The translations under genes and the position numbers were made by a program. 64,000 bases of DNA. It comes from Thermodesulfobacteriota bacterium. GTDB lineage: Bacteria > Desulfobacterota_D > UBA1144 > Nemesobacterales > Mycalebacteriaceae. Numbering within the stretch: the first letter of the stretch is position 1; each line of letters starts with the position of its first letter. The DNA lies in NCBI GenBank assembly GCA_965226585.1, contig OZ245366.1, forward strand, positions 1 through 64,000, written 5' to 3'. The notes beneath the pieces were generated by a model. That model was not told where the DNA came from. It did no database searches and saw nothing but the letters and a program-made list of their open reading frames with translations. Below, in pieces: positions 1 through 64,000 of the stretch.

Positions 1-198
1 AGGGCTGTCGCTGTCGTATCCCGTCTGCGTGGGAAGGTCAAACGCCACGCTGAGACCCGTCTGCCCTTTGGCAAGGTTTTTTCTGTAAAGTTTGTTTGAC
101 GCCTCAGCCGTTGAGTGGCCGGCGTATGTGCGCATTATCCACGGACGGTCTTTCGCCGCCGCCGGTTCTCCGGCTTTTCCGTTTTTCAGTTTTGACAT
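1..198 (-). CDS. ecm: Ethylmalonyl-CoA mutase (MeaA/Ecm), 5' part; runs off the window edge
   Basis: Manual translation from ATG at 198: [73 protein letters not shown] and DLPTQTGYD are typical of MeaA/Ecm, versus RQYAGFS and DLPTHRGYD in Mcm. Confidence 0.85.
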
Positions 199-230
199 CC
201 CTGTAATACCCCGCCTCTACGGCTCCCACT

Positions 231-258
231 AGTGTAAAACCGGCAGGCGGCAAGTCAA
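231..258 (-). promoter_or_regulatory. Putative sigma70 promoter for ecm
   Basis: Minus strand TTGACT-16 nt-TACACT, about 30 nt upstream of the ATG. Confidence 0.5.
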
Positions 259-274
259 GAAAGAAAGGCGACGT

Positions 275-667
275 TTATCCGATGATAACGTCTTTGAGGA
301 GTTCGCGCGCCTTTTCGTTTTCGGGAGTTGCGAGGGCCACAAGCGAGTAGTCTCCGTCTCTGCTTATGATGTGCATACTGCGGATATCCACCTCTGAGTC
401 TCTGAGCCTTCCGGAAACCGCCGCAAGCGAGCCGGGCTCATTCTTCAACCTGACGACTATAGACTCTTCAGAAACCGCCTTGAAGCCCGAATCGTTCAGG
501 GCTTTAAGCGCTTTGTCGTAACTGTCTGTGGCGATAACAACCGCCCCGTGAGAGGAAAGACCGCTTGTGTCAAGCCGCTCTATGTTGATTCCCTTCCCGG
601 AAAGCACTCTGCTTATGTCGGCGATAACGCCCACTTTGTTCCGGCTTACAACCACTATCTGCTTCAT
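275..667 (-). CDS. Tandem ACT-domain protein
   Basis: Two ACT-like motifs (NKVGVIADISRVLSGKGINI and NEPGSLAAVSGRLRDSEVDI); starts 2 nt after the decarboxylase stop. Confidence 0.85.
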   Translation of the reverse strand: MKQIVVVSRNKVGVIADISRVLSGKGINIERLDTSGLSSHGAVVIATDSYDKALKALNDSGFKAVSEESIVVRLKNEPGSLAAVSGRLRDSEVDIRSMHIISRDGDYSLVALATPENEKARELLKDVIIG

Positions 668-669
668 TT

Positions 670-1878
670 TCAGGCTTTTTCCCCGCCTCTTTTTCTTATG
701 TCCCGCGCTATCTCATTCACGGCATTTTCAATGTCTGTGCGGGACAGGTGCGGCAGTGTGATTATATGCGATATGTCGTCTTTTGAGGCAAGTTTCCATT
801 TTCTCACAATCTTCGCGCTTGTGCGCGGAAACACAACCGTAAGCGAGTTCGGATTCCTCCACGCCCGGATACCTTTCTGCGCGAACTTTTCAATGGCAAA
901 ATCCGCAAGTTTTATGGAGTCTCTCACGATTTTCCTTATCCCTTTCACCCCGTAGCGTTTAACCGCGTACCAGATTGCAAGCGGCGCGAATCCGCTTCTT
1001 GAGCCCGAAATTGTTGTGTCCAGAACGCCCACGTACTCTATGCTTCTCGCGATAAGGTTCACATTGCCTCTCTTTGCGAGAACAACGCCGCACGGAAGAG
1101 GGCTTCCTATCATCTTGTGTCCGCTTATGGCGATGCTGTCTATTCCCAGAGGAAAACCGAAAACGGGAGGATTATCCACAAACGGGAGAACCATGCCGTT
1201 CAGCGCGGCGTCGCAGTGGATATAAGACTTCGTTATGGCGAGCCCGGAAAGTATTGAGCGGATTTCCTCCACGTCGTCAACCGCTCCGGTCATGGTGGTT
1301 CCGGAGGTTGCCATCACGATGGTGGGGCGGTCTCTGTGAATGCGCACGGTTTCCCTGAGGTCTTCGCAGTCCATTTCGCCGCCGGGAGTGCTTCTTATCA
1401 TTATGTGCCTTGTTCCCAGAAGGCGCATTATTTTGGGAACGCTGTAGTGTGTGTCTTCGGAAAAATAAACTATCGCCTCCTTGCCCATAAGTTCCCTTGC
1501 GAGGTAAAGACCGTAAAGATTTCCCTCCGTGCCGCCGCTTGTCATGTAGCCCCAGCAGTTGTCCTCCGGCGCGCCGGTAAGGTCTGCGAAAAATTTAATC
1601 ATTTCACGCTCTATGGCGTGTGTGTTGATGCCGAAATTCGTGTCGTCAAACGGGTCTCCCACATTGTTCATTGAGAATTCCAGAAATCTGTAGAGTTCGG
1701 AATAGTCAAACAGCATATTGCACGGATAGCCCGCGTGGCGGCTCCGGTCTTCTTTCATCGATTTGTAGAGAGCGTCAAGACGTTTTTCGTCTGCCGCGGA
1801 GAGGGTTTTGGGGTATATGCGTCCGCGCGCGGACGCGCGTTTTGAAGTGTTCCCGCCGGATTTTGTGCTCGGTGCCAC
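670..1878 (-). CDS. hdc: PLP-dependent group II decarboxylase, histidine decarboxylase family
   Basis: GYPCN, NNVGDPF, WGYMTSGGTEGN, THYSV, HCDAA and SGHK (PLP lysine) motifs. Confidence 0.8.
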   Translation of the reverse strand: MAPSTKSGGNTSKRASARGRIYPKTLSAADEKRLDALYKSMKEDRSRHAGYPCNMLFDYSELYRFLEFSMNNVGDPFDDTNFGINTHAIEREMIKFFADLTGAPEDNCWGYMTSGGTEGNLYGLYLARELMGKEAIVYFSEDTHYSVPKIMRLLGTRHIMIRSTPGGEMDCEDLRETVRIHRDRPTIVMATSGTTMTGAVDDVEEIRSILSGLAITKSYIHCDAALNGMVLPFVDNPPVFGFPLGIDSIAISGHKMIGSPLPCGVVLAKRGNVNLIARSIEYVGVLDTTISGSRSGFAPLAIWYAVKRYGVKGIRKIVRDSIKLADFAIEKFAQKGIRAWRNPNSLTVVFPRTSAKIVRKWKLASKDDISHIITLPHLSRTDIENAVNEIARDIRKRGGEKA

Positions 1879-1977
1879 TGCTTCAGAGATTATATATGAT
1901 GGCGCGGATAAAATCCGCCCTCAAGTTCCGCTTATGTGGTATATTGCTGTCCTGACGAACCGGAGACCCTACCGAAA

Positions 1978-3006
1978 ATGATAGTTGTAATGAAGAATTC
2001 AGCCGGGCGGGAGGATATTGACAAGGTAATTTCCGCCATTGAAGCCCTCGGCTACAAGGCGCAACCCATAGAGGGAGTTATCCGCACGGTCATAGGGGTT
2101 GTGGGAGATGACCGGGACAAACCCGCCCATCAGGAAAGCCTCGCGCAGCTGAGCGGGGTGGAAAAAGTTGTTCCCATACTCCAGCCCTACAAACTGGCAA
2201 GCAGAGAGGTAAAGGACGAAACCTCGCAGATAAAAGTTGAAGGTTCGGTCATAGGCGGCAAAGAGATATGCGCCATGGCGGGACCCTGCTCGGTTGAGAG
2301 CGAAGAACAGATAATGACAGTCGCCAGAGCGGTAAAGGCGTCCGGAGCCACCATGCTTCGCGGCGGCGCGTACAAACCCCGCACCTCGCCCTACTCATTT
2401 CAGGGACTCGGACAGAAAGGGCTTGACCTCATGCTTGAGGCGAAAAAAGAGACCGGGCTTCTGCTTGTAACGGAGATAATGGACGCAAGCGACATAGACA
2501 AACTTGATAAATACGCGGATGTGCTTCAGATAGGGGCGCGGAACTCGCAGAACTACTCTCTTTTGAAGGTGCTCGGCAAGTCAAAAAAACCCGTGCTTCT
2601 CAAACGCGGGCTCGCGACTTCAATAAAAGAATTCCTCATGTGCGCCGAATACATAATGTCTGAGGGAAACCCCAACGTTATACTTTGCGAGAGGGGAATA
2701 CGCACTTTTGAAACGGCAACCAGAAACACCTTTGACATCAACGCCATACCCGTGTTGAAAGAGAAAACGCACCTTCCCGTGATTGCAGACCCAAGCCACG
2801 GAACCGGATACTGGAACTACGTTACACCGGTGGCGATGGCGGCGGTTGCGGCGGGAGCGGACGGTCTGATAGTGGAAGTTCACAACGAGCCGGAAAAAGC
2901 GTTCAGCGACGGCGGACAGTCTCTCAAGCCGGAAAACTTTGAAAACCTTATGCAAAGAACCGCTCTTGTGGCAAAAGCGGTTGGCAGAACGATGAATGTC
3001 AGCTGA
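1978..3006 (+). CDS. aroF: DAHP synthase type I-beta with N-terminal regulatory (ACT-like) domain
   Basis: AGPCSVES, GGAYKPRTSPYSFQGLG, QIGARN and DPSHGTG motifs; start set to MIVVMK at 1978. Confidence 0.93.
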   Translation: MIVVMKNSAGREDIDKVISAIEALGYKAQPIEGVIRTVIGVVGDDRDKPAHQESLAQLSGVEKVVPILQPYKLASREVKDETSQIKVEGSVIGGKEICAMAGPCSVESEEQIMTVARAVKASGATMLRGGAYKPRTSPYSFQGLGQKGLDLMLEAKKETGLLLVTEIMDASDIDKLDKYADVLQIGARNSQNYSLLKVLGKSKKPVLLKRGLATSIKEFLMCAEYIMSEGNPNVILCERGIRTFETATRNTFDINAIPVLKEKTHLPVIADPSHGTGYWNYVTPVAMAAVAAGADGLIVEVHNEPEKAFSDGGQSLKPENFENLMQRTALVAKAVGRTMNVS

Positions 3007-3601
3007 ATACGGCTTTGCCGTTTTCAAGCCTTACCTTTCCTGAGGCAAAAAGCGATATAACTTCGGGATATGTGCGGTGTTCCTGCGCGTGTATTTTCTC
3101 TGCGAGCGTCTCCTCCGTGTCTCCCGGCTCTATTGGAACTTCCGCCCGCGCTATAACGGGACCCGTGTCAACGCCCTCGTCAACAAAATGCACCGTGCAT
3201 CCCGTGCTCTCCGCGCCTGATTTGAGCGCGCGGCTTATGGCGTTCATTCCCGGAAAATCAGGAAGCAGAGACGGATGCAGGTTGATTATTCTTCCCGCAA
3301 AATGTTTGACAAAAGAAGGCGAAAGCACCCTCATAAAGCCCGCAAGCGCGATGAGGTCAGGCTCGTAGGGGGCAAGCCGTTTCACAATTTCATCCTCAAA
3401 GCCGCCGCGCGATGTGAACCCGGAGCGGTCAACAACTTCAACCGGAATACCGCCGCGCTGAGCCCTTCCTATCGCAGGAGCGCCGGGTCGGTCGCAAATA
3501 ACGGGAGCGATTTGCACGCCCTCTATGGCTGAGTCGATTATTGCCTGAAGGTTGCTTCCATTTCCTGAAACGGCAACGGCAACTTTATAAACGGACGACA
3601 T
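2999..3601 (-). CDS. purN: Phosphoribosylglycinamide formyltransferase
   Basis: SGNGSNLQAI, LAGFMRVL, INLHPSLLP and GCTVHFVDEGVDTGP motifs; ATG at 3601. Confidence 0.95.
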   Translation of the reverse strand: MSSVYKVAVAVSGNGSNLQAIIDSAIEGVQIAPVICDRPGAPAIGRAQRGGIPVEVVDRSGFTSRGGFEDEIVKRLAPYEPDLIALAGFMRVLSPSFVKHFAGRIINLHPSLLPDFPGMNAISRALKSGAESTGCTVHFVDEGVDTGPVIARAEVPIEPGDTEETLAEKIHAQEHRTYPEVISLFASGKVRLENGKAVFS

Positions 3602-3628
3602 CAGGGTTTTGAAAAAATAAAGAAAGAA

Positions 3629-3746
3629 CCAAGGCGGCAACCTACTTTCCCACTCCCGCAGGGAGCAGTATCATCGGCCCAAAAGAACTTAACTTCCGGG
3701 TTCGGAATGGAGCCGGGTGTTTCCTCTCTGGCATAGCCACCCAGAT
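3629..3746 (-). rRNA. rrf: 5S ribosomal RNA (solitary)
   Basis: Minus strand CTGGGTGGCTATGCC...ACACCCGGCTCCATTCCGAACCCGGAAGTTAAG...GCCGATGATACT...GGGAAAGTAGGTTGCCGCC carries the conserved CCGAAC loop and the terminal helix. Confidence 0.95.
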
Positions 3747-3755
3747 TCAGGCGGG

Positions 3756-3783
3756 ATTGTATCACGGCGCGAAGTATTGTCAA
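3756..3783 (-). promoter_or_regulatory. Putative sigma70 promoter of the 5S rRNA
   Basis: TTGACA-16 nt-TACAAT, about 10 nt upstream of the 5S 5' end; the -35 box overlaps the rpoD TGA stop. Confidence 0.7.
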
Positions 3784-5180
3784 TCAACATACAGGCGGAT
3801 TTGAGATTTTCTGCTGTTCTTTTTCAGTTTGGTGAGAGACTTCACCTCTATCTGCCTGACCCTTTCCTTTGTGATTCCAAGCTGTTTGCCTATCTCCTCA
3901 AGCGTGTGCTCTTTTTTCTCGCCAATGCCGAAACGCATTCTGATAACCTTCTGCTCGTTGGGCTTGAGAACCTTGAGCGCGTTGTGGATAAGAGTGCTGA
4001 ACTCTTTTTTCTCCACCACCTCGGACGACATCGCGCCGGGATGCTCGTCTTCCACGAAGTCCATTATGGTGCTGTCTTCGTTTCCGAGCGAAACGTCAAG
4101 CGAGAGGGTGCTTTTTGCGAGATTCATGGTTTTCGAAACCTCGCGGGGAGTCTGTTCAAGCCTGTTCGCTATGTCGTCAATGGAAGGTTTTTTGCTCATC
4201 TTTTGAGAAAGCGCCTGCCTTGTTTTGTATATCTTGCTCACGTTTTCAACCACATGAACGGGAATCTTTATCACCCTTGACTGCTCCGCGATGGCGCGGG
4301 TTATCGCCTGCATTATCCACCAGCTCGCGTGGGTGGAGAACTTGTTTCCCCTGCGGTATTCAAACATGTCAACGGAATGCCTGAGCCCTATGTTGCCCTC
4401 CTGTATAAGGTCAAGAATGGGGAGCCCCCTGTTTTTGTATTTGCGCGCGATGCTTACAACAAGGCGCAGGTTGGCTTCCACAAGTTTTTTCCTGTTCTCA
4501 ACAACCTGCCCGCATGAGGCGCGGAGGTCTGAGAGAGAGGATGAAAGACCTTCCTCTTTCTGCGGCATACAAGCCTTGCGGAGTTTCACGAGGGTTTTTC
4601 TGAGTTCTGCTTTTTGCTTTTCCGAGCGTGTTCTCCGCATTGAAGCCGAGGCTTCTCCGATACCTTCAAGAACGGAAACTGCGGTTTTCTCGGCAGACTC
4701 AAGGGAGTGCTTGAACATAAGGTTGTGCTGGCGGTTCATCTCTTTGAGAATGTCCACCGCTTTCTTTCTGTTGCGCGATTTTTTGCGCGACAACTCACGC
4801 AGTTTTCCGCCCGAACTTTTAATCTTTCCTATCTGCTTTTCAATCTCTTCGCCGTGCTCCACGCATTCGCGCAATTTTGTGAACATCGCACTGTAGCGGT
4901 TGCCCGGCGAGGTTTTTTCATCCTGCTCACAGCCGGCGCAGAACTCTCGCACTATGATGTCAGAGCCGAGAATCGCCGCCGCGACCTTCTCCTTTGAACT
5001 CTCAAGACTTTTCGCGACCTCTATCTCCTGCTCTTTGGTCAAAAGAGGATGAAGCGATATATCCTGCAAATAAGTCCGCATCGGGTCTTTGTCCGTAGAC
5101 CCGTTCAAACTCATCGCCGGAGATGACTCCGCGTTCCCGTCTCCGTAATCAACCCACTTTGTTTCCGCCGCCTTTGTCAT
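3780..5180 (-). CDS. rpoD: Sigma-70 factor in the RpoD position (divergent)
   Basis: Region 1.2 [10 protein letters not shown], region 2 [36 protein letters not shown], region 4 TLEEIG..ERVRQIE; downstream of dnaG. Confidence 0.85.
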
Positions 5181-6936
5181 GACAACCCCCCCTGATTGTT
5201 TTTCTCAGCTTTATCAAGTCCATATACCGCTTCATAAGGTCTTCCATTTCAGCGGAATTGTCTGAAGAGCCGGATTCTATCTGCCTTAGCCTCTCTCTGA
5301 GGTCTTTCATCTCCTTGTCTATCGCAACCATTTTCAGCCTCACGAGGCATTTCTCAATCTCAACGCCAACATTTTCGCCGTTCATAAAGTCAATCTCGTC
5401 AAGCGTGAAGTGCGCCCGCGAAAGAAGGGCGGACATTGCCGGCTCTGAATCGCCCGGGGAAACCGCTCCGGAAGTCCGCAGAGACGAGATAATTTTTTTC
5501 ACCTCTCCGTCCGGAATGTGTTTCATAATCTGCTCTTCACACAGAAACTCCGCCATTTCGGGAAACTTAAGCGATATTCTGAGAAGCATCATCTCTGCCG
5601 CGGAAACTTGTTGCGCCGGTTCCCCTCCGGCAGACTGAGCCGTTTTTACCGCGCGCCGCGCGGGCGCGCCCGCAGACCGGACGGTTGAATAAAGATCCTG
5701 CTCCCTGAAACCGAACCTGCGTGAAACCTCCCGGACATACGGCCCTATCTCCGGGGAATTCCCCATAACGGGAACAACCGACATAAGCCGCTTCGCGGCG
5801 GCTGATTGCGACATCCTGTTCTCCGCAAGCGCAGACGACACGTCACGCATAAGAACCTCCGTAAGCGGAGGAGCCGAGTCTATGAGAGCGCGGAGAGCTT
5901 CCGCGCCGTTTTCCCGCGCGAACTGGTCGGGGTCAACCCCTTCGGGAGGGCGCGCTATTCGCGGAACAACCCCGCCCGACAAAAACACCTCGCCCGCGGT
6001 GAAAGATGAATCCACACCGGCGCGGTCTCCGTCGTAGAGAATTACAACATCTTCAGCGTATCTTTTTATTATGCCGACCTGATCCCTTGTTAAGGAAGTG
6101 CCGAGAGACGCCGCAACATTCTTCACGCCCGCCCCGTAGACGGAGAGAAGGTCAAAATAGCCCTCAACAAGAACGCAGACACCGCTTTTTTTTATGTCCT
6201 GCCTTGTCATGTGGAGGCCGTAGAGCGAACGTCTTTTTCTGTAAACCGCAGACTCGGATGAGTTCAGATACTTCGGAACCCCGTCCCGCTCAAGCGTTCT
6301 GCCGCCGAAACCGAGAACTTTTGAGTCCGGGCTGAGTATTGGAAAGATAAGCCGCGACCGGAATTTTCCGTAAGTTGTTCCGCGCTCGCCGCGGGAGAGA
6401 AGCCCCGCCTCAAGGGCGCGCGGAGCGGAAAACCCGCCTTTTTTGATAAAATCAGGTATCGCGGCGGCGGCGGCGGGAGCGTAGCCGAGTTGAAACTTTT
6501 CCGCCGCCTCAGGCGTAACGCCTCTGCCAGTGAGATACTCTAGAGCCTTGCGCGATTCCCGCGCCTGTGATTCCAGCGATTTTCTGAAAAAACCGCAGAC
6601 CGCCTTGTTCATGTCAAAAAGAGCGTCAGTCGCTGAATCTTTTCCGCCGCCGCGCTCAAGCTCAACACCCGCCCGCTCGGCAACCTCTCTGAGCGCTTCA
6701 ATAAAACTGCTCCCGTTTATCTTTTGCAGAAACGTGAAAACATCGCCGCCCGCCTTGCAACTGAAGCAGTGGAACATCGCTTTGTCTTCACTTACGTGAA
6801 GGGACGGGTTTTTGTCATCGTGGAAAGGGCAGAGACCCTTGTATGAAGCCCCGGCTTTTTTCAGAGAAACATAGTCGCCGATTATCTCGACTATGCTGAC
6901 CCTGCTTTTCAGTTCTTCTTTTGAGACTGACGCCAT
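5149..6936 (-). CDS. dnaG: DNA primase
   Basis: Zinc ribbon [44 protein letters not shown] at 6936. Confidence 0.96.
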
Positions 6937-7009
6937 TTCCCACCAGAGGCGGGAGAACCCTCGTTTCCGCCGCCCGCACAAACCCACCGAAACACGAGGT
7001 AATTAAACA

Positions 7010-7192
7010 TCAGCGTGACTTCCTCATACGTTTTATCGCCGCCAGAATTTTTCTCTTGCGTCTCTGGCTTGGTTTCTCGTAAAACTCTCTCTTGCGCACT
7101 TCGGAAAGAACGCCCGCCCTTTCAACCTGCTTTTTGAAACGCTTGAGAGCGCTGTCTATGCTTTCGCTTGAACCAACAACTATGCCGGGCAT
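7010..7192 (-). CDS. rpsU: 30S ribosomal protein S21
   Basis: [33 protein letters not shown]; rpsU-dnaG-rpoD order. Confidence 0.95.
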
Positions 7193-7243
7193 CAGATGCG
7201 TCCTCCGAGGTTTGTCTTTGTTGAAATAATCGTCATTTGCCCA

Positions 7244-7272
7244 ATGTTAAAGATAAACAAAGTCAATGTCAA
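7244..7272 (-). promoter_or_regulatory. Putative sigma70 promoter of rpsU-dnaG-rpoD
   Basis: TTGACA-17 nt-TAACAT upstream of a GGAGG Shine-Dalgarno and rpsU. Confidence 0.55.
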
Positions 7273-7531
7273 TGGGGTGTTTACTACTCCGGAGCTTTGC
7301 CGGAAAAAACTTTTCCGAACATTTTACGCTTGCGGAGCACCTCTTTTTCCTCACCGTCTGAGGAATCGGAAGATGTTTCGCGGTCTTGCGGAGCGTCCTT
7401 TCTCTGCTCCTCAAGACGCACGTCCCACGGGTCTTCCCGCTCTCTGAGTATGCGCGTCAGCCCCAACCGGCGACCCTCCCGCCTGTCTTCCCGTTTGTGT
7501 GATTTATCTCTAGCATATAGATTTACCGCAA

Positions 7532-7771
7532 ATGACGGAACTCACTCTGGACGTGTTGAGGAACTATATCAACATCCTGTCCAAAACAATACCCGACATG
7601 CTTTCCGGCGCCTCCCCCGCAGCGCGTCTCGGCGTTTACAGCGCCGCGCTGATTATCTATCCGCTTGCCCTTGTCGTTCTGCTCGGGCTCATTGCGGTCG
7701 CGTGGGTCGCGGTTTTCGCCGTCCGCCCTTTCACCGGGCAAACCCCGCCGGACTCTCCCTCCGCCCCATGA
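7532..7771 (+). CDS. Small hypothetical membrane protein
   Basis: 79 aa with one long hydrophobic segment; stop overlaps the uppS start (ATGA). Confidence 0.55.
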   Translation: MTELTLDVLRNYINILSKTIPDMLSGASPAARLGVYSAALIIYPLALVVLLGLIAVAWVAVFAVRPFTGQTPPDSPSAP

Positions 7772-8496
7772 AGAAACGCGATTTGATGCCGCGCCATATC
7801 GCCGTGATAATGGACGGCAACGGCAGATGGGCGCGGGAAAAAGGTATGCGCAGAGTTGCCGGGCACATTGCCGGAATGAAGTCCGTAACCGCGATTGTGA
7901 AGGCGGCGCGCGATCTGGGCGTGAATTACTTGAGCCTGTACGCATTTTCCATTCAGAACTGGGGACGCCCGAAAAGCGAAGTGGACGGACTGATGGAACT
8001 GCTGGGCAAATACCTTGAAACGGAAAGCTCCAACCTCGTAAAAAACGGCATACGGCTGAACCCCATCGGACGGCTCGACCGGCTTCCCCCGGCGGCGCGG
8101 CGCGCGCTTGAAGAAACGGTGAGAAAAACGCGCAAATGCCGGCGGTTCACGCTTACCCTCGCGCTGAGTTACGGAGCGAGGGAGGAGATAGTCGAAGCGG
8201 CGCGCAAGATAGCGGCTTCGGGAATTGACCCCGCGCGCGTTACCACGAAAACGGTGGAGAAAAATCTCTACACCGCCGGTCTTCCCGAACCCGACCTGCT
8301 TATAAGAACGGGCGGCGAGATGCGTCTGTCAAACTTCTTCCTGTGGCAGTCCGCCTACACGGAGATATACGTAACAAAAACCCTGTGGCCTGATTTCAGA
8401 AAACGCCATCTGAAAAAAGCGGTTGAGACTTTCATGAAACGCGAAAGAAGGTTCGGTCTCACAAAACCTGCGGGAAGGCGCGGAGGAGAAGATTGA
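7768..8496 (+). CDS. uppS: Undecaprenyl diphosphate synthase
   Basis: HIAVIMDGNGRWA, YAFSIQNWGRP and DLLIRTGGEMRLSNFFLWQ motifs; ATG at 7768. Confidence 0.95.
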   Translation: MKKRDLMPRHIAVIMDGNGRWAREKGMRRVAGHIAGMKSVTAIVKAARDLGVNYLSLYAFSIQNWGRPKSEVDGLMELLGKYLETESSNLVKNGIRLNPIGRLDRLPPAARRALEETVRKTRKCRRFTLTLALSYGAREEIVEAARKIAASGIDPARVTTKTVEKNLYTAGLPEPDLLIRTGGEMRLSNFFLWQSAYTEIYVTKTLWPDFRKRHLKKAVETFMKRERRFGLTKPAGRRGGED

Positions 8497-9641
8497 AAAA
8501 AATATCCATTCTCGGCTCCACGGGATACATAGGCAGGCAAGCGCTTGAAGTGGCGGGGAGTTTCCCCGGACAGTTTCAAGTTTGCTCGCTTTCGTCTGGT
8601 TCAAACACCGGGCTTCTGCTTGAGCAGGCGGAGAAGTTTTCCGCCTCCGCCGTGTGCGTGGCGGACGAGGAAAAAGCGCGGGAAGCGGAAAAAGCGGCGG
8701 GCGGAGAAATACGCGTTCTTTCGGGGAAACGGGGGCTTTGCGAAATCGCCGGGGACGATTCCGAAACGGTGGTTGCGGCGATAGTCGGAAGCGCGGGGCT
8801 TGAGCCGACACTTGCGGCGATACGGGCGGGCAAAAGGGTCGCGCTCGCAAACAAAGAGGCGGTGGTTGCGGCGGGGAAATTTTTGACGGATGAAGCGGAG
8901 AGGAGCGGAGCCTCCATCGTTCCGGTTGACAGCGAACACAGCGCCGTCTTTCAGGCGATACGGGCGGGCGGAGAGGTAAAAAGGATTGTGATAACGGCGT
9001 CCGGCGGTCCGTTCAGAAACGCGACTCCGGAGCAACTCGGCAAGGTAACGGCAAAACAGGCTCTCCGTCATCCCACGTGGGACATGGGAGACAAGATAAC
9101 GATTGACTCTGCGACGATGATGAACAAAGCGTTTGAAATCATAGAGGCGCGCTGGCTTTTTGACATTCCGCCCGAAAAAATCTCGGTCTGGATTCATCCG
9201 CAGAGCATTGTCCACTCCATCGTTGAGTTCACAGACGGCTCATATGTGTGCCAGATGAGCGAGCCGGATATGCGTGTGCCGATAGCATACGCGCTTTCGT
9301 TTCCCGAACGCCTGCCGCTTGAAACATCTCCGCTGACGCCTGAACGCCTTTCCGCCTGCTCGTTTGAAGAGGCGGACGCGAAAAAAATCACCCCTCTCGC
9401 GCTCGCTTTTGAAGCTCTTGAAAAGGGAGGAACTGCGCCCGCAGCTCTCAGCGCGGCAAATGAGGAGGCGGTGCGCCTTTTTCTTGACAACCGTATAGAA
9501 TTCACAGACATAGTCGCGCTCGCCCGGACGGTTATGCGGGAAAGCGGGTATGAGCCGGCGGACTGCGTTGAAGCGGTGGCGGCGGCAGACGGGGCGGCGC
9601 GCGAAAAGGTTAAATCCATGGTTTCAGGAAAGAAAAAATGA
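8493..9641 (+). CDS. dxr: 1-deoxy-D-xylulose 5-phosphate reductoisomerase
   Basis: LGSTGYIG, LANKE, PVDSEH, TASGGPFR and HPTWDMGDKITIDSATMMNK motifs. Confidence 0.96.
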   Translation: MKKISILGSTGYIGRQALEVAGSFPGQFQVCSLSSGSNTGLLLEQAEKFSASAVCVADEEKAREAEKAAGGEIRVLSGKRGLCEIAGDDSETVVAAIVGSAGLEPTLAAIRAGKRVALANKEAVVAAGKFLTDEAERSGASIVPVDSEHSAVFQAIRAGGEVKRIVITASGGPFRNATPEQLGKVTAKQALRHPTWDMGDKITIDSATMMNKAFEIIEARWLFDIPPEKISVWIHPQSIVHSIVEFTDGSYVCQMSEPDMRVPIAYALSFPERLPLETSPLTPERLSACSFEEADAKKITPLALAFEALEKGGTAPAALSAANEEAVRLFLDNRIEFTDIVALARTVMRESGYEPADCVEAVAAADGAAREKVKSMVSGKKK

Positions 9642-11188
9642 GTTCTCTGTTTGCGTTTCTTTTTATCATCGGTCTGCTCGTGTTCGTGCACGAACTTGGG
9701 CACTTTGCAGTCGCCAAGTGGTGCGGGGTGAAGGTTGAACAGTTCTCGCTGGGATTCGGTCCGTCTCTTGTCTCCTTCTCGCGCGGGGAAACGGAATACA
9801 AGTTGTGCGTCCTGCCGTTTGGCGGCTATGTGCAAATGGCGGGCGAAGGCGGCGGCGGAGCGGTTTTTGTTGAAAACACAAGAGGGGAAACCCCGTTTGA
9901 GAAGGGAGACAGAATTATCTCAATTGACGGAGAGGATGTGGACGGGGATTCCTCGTGGAACGTTATCTCCGCGCCCCTGCGAGGACGGCGGGAAGAGATT
10001 GAGTTTTCCGTAACAAGGAAAGATTCCGACATCTCCTTTTCTGCAACTTCCGAACAGATAGGGCGCGTTGAGGCATATGCCGAGAGCGAATATCCGAGGG
10101 CTTTTTCAAACAAATCCGTATCGCGCAGAATGGCAATCGTAACGGCGGGTCCCCTTATGAACTTCCTGCTTCCGTTCCTTCTGCTTCCGGTCGCTTTCAT
10201 GTCCGGCGTGGCGGTTCCGGCATACACGGAGTCAGAGCCGGTTGCCGTAAAAAGCGCGGGCGAAGTGATACGAACCGGAGACAGAATAGTTTCGGTGGAC
10301 GGCAAAGCGGTGGCAACATGGAGCGAAGTTTCTTCCGCCCTGAGGGGAGCGGACGGAGAGGCGCGGCTTGAGATAGAGAGGAAAAACGGAAAACGCGAGG
10401 TTGTTGAAACCGCGAGGGAAAACATTTCTCCCGTTTTGATGGCGGAGATTAGAGAGCCGGTTATCGGGAGCGTGGCGGCGGGCTCGCCCGCGGCAAAAGC
10501 GGGAGTAAAGGCGGGCGACAGGGTTTTGAATGTCGCGGGCGGCGGGGTGAAAGACTGGGACTCTATGGCGGGCGTTATAAGGCAAAACGCCGGAAAAGAA
10601 ATATCTCTGACGCTGGAAAGAAACGGCGACAAGGTGAAAACCTTAGTTGTTCCGGCGGCGGCTCCGGGGGCGCGAAAGGCAATTATCGGGGTTACGTTGA
10701 AGCGGGATGAGACAATAAAAAAATTCGGATTTGTTGAGTCCGTAACAGGCGGAGTTTCGCGGGCGGCGGAGATGGTTATTCAGGTCGTGTCGCTTTTCTT
10801 CGCCCTTCTGTTCTCGCTTATCGGCGGGGAGATGTCTCTCGGACAGGCGGGCAAAACGGTGGCGGGTCCGCTCTTTATAGCGAAGATGTCCGGAGCGATG
10901 GCTCAGCAGGGAATCGCCGCGCTTTTGATGTTCGCGTCGTTTATAAGCGTGAACCTTGCCGTGGTGAACCTTCTGCCGATACCGGTGCTTGACGGCGGGC
11001 ACATAGTCTATCTGGGGATTGAAAGCGCGAGGGGAAAACCGCTTTCACGCGGCACGCTTGAAACCGCCCAGAGAATAGGTTTCTCACTGCTCATAACCAT
11101 CATGATAATCGCGACTTTTAATGATGTCTCAAACCTGTGGGGCGAGATATCGGAATTTCTGAAAAATCTGGTATCCCGTGTAGAATGA
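9638..11188 (+). CDS. rseP: RIP metalloprotease RseP
   Basis: HELGH zinc motif, PDZ-like segments, NLLPIPVLDGGH. Confidence 0.93.
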   Translation: MSSLFAFLFIIGLLVFVHELGHFAVAKWCGVKVEQFSLGFGPSLVSFSRGETEYKLCVLPFGGYVQMAGEGGGGAVFVENTRGETPFEKGDRIISIDGEDVDGDSSWNVISAPLRGRREEIEFSVTRKDSDISFSATSEQIGRVEAYAESEYPRAFSNKSVSRRMAIVTAGPLMNFLLPFLLLPVAFMSGVAVPAYTESEPVAVKSAGEVIRTGDRIVSVDGKAVATWSEVSSALRGADGEARLEIERKNGKREVVETARENISPVLMAEIREPVIGSVAAGSPAAKAGVKAGDRVLNVAGGGVKDWDSMAGVIRQNAGKEISLTLERNGDKVKTLVVPAAAPGARKAIIGVTLKRDETIKKFGFVESVTGGVSRAAEMVIQVVSLFFALLFSLIGGEMSLGQAGKTVAGPLFIAKMSGAMAQQGIAALLMFASFISVNLAVVNLLPIPVLDGGHIVYLGIESARGKPLSRGTLETAQRIGFSLLITIMIIATFNDVSNLWGEISEFLKNLVSRVE

Positions 11189-11192
11189 CGCG

Positions 11193-11612
11193 ATGAGCGA
11201 AAGAGATGAAATCCTTAGAGCCAACGACAGTTTCTACAACGCTCTCGGCACAAGAGACCTGGAGGCGATGAAAGACGTTTGGCTTACGGACGAAAGAGCG
11301 GGCTGCGTCCACCCCGGCTGGGCGATAATGAGAAACTGGGAAACCATAATGCAGAGCTGGGAAAGCCTGTTCGACCCTCAGGATCAGGTTGACATCAAAC
11401 TGTCCGATGTGTCGCTTGAGATAAACGGCGACATGGCGTGGGTAACCTGCATACAGGAGATGGTTTACATAAAAAGGGAGCCCGTAACTTTCAACATATC
11501 GCAGTCAACAAACATATTCAGAAGAGAGGGCGGACGCTGGGTTATGCTTATCCATCACGCCTCGCCGGTAATTGTGAGCAATTACAGGCCTGAAGTCGCC
11601 AACCTTCAGTAA
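11193..11612 (+). CDS. SnoaL-like / NTF2-fold protein
   Basis: ANDSFYNAL..DLEAMKDVW..CVHPGW..TNIFRREGGRWVMLIHHAS pattern. Confidence 0.85.
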   Translation: MSERDEILRANDSFYNALGTRDLEAMKDVWLTDERAGCVHPGWAIMRNWETIMQSWESLFDPQDQVDIKLSDVSLEINGDMAWVTCIQEMVYIKREPVTFNISQSTNIFRREGGRWVMLIHHASPVIVSNYRPEVANLQ

Positions 11613-11696
11613 TTTCCCGTTCCGCTGGTGAATTGCCGTTTCAGTTAGTGTATTATTAACCGCGCGCGGCGGAAACACGGGCGCGCCGGAGGAAAA

Positions 11697-12560
11697 ATGA
11701 GCGAAGAAAAAGAGACTTACATTTACGAACCGTTTGCCGAGACCAGCGAATACAAGAAGGTCAACGGCGAGATAATCACAGAATGGGTGAACACGATGGT
11801 CGAGCGGGGAACCGGAAGCGTTGACAAGATAATGGACATAGCGACCGGAGTGGGAACGATGGTTCAGCTGTTTGTGTCAAAACTTCCCGATCAGTTCAAT
11901 TACTCGGAAGTTATCTGCCTTGACCAGTCCGTTGAGGCTCTCAAAAGAGCGGCTGAGCGGCTTGAAGATTCCGTATCCAAAATGAGTTTCATCAACGCGA
12001 AGGTTCAGGACGCGGAGATAGAGAAAAACTCCATAGACATAGTAATCTGGGGCAACGGCATCCACTACCTCACAAAAGAGGAACAGACCGAAAGCCTGAC
12101 AAACCTGCGGGCGGGAATGAAGGAAGGCGGCTGGCTGTTTTTCAACACCGCTTTCTACGAAGGCTCGCGCCCTCAAGACACATTGTCGTTCTACCGCACT
12201 CAGGTAAAGAAGGCGGTTCAAAGCCTGCGCGAGCGCGGCATCAGCAGAGAGAAAGCGCACATACGGGCGGAGGCGGCAAGTTTCCACCCGAGAGAATACT
12301 ACGAAGAACTCGTGGGTTCCGCCGGTTTCAAACTTGTTGAGGCAAGCGAATACGCGGCAAACCTGAGCAAAGAGGCGTGGGAATACATCAGTTCCTTCCA
12401 GCAATACGCGGCGGGCGCGCTCGGCGGATACCCGGTTGAAGAGGCATCAGTGGCAATGAGAGACGCCGTTGCCCCGGCAATTGAAGAGCACGGCGGACGC
12501 GGAGAGAACGGCTCGCTTTTCGTAACAAGAAACTGGCTTTCAGTTTGCGCCCGCGCCTGA
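11697..12560 (+). CDS. Class I SAM-dependent methyltransferase
   Basis: Motif I MDIATGVG, then CLDQS and DIVIWGNGIHY; substrate unknown. Confidence 0.75.
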   Translation: MSEEKETYIYEPFAETSEYKKVNGEIITEWVNTMVERGTGSVDKIMDIATGVGTMVQLFVSKLPDQFNYSEVICLDQSVEALKRAAERLEDSVSKMSFINAKVQDAEIEKNSIDIVIWGNGIHYLTKEEQTESLTNLRAGMKEGGWLFFNTAFYEGSRPQDTLSFYRTQVKKAVQSLRERGISREKAHIRAEAASFHPREYYEELVGSAGFKLVEASEYAANLSKEAWEYISSFQQYAAGALGGYPVEEASVAMRDAVAPAIEEHGGRGENGSLFVTRNWLSVCARA

Positions 12561-12573
12561 TGAGGTTTCCCGC

Positions 12574-13098
12574 TTATGCGGGAGGCTTGATTTGGAGCGG
12601 CTGTCCTGAAACAAGCAGACAGGCGCGGTCTGATAACGACACAATCCGCCTGTTGAGTTCGGACAGATTCGCCGCATATTCGCGCGTCTGTTTTTCGGGC
12701 GGCACTATTCCCATTCCCGTTTCGTTTGTAACCGCTATCACAACCCCGCTGAAACTCTCAAAAACTCGCGCGAAATCGTCTTTCATCTTCTCGCTTTCCT
12801 TCTCGCGCGCGATGTTGCACATCCACACGGTCAGGCAGTCAACAACCGCACAGCAATGCGGACTGCCGGCAAACTCCGCAAGTGTTTCCGCGAGGCGCAT
12901 GGGTTCCTCAACCGTTTTGAAATCATCGCCGCGCTCCTCTCTGTGCCGCTCTATCTTGCGAGTCATCTCGTCATCAAAAGGTGTGGCCGTGGCGATAAAA
13001 ACCCGCTCCGTACACCCGGCGGCTCTGCGGGCGAGGTCAAGGGCGTACGCGCTTTTACCGCTGCCGCATCCGCCCGTGAGAACTATCCTTTCTCCCAC
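12574..13098 (-). CDS. cobU: Adenosylcobinamide kinase / cobinamide-phosphate guanylyltransferase
   Basis: GGCGSGKS P-loop, IATA..DDEM..IERHREER, VDCLTVW, VTNETGMGIVP. Confidence 0.93.
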   Translation of the reverse strand: MGERIVLTGGCGSGKSAYALDLARRAAGCTERVFIATATPFDDEMTRKIERHREERGDDFKTVEEPMRLAETLAEFAGSPHCCAVVDCLTVWMCNIAREKESEKMKDDFARVFESFSGVVIAVTNETGMGIVPPEKQTREYAANLSELNRRIVSLSDRACLLVSGQPLQIKPPA

Positions 13099-13835
13099 TT
13101 TTCAATCTCCCTTTCCACAATTTCCTTTGACTTGAAAAAGTCGTCTTCGCAAAACAGCTCAATAGTCAGCACCCCTGAGTATTCGCTCTCAACAAGGGCG
13201 CGAGTAACGGCGGAAACAAAACCGAGCGGCGCGTGCTGAAGCCCCAGATGCCTGTCCGAACCGGCGGGGTCCGGGGCGTAAAGATGCACAACTCCGGTTT
13301 TGCCCGCAAAACTCCGGTATATCTCCCGCCAGTCGTCTCCCGCTTTGTGGGCGTGCCCCGTGTCAAGGCACAGCTGCGCTCCGGTTTGCTCAAAAACCGG
13401 GACAAGACGGCTGAAAGGATAGGTGAGGTTTTCAACAAACACATCGGCGCGGGCGCGGGAAATCAAGCGGTCAACCGCACGGCAAGCCCGCTCCGTCCAG
13501 CCTTCGCCCTCTCCGCCCGGAAGGTGAAGCACAAAGCCGCGAGGCTCAAGCGTTGCGGCAAGGTCTGTTATCTCCTCCGCCCTTTTGAGGGAAAAAACCC
13601 TGAACTCCGGGTCGGCGGAGCAGACATCTATATCAAGGGGCAAGTGAACGGTGTATGAAAAACCGCCCGAAGCGGATATTTCCCGCAGGCGTGAAATGTC
13701 GGCGCGGGTTGGCAGAACCTCTCTGTCCGCGCCCTCAAATATCAGCAGTTCAACATCTTCGGTAACTCCGCAAAGACGCTCGGCGTTTGAAACCGCGTCT
13801 GCCGGATAAACGTAGGAGGTGCAACCCAGTTTCAA
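13083..13835 (-). CDS. cbiR: Cobamide-remodelling phosphodiesterase CbiR-like (AP endonuclease 2 / TIM barrel)
   Basis: LGCTSYVYP, VELLIFE, YTVHLPLD, VENL, CLDTGH, VHL, DRH and TIELF metal-ligand pattern; lies between cobS and cobU. Confidence 0.78.
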   Translation of the reverse strand: MKLGCTSYVYPADAVSNAERLCGVTEDVELLIFEGADREVLPTRADISRLREISASGGFSYTVHLPLDIDVCSADPEFRVFSLKRAEEITDLAATLEPRGFVLHLPGGEGEGWTERACRAVDRLISRARADVFVENLTYPFSRLVPVFEQTGAQLCLDTGHAHKAGDDWREIYRSFAGKTGVVHLYAPDPAGSDRHLGLQHAPLGFVSAVTRALVESEYSGVLTIELFCEDDFFKSKEIVEREIEKWEKG

Positions 13836-14587
13836 AGCATCTTACCGGCGACAATAAACCCGGCGACCTCGCACAGTTCAATCATCGCGCCGTGAACATC
13901 GCCGGTCGGCTCACCAAAGGCGGACCTGAAAAACATGAGAAGAAAAAACGCCGCGACAGACACGACTATCGCAAGCCCCGCGCCGCCGAAGCCGCCAAGA
14001 ACAAACGCCGCCGCGAAAGCGACAGCCGCCGTGCGGAGAAGAATTTCCCCGTCTCCGCCGAATCTGAAAAAACCGCCAAGCCCTTCGCTTGAATCGCTTT
14101 CGGACATATAGGCGATAAGAGCCGGGGCAAACCGCGCGACCGCCGGAACCACAACAAGGGCGGTGATGAAAGATTCGGGGGAAACCGAGCCCAGAGCGAC
14201 CGTTTTTGCCGCGATAACAAAAGCAACCGCCGCCGCCCCGAAAGCTCCGAGCGATTTGTCTTTCATCACGGAAAGCGCCTTCTCCCTGTCGCCGTAGTAA
14301 TGGAGAGCATCAAAGCAGTCTCCCACTCCGTCAAGGTGAAGCCCGCGAGTTGCAACTGCCAAAGCCGCCACCGCGAGAGCGGCAAGGGCGAAAGTTGAAC
14401 TGACAAAAAGCGAGGAAGCAACCACCACAGCCGCGCTCACGGCTCCGGCAACAATTCCCGCGGCGGGAAAAAACGGCAAAGCCGCAGCGGAGTTTTCACG
14501 GTTGAGTTCGCCGCCATCCCCGCCAATTCTGAAAATTGTGAGAAACCGCACGGCGGTTTTGAAGCCTTCAATATCGTAACCTTTCAT
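13832..14587 (-). CDS. cobS: Cobamide 5'-phosphate synthase
   Basis: AVRFLT, TRGLHLDGVGDCFD, VMKD..GAFG, FGEPTGDVHGA; start uncertain (14587 or 14608). Confidence 0.92.
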   Translation of the reverse strand: MKGYDIEGFKTAVRFLTIFRIGGDGGELNRENSAAALPFFPAAGIVAGAVSAAVVVASSLFVSSTFALAALAVAALAVATRGLHLDGVGDCFDALHYYGDREKALSVMKDKSLGAFGAAAVAFVIAAKTVALGSVSPESFITALVVVPAVARFAPALIAYMSESDSSEGLGGFFRFGGDGEILLRTAAVAFAAAFVLGGFGGAGLAIVVSVAAFFLLMFFRSAFGEPTGDVHGAMIELCEVAGFIVAGKML

Positions 14588-14634
14588 AACGGTAGGAAAT
14601 GATAACAAAAGAAGACGGTATTTGCGACAGCCGC

Positions 14635-15693
14635 CTACCCTTTTGAAACGCCCGCGCTTTCAAAAGTTGCCATGCGGTTGAAAAGTTTTACCGCCCCTTC
14701 AATAACGGAAAACATTATCAGCGCGCCCGTGCCTTCGCCAAGACGCATACCAAAATCCATGCGCGCCCTCGCCCCAAGCAGATTCAGGGTTTTCGCGTGT
14801 CCGCGCTCGGAACTTTTGTGCGAAAAAAACAGATAGTCGCGCGCGGCGGGGGCTATTCCAAGCGCGAGGCACATTCCCGCCGTGGAAATAAACCCGTCCA
14901 CCACAACGGGAATCCGGCGGGCGGCAAGGCCGATTGCCATTCCCGCTATCGCCCCTATCTCAAAACCGCCCACTTTCGCGAGAACGTCCATCGCTGGGGC
15001 GGGAGAGCCGGAGGGAAAATGTTTTTTGAGGGCGCGGGCAACAACACGGGTTTTTTTCTCCACGCCCGGGCGGGAAAGCCCCGCTCCCGCGCCGACAATC
15101 TGTTCGGGCGAAACACCGAAAGTGGCGCACACAACCGCCGCCGCCGCCGAGGTGTTCGCTATTCCCATGTCTCCCGGAGCGGCCATTTGGCAGCCCTTGT
15201 CGGCGAGGTCAAAGGCGACTTCAATTCCGGCTTCCACCGCCGCCGCCGCCTGTTTTTTTGTCATCGCCGGGCTTTTCAGAAAATTGCGCGTTCCCTTCGC
15301 AACCTTTTTTGATATCACCCCCGAAGAGCGCGGAAAATCAAAATCCACTCCCGCGTCCACTACAAAAATGTCCGCGCCCGCGTGACGGGCGAGAACGGAA
15401 GCCGCCGCGCCGCCTGAGAGAAAGTTGCCAACCATCTGCCGGGTAACCTCTTTTGGAAAAGCGCTTACGCCCTCGGCTTCAATCCCATGATCGCCCGCGA
15501 ATATCACAACCGCTTTTTTGCCCACAGACGGACGCGCGCGCCCCGTAACGGCGCATATCCTTGCCGCGATGTCTTCAAGAGCCCCAAGACTTCCGGGCGG
15601 TTTTATGAGCGAGTCGCAACGCACGGCGGCTCTTTTATAAGCGTCAGGGTCGGGGGCGGCAATGGATGAAACCGCCTTTTCTATAAGTTTCAT
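14635..15693 (-). CDS. cobT: Nicotinate-nucleotide-dimethylbenzimidazole phosphoribosyltransferase
   Basis: KPPGSLGALE, FAGDHGI..GVSAFP, GDMGIANT, GGFEI, VDGFI, MRLGEGTG, MATFESAGV. Confidence 0.95.
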   Translation of the reverse strand: MKLIEKAVSSIAAPDPDAYKRAAVRCDSLIKPPGSLGALEDIAARICAVTGRARPSVGKKAVVIFAGDHGIEAEGVSAFPKEVTRQMVGNFLSGGAAASVLARHAGADIFVVDAGVDFDFPRSSGVISKKVAKGTRNFLKSPAMTKKQAAAAVEAGIEVAFDLADKGCQMAAPGDMGIANTSAAAAVVCATFGVSPEQIVGAGAGLSRPGVEKKTRVVARALKKHFPSGSPAPAMDVLAKVGGFEIGAIAGMAIGLAARRIPVVVDGFISTAGMCLALGIAPAARDYLFFSHKSSERGHAKTLNLLGARARMDFGMRLGEGTGALIMFSVIEGAVKLFNRMATFESAGVSKG

Positions 15694-15714
15694 TTCAGGC
15701 GGATGAGACGGGTT

Positions 15715-16611
15715 TTACGCTCCGTCGCGGGCGCGGGTGGATATTGAGGACACTTTCACGATGGCAAGCACAATCGCCGCGGCGATAACTATTTGAGGCA
15801 GAAATGTCTCGTAGGTCGGGTATATGCCGAGGAAACTCAGGCGGGGAACAAAATCGGCAACCGTCTCGGAAACAAGACCCGCTTCCTGAAGTTCATGCAC
15901 CCCTTTTCCGGCAAGCGTGAAGCTGAATGCGTAGAGAGCGAAACCGGTTACCGAGAACACATAGCGCACGGGCAGGCGGATAGAGAACTTGAATATCGCG
16001 AACGCCAGAACGCTTACAACCGCCGCGCCCACCGCAAGACCCCACAGGATAAGACTTGTGGACGATTCCGCCTGAAAAAGAAGCGCGTGGTAGAAAAGCA
16101 CGGTTTCAAGAGCCTCGCGATAAACGGCGAAAAACGCGACCATCATAATCGCCGCCTTGTTCTTCGCCCCGGTCGCCTCTTTGATTTTGGATTCTATGTA
16201 GCGTTTCCACTTGCCGACTTCCACTTTTGATATCAGCCAGTAACTGACGTAGAAAAGCACCGCCGCCGCGAGAAGAGAGGTTATCCCCTCTATCATCTCC
16301 GCCTGAGCGTCCGTGATTCTGATAATCGTTACAGACACCCACCAGGTTGCGAAACCCGCGACTATCGCCCCAGCCCAGCCGAAATGCACGAACCTTACGG
16401 AGCTTTTCGCCCCCATTGAGGAAAGCGCGGCAATGATGGCGGCGATGATGAAAACCGCTTCAAGAGACTCGCGAACTATGATTGAGAAGGAACTGACAAA
16501 AACCATCGCCCCCGTGGCAGACATCGCGGAAGTATCGGGGGAGGCAAACACCTCCGGCGCGGCGAGAAAAGATGCAAAAATAAAGGCTGATTTGAAAAGA
16601 AATGACTTCAT
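15715..16611 (-). CDS. FTR1/EfeU-family iron permease, copy 1
   Basis: Two RExxE motifs (RESLE, REALE) in a multi-TM protein; GKGVHELQEAG. Confidence 0.88.
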   Translation of the reverse strand: MKSFLFKSAFIFASFLAAPEVFASPDTSAMSATGAMVFVSSFSIIVRESLEAVFIIAAIIAALSSMGAKSSVRFVHFGWAGAIVAGFATWWVSVTIIRITDAQAEMIEGITSLLAAAVLFYVSYWLISKVEVGKWKRYIESKIKEATGAKNKAAIMMVAFFAVYREALETVLFYHALLFQAESSTSLILWGLAVGAAVVSVLAFAIFKFSIRLPVRYVFSVTGFALYAFSFTLAGKGVHELQEAGLVSETVADFVPRLSFLGIYPTYETFLPQIVIAAAIVLAIVKVSSISTRARDGA

Positions 16612-16643
16612 CTATACCGCTCCCGAAACAGGTGAGTTGCGCT

Positions 16644-16671
16644 AATCTATATTACAGACCCTCAATGTCAA
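16644..16671 (-). promoter_or_regulatory. Putative promoter of FTR1 copy 1
   Basis: TTGACA-16 nt-TAGATT; preceded by AATTC as in the copy 2 promoter. Confidence 0.5.
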
Positions 16672-16744
16672 GAATTGTTGTGAAAAATTATTTTTGTTGC
16701 GGAAAAAACCCGTTTTGCCCTCTCTCCGGCAAGGGCGGAACGAA

Positions 16745-16774
16745 GAAAAGGCGGTGATAAATCACCGCCTTTTC
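16745..16774 (-). terminator. Intrinsic terminator after FTR1 copy 2 (possibly bidirectional)
   Basis: Perfect inverted repeat GAAAAGGCGGTGAT-AA-ATCACCGCCTTTTC with T-tracts on both strands. Confidence 0.75.
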
Positions 16775-16806
16775 AAGAAATTTTCGTTTGGAGACAGTCC
16801 GCCGGA

Positions 16807-17724
16807 TTACGGTTTGACCGCCGCGCGGGAAGGCGGAAAAAACACCTTCGCGGCAAAACCGGCAATCACCGCGGCGATAACCATCTGAGGCAGAAACGTC
16901 TCGTAGGTCGGGTATATGCCGAGCAAACTCACGGTTGGAACAAAACCGGCAACCGTTTCGGAAACAACCCCCGCCATCTGGAGTTCATGAATACCTTTTC
17001 CGATAAGCATGAAACTGAGCGCGTAGAGAATGAAACTCGCCGCTGTGAACACATAGCGCGAGGGCAGGCGGACGGAAAATCTGAGTATCGTGAGCGCCAG
17101 AATTCCCGCAACCGCAGTGCCGGACAAAAGCCCCCAGAATACAAGCGTTGTGTTTGCTTCCGCCCGCATAAGAAGCGCGTGGTAGAAAAGCACCGTCTCA
17201 AACGCCTCGCGATAGACCGTAAAGAAGATTGCCGTTATTATGGCAAATTTGCTTTTTATTTTGGCTCCTCCGTTGGCTCTGGAATCCACATAGTGCTTCC
17301 ACTTGCCGTAGCGTTCACCGTTGCCGGCTTGCGCTTTTGATACCATCCGGTAACTGACGTAGAAAAGCACCGCCGCCGCGAGAACGGAGTTTGCTCCCTC
17401 CATCGCCAAAGCCTGAGCATCTGTAAATTTCAAAACCCTGAGAGACAGCCACCACGTTGCGAAACCGGCGGCAAGAGCCGCCACCCAGCCAATGTGCACA
17501 AACTTCATGAAACGTTTCGCGCCCATTGAGGAAAGCGCGGCGACTACGGCGGCGACTACGACAACCGCCTCCAGCGACTCGCGGATTATGATTGAGAAGG
17601 AACCGGCAAACGCCAGCGCCCCTGCAACACTCACTTTGGAGAGTTCAACATAGGCAAACGCCTCCGGCGCGACAAAGAGCGTCGCGCACACGAACAATAC
17701 TGATTTGGAAAGAAAATTCGACAT
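16807..17724 (-). CDS. FTR1/EfeU-family iron permease, copy 2
   Basis: RESLE and REAFE motifs; clear paralogue of copy 1 (LGIYPTYETFLPQ shared); ATG at 17724. Confidence 0.88.
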   Translation of the reverse strand: MSNFLSKSVLFVCATLFVAPEAFAYVELSKVSVAGALAFAGSFSIIIRESLEAVVVVAAVVAALSSMGAKRFMKFVHIGWVAALAAGFATWWLSLRVLKFTDAQALAMEGANSVLAAAVLFYVSYRMVSKAQAGNGERYGKWKHYVDSRANGGAKIKSKFAIITAIFFTVYREAFETVLFYHALLMRAEANTTLVFWGLLSGTAVAGILALTILRFSVRLPSRYVFTAASFILYALSFMLIGKGIHELQMAGVVSETVAGFVPTVSLLGIYPTYETFLPQMVIAAVIAGFAAKVFFPPSRAAVKP

Positions 17725-17759
17725 CTCAAATACCCCCTTGGTTTTCTTACCCAAGATTT

Positions 17760-17787
17760 AGCATAAGTAATGGACATATCTTGTCAA
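17760..17787 (-). promoter_or_regulatory. Putative promoter of FTR1 copy 2
   Basis: TTGACA-16 nt-TATGCT with an AT-rich upstream segment TTTGAAAATAATTC. Confidence 0.5.
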
Positions 17788-17857
17788 GAATTATTTTCAA
17801 AAATTTTTCCTGCCGCCGTTTTTGCAAATAAACCCGTTTCAATTATCTTTAACCCCT

Positions 17858-19660
17858 ATGAAACAGTCCTACGGAAGTTTCGCCCGCGTTTCCGCGAAGC
17901 AGTGGAAACAGGCGATTGAAAAAGACCTGAAAGGCGCGGACTACAACAAAAAGCTTGTCTGGAAACCGGTGGAAGGCGTTGAGGTTCAGCCCTTCTACTG
18001 CGACACAGACGGGGCGGCTCTGTTTCCCGCCTCCGCTCCGGGAGTGTTTCCTTTCACAAGAGACGGCTCGCGCTGGAAGATATGCGAAGACATACCTCCC
18101 CTGCCCGCAGACAAGGCGGCGGCTCTGGCGGGAGAAGCGACAGAAGGCGGAGCCGACCGGGTTCTGTTCAGAATGCCTGAACCGGTTTCAGGCGCGAAAC
18201 TGAAAAAACTGCTCTCAAGTGTGGACACCGCGAAAACGGGCGTCTGCTTTGACCCCTCGGAACAGAAAGACGGAGGGCTGAAACAGGCGGCGGAACTTAT
18301 CAAAAGCGCGGGAAAGGGGAAACTCAAAGACGGATTCATACTGTGCGACCCGCTGGGGCTTGAGGTCTGGGGGGAAGCGGGAAGAGCGCGGGCAAACGCC
18401 GCCGTGAAGAAACTGGCGCAAACAGTTTCCCTTTATAAGGAAAACGCCCCCGGATACCGCTGTATTGGAGCGGGCGGTTTTCACGGCGAAGGGGCGGACG
18501 CGGTTGAAGAAGCGGCTTTCGCGCTCGCCCTTGGAGCCGAATACCTTGTTCTGCTCAAAGAAAACGGCGTTTCCACAAAAGCGGCGGCAAACGCCGTTGT
18601 GTTTCATTTCAGCGCGGGCTCCCTGTTTTTCGTTGAGGCGGCAAAACTCCGCGCCGCTCGCGCCGTGTGGGCGCACATAGTTGAGAAGTTCGACCGCCGC
18701 GCGGACGCGAGGATGAGAACACACGTCTCTTCATCGCGCCTGAACAAACCCGTCTGCGATTCCGAAGTGAACATACTGCGCTCAACCGGCGAGGCGATGG
18801 CGGCGATAACGGGAGGATGCGATTCCCTTTCCATCACGGCTTATGACGGCGGATACAATCCGGGAGACTCAAAGTCTCAGGCGGTGGCGCGGAACACACA
18901 ACTGATATTGCGGCACGAATGCGGATTCGGGCACGTTTCCGACCCTTGCGGAGGGTCTTACTACACAGACGCGCTGACAGACAAAATCGCGCGCGCCGCG
19001 TTTGAACTGTTTCTTGAGATTGAGAGCAAGGGCGGTTTCCTCAAATGCGCCCGAAGCGGCTTTATAAAAGAGCGGCTTGAAAAGAGCGCGGAGGAGAGGG
19101 AAAACAGGGTTGCCGCCGGAAAAGAGGCGATTATCGGTGTCAACAGATACCCGATTGAGGGCGAGAGAATAGCGGCAAGAGTAAAACGCGCCGGAGCGCG
19201 GGGGGCGGGAAAAGAGTTTGAAAAAATACGGGCGGCGACTGAAAAACACGCGAAGAAAAAAGGAAGATTCCCGTCATGCTTTCTCGTAAAAACCGGAGAC
19301 CCGGCAATGAGCAGCGCGCGGGCGGTTTTCTCGGTAAATTTCTTCTCGGCGGCGGGATTTGAGATAATTGACGGCGGTTTCTTCACCTCCGCCGCAAAAG
19401 CGGCAACGGAGGCGGCAAAAAGCCGCGCCGATGTGTTTGCCGTCTGCTCTGAGGATTCAAACTACGCTGTTTTTGCCCCGGCGTTTGCCCGCGCTCTCAA
19501 AAAGAAAAGGAAAAAATCCATCATCGCCGTAATGGGAAACCCCGGTGAGGAAGGCGGAAGCAAATGCGAAAAAGCGGGAGTTGAAGAGGTCATCAACATA
19601 CGTTCAAACATTCTCAACACCTTGAAACGGATACTGAAAAACTCAGGGGTGAAACTGTGA
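17858..19660 (+). CDS. mutA: Methylmalonyl-CoA mutase small (beta) subunit
   Basis: [43 protein letters not shown]; lacks the DxHxxG motif. Confidence 0.88.
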
Positions 19661-21819
19661 GCAGACCCGATTTTTCATCCATCAAACTGCGCGGCAAAGC
19701 AAGCGCGGCGAAGGGAGCAAAACCCGAAAAGCGCGTGAAGCGGATGCCCGAAGGGATAGACGTAAAGAACGTTTTTACCGCAAAAGACTCTGAAAAACTG
19801 ACACACACACGCGGAGCGGCGGCGGGCGCGCCTCCGTTTCTGAGGGGACCCTACTCCACCATGTACGCAAACCGTCCGTGGACTGTCCGCCAGTACGCGG
19901 GCTTTTCAACGGCGGAGGATTCAAACAGGTTTTACAGAAAAAACCTCGCGGCGGGGCAGAAAGGGCTGTCGGTCGCTTTCGACCTTCCAACCCACAGGGG
20001 ATACGACTCAGACCATCCGAGAGTTATCGGCGATGTGGGCAAGGCGGGAGTCGCGGTGGATTCGGTTGAAGACATGAAAAAACTGTTTGACGGCATACCG
20101 CTTGATGAAATATCGGTGTCAATGACGATGAACGGCGCGGTTTTGCCCGTGATGGCTTTCTACATCGTGGCGGCGCGGGAACAGGGAGTGAGCGAAAAAA
20201 CGCTCAGCGGCACAATCCAGAACGACATTCTCAAAGAGTTCATGGTCAGAAACACTTACATCTACCCGCCCGGTTTCTCAATGAGAATCATCGCGGACAT
20301 ATTCAAATACACGTCAAAAAATATGCCCAGATTCAACTCCATAAGCGTAAGCGGCTACCACATGCAGGAAGCCGGAGCCACGGCGGACATTGAACTCGCC
20401 TACACCCTTGCAGACGGGCTGGACTATGTGCGCACCGGCATAGAAGCCGGAATGAAGGTTGACGACTTCGCGCCCAGAATCTCGTTTTTCTGGGGAATCG
20501 GAATGAATCACTTTATGGAAATCGCCAAAATGAGGGCGGGGCGTATGCTTTGGGCGAAGTTGATGAGCGGTTTCTCCCCGAAAAACCCGAAATCGCTCGC
20601 GCTCAGGACGCACTGCCAGACTTCGGGCTGGAGCCTCACCGAGCAGTTTCCCTACAACAATATCGTGCGCACCTGCACCGAGGCGTTTGCCGCCGCGATG
20701 GGCGGAACGCAGTCGCTTCACACAAACGCGCTTGACGAAGCCATCGCCCTTCCAACCGATTTCAGCGCGCGGATAGCCCGAAACACGCAACTCTACATAC
20801 AAGAGGAAACGGGCATCTGCCGCGCAATAGACCCGTGGGGCGGCTCGTTCTACATTGAGACTCTGACAGACGCCATCGCCCGCAAGGCGTGGGAACTTAT
20901 TGAAGAGGTGGAAAAACTGGGCGGAATGGCGGCGGCGATTGAAACGGGAATACCGAAGATGAGAATTGAGGAGGCGTCTGCGAAGAAACAGGCGCATATA
21001 GATTCGGGAGAGGAGACGATAGTGGGCGTTAACAGGTTTGTCCGCGAAGGCGTGGAGATTGAACTGCTTGAGGTTGACAACACCGCCGTGAGAGAATCGC
21101 AGATAAAAGGCATTAAAAACATCAAAAAACGGCGCGGCGGCAAAGCGGTTTCAAAGGCGCTGGAAAAGATAACCGCCTGCGCGAAAACCGGACGCGGAAA
21201 CCTGCTCGCCCTCGCGGTTGAGGCGGCGGCGGCAAGAGCCACTCTGGGGGAAATTTCAGACGCCTGCGAGAAGATTTGCGGTCGCTACACCCCTTCTACG
21301 CGCACGATAACGGGCGTATATTCAACGGAGATAACCGGAAACGAATCCTTTGACGAGGCGCGCCGCCTTGTGGAGGAGTTCTCATGCATTGAGGGGAGGA
21401 GACCCCGCATACTGATAGCAAAAACCGGACAAGACGGGCACGACCGGGGCGCGAAGGTTATCGCGACAAGTTTTGCAGACATGGGTTTTGAGGTGGAGAT
21501 AGGTCCCCTTTTCTCCACGCCCGAAGAGGTGGCGCGGCTCGCCCTTGATGAAGATGTTCACATTGTGGGCGTTTCAAGCCTTGCCGCCGGACACAAAACG
21601 CTTATACCTTCCGTCATAAAAAAACTGGCGGAATACGACCGCGAAGACATTGTTGTGGTGGCGGGCGGCGTGATACCGAAAAAGGATTACAAGTTTCTTG
21701 AAAAGGCGGGTGTGTCTCACATATTCGGTCCGGGAACGGTCATATCGCGGGCGGCGGCGGAGATAATGAAGCCCCTGCTGAAAGAGGTGAAAAAACGCGG
21801 TGGAAACGGCAAAGGTTGA
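19657..21819 (+). CDS. mutB: Methylmalonyl-CoA mutase large (alpha) subunit
   Basis: [33 protein letters not shown]12 motif [10 protein letters not shown]. Confidence 0.96.
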
Positions 21820-22258
21820 CACGGCAAAAGACGGTGACGCCGCCGGCATAGTTGAGATGGAAAAACTGTGCTTCGGGCGTGACGCCTGGCCCCGCACGGC
21901 GATAATGGAGGAACTTTCCGGCGGATTCGGGCGCAGAGCCGCCGTTATAAGAGACGGTGAAGGAAAGGCGGTTGCCTACTGCATATCGCGCTCTTTTATG
22001 GACATGGCTGAGGTTTTCAAAATCGCCGTCCATCCGCTTCACAGAAGAAAGGGGTTTGCCAAACTGCTGTTGAAAGACGCGGCGCGGCATTTGAAACTCG
22101 GAACCATTTCCCTTGAAGTTGCCGCAGACAACAAGGAGGCGGTCGCGCTTTATGCGGAGCAGGGCTTCAGGGTTGTGGGAGAGCGCAAAAACTACTACCG
22201 TGCCAGCGGAAAAGACGCGATAGTGATGGCAATGGAGGTCGTCCCCTCCGGACGCTGA
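21800..22258 (+). CDS. rimI: RimI-like GNAT N-acetyltransferase
   Basis: [39 protein letters not shown]. Confidence 0.85.
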
Positions 22259-22293
22259 AAACATTGAGTGAAATAAATCGGGGAAGCCGCAGA

Positions 22294-24075
22294 ATGAAGG
22301 CGGCGTTGTGGGCGGTTGCGGTTTTTGCCGTCTATATGTCTTTTACCGGTCTCGGAAACGTAGCTTTCTGGGACGATGAGATTGAAACCGCGTGGATGGG
22401 CAGGGCGATAGCGGAGCACGGAAAGCCGTTTGCGTGGAACGGGCGCAACATTCACGACTACGGAATGGGAAGCCTCCTCAACGAGGATCTGGAAAGTGTG
22501 TATCCAAACGGCGCGTTCTACATCGGCGCGCTTTCATTCAAACTGTTCGGGGTTTCGGAAGCCGGGGGCAGAATGCTGTTTGTGTTTCTGGGGGTTCTGT
22601 CGCTCGGAGTTTTCCTGCTCCTCCTGCGTCTGGAAATCCCCGACAATCCGGGCATCCGCCTTGCCGCGTTCAGTGTTTATTCCCTCTCGCCCGTTTATCT
22701 GCTTCACGTGAGAAACATGAGATACTACGCCGCCGCCCTTCTGCTTGCGGTGCTGACGGTGTGGCTTTACCGGCTCTACATAAAGAAACAGCGCGAGAGC
22801 GGCGGTTTTCCGTGGAGTATATGGGCGGCGGCTTTGTGCGGCGGGCTTACCTTCTTCATGCACTTTCTTGCGGGTCTGTCTTTCATTGCGGCTCTTGGGA
22901 TATGCCACCTTGTTTTTCACGCGAGAAGGGGCGAGCGTCACCTGTGGGCGGCGGTTGGTCTGCTGGGAGTGTTTTGTGTCTATTACCTGTTTGCCAACGG
23001 GCACATAACGGCGGACTTTGAAACGAATGAGAGGCTTTTCTCGTCGTTTTACAAGGAGGAGAGCCGCTTGGCGAGAATATCATCCATTCTCCCGCTCTAC
23101 CTGCGTTTTATAAATCCCGCCGGTTTCGCGCCGTGGATTGTAAGTTTGTGGATAGTGTGGATAGGTGTGGCGCGGGTTGCCGGGCGCGGAAGCGCGGATG
23201 ACAAAACCGCCGTTTTTTACGGAACGCTTGGGCTTGCGGTGGTTTTTGTGTGCGGGTTGATGTCGCCCCAGCAGGAATACGACCACTATGCGGCAACAAG
23301 GTTTTACATAACCGCGTTTCCGTTTTTAGCGGTGGCAACGGGATTTTTCTGCGTCAAACTGCTGAAAAAACAGCGTGTTGTGGGAATTATTTTCACTTTT
23401 CTGCTTCTCAACACAACGATGCTCTCTTATCCCTTCGGCATTCAGAATCATCCCACGCCGCACAGAAACTACCGGATTACAGACCTGCCCGCCCCTGCGT
23501 GGAAGAGCGTCAACATATTCTCGTTTGAAAACGCCTACACGCGGTGGACTCTTCCGGCGATGGCGGCGGAGTTTCACGGCAGGCGGCACACCTTTGTTGA
23601 CACTTTGACGCAGGTTCTTAACAAGCACGGAAAGCAAGACGAGGTAATCTCCGTTTGGCCCTCGTGGTCTCACTACAATCTGTTGTGGTATCTGGACAAA
23701 AAGTTTTTATTTCTCTACCCGTATAGCGAAGGTTTCGCCCATTCGCCCGAAGTTCTGGACAGGCACGGCGCGGTCATCAGAACCAAGGGGAGCGGATACA
23801 CGCCCGACTGGATTGTTATTTTCGGGCCTGCGGAGAAGGAAGTTCCGTATCGCATACTGAATGTGAGATTGAAAGCGAAGTGGAGTGATCTTGAGGAGGG
23901 GCGGTCTTTCAATTTTTGGGGCAAGCGATACGTAATAGTCAAAAGAACGAATGACTTGTATTTCCCTGTTTGGAGACCCGAACTTTACTGGCATTCTTTC
24001 AAAAAAATCAGAGTGGACAAAGACCCGCGCAGGGGAGCCGCAGTTGTGTTCAAGCTGGTTGAAACGATTAACTGA
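22294..24075 (+). CDS. GT-C-type (ArnT/PMT-like) membrane glycosyltransferase
   Basis: FWDDE acidic motif after the first TM, LFGVSEAGGR, RYYA, many TM segments and a soluble C-terminal part; start uncertain (22264 or 22294). Confidence 0.72.
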   Translation: MKAALWAVAVFAVYMSFTGLGNVAFWDDEIETAWMGRAIAEHGKPFAWNGRNIHDYGMGSLLNEDLESVYPNGAFYIGALSFKLFGVSEAGGRMLFVFLGVLSLGVFLLLLRLEIPDNPGIRLAAFSVYSLSPVYLLHVRNMRYYAAALLLAVLTVWLYRLYIKKQRESGGFPWSIWAAALCGGLTFFMHFLAGLSFIAALGICHLVFHARRGERHLWAAVGLLGVFCVYYLFANGHITADFETNERLFSSFYKEESRLARISSILPLYLRFINPAGFAPWIVSLWIVWIGVARVAGRGSADDKTAVFYGTLGLAVVFVCGLMSPQQEYDHYAATRFYITAFPFLAVATGFFCVKLLKKQRVVGIIFTFLLLNTTMLSYPFGIQNHPTPHRNYRITDLPAPAWKSVNIFSFENAYTRWTLPAMAAEFHGRRHTFVDTLTQVLNKHGKQDEVISVWPSWSHYNLLWYLDKKFLFLYPYSEGFAHSPEVLDRHGAVIRTKGSGYTPDWIVIFGPAEKEVPYRILNVRLKAKWSDLEEGRSFNFWGKRYVIVKRTNDLYFPVWRPELYWHSFKKIRVDKDPRRGAAVVFKLVETIN

Positions 24076-24077
24076 TA

Positions 24078-24208
24078 CGTTGCCCTTCCCCGTCATTCCT
24101 CTTTCCCCGTCATTCCGTTGCCTCTTTCCCCGTCATTCCTGCGGAAGCAGGAATCCAGTATTAATTAACCAGTTGAATACTGGATTCCGTGTCAGGCACG
24201 GAATGACG
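24078..24208. repeat. Palindromic repeat locus 1: one 78-bp unit (24131-24208) plus CGTCATTCC tail repeats
   Basis: CGTCATTCCTGCGGAAGCAGGAATCCAGTATT...AATACTGGATTCCGTGTCAGGCACGGAATGACG between convergent genes. Confidence 0.95.
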
Positions 24209-24222
24209 GAGTGGGCGCGTCT

Positions 24223-27200
24223 CTAAAACGCCACTCCGAACCTTGCCGTAAATGTCTGCGTAAGCGTATCAAAGGTAGGAGAAACACCTCCGCTATACGC
24301 CACACGAACACTTACACCCTTTAACGGATTTACCTCTGCCCCCGCGCTGTATCTTATGTTTATGCGTTCAAAACCGCCTTTTGTATTCACAGGGTCATCA
24401 GGAGAGAAGGCGGCTTTTAAGTCTGTCTTGGGGTCTGTTAAATGCGCGTCTGCCCCGGCGGTTATCCACATATTTACACTTTCCCCTGCGGGAGCATAAG
24501 CCGTTACCGATGGGGTTACACGCAAATATGTTTGTGATAATCCTTCAACAGAAAGCGGCATATCTCCGCCGCCGGTTTCTGTAAAACTGTCCGCAGATAT
24601 ACGGGCTACTCCCGCCTCAAGACGCGGAACCACCATAAATACACCACCGGGGAAAAACGGCATCTCTGCCCCTATTGCGGCAGACCACGTTGTTATGTCC
24701 GTTTTTGCGGAGTAGGCATCTTCTCCTCTTGCGGATGTTGATTCCCATGCCGCTTTTGCAAATTGTGTTCTTGCGTCTGCGATAATTCTTTTCCAAATCT
24801 CACCCGCTACTGATAACCCCGCCATAAAACGCTCACCCGCCGCATTTGTATCAGTTCCGGCATTAAAGTCTGATGTTTCATAACCTGCGCCGATTGATAC
24901 GGCGGACTGCCCTGCGGGGATGGAAAAACCTCCGGCAAATACATAAGCATCTTCTCCGTATTTAACCTTTGTGTCGTGCCGTGTGTGACGGCTTCCTGCG
25001 TCTGCCCAGAGACAGCCGCCGCTTAAATCTTGTGTTTCCGCCTCTCCGCCGTAGCAACTGCCTCGCAGTTTTTCTGAGAAACTTGTGTCTGAGTGGTAAG
25101 CGGACTGGATCATTGCGTCATAGTTTCTCAGGTAGTTAAAGTGGACAGAATTTGCAAGCACAACGAATATGTTGCCGTTTGAATCCACTCCCGCGCTACT
25201 GCCTTCACCAAGACCGCCGCTTATCATGCTCAATACCTCTTGCCTTTCGGCTTCATTATCAGGCAAGGCGGTTTCACTGAACAGGGCGAATTCGTCTGAA
25301 TGTCTTTCGGGGTTGGCTAATTTTATGTTTAAGTCTTTAACATCCTCTGCGGTTATCTCGCCTTCAAGTTCTATGAGGGGTTTGTCTGTTGTCATTTCTG
25401 TAGAATCTGCGGTAACCATAACGGTTGAGTTTTCACCGAAGGTTATTTTTTCCAAGCCGTTAAATCCGCCTGTATCTTGAATTACGATTGTGCCGTTGTT
25501 TATGAAATGGTCATCGCCATCGCCGAAGTTAATGGTTGCGGTTGTGTCCGCAGGGGCGGGGTCTGCAGAAGAGAGGCGGAAACGGCTGTTTCCTGCCCTC
25601 TCCGTCATTCCTGCGGAAGCAGGAATCCAGTATTGGTTAGCCAGTTGAATACTGGATTCCGTGTCAGGCACGGAATGACGGGAAGGAGAGGATGCGGAAT
25701 GACGGGAAGGAGAGGATTGTTGCGTGGAGGGTGGGTCAGGCTTGGTTTCTGCGATTATTGAGTGGTTGCCATAAACTACCATTCCACTGTCTTTGTTTTC
25801 AAAAGTGTCATCGCCTTCACCCATTTCAAAATCGCCGGTGAGGGTGAAGGTTCCCTTGTTTTCAACCCTGTCATCACCGCCTCTGGTGTTTCCGTGTCCG
25901 GTGAAAGAGCCGTTGTTGTAGAAAAAATCGCTGTTGTCTGAAAGCCCAATTCTGCCCGTTATATTGCCGGTGGGTTCGGTTGTTATCGTTGTGCCATAGG
26001 TCGCCGCCGGGGTCTCAGCACGCACGGCATAGCCATAGTCGCTTGCCGTGCAGATTATGCCCGAAAGCGCACCGCCGCACACAATCGCGCTTCCTCCAAC
26101 CGTCAATTCCGCTTGCCCGTCTTCGTTTCTGAGAAGCACGGCGGTACTGAAAATGCTCTCTGATGAACCGCCTCTGAGCATCCAAATTCCTCCGCCCGAT
26201 ATATCCACCGCTTGGGCAACCACCACATTGCCGTTATGGACTGTCGTAAAAATATCTCCGCCCGACATAGTCACCGTTCCCGCTTCCACCGTATTGCCGC
26301 CCGAACCGTTAGCCCAGATATTTCCCGATACTACACGCAAGCCGCTCACCGATTCTATTGTTGTGCCGCCATCACCTTGCGTCCAGATATCAATATTGCT
26401 GATGCTTGCCTCACCGTCTGTGTCAAGATAAACGCCGTTACCAGCAACAGAGGCAATGTTGCCTGTGCCATCTCCCGTGATTGTGATGTCTCCGTTTGCC
26501 GATGTTGCAGACAAACCCGTTCTGCCCCTGCCGCGAATAAGCGCGTCTGACAGGTATATGTTTATATCTCCGTCAACAGTAGTGGCTTTAACCCCGTTTC
26601 TGCCAACTATGCAGGCGTTTCCATTTTGCAAATGTATGTTTATGTCGCCATCACCTCCCGTTACCGCCTCCAAGCCGTGGGAATCTCCCAGAGAAGGGGC
26701 TAGGATTGCCGAGGAGTTTGTCAGTAAAACACTTATATTGCCGCTTGTGCTTGTGAGTGTCGCGCCTTTGGCGTCTGATGAACCTTCGCGATTGCCTACG
26801 GGGTACATAAGTATTCTTGAATACAAACCGTCAAAATTCGCGCTGATTTCGCCGCCGTTGGTTGTCGCGATAAACCCAGTCGCGTCATCTTGGACTGAAT
26901 AGATTCTTCCCTGATTGGAGAAATCTGCGACCACTCTTCCGCTTTCGCTTGAAGCGACAATTCCGTTTCCGCCGGTTGATTCAATTTGAACTTTTGATTC
27001 ATGACGAATGAATGTTTTCGCATCACCCGTTCCGGCTGTGATGGTAACAACATTTCCGCCGCCGTCTCTGGAGGTGAACGAGCTGTTCCCGGCTCTGAAA
27101 GTAGCGTTTCCCGCACCGTCGATGAATAAAGTTTCTCCGTTTGCTGGGTGTGCTTTGTTATGGCGAGCTCCTATATTTGTACCGTAAAAGTTAAGGGTTG

Positions 27201-27432
27201 CATCCGCGCCCGCTTCGGCGGCGATGACCGCAGCAGCGGTCCCGCTAGCAAAAAAGACAAAACTATTTTTTACTAGGATTGATAAGTTGACAGTTGCGTC
27301 TCCGGTTGGGGGGGAGCAGTATATCGGGTAGTTGGGGCTGGAGCATTTTTGTTCCGGCTGCGCATAAGAGGGTGGCGCGGAAAATGTGAATAAGAGAACG
27401 GACAGGACAAGACAGGATAATTTTTTAATCAA
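24223..27432 (-). CDS. Autotransporter (type Va) surface protein 1
   Basis: Signal peptide ending SAPPSYA, G/T/N-rich beta-helical passenger, C-terminal amphipathic beta strands ending RFGVAF; TTG start with GAGG Shine-Dalgarno. Confidence 0.82.
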   Translation of the reverse strand: MIKKLSCLVLSVLLFTFSAPPSYAQPEQKCSSPNYPIYCSPPTGDATVNLSILVKNSFVFFASGTAAAVIAAEAGADATLNFYGTNIGARHNKAHPANGETLFIDGAGNATFRAGNSSFTSRDGGGNVVTITAGTGDAKTFIRHESKVQIESTGGNGIVASSESGRVVADFSNQGRIYSVQDDATGFIATTNGGEISANFDGLYSRILMYPVGNREGSSDAKGATLTSTSGNISVLLTNSSAILAPSLGDSHGLEAVTGGDGDINIHLQNGNACIVGRNGVKATTVDGDINIYLSDALIRGRGRTGLSATSANGDITITGDGTGNIASVAGNGVYLDTDGEASISNIDIWTQGDGGTTIESVSGLRVVSGNIWANGSGGNTVEAGTVTMSGGDIFTTVHNGNVVVAQAVDISGGGIWMLRGGSSESIFSTAVLLRNEDGQAELTVGGSAIVCGGALSGIICTASDYGYAVRAETPAATYGTTITTEPTGNITGRIGLSDNSDFFYNNGSFTGHGNTRGGDDRVENKGTFTLTGDFEMGEGDDTFENKDSGMVVYGNHSIIAETKPDPPSTQQSSPSRHSASSPSRHSVPDTESSIQLANQYWIPASAGMTERAGNSRFRLSSADPAPADTTATINFGDGDDHFINNGTIVIQDTGGFNGLEKITFGENSTVMVTADSTEMTTDKPLIELEGEITAEDVKDLNIKLANPERHSDEFALFSETALPDNEAERQEVLSMISGGLGEGSSAGVDSNGNIFVVLANSVHFNYLRNYDAMIQSAYHSDTSFSEKLRGSCYGGEAETQDLSGGCLWADAGSRHTRHDTKVKYGEDAYVFAGGFSIPAGQSAVSIGAGYETSDFNAGTDTNAAGERFMAGLSVAGEIWKRIIADARTQFAKAAWESTSARGEDAYSAKTDITTWSAAIGAEMPFFPGGVFMVVPRLEAGVARISADSFTETGGGDMPLSVEGLSQTYLRVTPSVTAYAPAGESVNMWITAGADAHLTDPKTDLKAAFSPDDPVNTKGGFERINIRYSAGAEVNPLKGVSVRVAYSGGVSPTFDTLTQTFTARFGVAF
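25603..25710. repeat. Repeat locus 2: full 78-bp unit plus tail, in frame inside autotransporter 1
   Basis: Encodes SPSRHSASSPSRHSVPDTESSIQLANQYWIPASAGMTE; the ORF stays open. Confidence 0.95.
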
Positions 27433-27459
27433 AACACTTAATCCTCAAATAGGAGAGTT

Positions 27460-30400
27460 TTAAAACTTGTAATTAAATCCGCCTCTGAACTGTTGAATAA
27501 AAGTGTTAAAACTTGTGCTTGTTCCGCCGCCGTATTCTATGCTTATGTTCAAACGGTCGTAGGGGTTGTATTCCATTCCGGCGGAGTAAGTGAACATCAC
27601 CCTGTCCATTGTGCCGTCTCTGAGGACATTTTCGGGGACATCAGGGTCGCCGTCATTCTCACCATCTCTTATAAGCCGCCCCTCAATCTCAGATTCAGGG
27701 TTCAGCACTTGCACATCCGCTCCGGCTCTCATCCACATGCTTAACATCTCACTCACAGGACTCCGCGCCTCTATTGACGGACTTACATATACAAGCAACT
27801 CACTCGTCTCATCTACATGGAATTTGTCCATATCCGCCGCCGCTATCTCCGCGTCTGTGCCTGTTGTTGTGAGCGAATTCTCAGTGAACTTGTCCGCCGT
27901 TATGTATGACGCTCCCAACTCAAGACGGGGCAGTAAGGCAACCTTGCCGGATAAAAACGGCTTGGTTACGGCTATCGCGCCGCCGAATACTGTCGCATCC
28001 ACATCCGCCGAATATCTGTCGCCGTCCGCCGTTCTGGTCGCTTCCCAGTTTGTTGACACATAACGCAGGTTGCCGTCAACAACAAACTCGTCAATAGCAC
28101 CCTCGGCAAATATGCCGCCCATAAACCTTGTTGCATCTCCACCCGCTTTAGCAAGTCCTCTTGTGTCTTCATCAAATGCCGTCTCCGCGCTTGCATCTAT
28201 TGTGGATATCTCATATCCGCCCGCAACTGAAACAAGCACTCCGCTGAACGGGGCTGATGCTCCACCGGTGAAGGAATAAACATCCTCGTCATATTGTATT
28301 GCCGATGTGTGCCTTGTGTATCTCCCGCCCGATGTTGCCCATACGCATCCAGTCCAGAAATCTCCGTCTATCTCATCGCTTGCCGCTCCGCCGGTTCCGC
28401 ATCCTCTTGCTAACTTGTCGGCAAAGTTTCTGTCTGAGCGATAGGCGGACTGTATCAGAGCGTCATATACATCCAAACTTGTGTCTTTGTGTGATGTCGC
28501 CCTTACGAACAGATTGCCGTTGCCATCTGCTTCAACACTTGCCCTTTCGCCTATTTTCTCGTTTATAAGGTCTACAACCTCTTGCCTTTTCTCGCCGTCC
28601 AGCAAGTCATCCGCTTCAAAAATTGTGTATTCGTTTATATGCGTTCCGGGAACATCAACCCTGACACTGAAACCTTCAATATCTTCGGCGGTTATCTCGC
28701 CTTCAATATCTATAAGCGGTTTGTCCGCCATTTTTTCAGGGTCTGCCGAGACAACAAGGGTTGAGTTTGTGCCGAAAGAAATTTTGTCCAAGCCGTTAAA
28801 GCCTCCAGCTTCTTCAATCACCATTTTGCCGTTGTTTATAAAGGTGTCTTCGCCACCGCCAAAGTTAATTGTTGGAGTTTCGGGAGAGGAGGGTGCGGAA
28901 GCAGGGGACGCCGCTGAGAGGCGGAAACGACCTTCGCCGCCTGATGACTGGGTTGAGTGTGCCGGTTCTGTCTCTCCGTGCCTGACACGGAATCCGGCGG
29001 ATGACTGCGCGGACTGCCCGCCGCCGTACGTTCCGCCAACAAGGATAAAAGTTCCCCTGTTTTCAACCGTGCCATCACCGTCTCCCATGTCAAAATCGCC
29101 GCCAAAAAGGATAAAAGTTCCCCTGTTTTCAACCGTGTCATCACCGTCTCCCATGTCAAGATCGCCGCCAAAAAGGGTGATGGTTCCCCTATTTTCAACC
29201 GTGTCATCACCGTCTCCCATGTCAAAATCGCCGCCAAAAAGGGTGATGGCTTCTTTGTTTTCAACCGTGTCATTACCGTCTCCCATGTCAAAATCGCTAT
29301 CAGAAAGGGTGATGGTTCCCCTATTTTCAACCGTGTCATCACCGTCTCCGGTTGTTCCCGAACCGGTGAAAGAACCGTTGTTGTAGATAACAACATCTCG
29401 ACTTTCTGAAAACGACACCGCTCCCCCTAAGTAGCCGCCCGCGCCGATTATTATTTTTGTATCTCCGCCCACGCCGTCATCCGCCTCAAACCGCACGGCG
29501 TAAGAATCTGCGCCCGGTGTGCAGGTTGAACCTGAAAGTGCACCGCCGCAAACAATCGCACCGTTTGCAATATTCAACTCCACTCCGCCGCTTTCAGCTG
29601 AACTGTCCGCATGGCTGGAACGGGGTTGACTGCGAGGCGTATGCCCAGCGGAATGTATCACCACTACGTTCCTGCCGTTCATCCGCACAAGAACCGCCAC
29701 ACTATTCGCCGCATTTGTGAAAATCTTTGCGCCCTGTTGGGTGTAGACGCTTGCGTGTCCCGCCCCGGTTGCTTCTGCCATAACTGCCACCGAGTTCACG
29801 CCATTCGTCCAAACACTACGGTTTGCTCCTATTTCAATGTTCGCATCTCCGGTATTGGTCTGCGCGATAATCGCCGAACTGTTCGCGCCGTTTGCCCATA
29901 TCTTGCTATTGTCGCCGGTAGTAAATGAGGCATTTCCGGTTTCCGTTTTTACGTAGATTGTCTTGCTGTTATTTCCTTCCGTCCATGTTTCCAATGCTTC
30001 CGCGCCTCTTATGAATACCGCTCCGCTACCGTTGCTTTCCGCACTTATCGCCGAACTGTTTGCTCCGTTTGCCCATATCTTGCCACCGGTGGTAAATGAG
30101 ATATTTGCGGCTCCCGTCTTTATGCGGATTGTCTCACTGTTATCCCCTTCCGTCCATGCCTGTTTCGCATCAAAGTCGAAGTAACTGCTGATTTTCAGAT
30201 ATTCATCACCATCATAATCCACCGCCGCCCCTTGGTGGTTAAAAAAGAAGGCAGAGCTGTTTGTGCCTTTTGCCCACACTCTGTTTATATCGGAAATGAC
30301 AATGCTGTCTGCCAGTTCAAATCCACCAAGCCGGTTTTTTACCGCTCCGTCCGCCTCAACTATGGTTGAGAACACGGTCGCGCCATCCCCGCCCATCCAG

Positions 30401-33027
30401 AAAGATGAGTTGAGGGATTCAACACTTACGGTTTCGTTGCCGGTGTTGCTGACCTTAAAGAACTGTCCGCTTGACCCCTCATTAAAACCGATTGTTGAGT
30501 TGTGAAGGTCAAGCGTAATGTCGCCGCCGTTCGCGCCCAAAACAAAAGCCGCTCCGCCCTCGTTGCCGACAGTAAAGTTTGAGTTGTTCACGCTCGAATT
30601 TCCCGACTTAACTGTAACAACGAAAGAGTCATTTTTTTCCGTCCAAACATCAGAACCGTTAATACTTACATTTTGCGCAACAATGGCGTTGCTTTCCTTG
30701 CCGCTAGTCCAAATTTTCAAGCCGCGAACGGTTACCGCCGTGTTCGCAAACACGGTTGTTGAAAAGTTTCCTTCCGTCCAAATCTCTCCGTCCGGTGAGG
30801 ATAATGAGACCGTTCCGCCATTACTTTCCGCGAACACCGCCGAACTGTTTTCGCCTTCTGCCCATATCGTGCCGCCGGTGTTAAATGAGACATCTCCGGT
30901 TCCCGTCTTTATGCGGACTGTGTTGCTGTTATGCATTTCCGTCCATATTCTCGTGTCTATTATGGAGTCCGTTTCTATGGAGACATTCCCGCCGCCGCTT
31001 TCCACAAACACCGCAGAACTGTTTTTCTTGTTTGCCCATATCTTGCCGCCGATAGTAAATGAAACATCTTCGGTTCCCGTCTTTATGTGGACTGCGTTGC
31101 TGTAATTCTTTTCCGCCTTTATCTCCGCGCCTATTATGAAGACATTTTCGCCGCCAGTTTCCACACTAATCGCAGAACTTCTTGGACCTTTTGCCGATAC
31201 CTTGCCGGTGGTGACGAATGAGACATCTCCGGTTCCCGTCTTTATGTGGACTGTGTTGCTTCTTTGCAGTTTCGTCCACATATCCGTGCCTATTATGGAG
31301 ACATTTCCACTGCCAGTTTCCACACTTATCGCAGAACTTCTTGAGCCGTTTGCCCATACCTTGCCGCTAGTGTTAAATAAAACATGTCCGTTTTCCGTCT
31401 TTATGCGGATTGTGTTACTTCTTTGCCCTTCCGTCCACGCCTGTTGAGCGTTGAAGTATTCGCTAATTTTCACCTCTTCATCCGCCACTCCTTGGTGGTC
31501 AAGAGAGAAGGCGGAGCCGCTTCTGCCGTTTGCCCACACTCTGTTTATGTTGAAAATGGAGATGAGGTCTGTCCGTTCAAGTTCATCAATCCGGTTTGTT
31601 ACCGTTCCGCTTTCGTCAATCGTGGTTGAGAAAACAGTCGCGCCGTTCTCTCCCATCCAGAAAGATGAGTTGTGGGACCTAACGATTACCTTTCCGCTGT
31701 TGTCGGTTCCTGTGATGTCAAAAAACTCTCCGTCTGCGCCCTCAAACCCGATTGTTGAGTTGTGAAGGTTAAGCGTAACGTCGCCGCCGATCGCGTCCAA
31801 AACAAAAACCTTTCCGTCCTTATAAGCAGTAAGGTTTGAACTGTTCACGCTTGAAATTCCCGATATAATTTCAACAACGGAGGAATCTTCTTCCGTCCAA
31901 ACATCAGAACCTTCAATCTCTACGTTTTTCGCAATAATGGCAGTGCCTCTAGACCCGTTAGACCAAACCCGCGAGTTGCTTACATTTGCTGTCCCGCTCA
32001 GTGCGTAAATGGCAGTGCCTCTAGACTCGTTAGACCAAACCTGTGAGTTGCTTACATTTGCTGTCCCGCCCAGTGCGTAAATGGCGATGCCTCCAACGTC
32101 GTCAGCCCAAACCTGTGAGTTGCTACTTACGGTTACTGTTCCGCCCGTTGTAAAAATAGCCATGCCTCCAACGCCGTTAGCCCAAACCCGCGAGTTGCTA
32201 CTTACGGTTGCTGTTCCGCTCGTTGTAAAAATAGCCATGCCTCCAATGCTGCCGTCAGCCCAAACGTTTGCGTCGTGAACAATCGCCGTGTTCGCAGACA
32301 CGGCTTCTGAAAAGTTTCCGTTTGTCCAAACCTGCGCTCCCTTGATTTTCGCCGTTGCCGCATTAACCGCCTTGCTTGATTGACCGTTAGCCCACACATT
32401 CAGATTGTTGATTTCCGCCGTTCCTATCGCTTTTACTGTTGAAACGCCGTTAATGGTTGTCCAGACTTGTCCCTTTCCATCTTCTGAGACAACCGCAACG
32501 TTTCCCGAATTTCCCGAAACAACCGCCGAACTTGTGCCGCCGCTTGCCCACACTTTTCCTTCATTCAGAATGTTGACCATTTCCGCCACTATCGTGTTGC
32601 TTGCCGCCCCGTTAGCCCAAACCTGCGCGTTGTTGACCAACACGGTTTCCGCCGTAACCGCCGAACTTGTTCCGCCGTTTGCCCATACTTTTGCGCCGTG
32701 AATGTTTGCCGCTGTTGTCGCCTTTACTGTTGAACTTCCCGAAGCGTTAGACCAGACCTGTCCCGTTCCGTCTCCTGATATGACCGTAACCCCTCCGCCG
32801 GCTTTCGCTGAAATTGCCGAACTTCCCGAAGCGTTAGACCAGACTTTGCCGTCATTTGAAACATTGACCGTTTCCGCCACTATTGCGTTACTTCTTTCGC
32901 CTTCCGCCCACACTTCAGCGCCGTAGACTGCAACATTTGTTGCTGAAATGGCGGCAGCATAAGAGGGCGGCGCGGAAAGCGTGATTAAGAGAGAAAGCAG
33001 AATAAGAGGGGTTGCGGTTTTAGACAT
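27460..33027 (-). CDS. Autotransporter (type Va) surface protein 2, paralogue of protein 1
   Basis: SAPPSYA signal, many (V/I)W(A/T/S)(N/E)G repeats, IVCGGALSG motif shared with protein 1, barrel ending GGFNYKF. Confidence 0.85.
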   Translation of the reverse strand: MSKTATPLILLSLLITLSAPPSYAAAISATNVAVYGAEVWAEGERSNAIVAETVNVSNDGKVWSNASGSSAISAKAGGGVTVISGDGTGQVWSNASGSSTVKATTAANIHGAKVWANGGTSSAVTAETVLVNNAQVWANGAASNTIVAEMVNILNEGKVWASGGTSSAVVSGNSGNVAVVSEDGKGQVWTTINGVSTVKAIGTAEINNLNVWANGQSSKAVNAATAKIKGAQVWTNGNFSEAVSANTAIVHDANVWADGSIGGMAIFTTSGTATVSSNSRVWANGVGGMAIFTTGGTVTVSSNSQVWADDVGGIAIYALGGTANVSNSQVWSNESRGTAIYALSGTANVSNSRVWSNGSRGTAIIAKNVEIEGSDVWTEEDSSVVEIISGISSVNSSNLTAYKDGKVFVLDAIGGDVTLNLHNSTIGFEGADGEFFDITGTDNSGKVIVRSHNSSFWMGENGATVFSTTIDESGTVTNRIDELERTDLISIFNINRVWANGRSGSAFSLDHQGVADEEVKISEYFNAQQAWTEGQRSNTIRIKTENGHVLFNTSGKVWANGSRSSAISVETGSGNVSIIGTDMWTKLQRSNTVHIKTGTGDVSFVTTGKVSAKGPRSSAISVETGGENVFIIGAEIKAEKNYSNAVHIKTGTEDVSFTIGGKIWANKKNSSAVFVESGGGNVSIETDSIIDTRIWTEMHNSNTVRIKTGTGDVSFNTGGTIWAEGENSSAVFAESNGGTVSLSSPDGEIWTEGNFSTTVFANTAVTVRGLKIWTSGKESNAIVAQNVSINGSDVWTEKNDSFVVTVKSGNSSVNNSNFTVGNEGGAAFVLGANGGDITLDLHNSTIGFNEGSSGQFFKVSNTGNETVSVESLNSSFWMGGDGATVFSTIVEADGAVKNRLGGFELADSIVISDINRVWAKGTNSSAFFFNHQGAAVDYDGDEYLKISSYFDFDAKQAWTEGDNSETIRIKTGAANISFTTGGKIWANGANSSAISAESNGSGAVFIRGAEALETWTEGNNSKTIYVKTETGNASFTTGDNSKIWANGANSSAIIAQTNTGDANIEIGANRSVWTNGVNSVAVMAEATGAGHASVYTQQGAKIFTNAANSVAVLVRMNGRNVVVIHSAGHTPRSQPRSSHADSSAESGGVELNIANGAIVCGGALSGSTCTPGADSYAVRFEADDGVGGDTKIIIGAGGYLGGAVSFSESRDVVIYNNGSFTGSGTTGDGDDTVENRGTITLSDSDFDMGDGNDTVENKEAITLFGGDFDMGDGDDTVENRGTITLFGGDLDMGDGDDTVENRGTFILFGGDFDMGDGDGTVENRGTFILVGGTYGGGQSAQSSAGFRVRHGETEPAHSTQSSGGEGRFRLSAASPASAPSSPETPTINFGGGEDTFINNGKMVIEEAGGFNGLDKISFGTNSTLVVSADPEKMADKPLIDIEGEITAEDIEGFSVRVDVPGTHINEYTIFEADDLLDGEKRQEVVDLINEKIGERASVEADGNGNLFVRATSHKDTSLDVYDALIQSAYRSDRNFADKLARGCGTGGAASDEIDGDFWTGCVWATSGGRYTRHTSAIQYDEDVYSFTGGASAPFSGVLVSVAGGYEISTIDASAETAFDEDTRGLAKAGGDATRFMGGIFAEGAIDEFVVDGNLRYVSTNWEATRTADGDRYSADVDATVFGGAIAVTKPFLSGKVALLPRLELGASYITADKFTENSLTTTGTDAEIAAADMDKFHVDETSELLVYVSPSIEARSPVSEMLSMWMRAGADVQVLNPESEIEGRLIRDGENDGDPDVPENVLRDGTMDRVMFTYSAGMEYNPYDRLNISIEYGGGTSTSFNTFIQQFRGGFNYKF
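29030..29350 (-). repeat. 66-bp (22-aa) coding tandem repeat, about 5 copies, RTX-like
   Basis: ACCGTCTCC recurs at 29077, 29143, 29209, 29275 and 29341; consensus GDGDDTVENRGTITLFGGDFDM. Confidence 0.9.
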
Positions 33028-33090
33028 TTTAGGTGCTCCAAACTTTATTAAAGTTTAGTCTATGGACAAGAATGGGGTCAGGTCAAGTTC

Positions 33091-33365
33091 CGTCATTCCG
33101 TGCCTGACACGGAATCCAGTATTCAACTGGCTAATTAATACTGGATTCCTGCTTCCGCAGGAATGACGAGGGAAGGGCAACGGAATGACGCTTCTCACCA
33201 CTCCGTCATTCCGTGTTTGTCTCCTTCCCGTCATTCCGTGCTTGACACGGAATCCAGTATTCAACTGGCTAATTAATACTGGATTCCTGCTTTCGCAGGA
33301 ATGACGGGGAAAGAGGAATGACGGGAGAAGGGGCAACGGAATGACGGAGGGGCAACGGAATGACA
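33091..33365. repeat. Repeat locus 3: two 78-bp units (33091, 33229) plus tails
   Basis: Both units have the central variant CTAATT. Confidence 0.95.
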
Positions 33366-33368
33366 ACC

Positions 33369-34355
33369 CTAATGACTTCTCTCCGCCGCGAAATCCGCGA
33401 GCGTTAGAAGCGAGCGTTTGTAACTGCCGTCCGGAAAAAATGATATGGCATCTTTCGCGCTCAAGACATGGCTTTTCGCCTTGTCAAAAGTCGCCTTCAC
33501 TCCTCCGTAATCCGCAACAAAACGCTTTATCGGAACCGTGTCGCACTCTCCCCCCGATACAAGTTTTTTCAAATGACCCTCAAACTCCACGCGCACACGG
33601 GCGGGAGCGTTGGAAATGGCTTTGAGAAGCGGAAGCGTCATCTTCGCCCCCTCTATGTCAAGCCCCGTGTCTTTGCCAAGCTGCTCGGTTGAAGACGAAT
33701 AATCAAGAGCATCATCGGTAAGCTGAAACGCTATCCCAAGATTCAACCCGTACTCGGCAAGCGCGTCCGTTCTGCCGTTTGCCGAACCCGCAAGTATGGC
33801 TCCCATCACGGCGCAACACTCTATCAGCGAAGCCGTCTTCTCACGCACAATCTGCATACAGGCGTTTTCGTCAATCTCCATCATCTCCTTCTCGCCCATA
33901 ACCTCTATCATCACACCCTCTATCACCCTCTTCGCGGCGGAACAAAAAACCTTGGAAAGCCGCGAGTCATCACACGAAAGCACAAGATTCAAAGCGCGTA
34001 TCAAAAGCGCGTCTCCGGCAAGAACGGAACACTGATTTCCCCAAACCGTGTTTGCAGACTTCCGCCCCCTTCTTGTGGAAGCATTGTCTATCACGTCATC
34101 GTGAAGCAAAGACGCTATGTGCGTGAGCTCAACGGCGGCGGCTGAGGCAATTCTGTTCTCGCCGTCCTCAAGCCCGCATATTCCGCTTGAAAGAAGAAGC
34201 ACCGAGGGCCTGAGCCGCTTGCCGCCGCTTCCAACTATGTATGACGATATGCTGTGAACGAGCTCTACGGGAGACTGGCAGTTCTTCACCAGTTCATCCT
34301 CAACAAGACTCATGTCGTTTGAGATAATCGCGGAGTTGTCCGTATCTGTCTGCAT
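33369..34355 (-). CDS. ispB: Polyprenyl (octaprenyl-type) diphosphate synthase
   Basis: GGKRLRP, ASLLHDDVID..RRG, KTASL, AFQLTDDALD; ATG at 34355. Confidence 0.9.
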   Translation of the reverse strand: MQTDTDNSAIISNDMSLVEDELVKNCQSPVELVHSISSYIVGSGGKRLRPSVLLLSSGICGLEDGENRIASAAAVELTHIASLLHDDVIDNASTRRGRKSANTVWGNQCSVLAGDALLIRALNLVLSCDDSRLSKVFCSAAKRVIEGVMIEVMGEKEMMEIDENACMQIVREKTASLIECCAVMGAILAGSANGRTDALAEYGLNLGIAFQLTDDALDYSSSTEQLGKDTGLDIEGAKMTLPLLKAISNAPARVRVEFEGHLKKLVSGGECDTVPIKRFVADYGGVKATFDKAKSHVLSAKDAISFFPDGSYKRSLLTLADFAAERSH

Positions 34356-34444
34356 CGGGGTTAAATTATTGTCACAAAAGACTTTCAAGTCAAAACGGCT
34401 ATAATAACTCTCAAACATTCGCTCCCGCGAACCGGGGAATTGTC

Positions 34445-34876
34445 TTGAACTCATTTGACACCGCCATAGTAATTGCGTGCCTCGCGGCTTTCGCTCTGGG
34501 GCTTACGGGCAGAGGGCTTATCAGCCTGTCTTTAACGCTTGCGGCGGGCGCGGCGGGCATCGCGGCGGGATACCTTTTTGGTCCCGCAATCGCGGAACGG
34601 GGATGGGCTTGGAACGAATGGGTCGGCGGACTTGCGGTGTTTCTCGCGGTGTTTGCGGCGATTGCCGCCCTCCGCTCGGTCGCGGGCAAAGTTCCCGGAC
34701 TGAAAGTTCTGATGCGGGTTGCAGACGGCATCATAAGCGCGGGCGTTGTGGCGGTGGCGGCGGTGTTTCTGTTTGAAGCGGCGGAAGCGATGAGAGGACA
34801 GGAGAAAACAGAGGATGCGGCAAAATCTCTTATACGCGGAAAAATTATTGAACTGTATGACGGAAAAGAAAAATGA
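34445..34876 (+). CDS. CvpA-like membrane protein
   Basis: N-terminus MNSFDTAIVIACLAAFALGLTGRGLI and about four hydrophobic segments; overlaps the fbp start. Confidence 0.55.
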   Translation: MNSFDTAIVIACLAAFALGLTGRGLISLSLTLAAGAAGIAAGYLFGPAIAERGWAWNEWVGGLAVFLAVFAAIAALRSVAGKVPGLKVLMRVADGIISAGVVAVAAVFLFEAAEAMRGQEKTEDAAKSLIRGKIIELYDGKEK

Positions 34877-35889
34877 AAAGCATAACAACTCTTAACAAAC
34901 ACATCATATCTTTGTTCGGAATTGACAAGTTTCACGGCGGGGTTTTCACAATCCTGCGGGAACTGGTTTTTGTCTCCAAACTTATGCACCGCGATGTGAA
35001 CAAGGCGGGCATCGTGGAAGGCATCATCGGCGGAACGGGCAATATCAACTATCACGGAGACTCAACACAGAAACTGGACATACTGGCAAACGAGCGCGTA
35101 ATCTCAACCCTTGAAGCGGGCGGCGAGTGTTGCGGTGTGGTGTCGGAAGAAAACGACAACATAGTCGCCCTGAAAGGCGAGAACTCTGAAAAAGGGGAAT
35201 ACGTGCTTGCCATAGACCCGCTTGACGGCTCTTCAAACATAGACGTGAACGTTACGGTGGGCATTATCTTTTCCATATACAAACGCAAATCCAAAACCCC
35301 CGGACCCTGCGGAGAGGAGGATTTTCTCAGGCGCGGACGCGAGCAGGAACTTGCCGGATACATAGTGTTCGGTTCGTCAACGATGCTTGTTTTTACCGCC
35401 GGCAAAGGGGTGAACGGATTTACGCTTGACCCGTCAATAGGCGAGTTCTGCCTGTCGCATCCGCAGATACGAATACCGGAAAACGGCGAACTTTATTCCG
35501 TCAATCACGGGCTTTCATCGGCGTTTCCCGGCTGGGTTAAGCGGTTCATTGAATACTGCGGAGAAACAGACGCCAAAACGGGAAGACCCTACTCGTGCAG
35601 ATACACCGGCTCTATGGTGGCGGACATACACAGAAATATGCTCAAAGGCGGAATCTTCATGTATCCCGCCACCGCCAAATACCCGAAAGGAAAACTGCGC
35701 CTTTTATACGAATGCAACCCCATCTCTTTCATAGTTGAGGAGGCGGGCGGCAAAGCGGTCTGCGGCGGTGAAAACATAATGGACATAGAGGTGTCTTCAA
35801 TCCACCAGAGAACACCGATATTTGCGGGCTCAAAAAATCTTGTGGATATCGCGGAAAACTTTCGCGGCGAAGTGGAAAAAGGAAAGTGA
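34873..35889 (+). CDS. fbp: Fructose-1,6-bisphosphatase class 1
   Basis: QKLDILAN, SEE, DPLDGSSNIDVN, RYTGSMVADIHR, GKLRLLYECNP. Confidence 0.96.
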   Translation: MKSITTLNKHIISLFGIDKFHGGVFTILRELVFVSKLMHRDVNKAGIVEGIIGGTGNINYHGDSTQKLDILANERVISTLEAGGECCGVVSEENDNIVALKGENSEKGEYVLAIDPLDGSSNIDVNVTVGIIFSIYKRKSKTPGPCGEEDFLRRGREQELAGYIVFGSSTMLVFTAGKGVNGFTLDPSIGEFCLSHPQIRIPENGELYSVNHGLSSAFPGWVKRFIEYCGETDAKTGRPYSCRYTGSMVADIHRNMLKGGIFMYPATAKYPKGKLRLLYECNPISFIVEEAGGKAVCGGENIMDIEVSSIHQRTPIFAGSKNLVDIAENFRGEVEKGK

Positions 35890-38462
35890 GCATAAAAGAC
35901 GCAAAAAACGGCGCGCGGGTGTCGCTTGTAGTTCCGTGCTATAACGAGGAAAACCGCCTTTCGGAAAAGAACATAGACGAGTGCCTTGCCGCGCTCGGAA
36001 AAGGGGCGGAGATTGTTCTCGTTGATGACGGCTCAACGGACGGCACGGCAAAACTGATAAAAAAAATCGCTGACGCAAGAGACGGCGTAAAAGGGCTTTT
36101 CCTTTCCCGCAACGGCGGAAAAGCCGGAGCCGTGCGCGCCGGAATGACAAACGCCGTGGAAAGGGGCGCGGATTTTGCGGGATTTTGCGACGCGGATTTC
36201 GCGGCTCCGCCCGAAGAAGTGGCGCGGGTTTTCAAAGAGATGGAAAACTCAGGCGCGCAGGCGGCGATGGGAACGCGCAACTCAAAACAGTCTGAAAACA
36301 TCACGCGCTCATTTTCCCGCTCCGCGCTCAGCCGGGTGTTTTCCCTTGTCTCCTCTTTCGCCCTCAAAAGATTTGTGTCTGATACACAGTGCGGGGCAAA
36401 GTTTTTCAAAAACACTCCCGCGCTGAAAAACGCGCTTTCAGAGCCGTTCATCTCGCGCTGGGGTTTTGATGTTGAGATTGTCGGGCGGATTGAGGCGGAA
36501 AACGGCGAAAAAACGGCTGAGGTTCCCGTCAAGCGGTGGAGCGAACAGCCCGATTCGCGCATGAACTTTCTGTCTATGGCGGCAACCCTTTTCGAACTAA
36601 TGGAGATAAACGGCGACCTGAAAAAACGGCGCGGCGGATACGGAAACAGAAGGGAGCTTTATCTGGAAATCGCCCTCACGGTTTTCGTGCGGCTGATACC
36701 GCTCTACATCCTCACCTACATCCTTACAAATGTGCTTTTCTGGAACGGCTACTGGATAAACCCGGACGCCTATTATCATGCGGGAGTGGCGCAGGCGTAT
36801 GCCGAACACGGCTGGCTTGACTCTTTTCCGTGGCTCAAATACACCACCCTCGGAGACGGCTTTCCAAACGTCTATCTGCTCCAGCATCTTCTGCTTGGAA
36901 TAGTCGCGTTCTTCACCCCGTCATCAGACCCGACAATCATTCTGAAAACCTCAATAATGGCTCTGGCGTTCCTTCAGCAACTGTCGTTCTACTTCTTTTT
37001 GAGAAAGTGGAAAGTTTCCTACGCCTCTTTGTGGGTGTTTGCGGGCGTAACGATTTCATCAAATATGCTCTGGCACATAATGGCTCTGAAAGGGATAACG
37101 CTTTTCTCCATCATATTGCCGTGGATTGTTGACGCGCTCTGGTCTAACAACAGGCGGCGGGCGTTTATTATCGGGTGGATTTCAACCTACTCCTATGTCG
37201 GATTTATACTTATGGGACCCCTTGCGGCGTGCCGGGCGGCGGGGCATCTGTTGTTTGACGGCAAACTGAAAATCAAAACCCCTCTCATGCTGTTTGCCGG
37301 TGTTGCGGCGGGAATACTGCTCTCTCCGTTTTTCCCCGACCACTTGACTCACATATACAGGGAACTTTCAACCGTTTTTGAACGCCCGTCATTTATACAG
37401 GCGGGTGATTTCTTCGGCTCTGAATGGTCTATCCCAGACCGCAATCAGCTTCAGCATTTCATCGGCGGAATGGTTCTCCTCACAATAGCGGCAACCGGCT
37501 ACTACATGCGCAAAAACACGCGGGCAGACAACGTAAGCGGAGCGGCTTTTATCACGGTTTTTGTGTTCTCGCTGTTTCCGTTTGTGGGCGGAATAAAGTT
37601 CGCCCAAACCTTCGCGGTTATCGCAACCCTTATGGTTCCGCTCATATTCCGCGACATTTCTCTTATCTCGCTGAAAATTCCGGTAAGTCTGTCGCGTATT
37701 GTCATCGCTCTGGGCGCGCTTGCGGGGATTGGCGGGGCGTATCTCATCGGGGATTCGGCAACATCTCTGGGGTGGCTTTTGAAAAACGTCTGGGTGGCAA
37801 GGGCGTTTGTCTTTATCGTGACAGCCCCGGCGGTTTTCGGTGTGCTGGTTCTTGCCGAGAGGAAGGCGCCGGAAATCGTTCCGGCGATAAGGGCGCAAGT
37901 TCCGTTCAGTATCAGACCCGCGCTTCCCGTTGTGTTCACAATAATTCTCACCGTCTATTCCCTTCCGTTCATAGAAGACAGGCAGAGGCGCACAAACAAC
38001 GCCGCCGCGCCGCCGCCCGCGGCTTATGAACAGATATCCAAAGTGGTAAAAGCCCTCACGGCAAAGGGCAAGGTTGTTGTCGCCGCGTGGGACGATTTTC
38101 CGGGATTTTTCTACTTCAACCGCGACAACTACTACATCTCCGGAATGAACAACCTGTTTCTCTACCACAGCGATTCGCACAGGTTCACGACATACTACAA
38201 GTTTTTCAAAGCGGGAATAAAAAACCCCGCGAAGTCGCTTCCCGCCGTGTTTGACGGCACAGACCTGATTGTGATTAGAAACGTTCCGAGGGTTGACGGC
38301 GAGAGAGACCTTTTGAAAGTGCTTGAAACGGCGCCGGGCGTGTTTCCCGTCAGCATAGAAAACGGCAGGTTTGTGGCAAAAACTGGAAAGGTGGCGCAAT
38401 ACTGGAGAGTCTACAAAATAGGCGAACGCCCGAAGGCGAAAACGCCGCCGGAAAAAAAATGA
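35886..38462 (+). CDS. Fusion of a GT2 (polyprenyl-phosphate sugar synthase-like) domain to a multi-TM GT-C-like domain
   Basis: VVPCYNEE, VDDGSTDGT, DAD, DTQCGAKFF, WGFDVE; then PDAYYH, many TMs and VVAAWDDFP. Confidence 0.75.
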   Translation: MSIKDAKNGARVSLVVPCYNEENRLSEKNIDECLAALGKGAEIVLVDDGSTDGTAKLIKKIADARDGVKGLFLSRNGGKAGAVRAGMTNAVERGADFAGFCDADFAAPPEEVARVFKEMENSGAQAAMGTRNSKQSENITRSFSRSALSRVFSLVSSFALKRFVSDTQCGAKFFKNTPALKNALSEPFISRWGFDVEIVGRIEAENGEKTAEVPVKRWSEQPDSRMNFLSMAATLFELMEINGDLKKRRGGYGNRRELYLEIALTVFVRLIPLYILTYILTNVLFWNGYWINPDAYYHAGVAQAYAEHGWLDSFPWLKYTTLGDGFPNVYLLQHLLLGIVAFFTPSSDPTIILKTSIMALAFLQQLSFYFFLRKWKVSYASLWVFAGVTISSNMLWHIMALKGITLFSIILPWIVDALWSNNRRRAFIIGWISTYSYVGFILMGPLAACRAAGHLLFDGKLKIKTPLMLFAGVAAGILLSPFFPDHLTHIYRELSTVFERPSFIQAGDFFGSEWSIPDRNQLQHFIGGMVLLTIAATGYYMRKNTRADNVSGAAFITVFVFSLFPFVGGIKFAQTFAVIATLMVPLIFRDISLISLKIPVSLSRIVIALGALAGIGGAYLIGDSATSLGWLLKNVWVARAFVFIVTAPAVFGVLVLAERKAPEIVPAIRAQVPFSIRPALPVVFTIILTVYSLPFIEDRQRRTNNAAAPPPAAYEQISKVVKALTAKGKVVVAAWDDFPGFFYFNRDNYYISGMNNLFLYHSDSHRFTTYYKFFKAGIKNPAKSLPAVFDGTDLIVIRNVPRVDGERDLLKVLETAPGVFPVSIENGRFVAKTGKVAQYWRVYKIGERPKAKTPPEKK

Positions 38463-39352
38463 GCGATGTTGTAACCGAAACAAATCTCGCCGGACTTGGC
38501 GAGCCGTATCGGGGCAAGGTGAGAGATGTGTACGACATTGGAAGCGGCAAACTGCTGATTGTTTCCACCGACAGAGTTTCCGCCTATGACTCCATACTGC
38601 CCACACCGATAAAGGGAAAGGGAGCCGCGCTGAACGGCATTTCGGAGTTCTGGTTCGGACGGCAAATACTGGAAAACTTTGTCGGCAGTCATTTCATAAC
38701 ATCGGATACGGATGAGTATCCCGACATTCTCAAACCTCACGCAGATATTCTCAAATCCCGAAGCATGATAGTTCGCAAAACAGAGCCAATTCCCGTTGAG
38801 TGCGTTGTGCGCGGATACATTTCCGGCTCGGCGTGGAGGGAATACGCGGAAACCGGCGCGGTTTGCGGAAACGAACTTCCGGCGGGTCTTGAGTTGTCGC
38901 AAAAACTGGACGCGCCGATATTCACCCCGTCAACAAAAGCGCCGCAAGGGGAGAGAGACGAGAACATCACATTTGAGCAGGCGTGTGAGATTGCGGGGGA
39001 GACAAATATGGCGTATGTGCGTCTTGCGAGCGTTCACATTTACGCGGCGGCTTTTGAAGTCGCGTTTGAGCGCGGGTTTATAATTGCCGACACAAAGTTT
39101 GAGTTCGGCATTGCGGAAAACGGCGAGATATTGATGATAGACGAAATGTTCACGCCGGATTCCTCCCGTTTCTGGAAGTTGGACGCATACAAGAGCGGCG
39201 AGCCGCAAGACAGTTTTGACAAGCAGATAGTGAGGGATTATCTGGACTCAATCGGCTGGGACAGAAAGCCCCCCGCCCCGCCGCTTTCGGATGAGGTGGC
39301 GGAAAAAACAAGCCGCAGATACGCGGAGATGAAGAGTGTGTTTGGAGGGTAA
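38459..39352 (+). CDS. purC: SAICAR synthetase
   Basis: GKVRDVY, TDRVSAYD, ECVVRGYISGS, FTPSTKA, IADTKFEFG, TPDSSRFW, DKQIVRDYL. Confidence 0.96.
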   Translation: MSDVVTETNLAGLGEPYRGKVRDVYDIGSGKLLIVSTDRVSAYDSILPTPIKGKGAALNGISEFWFGRQILENFVGSHFITSDTDEYPDILKPHADILKSRSMIVRKTEPIPVECVVRGYISGSAWREYAETGAVCGNELPAGLELSQKLDAPIFTPSTKAPQGERDENITFEQACEIAGETNMAYVRLASVHIYAAAFEVAFERGFIIADTKFEFGIAENGEILMIDEMFTPDSSRFWKLDAYKSGEPQDSFDKQIVRDYLDSIGWDRKPPAPPLSDEVAEKTSRRYAEMKSVFGG

Positions 39353-39354
39353 GG

Positions 39355-39531
39355 ATGTCCGGGGAGATAAAATCGCCGTGCATAAATGTGTGCGAGATAG
39401 ATGACGGCGGTTTGTGCGCGGGCTGTATGAGAACGGTTGAGGAGATACGCGCATGGAAAGCCGCGCCGCAAAGGGAAAAGGCGGCGATAGTGGCAAGGGC
39501 GGAAAAGCGCAGGAAGGGGAAAGAGGGATGA
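39355..39531 (+). CDS. DUF1289-like small Cys-rich protein (58 aa, below the ORF-track cutoff)
   Basis: MSGEIKSPCINVCEIDDGGLCAGCMRTVEEIRAWKAA matches the SPCxxxC...CxGCxRTxxEIxxW signature. Confidence 0.85.
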   Translation: MSGEIKSPCINVCEIDDGGLCAGCMRTVEEIRAWKAAPQREKAAIVARAEKRRKGKEG

Positions 39532-39539
39532 CACCATTC

Positions 39540-40010
39540 CGTCATTCCGTGCTTGACACGGAATCCAGTATTCAACTGGCTGACCAATACTGGATTCCTG
39601 CTTTCGCAGGAATGACGAGAGGCGGCAATGGAATGACACTTCCCACTTCCGTCATTCCGTGCTTGACACGGAATCCAGTATTCAACTGGGTTACCCAATA
39701 CTGGATTCCTGCTTTCGCAGGAATGACGAGAGGCGGCAACGGAATGACACTTCCCACTTCCGTCATTCCGTGCTTGACACGGAATCCAGTATTCAACTGG
39801 GTTACCAATACTGGATTCCTGCTTTCGCAGGAATGACGAGAGGCGGCAATGGAATGACACTTCCCACTTCCGTCATTCCGTGCTTGACACGGAATCCAGT
39901 ATTCAACTGGCTGACCAATACTGGATTCCTGCTTTCGCAGGAATGACGGAGGGGGCAGGAATGACGGAGGGGGCGGGAATGACGGACAAAGGGCAACGGA
40001 ATGACGGAGG
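39540..40010. repeat. Repeat locus 4: four units (39540, 39650, 39761, 39871; period 110-111) plus G-rich tails
   Basis: Central variants CTGACC, GTTACCC, GTTACC, CTGACC; constant linker AGAGGCGGCAAYGGAATGACACTTCCCACTTC. Confidence 0.95.
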
Positions 40011-40015
40011 GGCGT

Positions 40016-40813
40016 ATGAGTAAAACAATATCAATTCTCGGTTGCGGCTGGTTCGGGCTTCCGCTTGCTTCGCGCCTTGCCTCCGCCGGGCACAAAGTTA
40101 TGGGCTCAACAACAGACCCCATGCGAAAAAACGAAATCCAAAAAGCCGGCGCGCAACCCTTTGTTATCAAACTTGAACCCGAACAAAACGCGGGAAACAA
40201 ACCGTTCTTCTCATCAGACATCACAGTCGTCAACTTCCCGCCCCGCCGCCGTGATGACATAAAAACCCACCTCGCCGGACAAACCCGCTCGCTTATGAAC
40301 GCTCTGGCGGACGGCGGCGCGGGCTTTGTAATCCTCATAAGTTCAACCTCAGTCTATGCAGACCTCGGAAGAGTTGTAACCGAAGAAGACTTCACAACCG
40401 GAGAGCCGGAAAAAGCGTCCGGCTCCGCGCTCAGGGAAATGGAACAAGCTATGGCGGAAGGCGATTTTGATTTAACCGTCCTCCGCTTTGCCGGGCTTAT
40501 CGGCTACGACAGAGACCCGCGCAGATTTCTTAAAAAAAGACCGGCGGCAGACCGCCCAGATCGCCCCGTGAACCTGATACACCGCGATGACTGCGTGGAA
40601 ATAACCGCGCAAATTATAGAGAAAAACATACGGGGCGAAACCCTTAACGCCGTCTCAGACAGCCACCCGTTTAGAAGCGAGTTCTATTTTAGCGAAGCAA
40701 AAAAAGCGGGAGTGGAACCGCCGGAGTTCAAAAAAGCGGAAGGATGGAAAATAGTGTCGGGAGAAAAACTGAAAAAAACGCTTAACTACAACTACAAAAA
40801 AAACCCGCTCTGA
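40016..40813 (+). CDS. NAD(P)-binding SDR/epimerase-family oxidoreductase
   Basis: ILGCGWFG, ISSTSVY, LRFAGLIG..R.P, VNLIHRDD. Confidence 0.85.
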   Translation: MSKTISILGCGWFGLPLASRLASAGHKVMGSTTDPMRKNEIQKAGAQPFVIKLEPEQNAGNKPFFSSDITVVNFPPRRRDDIKTHLAGQTRSLMNALADGGAGFVILISSTSVYADLGRVVTEEDFTTGEPEKASGSALREMEQAMAEGDFDLTVLRFAGLIGYDRDPRRFLKKRPAADRPDRPVNLIHRDDCVEITAQIIEKNIRGETLNAVSDSHPFRSEFYFSEAKKAGVEPPEFKKAEGWKIVSGEKLKKTLNYNYKKNPL

Positions 40814-40825
40814 AAAACGGCGGGT

Positions 40826-42121
40826 TCAGTCAAAAAGACTGTTCTCTATTATTATCGCCTCCTCACGCGAGGGACCCACGGAGATTAAACTCACGTCCGC
40901 CCCGCAAAGCGTCTTTATCCTCTCTATAAAATCAACCGCCGCCTGAGGAAGATTTGAAACCGTTTGCGCCCCGCTTATGTCTTCCTCCCATCCGGGAAGC
41001 TCCTCATAAACCGGCTCGCATGAGGAAAGCGCGTCGCAATCCTGCGGAAAAGAATCCGTCTCTTTGCCGCCCGTCCGGTAGGCAACACATATCTTCACCT
41101 TCTCAAAACCGCTCAGCACATCAAGTTTTGTAAGGGCAAGCGATGTTATGCCGTTTATTCTGACCGAATGGCGAAGGGCAACCGCATCAAGCCAGCCGCA
41201 TCTTCTTTTGCGCCCCGTTGTCGCCCCGAATTCCGCGCCTTTTTCGCCCATCGCCCTGCCGTCATCGCCTTTGTCTTCGGTGGGAAAGGGACCCTCGCCA
41301 ACCCTTGTTGTGTACGCCTTCACAACGCCAACCGTAAAGTCCACACAGCCGGGGCTCATTCCGCATCCCGCGCTCACTCCGCCCGAAACCGTGCTTGAAG
41401 AAGTAACGTAAGGATAGGTTCCAAAATCTATGTCAAGAAGCGCGCCCTGCGCCCCTTCAAAAAGCAAACTGCGCCCCCGCTCCGCCGCGTCCGCCAGAAA
41501 AACAACCGTGTCTTCAACAAAACCGGCAAGCCGTTTTCCGTATTGGGTGTAAGACGCGATGGTTGAATCGCGGTCAACCGGCTCTCCGCCAAGCACCTTT
41601 GTTATGTAGAGATTTCTTTCGGGAAGCACGCTGTCAAGCCGCGCCGCGAAGATGTTTTCATCAAGCAAATCCGCCACCCGTATTCCGCGCCGCGCAAATT
41701 TGTCTTCATAAACGGGACCTATTCCCCGCTTTGTTGTGCCGATTTTCGCCCCCGCCGCGCCGCCCTCCCGCAGAGAGTCTATCGCCCTGTGATACGGCAT
41801 AATCACATGGGCGCGTCCGCTAAGTTTCAGGTTTTCAGGAGATACGGAACAGCCCTCGGAGGTGAGAGAATCAATCTCTTCAAGCAAAATCGCGGGGTCA
41901 ACCGCCACGCCGTTTGCTATGACGGAAGTTTTCCCTTCGCGCAAAATGCCTGACGGAATATGGTGGAGAACAAACTTCCCCTTGTCTGTGATGATGGTGT
42001 GCCCCGCGTTGTTGCCGCCCTGAAAGCGGACAATCAGGTCGGTTTTTTCGGCGATAAGGTCAACAACTCTGCCCTTGCCTTCGTCTCCCCACTGCGTTCC
42101 AACAACGGCAAAATTCGGCAT
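40826..42121 (-). CDS. purA: Adenylosuccinate synthetase
   Basis: QWGDEGKG, GGNNAGHT, GTTKRGIGP, EGAQG, YTTRVGEGPFPTE, GATTGRKRRCGW. Confidence 0.97.
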   Translation of the reverse strand: MPNFAVVGTQWGDEGKGRVVDLIAEKTDLIVRFQGGNNAGHTIITDKGKFVLHHIPSGILREGKTSVIANGVAVDPAILLEEIDSLTSEGCSVSPENLKLSGRAHVIMPYHRAIDSLREGGAAGAKIGTTKRGIGPVYEDKFARRGIRVADLLDENIFAARLDSVLPERNLYITKVLGGEPVDRDSTIASYTQYGKRLAGFVEDTVVFLADAAERGRSLLFEGAQGALLDIDFGTYPYVTSSSTVSGGVSAGCGMSPGCVDFTVGVVKAYTTRVGEGPFPTEDKGDDGRAMGEKGAEFGATTGRKRRCGWLDAVALRHSVRINGITSLALTKLDVLSGFEKVKICVAYRTGGKETDSFPQDCDALSSCEPVYEELPGWEEDISGAQTVSNLPQAAVDFIERIKTLCGADVSLISVGPSREEAIIIENSLFD

Positions 42122-43368
42122 CAGATGCCCCCGGAGATCAGTTCCTCAAGGTTTGAAAAACGGCGGGTGGTTTTTTTGTTCGCCTCTATAAGGCGCAATT
42201 TTGTGGGGCTGTCTATCGCTATCACTCCGTAAGAAGGCGGCATCGCGAAAGACGCCTTGCGCGGAGGGCGCGGTTTTGTTTCGGCAACAACCTGAAACCC
42301 GTTAGACCTGAGCCAGTTGCTGAGCCGTATCGCCTCTTTTCTGAGAGACGGCTTTGTGGGGATAACAACAAAGTGAACCGTCTCTTTCTTGCCCTTTTTC
42401 TCCGCAGACAAGGTTTTGACTATCCCCTCCACATCCGCCGCGAAACCGGTGGCGGGAGTGTTGTATCCGTAACGTTTTATGAGAGAGTCATACCTTCCGC
42501 CCACGATAAGGGGAGCGGCGGCGCGGGGGTGAAGTATTTGAAAGGTAACGCCCGTGTAGTAGTTGAAATTCCGCACATCGCAAGCGTCAACACTAATCTC
42601 GCAATCAATTTCGTACTCTCCGAGAACCTCAACTATACTGCGTATATTCGCCGCCGGATTTTTAAGTTCGGCAACCGAATCCATAAGGGAAAGCGCCTTG
42701 TTCGTCTCCCGCGTTTGCGTGAGGGCGGTTATCTTCCGCCGTGTGGAGGCGGGCATTTTTGAAGCGTCAAGCGAGCGCGCCAGTTCTCTGCCGGATTTCA
42801 TTTCAAGGGCATCTTTCACGGCTTGTTTCTCTTTTCCCGCGAGTCTCTCAACCGCCCTCACCGCCCCCGAATGGCCAATGTCTAACACAAGGTCTGACAG
42901 CCCCGCTCTGGTGAGAGAGTTCACGGCAAGCGCCATAATCTCTGCGTCTGCGGTGAAATCTTTTTTGCCCACAAGTTCACAGCCCGCCTGAAACAGTTCG
43001 CGCTCCCTTCCGCTTGACTCATGCTCAAACCGCACAACCCTGCCGGAGTAGCAAAGTCTTTGCGGCTCTTTCAGGTGGCTCAGCCGTGTGGCGACAATCC
43101 GGCATATTTGCGGAGTTATATCGGGGCGGAGGGCAACAACATCACCCGTTGACGGGTCGACAAACTTCATCACACGCGATTTCAGGCGGTCGTTCAGACC
43201 GGCGTTTATCGCCTCAAGGTTTTCAAAAAGCGGCGTTATAACCCGCCGGTATCCCCACTTGTAATACTCGTCAAGCAGTTCGCTTTCGGCGTTTTTCAGT
43301 CCTCCCGCCTCGCTCGGAACAAAGTTCTTCACGCCTTGAGGCAGAAGCATGTTGGTATTGTTACTCAA
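42121..43368 (-). CDS. hisZ: ATP phosphoribosyltransferase regulatory subunit
   Basis: HisRS-like LPQGVKN, LRPDITPQI, RELFQAGCEL, YYTGVTF, GGRYD; lies upstream of purA. Confidence 0.88.
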   Translation of the reverse strand: MSNNTNMLLPQGVKNFVPSEAGGLKNAESELLDEYYKWGYRRVITPLFENLEAINAGLNDRLKSRVMKFVDPSTGDVVALRPDITPQICRIVATRLSHLKEPQRLCYSGRVVRFEHESSGRERELFQAGCELVGKKDFTADAEIMALAVNSLTRAGLSDLVLDIGHSGAVRAVERLAGKEKQAVKDALEMKSGRELARSLDASKMPASTRRKITALTQTRETNKALSLMDSVAELKNPAANIRSIVEVLGEYEIDCEISVDACDVRNFNYYTGVTFQILHPRAAAPLIVGGRYDSLIKRYGYNTPATGFAADVEGIVKTLSAEKKGKKETVHFVVIPTKPSLRKEAIRLSNWLRSNGFQVVAETKPRPPRKASFAMPPSYGVIAIDSPTKLRLIEANKKTTRRFSNLEELISGGI

Positions 43369-44942
43369 AGCGTAACCTGCGTTATGGATATGATTCCTTC
43401 AAGGGCGGCGATTTTCTCTATCTCCGCCTCAGACACGGGAGAGTCAACATTTGTGAAAACTATCGCCCTTCCGCCAACCGCTTCGCGCCCCAAGTGCATA
43501 CGGGCGATGTTGATTCCCGCCGCGCTGATAATTCCGCACATTCCCGCAATAAGCCCCGGCTTGTCGTGATTTTCGCTTATAAGCAGTATTCCTTCGGGGG
43601 CAACATCAAGCGGAACGCCGTCCACTTTCACAAATCTCGGCTCCTGTCTGCCGAATATCACGCCGGACACGCTCCGCTTTCCTTCGGGGGCGGAAACGCT
43701 TGCGGTTATCAGGTTTGTGTAATCGCCCGAAGCCGTGTTTTTTGCCTCCACAACCTCAATCCCCCTGTCTTTTGCGATAACGGGGGCGTTCACCTGCGTA
43801 ACGGTTTTGTTCATCACTTTTGAAAGAAACCCTTGCAAAACGGAGAGAGAAAGAACCTTTGTGTTTGATTGCGCGATGTCGCCCCGGTATTCCACCTTCA
43901 CCTTGCTCGCCCCCGTGCAGGTTTGCGCCAGAAACGCGCCCATTTTTTCGGCGAGGTTCATATAAGGGGAGATGCTTTCCGCCTCCGCCGCGTCAAGAGA
44001 GGGCATGTTGACGGCGTTTTTCACAACGCCGCCTGAAAAGTCTATTATCTGCCGCGCTATTGCCGCGCCAACTTTCTCCTGAGCTTCGGCGGTGGACGCT
44101 CCGAGATGGGGAGTGAGAACAACGCCGCTTTTCAGAATCGCCGAACCGCTTTCGGGCGGCTCTGATGTGAACACGTCCAGAGCCGCGCCCGCAAGTTTTC
44201 CGCTTTCAACCGCCGCGCAAAGGGCGTTTTCGTCAACAATGCCGCCGCGCGCGCAGTTTATCAGTATCGCGCCGTCTTTCATTTTCGCTATGGCTTCGGT
44301 GTCTATCATATTTTTTGTCTGCGGGGTAAGCGGGGCGTGAATTGTAATAACGTCTGCGGTTGAAAGGGTTTCATCAAGGTCTGCGAGTTTAACGCCCATT
44401 TTTTCCGCCGCTTCGGGGGCGAGGAACGGGTCAAAGGCAACGGGCGTCATTTTAAGACCCGCCGCTCTTTCGGCGACAAGCTTGCCTATTGTGCCTAGAC
44501 CTATAAGACCGAGGGTTTTGCCGAACAGTTCCACGCCTTTGAATTTTCCTCTTTCCCATTTGCCGCCCGATGTGGAGAGGTGCGCCTGAGGCACTTTTCT
44601 TGCCGCGCTGAACATAAGGGCGATGGCGTGTTCCGCCGTTGTAACGGCGTTTGCTTCGGGTGTGTTCATAACAACTATTCCGCTTCGGGTGGCGGCTTCA
44701 ATGTCAACGTTGTCAACACCGATTCCGGCGCGCCCCACAACTTTGAGAGAGCCGTCCGCCGCGTCTATAATGTCTGCCGTGATTTTTGTGGCGGAGCGGA
44801 TGATAACGCCGTCATAGTTTTTGATTATTTTTTTGAGTTCGTCTGAGTCTATGCTTGAGCGTATGTCCGGCTCGATTCCTGAGGCGGATTCAAGCAGACT
44901 TTTTCCCTCTGGCGCGATGCCGTCTGTAACAAGTATTTTCAC
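43365..44942 (-). CDS. serA: D-3-phosphoglycerate dehydrogenase with C-terminal ACT domain
   Basis: GRAGIGVDNVD, GLGTIG, NCARGGIVDE, TPHLGASTAEAQ; GTG start at 44942. Confidence 0.95.
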   Translation of the reverse strand: MKILVTDGIAPEGKSLLESASGIEPDIRSSIDSDELKKIIKNYDGVIIRSATKITADIIDAADGSLKVVGRAGIGVDNVDIEAATRSGIVVMNTPEANAVTTAEHAIALMFSAARKVPQAHLSTSGGKWERGKFKGVELFGKTLGLIGLGTIGKLVAERAAGLKMTPVAFDPFLAPEAAEKMGVKLADLDETLSTADVITIHAPLTPQTKNMIDTEAIAKMKDGAILINCARGGIVDENALCAAVESGKLAGAALDVFTSEPPESGSAILKSGVVLTPHLGASTAEAQEKVGAAIARQIIDFSGGVVKNAVNMPSLDAAEAESISPYMNLAEKMGAFLAQTCTGASKVKVEYRGDIAQSNTKVLSLSVLQGFLSKVMNKTVTQVNAPVIAKDRGIEVVEAKNTASGDYTNLITASVSAPEGKRSVSGVIFGRQEPRFVKVDGVPLDVAPEGILLISENHDKPGLIAGMCGIISAAGINIARMHLGREAVGGRAIVFTNVDSPVSEAEIEKIAALEGIISITQVTL

Positions 44943-44981
44943 GGTAATCAAGTGGGTGGCAAAGCCGTCAAAACGGGGTAT

Positions 44982-45010
44982 AGTATGCGGAAAGACCCCC
45001 TCTTTGTCAA
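44982..45010 (-). promoter_or_regulatory. Putative promoter of serA-hisZ-purA
   Basis: TTGACA-17 nt-CATACT. Confidence 0.45.
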
Positions 45011-45025
45011 TCAAGGGGCGTTCCC

Positions 45026-45748
45026 ATGAACACAGACTCAAAAGCGCCGTTTATCAGGCATCTCGCGGAACTCAGAAAAGCGGTTTTGCGGCCTGTTTTG
45101 CTTATCATAGTTTTTTTCATTCCGTGTTATTTTGTCCGTTTTGACATCCTGCGTTTTGCGGTTGAGCCGGTGGTTTCGGCTTTGCCTGAGGGCGGCGGTT
45201 TAATTTTCACCAAGCCGGGCGAGGGTTTTGCGGCTCTTGTGATGTCGTCTTTATTTGCGGCGTTCATGCTTGCCCTGCCGTTCACGCTTTACAGTTTGTG
45301 GGGTTTTATCGCGCCGGGATTAAAGAGGGGTGAGCGGAGGAGTGTGGCGATTTTCGTATTTGCGGGAACGGTTCTTTTTTGCGCGGGTGTATTTTTCTGT
45401 TACCGGTTAGCCGCTCCGCGAGCGTTGGAGTTTTTGCTTTCAGAGCATTCGTCTGATTTTATGACGGCGATGCCGTCTGTTGGGCAGTCGCTGTCGTTTT
45501 TGCTGACGTTATGTTTCAGTTTTGGCGTTGTGTTTGAGTTTCCGCTTGTGGCGTTTCTGCTTTCAAGGTGGGGAGTGGTAAGCGCGAAGGGTTTTGCGGG
45601 TGGAAGGAAATACGCTTATGTGGCTGGGGCGATGGCGGCGGCGGTGATAACGCCGACTACTGATATTGTTTCCATGATGTTTCTGCTTGTGCCGCTTGCG
45701 GTGTTTTACGAAGCGGGAATTGTTACGGCAAAGGTGTTTGGGAAGTAA
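45026..45748 (+). CDS. tatC: Twin-arginine translocase subunit C
   Basis: HLAELR, LWGFIAPGL..GE, FGVVFEFP, AAVITPTTD, FYEAG. Confidence 0.93.
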   Translation: MNTDSKAPFIRHLAELRKAVLRPVLLIIVFFIPCYFVRFDILRFAVEPVVSALPEGGGLIFTKPGEGFAALVMSSLFAAFMLALPFTLYSLWGFIAPGLKRGERRSVAIFVFAGTVLFCAGVFFCYRLAAPRALEFLLSEHSSDFMTAMPSVGQSLSFLLTLCFSFGVVFEFPLVAFLLSRWGVVSAKGFAGGRKYAYVAGAMAAAVITPTTDIVSMMFLLVPLAVFYEAGIVTAKVFGK

Positions 45749-45759
45749 CTTCCCACTTC

Positions 45760-46720
45760 CGTCATTCCGTGCTTGACACGGAATCCAGTATTCAACTGGT
45801 TAAGTAATACTGGATTCCTGCTTCCGCAGGAATGACGTTTTTCCCCACTTCCGTCATTCCGTGCTTGACACGGAATCCAGTATTCAACTGGTTAAGTAAT
45901 ACTGGATTCCTGCTTTCGCAGGAATGACGTTTTTCCCCTTTCCGTCATTCCGTGCTTGACACGGAATCCAGTATTCAACTGGTTAAGTAATACTGGATTC
46001 CTGCTTTCGCAGGAATGACGTTTTTCCCACTTCCGTCATTCCGTGCTTGACACGGAATCCAGTATTCAACTGGTTAGGTAATACTGGATTCCTGCTTCCG
46101 CAGGAATGACGTTTTTCCCACTTCCGTCATTCCGTGCTTGACACGGAATCCAGTATTCAACTGGTTAGGTAATACTGGATTCCTGCTTTCGCAGGAATGA
46201 CGTTTTTCCCACTTCCGTCATTCCGTGCTTGACACGGAATCCAGTATTCAACTGGTTAGGTAATACTGGATTCCTGCTTTCGCAGGAATGACGGGGAGGG
46301 ACAACGGAATGACGTTTTTCCCACTTCCGTCATTCCGTGCTTGACACGGAATCCAGTATTCAACTGGTTAAGTAATACTGGATTCCTGCTTTCGCAGGAA
46401 TGACGGGGAGGGACAACGGAATGACGTTTTTCCCCACTTCCGTCATTCCGTGCTTGACACGGAATCCAGTATTCAACTGGTTAAGTAATACTGGATTCCT
46501 GCTTTCGCAGGAATGACGGGGAGGGACAACGGAATGACGTTTTTCCCCACTTCCGTCATTCCGTGCTTGACACGGAATCCAGTATTCAACTGGTTAACCA
46601 ATACTGGATTCCTGCTTCCGCAGGAATGACGAGGGGGCAATGGAATGACGAGGTGAGGGGCAATGGAATGACGAGGGGGGCAATGGAATAACGAGGGGGG
46701 GGGGGCAACGGAATGGCGGA
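45760..46720. repeat. Repeat locus 5: nine units (45760, 45852, 45943, 46034, 46125, 46216, 46328, 46441, 46554) plus G-rich tails
   Basis: Period 91-92 then 112-113; central variants TTAAGT x3, TTAGGT x3, TTAAGT x2, TTAACC. Confidence 0.97.
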
Positions 46721-46737
46721 AAGGGCAATGCTCACCG

Positions 46738-49700
46738 CTACCACTGGAAATTCAAGCCTGTCCGCAGAATTCTTTCTTCAAACTCATTGGTGGTCGCTCC
46801 GGCAAAATGCACCTGGAAGTTGGGCGTAACCCTCATTCCAAAACTTCCTGACACACCGTAATCCCCCTCGTATTCCGAGAAGTTTATGTCAAGCCCGATA
46901 CGATTGCCCGGCTCTATGTGTGTGGATTTCAACGCCGCCGCCATCGCCACACCGCGTCTCAATGCGGCTATGTCGCGGTCGTGCTGGTCTATCTTGTCCT
47001 GTACCCACGCATTACGCTCATACAAATCGCCGTAACGTTTCGGCTCACTTCCAAGCGGCGTTTCATTAAGTGCCTCAAGTGTTTCACTTGTGAGACGCTC
47101 ACGCCCCTCTTCGGTCATGAACTCCTCAACATTCCTTATCCGCCGCTGATTGGTGTCTTCGGTTCCCGCCGCAATGTATTCCTCTATAACCTGCGCCTCT
47201 CTCCGGTTTCTCGTCTCGTCTATCTCAGACGGCTTTATCTGATGGTCTGCGCAATTCACCTCTTTGAAACACTCATAAGCGTATATCGCGTCTCTAACGG
47301 AAAGGTTTTCCGAGCCTCTCTCAAGTTCGCCCCTGCTTATCCATTTGTCGCCGTCTGCGTCAAAACCGGCAAGCAAATCCGCGCCTCGCGTGAGCCTTTC
47401 AGACTGTATGCCCAAATGCGTGCCAAGCACATCGGCAACATCGTATCCCGCCACCTGACGCGACTCATAGTAGTTTTCCTGCTCGTAAAGCTGTCCCGTC
47501 CGGTCAAACCTGATGTCTTTTGCCGGCACGGAAGAATTCTTGTCGGCAGAGGGCGTTCCAAGAACGGAGTCAATCCGCCTGTTCTGCTCGTATCTGTATG
47601 AACCCGGATCTGTTTTATACAGAACCTGATCCGAAAGCGTCTGATGCCTTTCGCCAAGCGGCGCGCCTGTTACATCAAGGTTCGCCCATCTCTGCCTCTG
47701 GAAGTCAGAGGCTCCCATTCCCTCGTATGAATACGCCGTCCGCCCAAGCAAAGATGTGTTGGGGTCGGGGTCGGGGCGAAGTGTCAGCACTTCCTCCAGT
47801 TTCGCCTGCGTGTATCTGTCCACTCCTCCGAACTCATCGGCAAAGTCGTTCTGCGCGGCAAGCAGTGAATCGCGCTCCGCGTCAATCTTGTCATGCTTCT
47901 TAACATCGCTGTATTCAAGGTAATCCCTCAGCGCGGTAAGGTATGCCGTTCTGGCTTCTTCCTGCTCCTCGCTGTTGCCGGAGTTTGATTCCGCAACCAC
48001 TCGCGCTATCTCCGTGCGAACTCTCTGGTCTGCCGTTTCAGGTCCCATCGCGTTTCCAATCAACACGTCAACCGCGTCAAAGTGGAAGTCCGCCGTTTGC
48101 AAAGTTCCGTCTCCAAGAACGGTTGTTATCCTCGTGGCTCCGCCGGCGCGGGTTGATTCGTCTTTCTTCTCGGAGATGTGTCCGTAGAGGAAATCGTCAT
48201 GCTCGCCCTGCGCTTGGTAGTCCGGCTCGAATTCAGTGTAGTCATATACTGTTCTAAACTCGTATGTCGGCTCCAACACGCCGTTGGCGAGGACTGTGTT
48301 GCCCGTGTGCACTCTAATCGTTCCCGATGTGTGAACCGATGATGAGTTCACAACGTAATACGCCGTGTCATTGTAGAGACCAAGCCCCGTAAATTTGTAG
48401 GCAACATCCGCCTCGTCCGGGGTTCCGGTTCCGAATTCTCTTCCACTGCCGATTGCCCCGTTGAAGTGGTAGTTACGTCCGTTCGCTTCATCTCCGAATG
48501 TCTGCGTTCCGTCTCTGAATGTGTTCGCGCCCGCGCCGATGGATGTTGACCTCCAGCCGGTTGTGTTCGCGCTTTCGCCAAGCGATGTGGCGTTTTGTCC
48601 GCTGATGGATGTTGTGCCCGTGATAACACTTCCCGCAAATGACCTCGCGCCAAGGGATGTGGAGTTGTCGCTTCTGGCGTATGCGAGAGCACCGTAGGCG
48701 GTTGTGTTCTCGCCCTGCGCTTCGGCAAAGTAACCCGTTGCGGTTGACCAGTTACCCGTTGCCTGTGTTTCCACACCGCCGGCGTGCGCTCCGTTACCGT
48801 CTGCCTTTGCGTCAATACCCGCCACGAATGAGCCGTTACCGGTGGCGTTCAGGTTTCTTCCGATTGCCACACTGTTCGCGGCAATCGCGTATGCGTTTCG
48901 TCCGATGGCAATTGAGCCGTCATTTGTGGCGTGAGCATTCACACCAATCGCTATTGAATCTTTTCCGCTTGCTTTTGCGTCTTTACCAACCGCTATTGAG
49001 TCCCTTCCGGTCGCGCTCGCGTTCTGCCCGAAAGCGGATGAGTTTGCCCCGCTCGCGTACGCGCCCTGACCCACAGCCGTTGAGTTGTATTTCACAGCGG
49101 CGGAGTTTTGACCCACAGCCGTAGTATCCCTGTCTGTAACGTAGGCGTTCTGACCAACCACCACTCCGTTCACGCCTTGCGAGTTAAAGGTTGAGGCGAA
49201 AGCGTTTTGACCCACCGCCACAGAATTGTGCATTTGCGTGTTGGCAATCTGACCGAGCGCGGTTGACACATTTCCGCCAGCCCACGAACCCTGACCCAGA
49301 GCCGTTGTTTTGTTGCCCACCGCGTTCGCGTTCTGACCAATCGCGGTTGTGTCAACGTAGGTGAGGATAACAATTCCACTTGCCGCGCCCTGACCAAAAG
49401 CGGATGAGTTGATGGAAAGCGCGTGAGAGTTCTGACCAACCGCCGTTGCGTCAAACAGATGCGTCAACACGCCGTTTATCACAACACTGCCGTTCGCGGT
49501 GGCGGCGTTCTGACCAACCGCCGTGCCGTTTATGTTGTTGGCGGATGCGTTGTGCCCGACAGCGGTTGTGTTCGAGTCAATCGCGGCGGCGTAACCGCCG
49601 TAAGCGGATGAGAATGTTCCCGCCGCTTCCGCTCTGTAACCGGTTGCGGTGGATTCGGTTCCCGTTGCCTGCGTGTTTATACCCGAAACGGTTGACCCGT

Positions 49701-52700
49701 TACCCGTTGCTTTTGAATCTATACCCGCAACAAATGCTCCGGGCGCGGCGGCGTTCAGGTTTCTTCCGATTGCCACACTGTTCACGGCGGTTGCGTATGC
49801 GTTTCTTCCGATGGCGATAGACGCCTCGGCGGATGCGGTTGCTCCCACACCAATTGCTATTGCTTGAATTCCGCTGGCGGTGGAGTCTTTACCTATTGAT
49901 ACCGTGTCCACTCCGGTTGCCGCCGCGTTGTGTCCGAAGGCGGACGAGTTCCGACCGCTGGCGACTGAGAAACTGCCAACCGCCGTTGTGTCAAAATGTG
50001 TCGCCGCCGAGTTGTAGCCGAAGGCGGATGAGTTTATGCCCGTTGCTTTTGAAAATCCGCCGACCGCCGTTGTGTCGTCTGCGGCGGTGAGAGAGTTAAC
50101 ACCAATGGAAACCGAGTTGTCTCCCGTGTAATCGGATGTGAAGATTGACCCCGGATATCCGGGACGCTGGATAAAACCGCCTCCCGCGTTGGCGTTGTTT
50201 CCAATCGCGATTGAACTTCCCCCCCACACATGGGCGTTAAGACCTATTGCGACAGAGGCAACCGCATTTCCCGTAACATTTGAGATAGTGCCGAACGCTA
50301 TTGAGTTTGTCCTGAAACGGCTCACAAAAGCGTAACGTCCAATCGCCGTTGATGACGATGCGGATGATTGCGCCGAATCACCGATTGCTATTGCGTGCAA
50401 GCCGAAGACCGCTCTTGAGTTCGCGCCAACCGCCACACTGTTCACTCCGTGTGCGGCAAGGGCGTTCGCGCCCGCCGCGAAACCGCCCGCTGAAAATGCC
50501 CTCGCGTTGTAGCCAATGGCAATCGCCTTTATTGAAGTCGCCTGCGCCCTTTCACCGAAAGCAATTGAAGATTCGCCAAGTGCTTTTGAGTCAAGACCAA
50601 TCGCCACCGCGTTATCCGCCGCTGTGAGGGCGTTCACACCCATCGCTATGGAGTTGTCTCCCGCGTAGTCTCCAAGTTCCCCTTCCGCCAGATTGCCGGC
50701 CGCCTTTTGCACAATGCCGTTGCCCGCGTTCGCGCCGTTACCGATGGCGATTGAGCCGGTTCCCCACGCGATTGAGTTGAGACCAACCGCAACTGCGGCG
50801 GAAGCGTTTCCGGCGGCGTTTGCGAATGAGCCGATTGCCACGGTGTTTGTTCTGAACGGATTCACGGAAGCGTTTCGTCCAATCGCCGTTGATGCCGAGG
50901 CGAGAGAAGCGGCGGAATCACCGATTGCTATTGCGTAGTCTCCGCCCGCAGTAAGCGAGTTATGACCCACGGAGATTGAGAAAAATTCTATGGATTGCGC
51001 GTAGGGTCCAATCGCAACAGACGCGCCGCCGTTCACTATTGCCGAATAACCCACCGCAACCGCCAGAGGTTTGTTTGTCCACGATTCCGCGCCAATGGCT
51101 ATTGACGCAAAAGCCGACATACCCGCGTTTGCGTTCGCGCCGAAGGCGAGAGCGTCATTCGCGCCCGCGAAAGAGTCAATACCAATCGCCATGGCGTTTG
51201 TGCCGAAGGTTTTGTCGCCGTCATAAAGGATGTTTCCGTCTTCATCTCTGGCGATTTGATACGAATACCCGGTACCCCCGGCGATAATTTCGGTGGGGAA
51301 GGTGGTAATAATGTTTCCTTCTCCGTCTTCAAAGATAAGGTTTCCGTTCCTGTCTTTAACAACGTTTCCGAAAATGTCTCTGGCGACTATGGCTGTGGAT
51401 GTGTTTGCCGAGGATATTTCGGTCGGGATGACAAATCCGGCGGGGAAAGTGGTAACGATGTTTCCGTATTGGTCGCTGTACACAATGTTTCCGTTCCTGT
51501 CTTTAACAACGTTTCCGTACCTGTCTTTGGAAACTATGTATGTTCTGGTGTATGTGGGGAGGTTCACGTCTGTGTTTGGACGAAAGACCATCAGGGGAAC
51601 CCTGCCGCCCGCAACGGCGTTTTGACCGAAGGCGATGGCGTTTCCTGCAAACGTTTTTGAGTTTGTTCCGATAGACACGGCGGCATAGGCGTTTGAGTAT
51701 GTGGTGGCTTTTTCACCGATGGCTATTGAACTGTCTGCAAATGCCGTTGAGCGGTGTCCAAAAACGGACGCTCCGTTTCCGTAGGCGGTTGTTCTCGCGC
51801 CGTAGGCGGATGATTTGTGTCCGGCGGCTTCAGAGAGGTAACCGAATGCGGCGGATTCAATACCCGTTGCCGAAGTGTTTATACCCGAAACGGTTGAACC
51901 GTTGCCCGTTGCTTTTGAATCTATACCCGCCACAAATGAACCCGGCGCGCTGGCGTTCAGGTTTCTTCCGATTGCCACACTGTTCGCGGCGGTTGCGTAT
52001 GCGTTTCGTCCGATGGCGATTGACGCCTCTCCGGTTGCGTTTGCTCCCACACCAATCGCTATGGCGTCTATTCCCGTGGCGGTTGAGTCTTTACCTATTG
52101 CTATGCTGTCAAGCCCAAGCGATTGCGCGTTGTGTCCGAAGGCGGATGAGTTTGTTCCCCGCGCCCATGAGGAAGAACCAACGGCGGTTGAGTTGCTTCC
52201 CGCAACGGTTTTTTGCCGTGTGCCGTCTGCGTAGAGGTTTTCCCCGTACTGTGTTTCATAAACAATATTTCCGTGCTCATCTCTCACTATTTTAGTTACG
52301 TTCGCAACTACATTTGTATATACCGGGTTTCCGTTCTCGTCTGTTACGAGTTGCACAGTCGGGGTCGCAGAATCGTCTTCCACATATTCATATACCTGCT
52401 CTCCGGCTGCGTTAAGAACCGGGTCGTATTGGGGAATTCCTTCCACATCAAAAACCTGATTTCCGTCTGCGTCAAGTCTCGGTTCATATTTCGGCACACG
52501 TATGGTTTTGGGATAAACAAGTTCCGTTTTCTGCACCAATGTTGTTTCCTGCACGGTAACGGTTTTCGGCACACGGGTTGTAACGGCTCCGGCGGTGGCG
52601 TTCAGTCCAATCGCCACTGAGTTATGCCCGAAAGAGCGGGCGTTATAACCAAACGATGAAGTTCCGTTTCCCCATGAGGCGGAGTTATAACCAACCGCCA

Positions 52701-55700
52701 CCGTCTCTGTTCCGAAAGCGAGTGATTCTGAACCTATGGCAATTGTTCCAATTCCGCGTGTGGCAACGGCGTTGTAACCCAAAGCGATTGAGAAAACTTC
52801 CGTTGATTGCGCGCCCTGACCGAGAGCGACAGACGCGCCGCCGTTTGCTATGGAGTTGAAACCAACCGCCACCGCAAAGGGGTTGTTTGCCCACGATTCC
52901 GCGCCAATGGCTATTGACGCCAAGCCCGATGAGTTCGCGCCCAAACCGAGGGCTATTGCGTCATCGGCTCCGGTGAAAGAGTCAACACCAATCGCTATGG
53001 AGTTTATGCCGAAGGTTTTGTCGCCGTCATAAATGATGTCTCCGTTTTCATCTCTGGCGATTTCATACGAGAACCCGATGGTAACTTCCTGAGGGAAAGT
53101 GGTAACAACATTTCCGTATTCGTCTTCATAGATAAGGTTTCCGTCTCTGTCTTTAACAACGTTTCCGTGCTCGTCTCTTTTGACTATGGCTGTGGATGTG
53201 TTTCCAATGGTAACATTGGTCGGGACAAAATTTGCGGGGAAAGTGGTAACGATGTTTCCGTATTTGTCGCTATAGACAACGTTTCCGTGTTCATCTTTAA
53301 CGATGTTTCCGCTACTGTCTCTGGCGACTATGTATGTTCTGGTAGTCTGGGGTTTGCCGTCTCCCGGCGGACGCAAAGTCAGCAGGGGAACTCTGCCTCC
53401 CGCGCTGGCGTTTTGACCGAGTGCGATTGAGTTGACTGAGAATGTTTGTGTGCTTGTTCCGATGGAGACTGATGAGGTTGCGGTTTCGTGTGCGACTGCT
53501 TTTGTTCCGATAACCACTGAATCGCGTCCGAGAGAGAACGCGGAATCACCGATTGCCATTGAGCTTACTCCCTGCGCGATTGCCCGTGTTCCAACCGCCA
53601 GCGCGCCGATTCCCCTTGCGGTTGCTCTAAAGCCGAATGCCGCCGCGTTGTCTGCCAGCGCGCTGGCTTCAAGACCGATGGCGATTGTGTTTGAGCCGCG
53701 AGTAACGGAGTTTCCGCCGATTGCGATTGAGTTAAGCGCGAGGACTTGAGAGTTCAGACCGAAGGCGATTGAGCCCGGAGAAGCCGCGCTTGATTCCTGT
53801 CCGATGGCGATTGAGCCCACCGCCGATGAAGAACTGTTCACCCCGAAAGCGAACGCGCCCGTAGCGGTCGCGCTGGCGTTTCGTCCGAGGGCGACTGAAT
53901 CCGTGCCGGATGATATGGCGTCTGAGGAAATCGCGACTGCGCCGGCTCCGGTCGCGGTGGCGTTTGGTCCAAAGGCGATTGAGCCGGTTCCGGTTGCCAA
54001 TGTGCTATATCCGATGGCTATGGCGTTTCTCCCGGGCGAGGTTTGGCTTTCCCCGCCTGCCGAACCGGCAACTGCAAGATCTCCGATTGCTATTGTTCTC
54101 CACGACCGGGCGGATGAGTTTATACCAATCGAGGTGGCATTGATCGCACTCGCCAAGGCGTTGAAACCGAGAGCGGTCGCGCCACGCACGGCGGCGTCAG
54201 AGTATGCTCCTATCGCAACCGCTGACTTGGGGAGTATTGAAGTTCCGCCAGAACTACCTCGGTATCCCGCCTGCGCTTTGAAACCTATCGCAACCCCTAA
54301 GGGTCCTACGAGCACGCCACTGCCGACGCCGACTGAGCCTGAATCAGAGCGTGAAAGTGAATCCGTCGCCGTCACCGCTCTGGCGGTGGCGCCAATAATG
54401 ACTGATCCTTCCACGTTTGCGCTCGCCTTATAACCGATGGCTATGGCGTTTTCGGCACGCGCGTTTGCTTCAAAACCTACCGCGACCGTGCCCGGAGTCC
54501 CTATCTGTCCAGGAAGGGTGTTATCAAAAAATATAGTCTCGCCCGGATCCCCCGCCCTCGCGCCGGCTCCAATCGCAACTGAGTTTGCCGCGTTTGCCAC
54601 AGCGCCGGAACCAATGGCTACGGCGTCTGTCACGTTCGCATTCGCGACTGTGTACCATCCGAATATTGTGTTGTAAGCGGTTTGCTGTACATAAGTGTTG
54701 CCCACATACGCGCCCGCACCGAAGGCGATTGAATCCGCTCCGGTTGCTATCGCTCTAAAACCAATGGCGGTTGAAGTATTCCCAGTAGCTTGTGAATATG
54801 TTCCAATGGAGGTTGAGTCCTCTGCATTAGTTTGTGAATACGCTCCAATGGCGATTGAATTGTATAATCCTCCTAATCCGGAGCGTTCCATTGCTTTCGC
54901 GTTGTATCCAATCGCGATTGAATTCCGCGCCGTCGAATGTGCGAAACTTCCAATCGCGACTGATCTGTCTGCCGCCAGAGTGTTTGCGCCGACAGCAGTT
55001 GCGTTATGATGACGTGCGGTAGCGCGGGCGCCAATTGCAACTGCTTGAAGGTTGTCTGCAAAAGCCCTAAAACCTATGGCTGTGGAGTTGGTGGCTCCCG
55101 CCTGTGCTCCATAACCTATCGCAGTCGTGCCCTCGGCGCTTGTGTTTCCGAGTTCGCCGTTAGCCTGTCGCACAAAAATCGGCGGACTCGCCTTTGCCCC
55201 GCCTCCAATCGCGACTGAGTTTGACGCTCCTGCCTCAGCGCCGGAACCAATGGCTACGGCGTCTGTAGTATTCTTCATCGCAATTGTATGGGTGCCGCCT
55301 GTGTGAACCGCAGTTATCACGTTATAACTTCTAGCCACAAATGCGTTCAGACCAAAGGCGATTGAATTCGCTCCGAGAACATTCGCCTGAAAACCGATGG
55401 CGGTGGAGTGTACTCCGGCGCCATGAGCCCCGTAACCAAATGCGGATGCCCCCGCCGCGCTTGCGACCGAGTCCGTTCCAATCGCGGTTGTGTCAATAGC
55501 CGTTGCCATTGAGGTTGCTCCGTAGGCGGTGGCGTTCCATTGGGTCGCGGCGGCGTTCACTCCGGTTACGGTTGCGTTCATTCCGGCTACGACGGCTCCA
55601 AGTCCGATTACCACCTGTCCGGGAGCTGATGCATGAGTGTCGCGTCCAATGGCTATCGCGTCTTTTGCTGTCGCGCGCGCCCGAACTCCAATGGCTATGG

Positions 55701-56331
55701 AAGTCTCTCCGCTTGCGGTTGACGCCCCTCCAATAGCTATGGCGCCACCCCCCGTGACTGCGTTCGCTCTCTCTCCTATGGCTATTCCGGAAGTGGAGAA
55801 CACGTGCGCCCTGTAACCAAGGGCGACACTGCCCCGACCGTCTGCTTGGGCTGAGTATCCAACCCCCGTTGCATCGTGGTGTGTGGCGCGGGCTTCGATG
55901 CCAAACACGGTAGCGTTATGAACCTGACCATTCGCAAAATATTGAAATGACTGGCCATGAAACCGGGGGTCAACGCGTGCAGGGTTTCCCGGGTAGGAGC
56001 TCGGGTTGTTGACATCGATAGTAAATGTCGTTCTATTTGCCGCCGTCGCACCGGTACCGTAAACAAGACTGTCCTCAGCACAAGAACCAGTTGAAATAGG
56101 GTTTATGCCCGCGCCGGTCTCGAGACGCACTTGTTTGCACATTTCGGGCAAGTGTGCGCGACCACTCGTGCCATCAACGTTATAGAAATTGTACATGTCA
56201 TAAGTGGCATCGGTAGGACCGGTTTGCGCGAATGCCTGTTGTGGATAAGACAATGCGCAAACGGCAAAAAATGCCGCCAAGATTACGGAAATCCCTTTGT
56301 GTTTAGCTCTCAAGGCTCCCGTCAAATTCAA
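46738..56331 (-). CDS. Giant trimeric autotransporter adhesin (YadA-like, type Vc), 3197 aa
   Basis: Signal peptide ..PQQAFA, many xxA(I/V)G head repeats, coiled coil DKIDQHDRDIAALRRGVAMAAAL, four-strand anchor ending GLNFQW. Confidence 0.9.
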   Translation of the reverse strand: MNLTGALRAKHKGISVILAAFFAVCALSYPQQAFAQTGPTDATYDMYNFYNVDGTSGRAHLPEMCKQVRLETGAGINPISTGSCAEDSLVYGTGATAANRTTFTIDVNNPSSYPGNPARVDPRFHGQSFQYFANGQVHNATVFGIEARATHHDATGVGYSAQADGRGSVALGYRAHVFSTSGIAIGERANAVTGGGAIAIGGASTASGETSIAIGVRARATAKDAIAIGRDTHASAPGQVVIGLGAVVAGMNATVTGVNAAATQWNATAYGATSMATAIDTTAIGTDSVASAAGASAFGYGAHGAGVHSTAIGFQANVLGANSIAFGLNAFVARSYNVITAVHTGGTHTIAMKNTTDAVAIGSGAEAGASNSVAIGGGAKASPPIFVRQANGELGNTSAEGTTAIGYGAQAGATNSTAIGFRAFADNLQAVAIGARATARHHNATAVGANTLAADRSVAIGSFAHSTARNSIAIGYNAKAMERSGLGGLYNSIAIGAYSQTNAEDSTSIGTYSQATGNTSTAIGFRAIATGADSIAFGAGAYVGNTYVQQTAYNTIFGWYTVANANVTDAVAIGSGAVANAANSVAIGAGARAGDPGETIFFDNTLPGQIGTPGTVAVGFEANARAENAIAIGYKASANVEGSVIIGATARAVTATDSLSRSDSGSVGVGSGVLVGPLGVAIGFKAQAGYRGSSGGTSILPKSAVAIGAYSDAAVRGATALGFNALASAINATSIGINSSARSWRTIAIGDLAVAGSAGGESQTSPGRNAIAIGYSTLATGTGSIAFGPNATATGAGAVAISSDAISSGTDSVALGRNASATATGAFAFGVNSSSSAVGSIAIGQESSAASPGSIAFGLNSQVLALNSIAIGGNSVTRGSNTIAIGLEASALADNAAAFGFRATARGIGALAVGTRAIAQGVSSMAIGDSAFSLGRDSVVIGTKAVAHETATSSVSIGTSTQTFSVNSIALGQNASAGGRVPLLTLRPPGDGKPQTTRTYIVARDSSGNIVKDEHGNVVYSDKYGNIVTTFPANFVPTNVTIGNTSTAIVKRDEHGNVVKDRDGNLIYEDEYGNVVTTFPQEVTIGFSYEIARDENGDIIYDGDKTFGINSIAIGVDSFTGADDAIALGLGANSSGLASIAIGAESWANNPFAVAVGFNSIANGGASVALGQGAQSTEVFSIALGYNAVATRGIGTIAIGSESLAFGTETVAVGYNSASWGNGTSSFGYNARSFGHNSVAIGLNATAGAVTTRVPKTVTVQETTLVQKTELVYPKTIRVPKYEPRLDADGNQVFDVEGIPQYDPVLNAAGEQVYEYVEDDSATPTVQLVTDENGNPVYTNVVANVTKIVRDEHGNIVYETQYGENLYADGTRQKTVAGSNSTAVGSSSWARGTNSSAFGHNAQSLGLDSIAIGKDSTATGIDAIAIGVGANATGEASIAIGRNAYATAANSVAIGRNLNASAPGSFVAGIDSKATGNGSTVSGINTSATGIESAAFGYLSEAAGHKSSAYGARTTAYGNGASVFGHRSTAFADSSIAIGEKATTYSNAYAAVSIGTNSKTFAGNAIAFGQNAVAGGRVPLMVFRPNTDVNLPTYTRTYIVSKDRYGNVVKDRNGNIVYSDQYGNIVTTFPAGFVIPTEISSANTSTAIVARDIFGNVVKDRNGNLIFEDGEGNIITTFPTEIIAGGTGYSYQIARDEDGNILYDGDKTFGTNAMAIGIDSFAGANDALAFGANANAGMSAFASIAIGAESWTNKPLAVAVGYSAIVNGGASVAIGPYAQSIEFFSISVGHNSLTAGGDYAIAIGDSAASLASASTAIGRNASVNPFRTNTVAIGSFANAAGNASAAVAVGLNSIAWGTGSIAIGNGANAGNGIVQKAAGNLAEGELGDYAGDNSIAMGVNALTAADNAVAIGLDSKALGESSIAFGERAQATSIKAIAIGYNARAFSAGGFAAGANALAAHGVNSVAVGANSRAVFGLHAIAIGDSAQSSASSSTAIGRYAFVSRFRTNSIAFGTISNVTGNAVASVAIGLNAHVWGGSSIAIGNNANAGGGFIQRPGYPGSIFTSDYTGDNSVSIGVNSLTAADDTTAVGGFSKATGINSSAFGYNSAATHFDTTAVGSFSVASGRNSSAFGHNAAATGVDTVSIGKDSTASGIQAIAIGVGATASAEASIAIGRNAYATAVNSVAIGRNLNAAAPGAFVAGIDSKATGNGSTVSGINTQATGTESTATGYRAEAAGTFSSAYGGYAAAIDSNTTAVGHNASANNINGTAVGQNAATANGSVVINGVLTHLFDATAVGQNSHALSINSSAFGQGAASGIVILTYVDTTAIGQNANAVGNKTTALGQGSWAGGNVSTALGQIANTQMHNSVAVGQNAFASTFNSQGVNGVVVGQNAYVTDRDTTAVGQNSAAVKYNSTAVGQGAYASGANSSAFGQNASATGRDSIAVGKDAKASGKDSIAIGVNAHATNDGSIAIGRNAYAIAANSVAIGRNLNATGNGSFVAGIDAKADGNGAHAGGVETQATGNWSTATGYFAEAQGENTTAYGALAYARSDNSTSLGARSFAGSVITGTTSISGQNATSLGESANTTGWRSTSIGAGANTFRDGTQTFGDEANGRNYHFNGAIGSGREFGTGTPDEADVAYKFTGLGLYNDTAYYVVNSSSVHTSGTIRVHTGNTVLANGVLEPTYEFRTVYDYTEFEPDYQAQGEHDDFLYGHISEKKDESTRAGGATRITTVLGDGTLQTADFHFDAVDVLIGNAMGPETADQRVRTEIARVVAESNSGNSEEQEEARTAYLTALRDYLEYSDVKKHDKIDAERDSLLAAQNDFADEFGGVDRYTQAKLEEVLTLRPDPDPNTSLLGRTAYSYEGMGASDFQRQRWANLDVTGAPLGERHQTLSDQVLYKTDPGSYRYEQNRRIDSVLGTPSADKNSSVPAKDIRFDRTGQLYEQENYYESRQVAGYDVADVLGTHLGIQSERLTRGADLLAGFDADGDKWISRGELERGSENLSVRDAIYAYECFKEVNCADHQIKPSEIDETRNRREAQVIEEYIAAGTEDTNQRRIRNVEEFMTEEGRERLTSETLEALNETPLGSEPKRYGDLYERNAWVQDKIDQHDRDIAALRRGVAMAAALKSTHIEPGNRIGLDINFSEYEGDYGVSGSFGMRVTPNFQVHFAGATTNEFEERILRTGLNFQW

Positions 56332-56430
56332 AACAGATACCTCATAAAGATTTTCTACAAATCAATCAGAAAAATCGCGAGTGCCCCCGAAAACGACAGA
56401 GTGGGACATATCGCGAGATATACGGTGCTG

Positions 56431-56460
56431 ATTATATGGCAAATGAAAGGGTGTTGTCAA
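56431..56460 (-). promoter_or_regulatory. Putative promoter of the giant adhesin
   Basis: TTGACA-18 nt-TATAAT, immediately next to repeat locus 6. Confidence 0.55.
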
Positions 56461-56476
56461 GCATTTGCCCCCCTTT

Positions 56477-56712
56477 CGTCATTCCGTTGTCCCCCCCCTT
56501 TTTCGTCATTCCGTTGTCCTCCCGTCATTCCGTTGTCCCCCCCCGTCATTCCGTTGTCCCTCCTCCCGTCATTCCGTTGTCCCTCCCCGTCATTCCGTTG
56601 CCCCTCCCGTCATTCCTGCGAAAGCAGGAATCCAGTATTACTTAACCAGTTGAATACTGGATTCCGTGTCAAGCACGGAATGACGGAAAAAAAGACAAGC
56701 ACGGAATGACGG
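56477..56712. repeat. Repeat locus 6: six CGTCATTCCGTTG+C-rich minirepeats, one full unit (56608-56685) and a partial end
   Basis: Direct reading. Confidence 0.95.
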
Positions 56713-56720
56713 AACTACTA

Positions 56721-57860
56721 CTACCTTGCCACCCCATAAACAACCTCCAAACTCAACACCCTCAACCACCTTTTTCCCCCGTCCTCAAAAACCGCGTCCA
56801 CTCCCGCAAATCCCGCCGCCTCCATTGCCGCCATTCCGCCGTCTGTAACCACCTTCTCACCCGTCAACCGAATGGTAACAACACCCAAATCCTCTCTGCC
56901 CTTAACATCCTCAACCCCAACAACCTCCGCCCTTGTTCTTATCCGCTCATGCTCGCCCTTCTTCCCGCCCGCATAAAGCGTTTCCACAACATCACACGGA
57001 TATGTGGGGGCATTGTGCGCGCCGCTGTTCATTCCTATCTGCGGGGCATACGCAAAATCTCCGCTCACCGCCCCCTCGCACAACGCCTTTACCGCCCCGC
57101 CGTAGCCAATAAAAACAGACCCCGGAGTGTGATGGACTGCGGCGTCATTCATTGTGCTAATCTGCAACCAACTGAAATCCGCTAACGTTATCCCGCGCTC
57201 AAAACTTCCCTCAAAAACCGCCCCCGGCTTTAACTCCTCAAACGCAACCCCGCCGCCCTCTTTCGGCAAAACTCCCGCCTCTATCGGCAAAGGCAAAACC
57301 GCATCTGTTATGTCTATTTTTTCAGGCGTTTTTTGTATCGTGCTTGATTTGTCGTAGGTTTTGCCCTTTTCCGCCCTTACAAGCACTTGCCTTGTGTAGC
57401 GTAAAACCTGTTCGCCGCGCTGGTTTTCGGCGGTGGTTTGGACTTGAACGGAGCCGTTTTTCGCGCCGTCTTTTCTGAACTCCACCCCTAAGACTTCGGA
57501 TTTTGCTTCTATCAAATCCCCTTCAAAAACCGGAACACCGAACACAAGCCCTGAATACGACAGGTTTGCGATGGCGTTAAAAGAAACATCGTGAACACTC
57601 AGCCCGAAAACTGTGTTGAACACAAACCCTCTGCTGACAAGGGCGGATGAGGTTATACCGAAGCGGGTTTTTTTCTCTTGCGCTTGGGGGTCTGTATAGC
57701 CCAATTTGGTGGAAAGTTCGGGATTTGCGGCAAGCATTTCCGCCCCGAATTTGTTGATATACTGCCGGTTTCTCAAAGGCGTAATCCGAACCGCCCCGTG
57801 ATGATAAACATCCCCCCGTGTAAAATCGCCAATATACCGCTGTGATGTCAGGTTTCTCAT
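56721..57860 (-). CDS. mch: Double hot-dog MaoC-family hydratase, mesaconyl-CoA (2-methylfumaryl-CoA) hydratase-like
   Basis: VFGLSVHDVSFNAIANLSY..PVFEGDLIEAKSEVLG..NQRGEQVLRYTR resembles the Mch N-terminal motif VFGKTVPDISLNAVANLGY (from recall). Confidence 0.62.
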   Translation of the reverse strand: MRNLTSQRYIGDFTRGDVYHHGAVRITPLRNRQYINKFGAEMLAANPELSTKLGYTDPQAQEKKTRFGITSSALVSRGFVFNTVFGLSVHDVSFNAIANLSYSGLVFGVPVFEGDLIEAKSEVLGVEFRKDGAKNGSVQVQTTAENQRGEQVLRYTRQVLVRAEKGKTYDKSSTIQKTPEKIDITDAVLPLPIEAGVLPKEGGGVAFEELKPGAVFEGSFERGITLADFSWLQISTMNDAAVHHTPGSVFIGYGGAVKALCEGAVSGDFAYAPQIGMNSGAHNAPTYPCDVVETLYAGGKKGEHERIRTRAEVVGVEDVKGREDLGVVTIRLTGEKVVTDGGMAAMEAAGFAGVDAVFEDGGKRWLRVLSLEVVYGVAR

Positions 57861-57871
57861 TGTTGTGCCTC

Positions 57872-58478
57872 CGTTGCCGCCGTCATTTCGTTGCCCCCTC
57901 CCGTCATTCCTGCCCTCCCCGTCATTCCTGCCCCCCCCGTCATTCCTGCGAAAGCAGGAATCCAGTATTGGTTAGCCAGTATAATACTGGATTCCGTGTC
58001 AAGCACGGAATGACGGAAAGGGGAAAGTGTCATTCCGTTGTCCCTCCCTCTCGTCATTCCGTTGCCCCCTCTCGTCATTCCTGCCTCCCCCCCCCGTCAT
58101 TCCTGCGAAAGCAGGAATCCAGTATTACCCAACCAGTTGAATACTGGATTCCGTGTCAAGCACGGAATGACGGAAAAAAAAGCCAAGCACGGAATGACGG
58201 AAAGGGGAAAGTGTCATTCCGTTGCTCCCCCCCCCGTCATTCCTGCGAAAGCAGGAATCCAGTATTGGTTAGCCAGTATAATACTGGATTCCGTGTCAAG
58301 CACGGAATGACGGAAAGGGGAAAGTGTCATTCCGTTGTCCCTCCCCTCGTCATTCCTGCGAAAGCAGGAATCCAGTATTACCCAACCAGTTGAATACTGG
58401 ATTCCGTGTCAAGCACGGAATGACAGAAAAAAAAAGCCAAGCACGGAATGACGGAAAGGGGAAAAACGTCATTCCCGT
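57872..58478. repeat. Repeat locus 7: four units (57938, 58095, 58235, 58348) plus tails
   Basis: Central variants alternate GGTTAGCCAGTATA / ACCCAACCAGTTGA (ABAB). Confidence 0.95.
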
Positions 58479-58485
58479 TCCCTTC

Positions 58486-60180
58486 TTACCTCCCCCGCTT
58501 CCAAGTCCCCTTCGTAATCCCCTTTTCCCTCAACTTATTCTTCTGCACCCTCTCCGTTCCAGTTTTCGGCAAACTCTTCTCAAACCTTATAAAACCCGGA
58601 ATCATAAACGCGGGCATAAGCGGCTCTAAAAACTTCACTATCTCCTCAGGCTCCGGCTTTGCCCCCTTTTTCGGCACTATCACCGCCATAACCTCATCCT
58701 CCGCATGACCGCCAGCCATCGCTTTTATTCCCACCGCCGCGCACTCCTCTATCTGCGGATGCGATGAAATTACCTTCTCAACCTCAAACGAACTTATGTT
58801 CTCACCCCGCCGCCTGATGTAATCCTTCACCCTGTCCATAAAATAGATGTATCCGTCCCCGTCCATCCACCCCGCATCGCCCGTGTGGAACCAGAAATTG
58901 CGGAAATCCTCAACCGTTTTTTCAGGCATTTTGTTGTAGTAGTGAAGCATTATGTTCGGAACTCGCGGACGCACCACTATCTCTCCCACCTCGCCGCGCT
59001 TTCTCTCCTCATCAGAATCAGGGTCAACTATCTTTATCTCATATCCGGGGGCTTCCTTGCCGCACGAGCCTACCCTGAACGGCTCGCCGGGACGCATCCA
59101 TGTACATTGCCCCGTTTCCGTGAGCCCGTAGCCCTCCATCAACTTTATGTTAAACCGCTTCATAAACGGCTCTATTATGTCGTGCGGAGCGGGCGAGCCG
59201 AGAACCAGTTTTACGCCGTGCGTTTTCTCTTCGGGCGATGGCGGCGTGTTCCACATAAAATACGAAACCGTGCCGACCGTGTTAAAACGGGTTATTTTGT
59301 AATCGTTCATCCACTTCCAGAAACGGCTCGCGCTGTATTTCTCCTCAACCACCGCAAGCGCGCCTTTGATTAGGCACGGGTACACCGTCAGCACCATTGC
59401 GTTGGAATGAAACAGCGGCAAACAGGTGAAATAAACATCTTTTGCCCCAACGTCCATTATCTCCGCGCAATTTCTCGCGCTGCTGTAATCCGCCGCGCTT
59501 GGGCGTATCACGCCCTTTGAACGCCCCGTTGTTCCCGATGTGAACATAAGCCGCGCCGGGTCTGTGAACAAAACCTCAACCTTCGGCTCTGCGGTGGAAG
59601 CCCCTTTCATAAAATCGCGGTAGGATTCCGTTCCGCTCTGTTTCCAGCCCTGCCGGTTGAACTTCGCCCCGCCGCCGCGCGTCCACACAACGGCGCGCCG
59701 GAGACTTTTCAATTCTTTTGCGATGGGCGGCATACGGTCAAGGTATTCTTCTGCGATAAACAGGGCGGCAGAGTCTGAAGAGTCTATGATGTATTGCAGA
59801 AATCCGGCTTTATACGCCGTGTTTATCGGAACCATCACCGCGCCCGCTTTGAGGATTCCGAACCATACAATCACATAGTCATCGGAATTGGGCATAAGCA
59901 CGGCAACTTTGTCGCCTTTGCCGACCCCGCGTTTTTTTAGGGCGTTTGCCACTTTGTTGGCAAGTGAGTTTGTTTGTTTGAAGCTGAGCGGTTTTTTCGC
60001 GCCGAATTTCAGGAAGGGTTTATCGCCGAGTTTCCGCGCTTGTTCTTTCAGCACACGTGGGAGTGTCCATTTTGTTCTGTCTTCTTTGAGGTACCACTCA
60101 ACATCAAACTTGCGGGAGCGTTTGAAGGTGATTGAATGGCGAAGGTCTTTTGTTTTGCGGCGGGGTTTTTTTGCGGGCAT
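58486..60180 (-). CDS. Acyl-CoA synthetase (CaiC-like AMP-binding enzyme)
   Basis: FTSGTTGRSKG, LPLFHSNA, EGYGLTE, WFHTGD, DRVKDYIRRRGENISSFEVE, LPKTGTERVQK. Confidence 0.9.
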   Translation of the reverse strand: MPAKKPRRKTKDLRHSITFKRSRKFDVEWYLKEDRTKWTLPRVLKEQARKLGDKPFLKFGAKKPLSFKQTNSLANKVANALKKRGVGKGDKVAVLMPNSDDYVIVWFGILKAGAVMVPINTAYKAGFLQYIIDSSDSAALFIAEEYLDRMPPIAKELKSLRRAVVWTRGGGAKFNRQGWKQSGTESYRDFMKGASTAEPKVEVLFTDPARLMFTSGTTGRSKGVIRPSAADYSSARNCAEIMDVGAKDVYFTCLPLFHSNAMVLTVYPCLIKGALAVVEEKYSASRFWKWMNDYKITRFNTVGTVSYFMWNTPPSPEEKTHGVKLVLGSPAPHDIIEPFMKRFNIKLMEGYGLTETGQCTWMRPGEPFRVGSCGKEAPGYEIKIVDPDSDEERKRGEVGEIVVRPRVPNIMLHYYNKMPEKTVEDFRNFWFHTGDAGWMDGDGYIYFMDRVKDYIRRRGENISSFEVEKVISSHPQIEECAAVGIKAMAGGHAEDEVMAVIVPKKGAKPEPEEIVKFLEPLMPAFMIPGFIRFEKSLPKTGTERVQKNKLREKGITKGTWKRGR

Positions 60181-60227
60181 TGGTTTCTCCCTTTTGTTTT
60201 TTTGTGGATTTGGAAAGTGTCAGTTTA

Positions 60228-60554
60228 TCACGAGTTGCATTGTTCGCACGGGCATTTTTCTCTCAGGAAGTCAAAAGTGTAGATTCCGGTATCGTGTCCG
60301 TCGTTCCATTTGAACTGGACGGCATACATTCCCACTTTGTCTATTTTTTCGGGGTGAAGGTTGCCGTCATTTTTCAGTGGAAGTTTGCCTGTTCTGCTTT
60401 TGCTTCTAAGCCGTCTGCAAGTGGCGCATGGGCAGACGAGGCGCAGGTCTTCATAGGGGTAGATGCTTGAATGTCCGTCACTCCATTCCACAAGCAGGGC
60501 GGAGTCTGTAAATTCCGAGATGGAAGCGGGAGTGATTTTTTTTCGTGAAGACAC
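60228..60554 (-). CDS. DUF971 / GBBH N-terminal-like zinc-binding protein
   Basis: WSDGH..Y..LRLVCPCATC..VGMYAVQFKWNDGHDTGIYTFDFL. Confidence 0.88.
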   Translation of the reverse strand: MSSRKKITPASISEFTDSALLVEWSDGHSSIYPYEDLRLVCPCATCRRLRSKSRTGKLPLKNDGNLHPEKIDKVGMYAVQFKWNDGHDTGIYTFDFLREKCPCEQCNS

Positions 60555-60597
60555 GGGTGGGATTTTACCAGTTTTTTTATGGTTGTGTTTTTGATTG

Positions 60598-61183
60598 TGT
60601 CATTCCGTTGCCCCTCTCACCTCGTCATTCCGTTGTCCCTCCTCCCGTCATTCCTGCCCTCTCTCGTCATTCCTGCGAAAGCAGGAATCCAGTATTACTT
60701 AACCAATTGAATACTGGATTCCGTGTCAAGCACGGAATGACGGAAAGGGGAAAGTGTCATTCCGTTGCCCCTCTCACCTCGTCATTCCTGCGAAAGCAGG
60801 AATCCAGTATTGGCCAACCAGTTGAATACTGGATTCCGTGTCAAGCACGGAATGACGGAAAGGGAAAAAACGTCATTCCGTTGCCCTCCCTCCCCGTCAT
60901 TCCTGCGAAAGCAGGAATCCAGTATTACTTAACCAGTTGAATACTGGATTCCGTGTCAAGCACGGAATGACGGAAAAGGGGAAAAGTGTCATTCCGTTGT
61001 CCCCTCCCCGTCATTCCTGCGAAAGCAGGAATCCAGTATTACCCAACCAGTTGAATACTGGATTCCGTGTCAAGCACGGAATGACGGAAAGGGGAAAAAC
61101 GTCATTCCGTTGTCCCTTCCCCCTCGTCATTCCTGCCCTCCCCGTCATTCCTGCGAAAGCAGGAATCCAGTATTACTCAACCA
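60598..61183. repeat. Repeat locus 8: four units (60665, 60780, 60895, 61009) plus a half unit (61143-61183) fused to the thyX 3' end
   Basis: Direct reading. Confidence 0.95.
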
Positions 61184-62612
61184 CCCTCTTTAACGCAGGG
61201 GCTATCAAGGCGGGGTGATGGCGGCTTACCAACTTCGCAAGTTTCTCAGTCATCTCCCTGATATCCCATTGCGCCCCTTCAGACATTCGCAGGTTTATCA
61301 GGTGGTATAACTCCCAAAGGGTAAAACTTCCCGCCACTTTGCGGTTGTGCGCGTTGGTTACGGCATAACGGGCGGCTTGCCTGCTCTCCCTCGCCAAATC
61401 ACGGAAAAGTTTTTCGCTGAGTTTTACGGACTCCATAAGCACATCTTCCATTCCGGCTTTTTTTACATTCGGCGGGATTGTTACCCCGTAGCAAACATCC
61501 GGCTCTTTGGCGAACCATTCCGCTTTTCTGTGCCGCAATAACTGATGCCAGCACGCCTCGCTTATTGTGAACTCCGCCGTATATGAAACCTGACGCAAGG
61601 CGGGATGAGGGTTGTCATGCTTTCCAAGACTTTTTACGGCGCGGGCAAACTCTTTTTCAAGAGTCTTGCGAGAAAGTTTCAAGGCAGAGGAAATCCCCCG
61701 CGAGTTCTTATACAAAAGCGCGGATATGATTTTGCTCAAAGCAACCGTCTCGCTGTTTTTTGCTCCCTTCCCCGTCCAGTCAAGAAGTTTTACGTGCGGG
61801 GCGTTTCTTGCCGGTATAACTCTCACAGACACAGGCGGAGACCTGCCTTCAAGCGATTTTATGTAGTCATTCTCAGTCGCGTATTTAACAAGTGTCGGCA
61901 CGCTGAAACGGACTTCCTTTTTTATCTCCTCCGCTCTGCGCCTTGCCTCCCCGTAGGGAGATGACAAAAGTTTCATCAAACTTTCCTCAACGGCGCGGGC
62001 GTTGGCGGTCAGCCCAAGATTTGTCATTGATGAAAGATTAAGCGCGTATCTCGCGTCTTCAAATGCGATTTTCTCCAGCGCGCCTTCACTCAACCCCTCG
62101 CGGTTATGACCCTTCAAATACTCAAAAAGTTTTTCGTTCAGTTTTTCATAAATGTCATACTGCTTTCCGCACACGGTCAGGAAACGCTTTTTGAGAGCCG
62201 CCTTTTTTTCCAACTCCGGCGGGATAACAAAATCCTCTCTGCGCGGACGCTGATACCTTTGCGAATATTCGGTGAAAGAAAGATGCTCCGCGCCGGTTTC
62301 AAGAATCGCGCTGAACAGACGCGACACCCGCTCTATGCCAATGTGAACGGTCGCGTGTTCGGCAACCGAAGCGTGTCCGTAATTCAAAACCCACTTCTCG
62401 TGAAACTTCTCCGCCCGCTCCCTGCCGTGCCCCTCTTCTTCAAGCACCTTCGCAATGTTCTTTTTGAAACTCGCCGGACTGCGGCTTACATAGGCGAATA
62501 TCACCGCCACAACCTCTTCGGGCAATCCCGAAACCGTGTAGATGTCGCCTCGCGGAGACGATATGTATTTGCCTATGCCGTCTTGTTTGTCCGTGTTTTT
62601 TCTCTTCGCCAT
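61173..62612 (-). CDS. thyX: FAD-dependent thymidylate synthase, two-domain form
   Basis: YGHASVAEHA, EYSQRY, EDARY in the first half; HQLLRHR and LRMSEGAQWDIR in the second half. Confidence 0.82.
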   Translation of the reverse strand: MAKRKNTDKQDGIGKYISSPRGDIYTVSGLPEEVVAVIFAYVSRSPASFKKNIAKVLEEEGHGRERAEKFHEKWVLNYGHASVAEHATVHIGIERVSRLFSAILETGAEHLSFTEYSQRYQRPRREDFVIPPELEKKAALKKRFLTVCGKQYDIYEKLNEKLFEYLKGHNREGLSEGALEKIAFEDARYALNLSSMTNLGLTANARAVEESLMKLLSSPYGEARRRAEEIKKEVRFSVPTLVKYATENDYIKSLEGRSPPVSVRVIPARNAPHVKLLDWTGKGAKNSETVALSKIISALLYKNSRGISSALKLSRKTLEKEFARAVKSLGKHDNPHPALRQVSYTAEFTISEACWHQLLRHRKAEWFAKEPDVCYGVTIPPNVKKAGMEDVLMESVKLSEKLFRDLARESRQAARYAVTNAHNRKVAGSFTLWELYHLINLRMSEGAQWDIREMTEKLAKLVSRHHPALIAPALKRVVE

Positions 62613-62651
62613 AATGCTGAAATTCCGTCTGCCCCGTCAGTAAGCGGCGCG

Positions 62652-63428
62652 TTAAACTATCTTGTTTTTCTTGACTTCTTCAAGCAGAAGATCCATCACA
62701 GCCGCCGGACTGCCATACAAAACCGCGTCTGCGTAAGGGTCTGCCTCGCTTTCATTCGCGCTTATAAGAGCCGTTTTCGCGCCCTTCATTTTCGCCTGTA
62801 TCGGAAAAGATTTTACCGGCTCAACATCAAGAGACGCGCCCGCGCAGATAAGCAGGTCGCAACCGCCGATTTTTATCCATGCCTCGCGTATTTCCCAGTG
62901 CGGAAGCGGCTGACCCGGAAACGACAGCGGCGGTTTCAAAAGCCCCGTCCGGCAAACCGCGCATTCGGGAACCCGTTTTCCGTCTGATATTGAAGACAGA
63001 ATGTCCATCATCCGGTAGTCCTTTCCGCAGTTCAGGCATTGCGCCCAGTGGATTGAGGAATACATTTCAAGCACCGCCGTATTTCCCGCCTTCGTGTGAA
63101 GCCCGTCAACCGCTTGAGTTATCACGCAGTCAACGCCGCAAACAAGAGACAGTTCATAGATTGCCCGGTGGGCGGCGGAAGGCGCGGCGGCGGCGATTTT
63201 CGGGTAGATGGTTGAGAGTTTTTTCCAGTAATTGGCGCGGACTTCTTCATTTTGTCTGAAGTCGTTAATGTTCGGGTTGAATTCCAGTTCGCCTGCGTCA
63301 ACGATGCCGGTTTCAAGTGTAAGTTCGGGTCCGGTGAGAAAAACGGCGCGTGTTGCCGATGAAAGCCACCCGGCAAGCGCGGCAAGCGCGGTTGTCTCGT
63401 TCTCAATGGGCGGCTGAGCGAGGTTCAT
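62652..63428 (-). CDS. Sir2/CobB-family protein with degenerate catalytic motifs
   Basis: FLTG, PSAAHRAI, ITQAVDGLH, CLNC..CAVC zinc ribbon, LKPPLSFPGQPLP, GASLDVEP. Confidence 0.82.
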   Translation of the reverse strand: MNLAQPPIENETTALAALAGWLSSATRAVFLTGPELTLETGIVDAGELEFNPNINDFRQNEEVRANYWKKLSTIYPKIAAAAPSAAHRAIYELSLVCGVDCVITQAVDGLHTKAGNTAVLEMYSSIHWAQCLNCGKDYRMMDILSSISDGKRVPECAVCRTGLLKPPLSFPGQPLPHWEIREAWIKIGGCDLLICAGASLDVEPVKSFPIQAKMKGAKTALISANESEADPYADAVLYGSPAAVMDLLLEEVKKNKIV

Positions 63429-63450
63429 ATTGTAAAGTCCGTTAAGTCTG

Positions 63451-63480
63451 ATTGTATAGCCCGGCGGTTGTGAGTGTCAA
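63451..63480 (-). promoter_or_regulatory. Putative promoter of the sirtuin-like gene
   Basis: TTGACA-18 nt-TACAAT. Confidence 0.45.
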
Positions 63481-63499
63481 CCCGCGCCTGTCTCTTCCC

Positions 63500-63933
63500 C
63501 GTCATTCCGTGCTTGACACGGAATCCAGTATTCAACTGGTCAACCAATACTGGATTCCTGCTTTCGCAGGAATGACGACTCCTTTTCCCGTCATTCCGTG
63601 CCTGACACGGAATCCAGTATTCAACTGGTTAACCAATACTGGATTCCTGCTTCCGCAGGAATGACGACTCCTTTTCCCGTCATTCCGTGCCTGACACGGA
63701 ATCCAGTATTCAACTGGTCAACCAATACTGGGTTCCTGCTTCCGCAGGAATGACGACTCCTTTTCCCGTCATTCCGTGCCCGACACGGAATCCAGTATTC
63801 AACTGGTCAACCAATACTGGATTCCTGCTTCCGCAGGAATGACGACTCCTTTTCCCGTCATTCCGTGCCTGACACGGAATCCAGTATTCAACTGGTCAAC
63901 CAATACTGGGTTCCTGCTTTCGCAGGAATGACG
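63500..63933. repeat. Repeat locus 9: five units with an exact 89-bp period (63500, 63589, 63678, 63767, 63856)
   Basis: Linker ACTCCTTTTCC; central variant TCAACC or TTAACC; flanked by a 16-bp direct repeat. Confidence 0.97.
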
Positions 63934-64000
63934 AGAGCGGTGTCAACCCGCGCCTTCAACCTTTACCTTTGCCTTCCCTTTCGCAAACCGCACATCCAAC

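Follow-up and report, generated by a model that had tools for sequence, protein, structure and literature searches.

Strand-specific cytosine loss flanking SRM repeat arrays and variable gene slots in a Thermodesulfobacteriota genome

The 1.484-Mb genome G000, whose first 64 kb are the window referred to below, has lost cytosines from one strand, in mirror image, over about 2 kb around repeat arrays and swappable defence-gene islands. The affected strand is the inward strand, which has its 3′ end towards the array. The initial annotation of the window had described this 3′-pointing strand as enriched in G and T. The shift is real and larger than first noted, but it is mainly a loss of C and not a gain of G, with A>G changes as a minor part. 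We found no published description of a strand-polar composition halo at such sites.

Repeat arrays and flanking genes of the window

Judged by their sequence, the arrays are known CGTC/SRM repeats. Flanks were scored by S, the log of inward-C over outward-C (observed/expected), after masking of the arrays by 40 nt. Genes were called with a purpose-written hexamer script, which missed AT-rich genes. The following arrays, none assigned to a strand, are located in the window:

24092..24207, SRM/CGTC array, single head-to-head dimer; S left -0.24, right -0.05
25604..25703, SRM dimer within an autotransporter ORF; S left -0.92, right +0.18
33092..33364, SRM array, 2+2 units; S left +0.07, right -0.41
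39541..40005, SRM array, 4+4 units, 110-bp period; S left -0.31, right -0.67; no array at the same place in G001
45761..46672, largest SRM array, 9+9 units; S left -1.04, right -0.37
56478..56710, SRM dimer with truncated 5′ half-copies; S left -0.47, right -0.92
57903..58475, SRM array, 4+4 units; S left -0.60, right -0.73
60599..61168, SRM array, 5+4 units; S left -0.76, right -0.09 (thyX side)
63501..63932, SRM array, 5+3 units; S left +0.02, right -0.56

The 45761..46672 array is the top switch point of a genome-wide blind scan, and its orthologous site carries SRM in G002 and G005 too. On each strand, a dimer of the 57903..58475 array is predicted to fold into three hairpins, at about -28 to -30 kcal/mol. 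Silent-site counts in neighboring genes, with those of the relative G001, were as follows:

40001..40813, plus strand, gene right of an array; nearest third G9/C34 (G001 G22/C29)
45026..45748, plus strand, tatC; array-side third of silent sites G33/C6 (G001 G17/C19)
56721..57737, minus strand, MaoC-type dehydratase (Mch-like) between two arrays; silent sites G17/C46 changing to G38/C20 (G001 G32/C32 to G40/C30)
58486..60180, minus strand, acyl-CoA ligase between two arrays; thirds G28/C76, G49/C60 and G61/C33 (G001 G52/C55, G63/C46 and G52/C49)
61173..62612, minus strand, thyX; no halo on the flank adjoining the 60599 array

The G/C counts given initially for 180-nt windows were reproduced exactly (12/12). 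Composition flips within mch and the ligase, as had been reported, and the G001 orthologues show no flip or a much weaker one. The genome's strongest point of opposite polarity lies near 59709 in the ligase, where two halos meet. Regarding codon usage along mch, the described preference for GAG and AAG at one end and for AAA, CAA and ACC at the other was recovered, while that for GAT was not (2 against 3). A repeat search of the window revealed no duplicate of mch, ligase or tatC longer than 500 bp with more than 80% identity. The thyX flank, proposed as the only exception, indeed lacks the halo (S -0.09) but is not alone: at 900 nt it is also missing left of the 33092 and 63501 arrays and right of the 24092 and 25604 arrays. 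Furthermore, rpoD does not serve as the neutral control for which it had been taken, as it displays an unexplained switch near 4778.

Genome-wide extent of the halo

G000 contains 68 arrays. Both flanks could be scored at 59 of them, and at 49 of these 59 the codon-family-corrected G-C residual was higher on the left than on the right. The mean left-right difference was 0.143 at arrays compared to 0.020 ± 0.011 at random gene junctions (z 10.7); the sign change at silent sites persists after control for gene strand and amino-acid composition. Within 1 kb of arrays, inward-strand cytosines were depleted at twofold (3059 observed, 4004 expected) and fourfold sites (4292 observed, 5554 expected). 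In contrast, outward-strand cytosines matched expectation (3995 to 3943 and 5587 to 5573, respectively), giving genome-wide ratios of 0.76-0.77 inward and 1.00-1.01 outward. Genes reading towards arrays and genes reading away are both affected, which extends the reported independence of gene strand to the whole genome. In the orthologous codons of array-free G001 the gradients are absent (0.95-1.05). Chance or a gene-strand artefact was rejected on the basis of the z value, the two gene orientations and these flat orthologues.

The halo is most marked at third codon positions, and both signs of skew occur on one strand. It decays over about 2 kb, with similar amplitude and decay at arrays (2.0-fold, 2.1 kb) and at AT-rich islets (2.3-fold, 2.0 kb). 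A weak effect of the same sign was present at the ends of genes bordering 350 plain gaps (0.84-0.96 within 300 nt), far below that at arrays. Halo strength was uncorrelated with the size of the array (rho -0.14, p 0.28). Arrays shared with relatives had an S of -0.28 (6 arrays) compared to -0.23 for unshared ones (17), ghost sites numbering just 2. Because both flanks are hit in both replichores, a one-sided lagging-strand model was rejected. Leakage of repeat remnants into the flanks was likewise rejected, given the 40-nt masking, the opposite bias of the repeat leader and the number of SRM half-sites at islet edges (32, with 40 ± 7 expected).

Spectrum of changes

Polarization of substitutions against orthologues by three-way comparison, an approach suggested initially, revealed an inward excess of C>T and a weaker one of A>G. 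At inward-strand twofold sites, ancestral C had changed in 29.5% of 560 near and 17.9% of 1820 far positions (p 8e-9). The corresponding values for ancestral A were 39.1% of 422 and 31.6% of 1363 (p 0.006), and ancestral G was flat (20.1% of 512 near, 22.0% of 1785 far). Within 500 nt, the odds of T:C, reporting inward-strand C>T, were raised 1.83-fold and those of G:A 1.08-fold. The skew accordingly comprises strong C loss, moderate T gain and weak A>G. Amino-acid-changing C>T was slightly in excess (567/616 near, 4850/6866 far), and G>A rises too. C ratios were 0.60-0.88 in all dinucleotide contexts with none dominating, and a motif-specific deaminase or methylase was rejected for lack of a single sequence context.

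Repeat-free islets and variable junctions

All 23 repeat-free AT-rich islets of at least 1 kb, many of which hold restriction or defence genes, carry a halo equal to that of arrays. Of the 55 arrays free of islets, 47 have the halo. Within islets, the centre-pointing strand was poorer in C in 16 of 22 blocks (p 0.025). The halo is graded by variability. S was about 0 at conserved junctions (113 and 319) and -0.09 at junctions that are empty in G000 but occupied in a relative (negative at 23 of 34, p 0.013). It reached -0.15 at host-like insertions found only in G000 (15 of 19 negative) and -0.33 at AT-rich ones (13 of 13). One empty junction, 68632-68675, scored -0.38 and -0.57 on its flanks; at this place G001 and run X3 carry about 1.6 kb of additional DNA. 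A special causal role of the repeats, as initially supposed, is not supported, given that islets without repeats and variable junctions that are empty here also bear the halo, the latter more weakly.

Of the top 60 switch points in a blind scan, 36 coincide with an array or islet, compared to 14% of random positions. About 11 of the remaining 24 lie at other variable slots, islets, tRNA or tmRNA genes; 22 of these 24 had no DNA paralogue match.

Repeat family and nuclease candidates

The oriented hairpin CGTCATTCC-loop-GGAATCYRG, compared with the NTS consensus, is present in G000 with 143 complete units on one strand and 144 on the other, together with about 235 truncated 5′ half-copies. Two Ssn genes, at 1209374 and 1333306, differ at one of 292 compared bases and are flanked on both sides by SRM arrays. 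Their product is a 96-aa, single-domain GIY-YIG protein (PF01541, E 8e-16). Ssn is the candidate nuclease at the arrays, with a predicted site-specific activity on single-stranded DNA 5′ of the motif. The nucleases named initially fared less well. SbcD (TIGR00619) was matched in 0/4 genus genomes (G000, G001, G004 and G005; 94.6-98% complete); the outside genome G058 has a match. A REP transposase with its own REPs was not found, the single weak Y1 match (PF01797; 1393395) lying about 22 kb from the nearest array. Among the nuclease and repair genes proposed for a search, GIY-YIG and uracil glycosylases were found and SbcD and RAYT were not. MutS and RecJ are present, as are an AddAB-like pair and numerous restriction-modification genes, and ComEC and DprA occur in 6/6 genus genomes. 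Concerning SRM orientation, 16 of 17 host-like 5′ flanks in G004 lose C on the SRM strand, the 3′ flanks there being AT-rich genes. For G000 monomers, the two-sided pattern was seen at 6 of 6 3′ flanks.

Related and outside genomes

G001 islets showed a weak halo (8 of 10, S -0.13, p 0.08), with 8 methylase matches compared to 9 in G000; G001 was read except for 620 kb. G003, left out of the halo analysis, had no SRM and no Ssn matches. G004 and G005 are halo-positive and gave no Ssn match with this query. The kilobase halo was absent from three SRM-rich outside genomes: G058, with intact Ssn matches, had no halo above plain gaps at 47 scored elements, G033 had none, and in G035 the effect was confined to the first 100-200 nt. 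The signal in Pseudomonas was mostly at gene 3′ ends. Raw skew did not support generality (7 of the 18 repeat-bearing Ssn loci; 18 of 28 loci from metagenomes, with a mean of 0.03), and the metagenome scan found no close strains. Run X1 differed from G000 at 85 of 5,790 bases between arrays, at 14 of 1,570 to the right of the last array and at 107 of 11,220 at greater distance, in mixed gene types; 40 of 525 differences were listed individually.

Origin of the halo

Halo, strand, spectrum, reach and site classes are observations, from which we infer cutting and resection; polarity alone fits a double-strand break, nick, gap or stalled polymerase equally. The explanation we favor, at roughly even chances, is repeated breaks or gaps at variable slots followed by 5′ resection and deamination of the exposed strand, with the polarity of human meiotic hotspots. 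SRM arrays and variable gene slots would be repeatedly broken or gapped, and the 5′-ended strand would be chewed back, leaving the 3′-pointing strand single. This strand would take C>U and some A>I damage, to be fixed on fill-in. Array breaks may be made by the Ssn of this genome; in other species the enzyme cleaves single-stranded SRM immediately 5′ of the hairpin. Slot breaks may arise when heterologous DNA that has entered by transformation and has just integrated, still unmethylated, is attacked by restriction enzymes, the repair template being a sister or donor copy; restriction of heterologous transformants after replication is known (PMC3573125). Resection might be carried out by AddAB or RecJ, as the presence of their genes suggests. 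The halo would be a slow record of many events, so that slots empty today may still bear it. A resected break had been suggested in the initial annotation; polarity, the C>T plus weaker A>G spectrum and the reach of about 2 kb agree with it, but the cutters proposed there are not supported.

Several observations speak against this account. G058 has Ssn and no halo, G033 has none either and G035 one of 100-200 nt only, G004 and G005 have a halo and no Ssn match, and strength is unrelated to array size. Uracil glycosylases and MutS are present, and 24 of the top 60 switch points lie at neither arrays nor islets. The weak islet halos of G001, which is as rich in methylases, count against it too.

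An unlikely alternative to breakage is donor-strand asymmetry in natural transformation with an intact chromosome, in which the arm 5′ of heterology, or of an Ssn-cut SRM, is longer single or copied as template and deaminated C is fixed. ComEC and DprA throughout the genus and a halo that follows variable slots are in line with this, as are the action of Ssn on transforming DNA in Neisseria (available part of PMC11893778) and the higher recombination of hotspot flanks (available part of PMC5635113). However, its simple version, with tracts stopping at heterology, would lower C>T on the outward strand, whereas the data display more inward C>T. In addition, U:G pairs with the donor should be repaired by the uracil glycosylases present.

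Error-prone fill-in running outward could produce A-C mispairs (template C>T and A>G) missed by mismatch repair, as the accessible text of PMC8256042 proposes for the correlated skews of GRINS. C>T and A>G climb together on one strand and no dinucleotide context dominates, in line with such copying. Nevertheless, C>T is well above A>G, as deamination chemistry predicts, and MutS is present. We regard this explanation as quite improbable.

About as improbable, in our estimate, is polymerase stalling at hairpins without cutting, which would expose the template 5′ of the hairpin on either strand with the same two-sided polarity. Stable dimer folds predicted on both strands, the truncated half-copies, suggestive of stalling and slippage, and the distribution of hairpin-removing SbcD, missing from the four genus genomes and present in halo-free G058, argue for it. 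Hairpin energy, in contrast, was uncorrelated with the switch in 463 array-free gaps (rho -0.03), by which 'any hairpin' as cause was rejected, and the repeat-free islets with their equal halo would have to be explained in another way. Transcription, gene-end codon bias or selection on protein or RNA is already largely refuted and most improbable: the plain-gap effect and the Pseudomonas signal point that way, but away-reading genes are hit as strongly as inward-reading ones, G001 codons are flat, and transcription leaving AT-rich islets should affect the other strand.

Relation to known systems

The geometry resembles that of meiotic break hotspots. There, according to the portion of Hinch et al. 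2023 (PMC7615360) available to us, the forward strand is single left of the break and the reverse strand right of it, and C>N and A>N changes are strand-asymmetric across the adjoining 2 kb. Changes of C and A on the 3′-ended strand, mirror-symmetric over 1-2 kb, are present here as at break flanks. Meiotic hotspots are, by the same portion, eukaryotic programmed breaks read from rare variants, whereas here the record is fixed bacterial composition at repeats and slots and the breaks are presumed. GRINS (2021, PMC8256042, as far as accessible) share with the halos bacterial kilobase-scale G/T versus C/A skews, heavy at third codon positions, of both signs on one strand and linked to recombination. 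They are duplicated stretches in modular genes, longer than 500 bp and more than 80% identical to a paralogue of the same cluster, with correlated GC and TA skews both above 0.15; the halos lie in single-copy genes with fixed polarity about an outside site and are mainly C loss.

The consensus, head-to-head dimers and 96-aa GIY-YIG gene between arrays correspond to Ssn/SRM as presented in the available sections of Chenal et al. 2025 (PMC11893778) and Di Nocera et al. 2013 (PMC3733652, CGTC-tagged REPs). Those of PMC11893778 recall lower orthologue identity beside dRS3 repeats and report Ssn, studied on incoming DNA, to be inactive on double-stranded DNA; neither paper's available sections describe a strand-polar composition halo. 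REP-RAYT systems differ in that a Y1 transposase is flanked by its own REPs, the one weak Y1 match here lying away from arrays. Transfer hotspots refilled via recombination of flanking core genes (accessible parts of Oliveira et al. 2017, PMC5635113, and Torrance et al. 2024, PMC11879095) likewise combine variable slots with recombining, diverse flanks, the diversity effect being small in the latter (PMC11879095). No strand-specific spectrum is described in these parts, and the word 'strand' does not occur in that of PMC5635113.

The halo makes a hidden process measurable from a single genome. Repeats and swappable cassettes about double the silent C>T bias in neighboring housekeeping genes. 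As the blind scan flagged empty junctions that are filled in relatives, it could locate defence or adaptation slots without a pangenome. The findings give a testable chromosomal role to Ssn/SRM, whose function outside Neisseria is left open in the available text of PMC11893778, and offer a concrete hypothesis as to how the GRINS skews, so far unexplained, arise. As a tentative and rather doubtful generalization, bacterial chromosomes may carry meiotic-like break-and-repair hotspots, set by Ssn with hairpin repeats and by restriction of incoming cassettes, each rewriting 2 kb on one strand, with GRINS as the same footprint in modular genes. If true, recombination hotspots, empty ones included, would be readable from a single genome.

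Repeats of the genome and their surroundings

G000, whose first 64 kb form the window, is one contig of 1,484,247 bases; sponge and cave metagenome runs contain DNA near-identical to it. The nine arrays within the window are built from the unit CGTCATTCC-loop-GGAATCCAG, arranged as head-to-head dimers, and the genome holds 68-70 arrays in total, depending on the script. The units match CGTC REPs (available text of PMC3733652) and NTS/SRM repeats (available text of PMC11893778). Two GIY-YIG genes encoding 96 aa, each located between arrays, display the arrangement of Ssn, the nuclease family paired with SRM. Since both consensus and Ssn arrangement match, the repeats are of a known kind and the composition of their flanks is the question. 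The arrays themselves are variable: an SRM was absent at the orthologous site for 17 of the 23 arrays covered by a repeat-bearing relative. Over all arrays, about 235 truncated copies comprising the 5′ half are stacked ahead of full units; incomplete 3′ halves number about 11.

Further features of the window
24223-26934, autotransporter carrying an in-frame SRM dimer
27460-33027, large repetitive protein without NCBIfam match
46738-56331, giant trimeric-autotransporter-like adhesin
56478-56710 and 57881-57964, examples of truncated 5′-half repeat stacks
61173-62612, thyX, roughly double the normal size at 479 aa, with two matched stretches

Strand-specific loss of C near arrays

All 12 G/C counts of the initial annotation were reproduced. 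Genes of G000 (1,249) were called with our own script and third positions were scored relative to array-distant codons of the same family. The strand with its 3′ end towards the site is termed inward, and S is the log of the inward-C to outward-C ratio of observed/expected values. Within 1 kb of arrays, inward C was reduced to 0.764 of expectation at twofold (n=6,721) and 0.773 at fourfold sites (n=17,680), while outward C remained at 1.013 and 1.002, respectively, confirming the proposed distance-dependent skew at silent sites. The expected skew sign was found at 49 of 59 scorable arrays (z 10.7 versus random junctions). Beside 53 array gaps inward C was 0.65-0.90 as far as 1.2 kb in both gene directions, and the claimed independence from gene strand thus holds; beside 350 plain gaps it was 0.84-0.96 within 300 nt and 0.95-1.02 farther out. 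With dnaA at 270.8 kb, the loss extended to both array flanks in each replichore (0.83 and 0.80; 0.73 and 0.75), and the replichore G-C residual stayed within about 0.03. GC skew across the replichores is near zero; a weak silent-site A-T residual alone switches, near dnaA (~270-300 kb) and opposite (~950-1000 kb).

In the genus relative G001 (780 of 1,401 kb examined), SRM clusters occur only at the Ssn locus. In 623 orthologues, inward C of G000 was 0.67, 0.76, 0.86, 0.86, 0.85 and 0.95 with rising distance, whereas the aligned G001 codons were flat at 0.95-1.05. The gradient is therefore absent from array-free orthologues, as the initial annotation had anticipated. For polarisation, the codon common to G001 and a second relative was taken as ancestral, and arrays and large islets (AT-rich gene stretches) were pooled as near. 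At twofold sites, ancestral inward C was altered at 29.5% of 560 near versus 17.9% of 1,820 far sites, inward A at 39.1% of 422 versus 31.6% of 1,363, and inward G at 20.1% of 512 versus 22.0% of 1,785. Polarisation is noisy because fourfold sites are about 53% divergent between species. Despite this noise the direction is clear: C>T on one strand, plus some A>G.

The halo at islets and variable junctions

When array-free gaps were ranked, hairpin strength was unrelated to the switch, and several AT-rich islets headed the ranking. Islets of at least 1 kb with no SRM within 2.5 kb showed a negative S in 23 of 23 cases (mean -0.29), a halo as strong as that of arrays without islet (47/55, mean -0.27). 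The polarity argued for in the initial annotation is upheld, although what carries the halo is the variable site rather than the palindrome. Islet and array halos agree in amplitude and decay (T:C odds x2.3 and 2.0 kb; x2.0 and 2.1 kb); islets below 1 kb were weak (21/32 negative, S -0.06). Among 65 of 77 AT-rich ORFs scanned from 20 stretches, 19 had no match and many were methylases, restriction enzymes, McrBC, Mrr, GmrSD, HNH, SIR2 or toxin-antitoxin proteins. Such restriction-modification and defence islets (L266-L285) are dense for a 1.48 Mb genome and include Tsp45I-, TdeIII-, BsoBI- and CfrBI-like, type I, McrBC, Mrr, GmrSD, SIR2, Fic and PIN genes; two weak uracil-glycosylase family matches also lie inside them.

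Synteny classes form a gradient of halo strength. S was 0.00 and -0.01 at junctions conserved with G001 (n=319 and 113), -0.09 at junctions empty in G000 and occupied in a relative (23/34 negative, p 0.013), -0.15 at G000-only host-like segments (15/19 negative) and -0.33 at G000-only AT-rich segments (13/13 negative). The 43-base junction G000 68632-68675 (S -0.38/-0.57) is filled by 1,584 bases in G001 and by 1,564 other letters in a contig of metagenome run X3. G000 65478-65628 (L011:8759-8909; flanks S -0.19/-0.17) is strain-variable, run X1 having 574 other letters and X3 omitting 149. In a blind switch-point scan, arrays accounted for 21 and islets for 15 of the top 60 points, compared with 14% of random positions; of the remaining 24, about 11 were variable junctions, additional islets or tRNA/tmRNA sites. 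The opposite-sign point of greatest strength is in the middle of the acyl-CoA ligase gene, between two arrays. rpoD (window 3780-5180) carries a same-polarity switch near 4778 (z 4.0) that has neither a repeat nor an islet close to it. The encoded protein is 61% identical overall to that of G001, and the switch falls in its little-conserved central part.

Other genomes

Within the genus, the halo was repeated in G005 (0.80-0.91 versus 0.99-1.04 out to 1.5 kb, 20 elements), confined to 300 nt in G002 (25 elements) and present in G004 on the 5′ side of its 28 single repeats, whose 3′ sides are occupied by AT-rich genes. Single SRMs of G004 with a G-rich tail (L074-L089 and joined contigs) mostly have host-like 5′ genes and AT-rich 3′ genes, the latter at 0.73 of the expected silent GC, as if foreign DNA entered beside the single SRM. 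The six repeat elements of G001 showed no halo, and its islet halos were weak. Outside the genus, in partial sequence of 200-410 kb selected around repeats, flanks in G058 (47 elements, SbcD present) did not differ from plain gaps, G033 (Poriferihabitaceae, 18 elements) gave an inconsistent signal and G035 (Pseudomonas sp. 286, 33 elements) a short-range signal only. In the last 100 bases of SRM-ending G035 genes (L178-L197), silent C was 0.50 and G 1.55 of expectation, compared with 0.86 and 1.17 at plain gaps. As SRM-bearing outside genomes have no kilobase halo, SRM plus Ssn is not sufficient; to date, a halo of kilobase range characterises this genus.

Discussion

The data establish the strand, type of change, reach and site classes of the halo; this signal is genuine and pronounced, and the controls behind it are good. 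C deaminates far faster in single-stranded DNA than in duplex. A break or gap may recur at the array or slot (variable gene junction), the outward strand would be removed from it 5′-to-3′, and fill-in would copy the damaged inward strand. Ssn is the candidate array cutter and cleaves a few bases 5′ of a single-stranded motif (available text of PMC11893778); the earlier candidate SbcCD is not supported, as no SbcD match was obtained in G000, G001, G004 or G005. At slots, newly integrated unmethylated DNA might be restricted once replicated, when it turns restrictable (available text of PMC3573125); G000 encodes ComEC and DprA, and its methylase loci comprise 9 N6/N4 and 4 C5. A weak centre-pointing bias inside islets (16/22) fits breaks within them.

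Polarity alone fits breakage, donor-strand asymmetry, error-prone fill-in and hairpin stalling alike. We consider breaks or gaps, followed by 5′ resection and copying of the damaged inward strand, to have about an even chance of being the cause, the weak islet halos of G001 and the blank G058 lying outside this account. Donor-strand asymmetry during transformation seems unlikely; error-prone fill-in synthesis, which shares the polarity, and polymerase stalling at hairpins are more doubtful still, to about the same degree.

In a literature search covering subscription journals thinly, no account of a halo with strand polarity came to light, whether for SRM/REP arrays or for gene slots of bacteria. 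GRINS is the nearest bacterial case, but the halos do not show the duplication that defines it in the available text of PMC8256042; the accessible parts of PMC5635113 and PMC11879095 treat recombination and diversity at flanks, as opposed to the strand spectra described here. Breaks in human meiosis expose the forward strand to their left and the reverse strand to their right, and C>N and A>N changes are asymmetric there across 2 kb (available text of PMC7615360). As to its cause, the halo is likely a variant of such break-flank single-strand mutagenesis.
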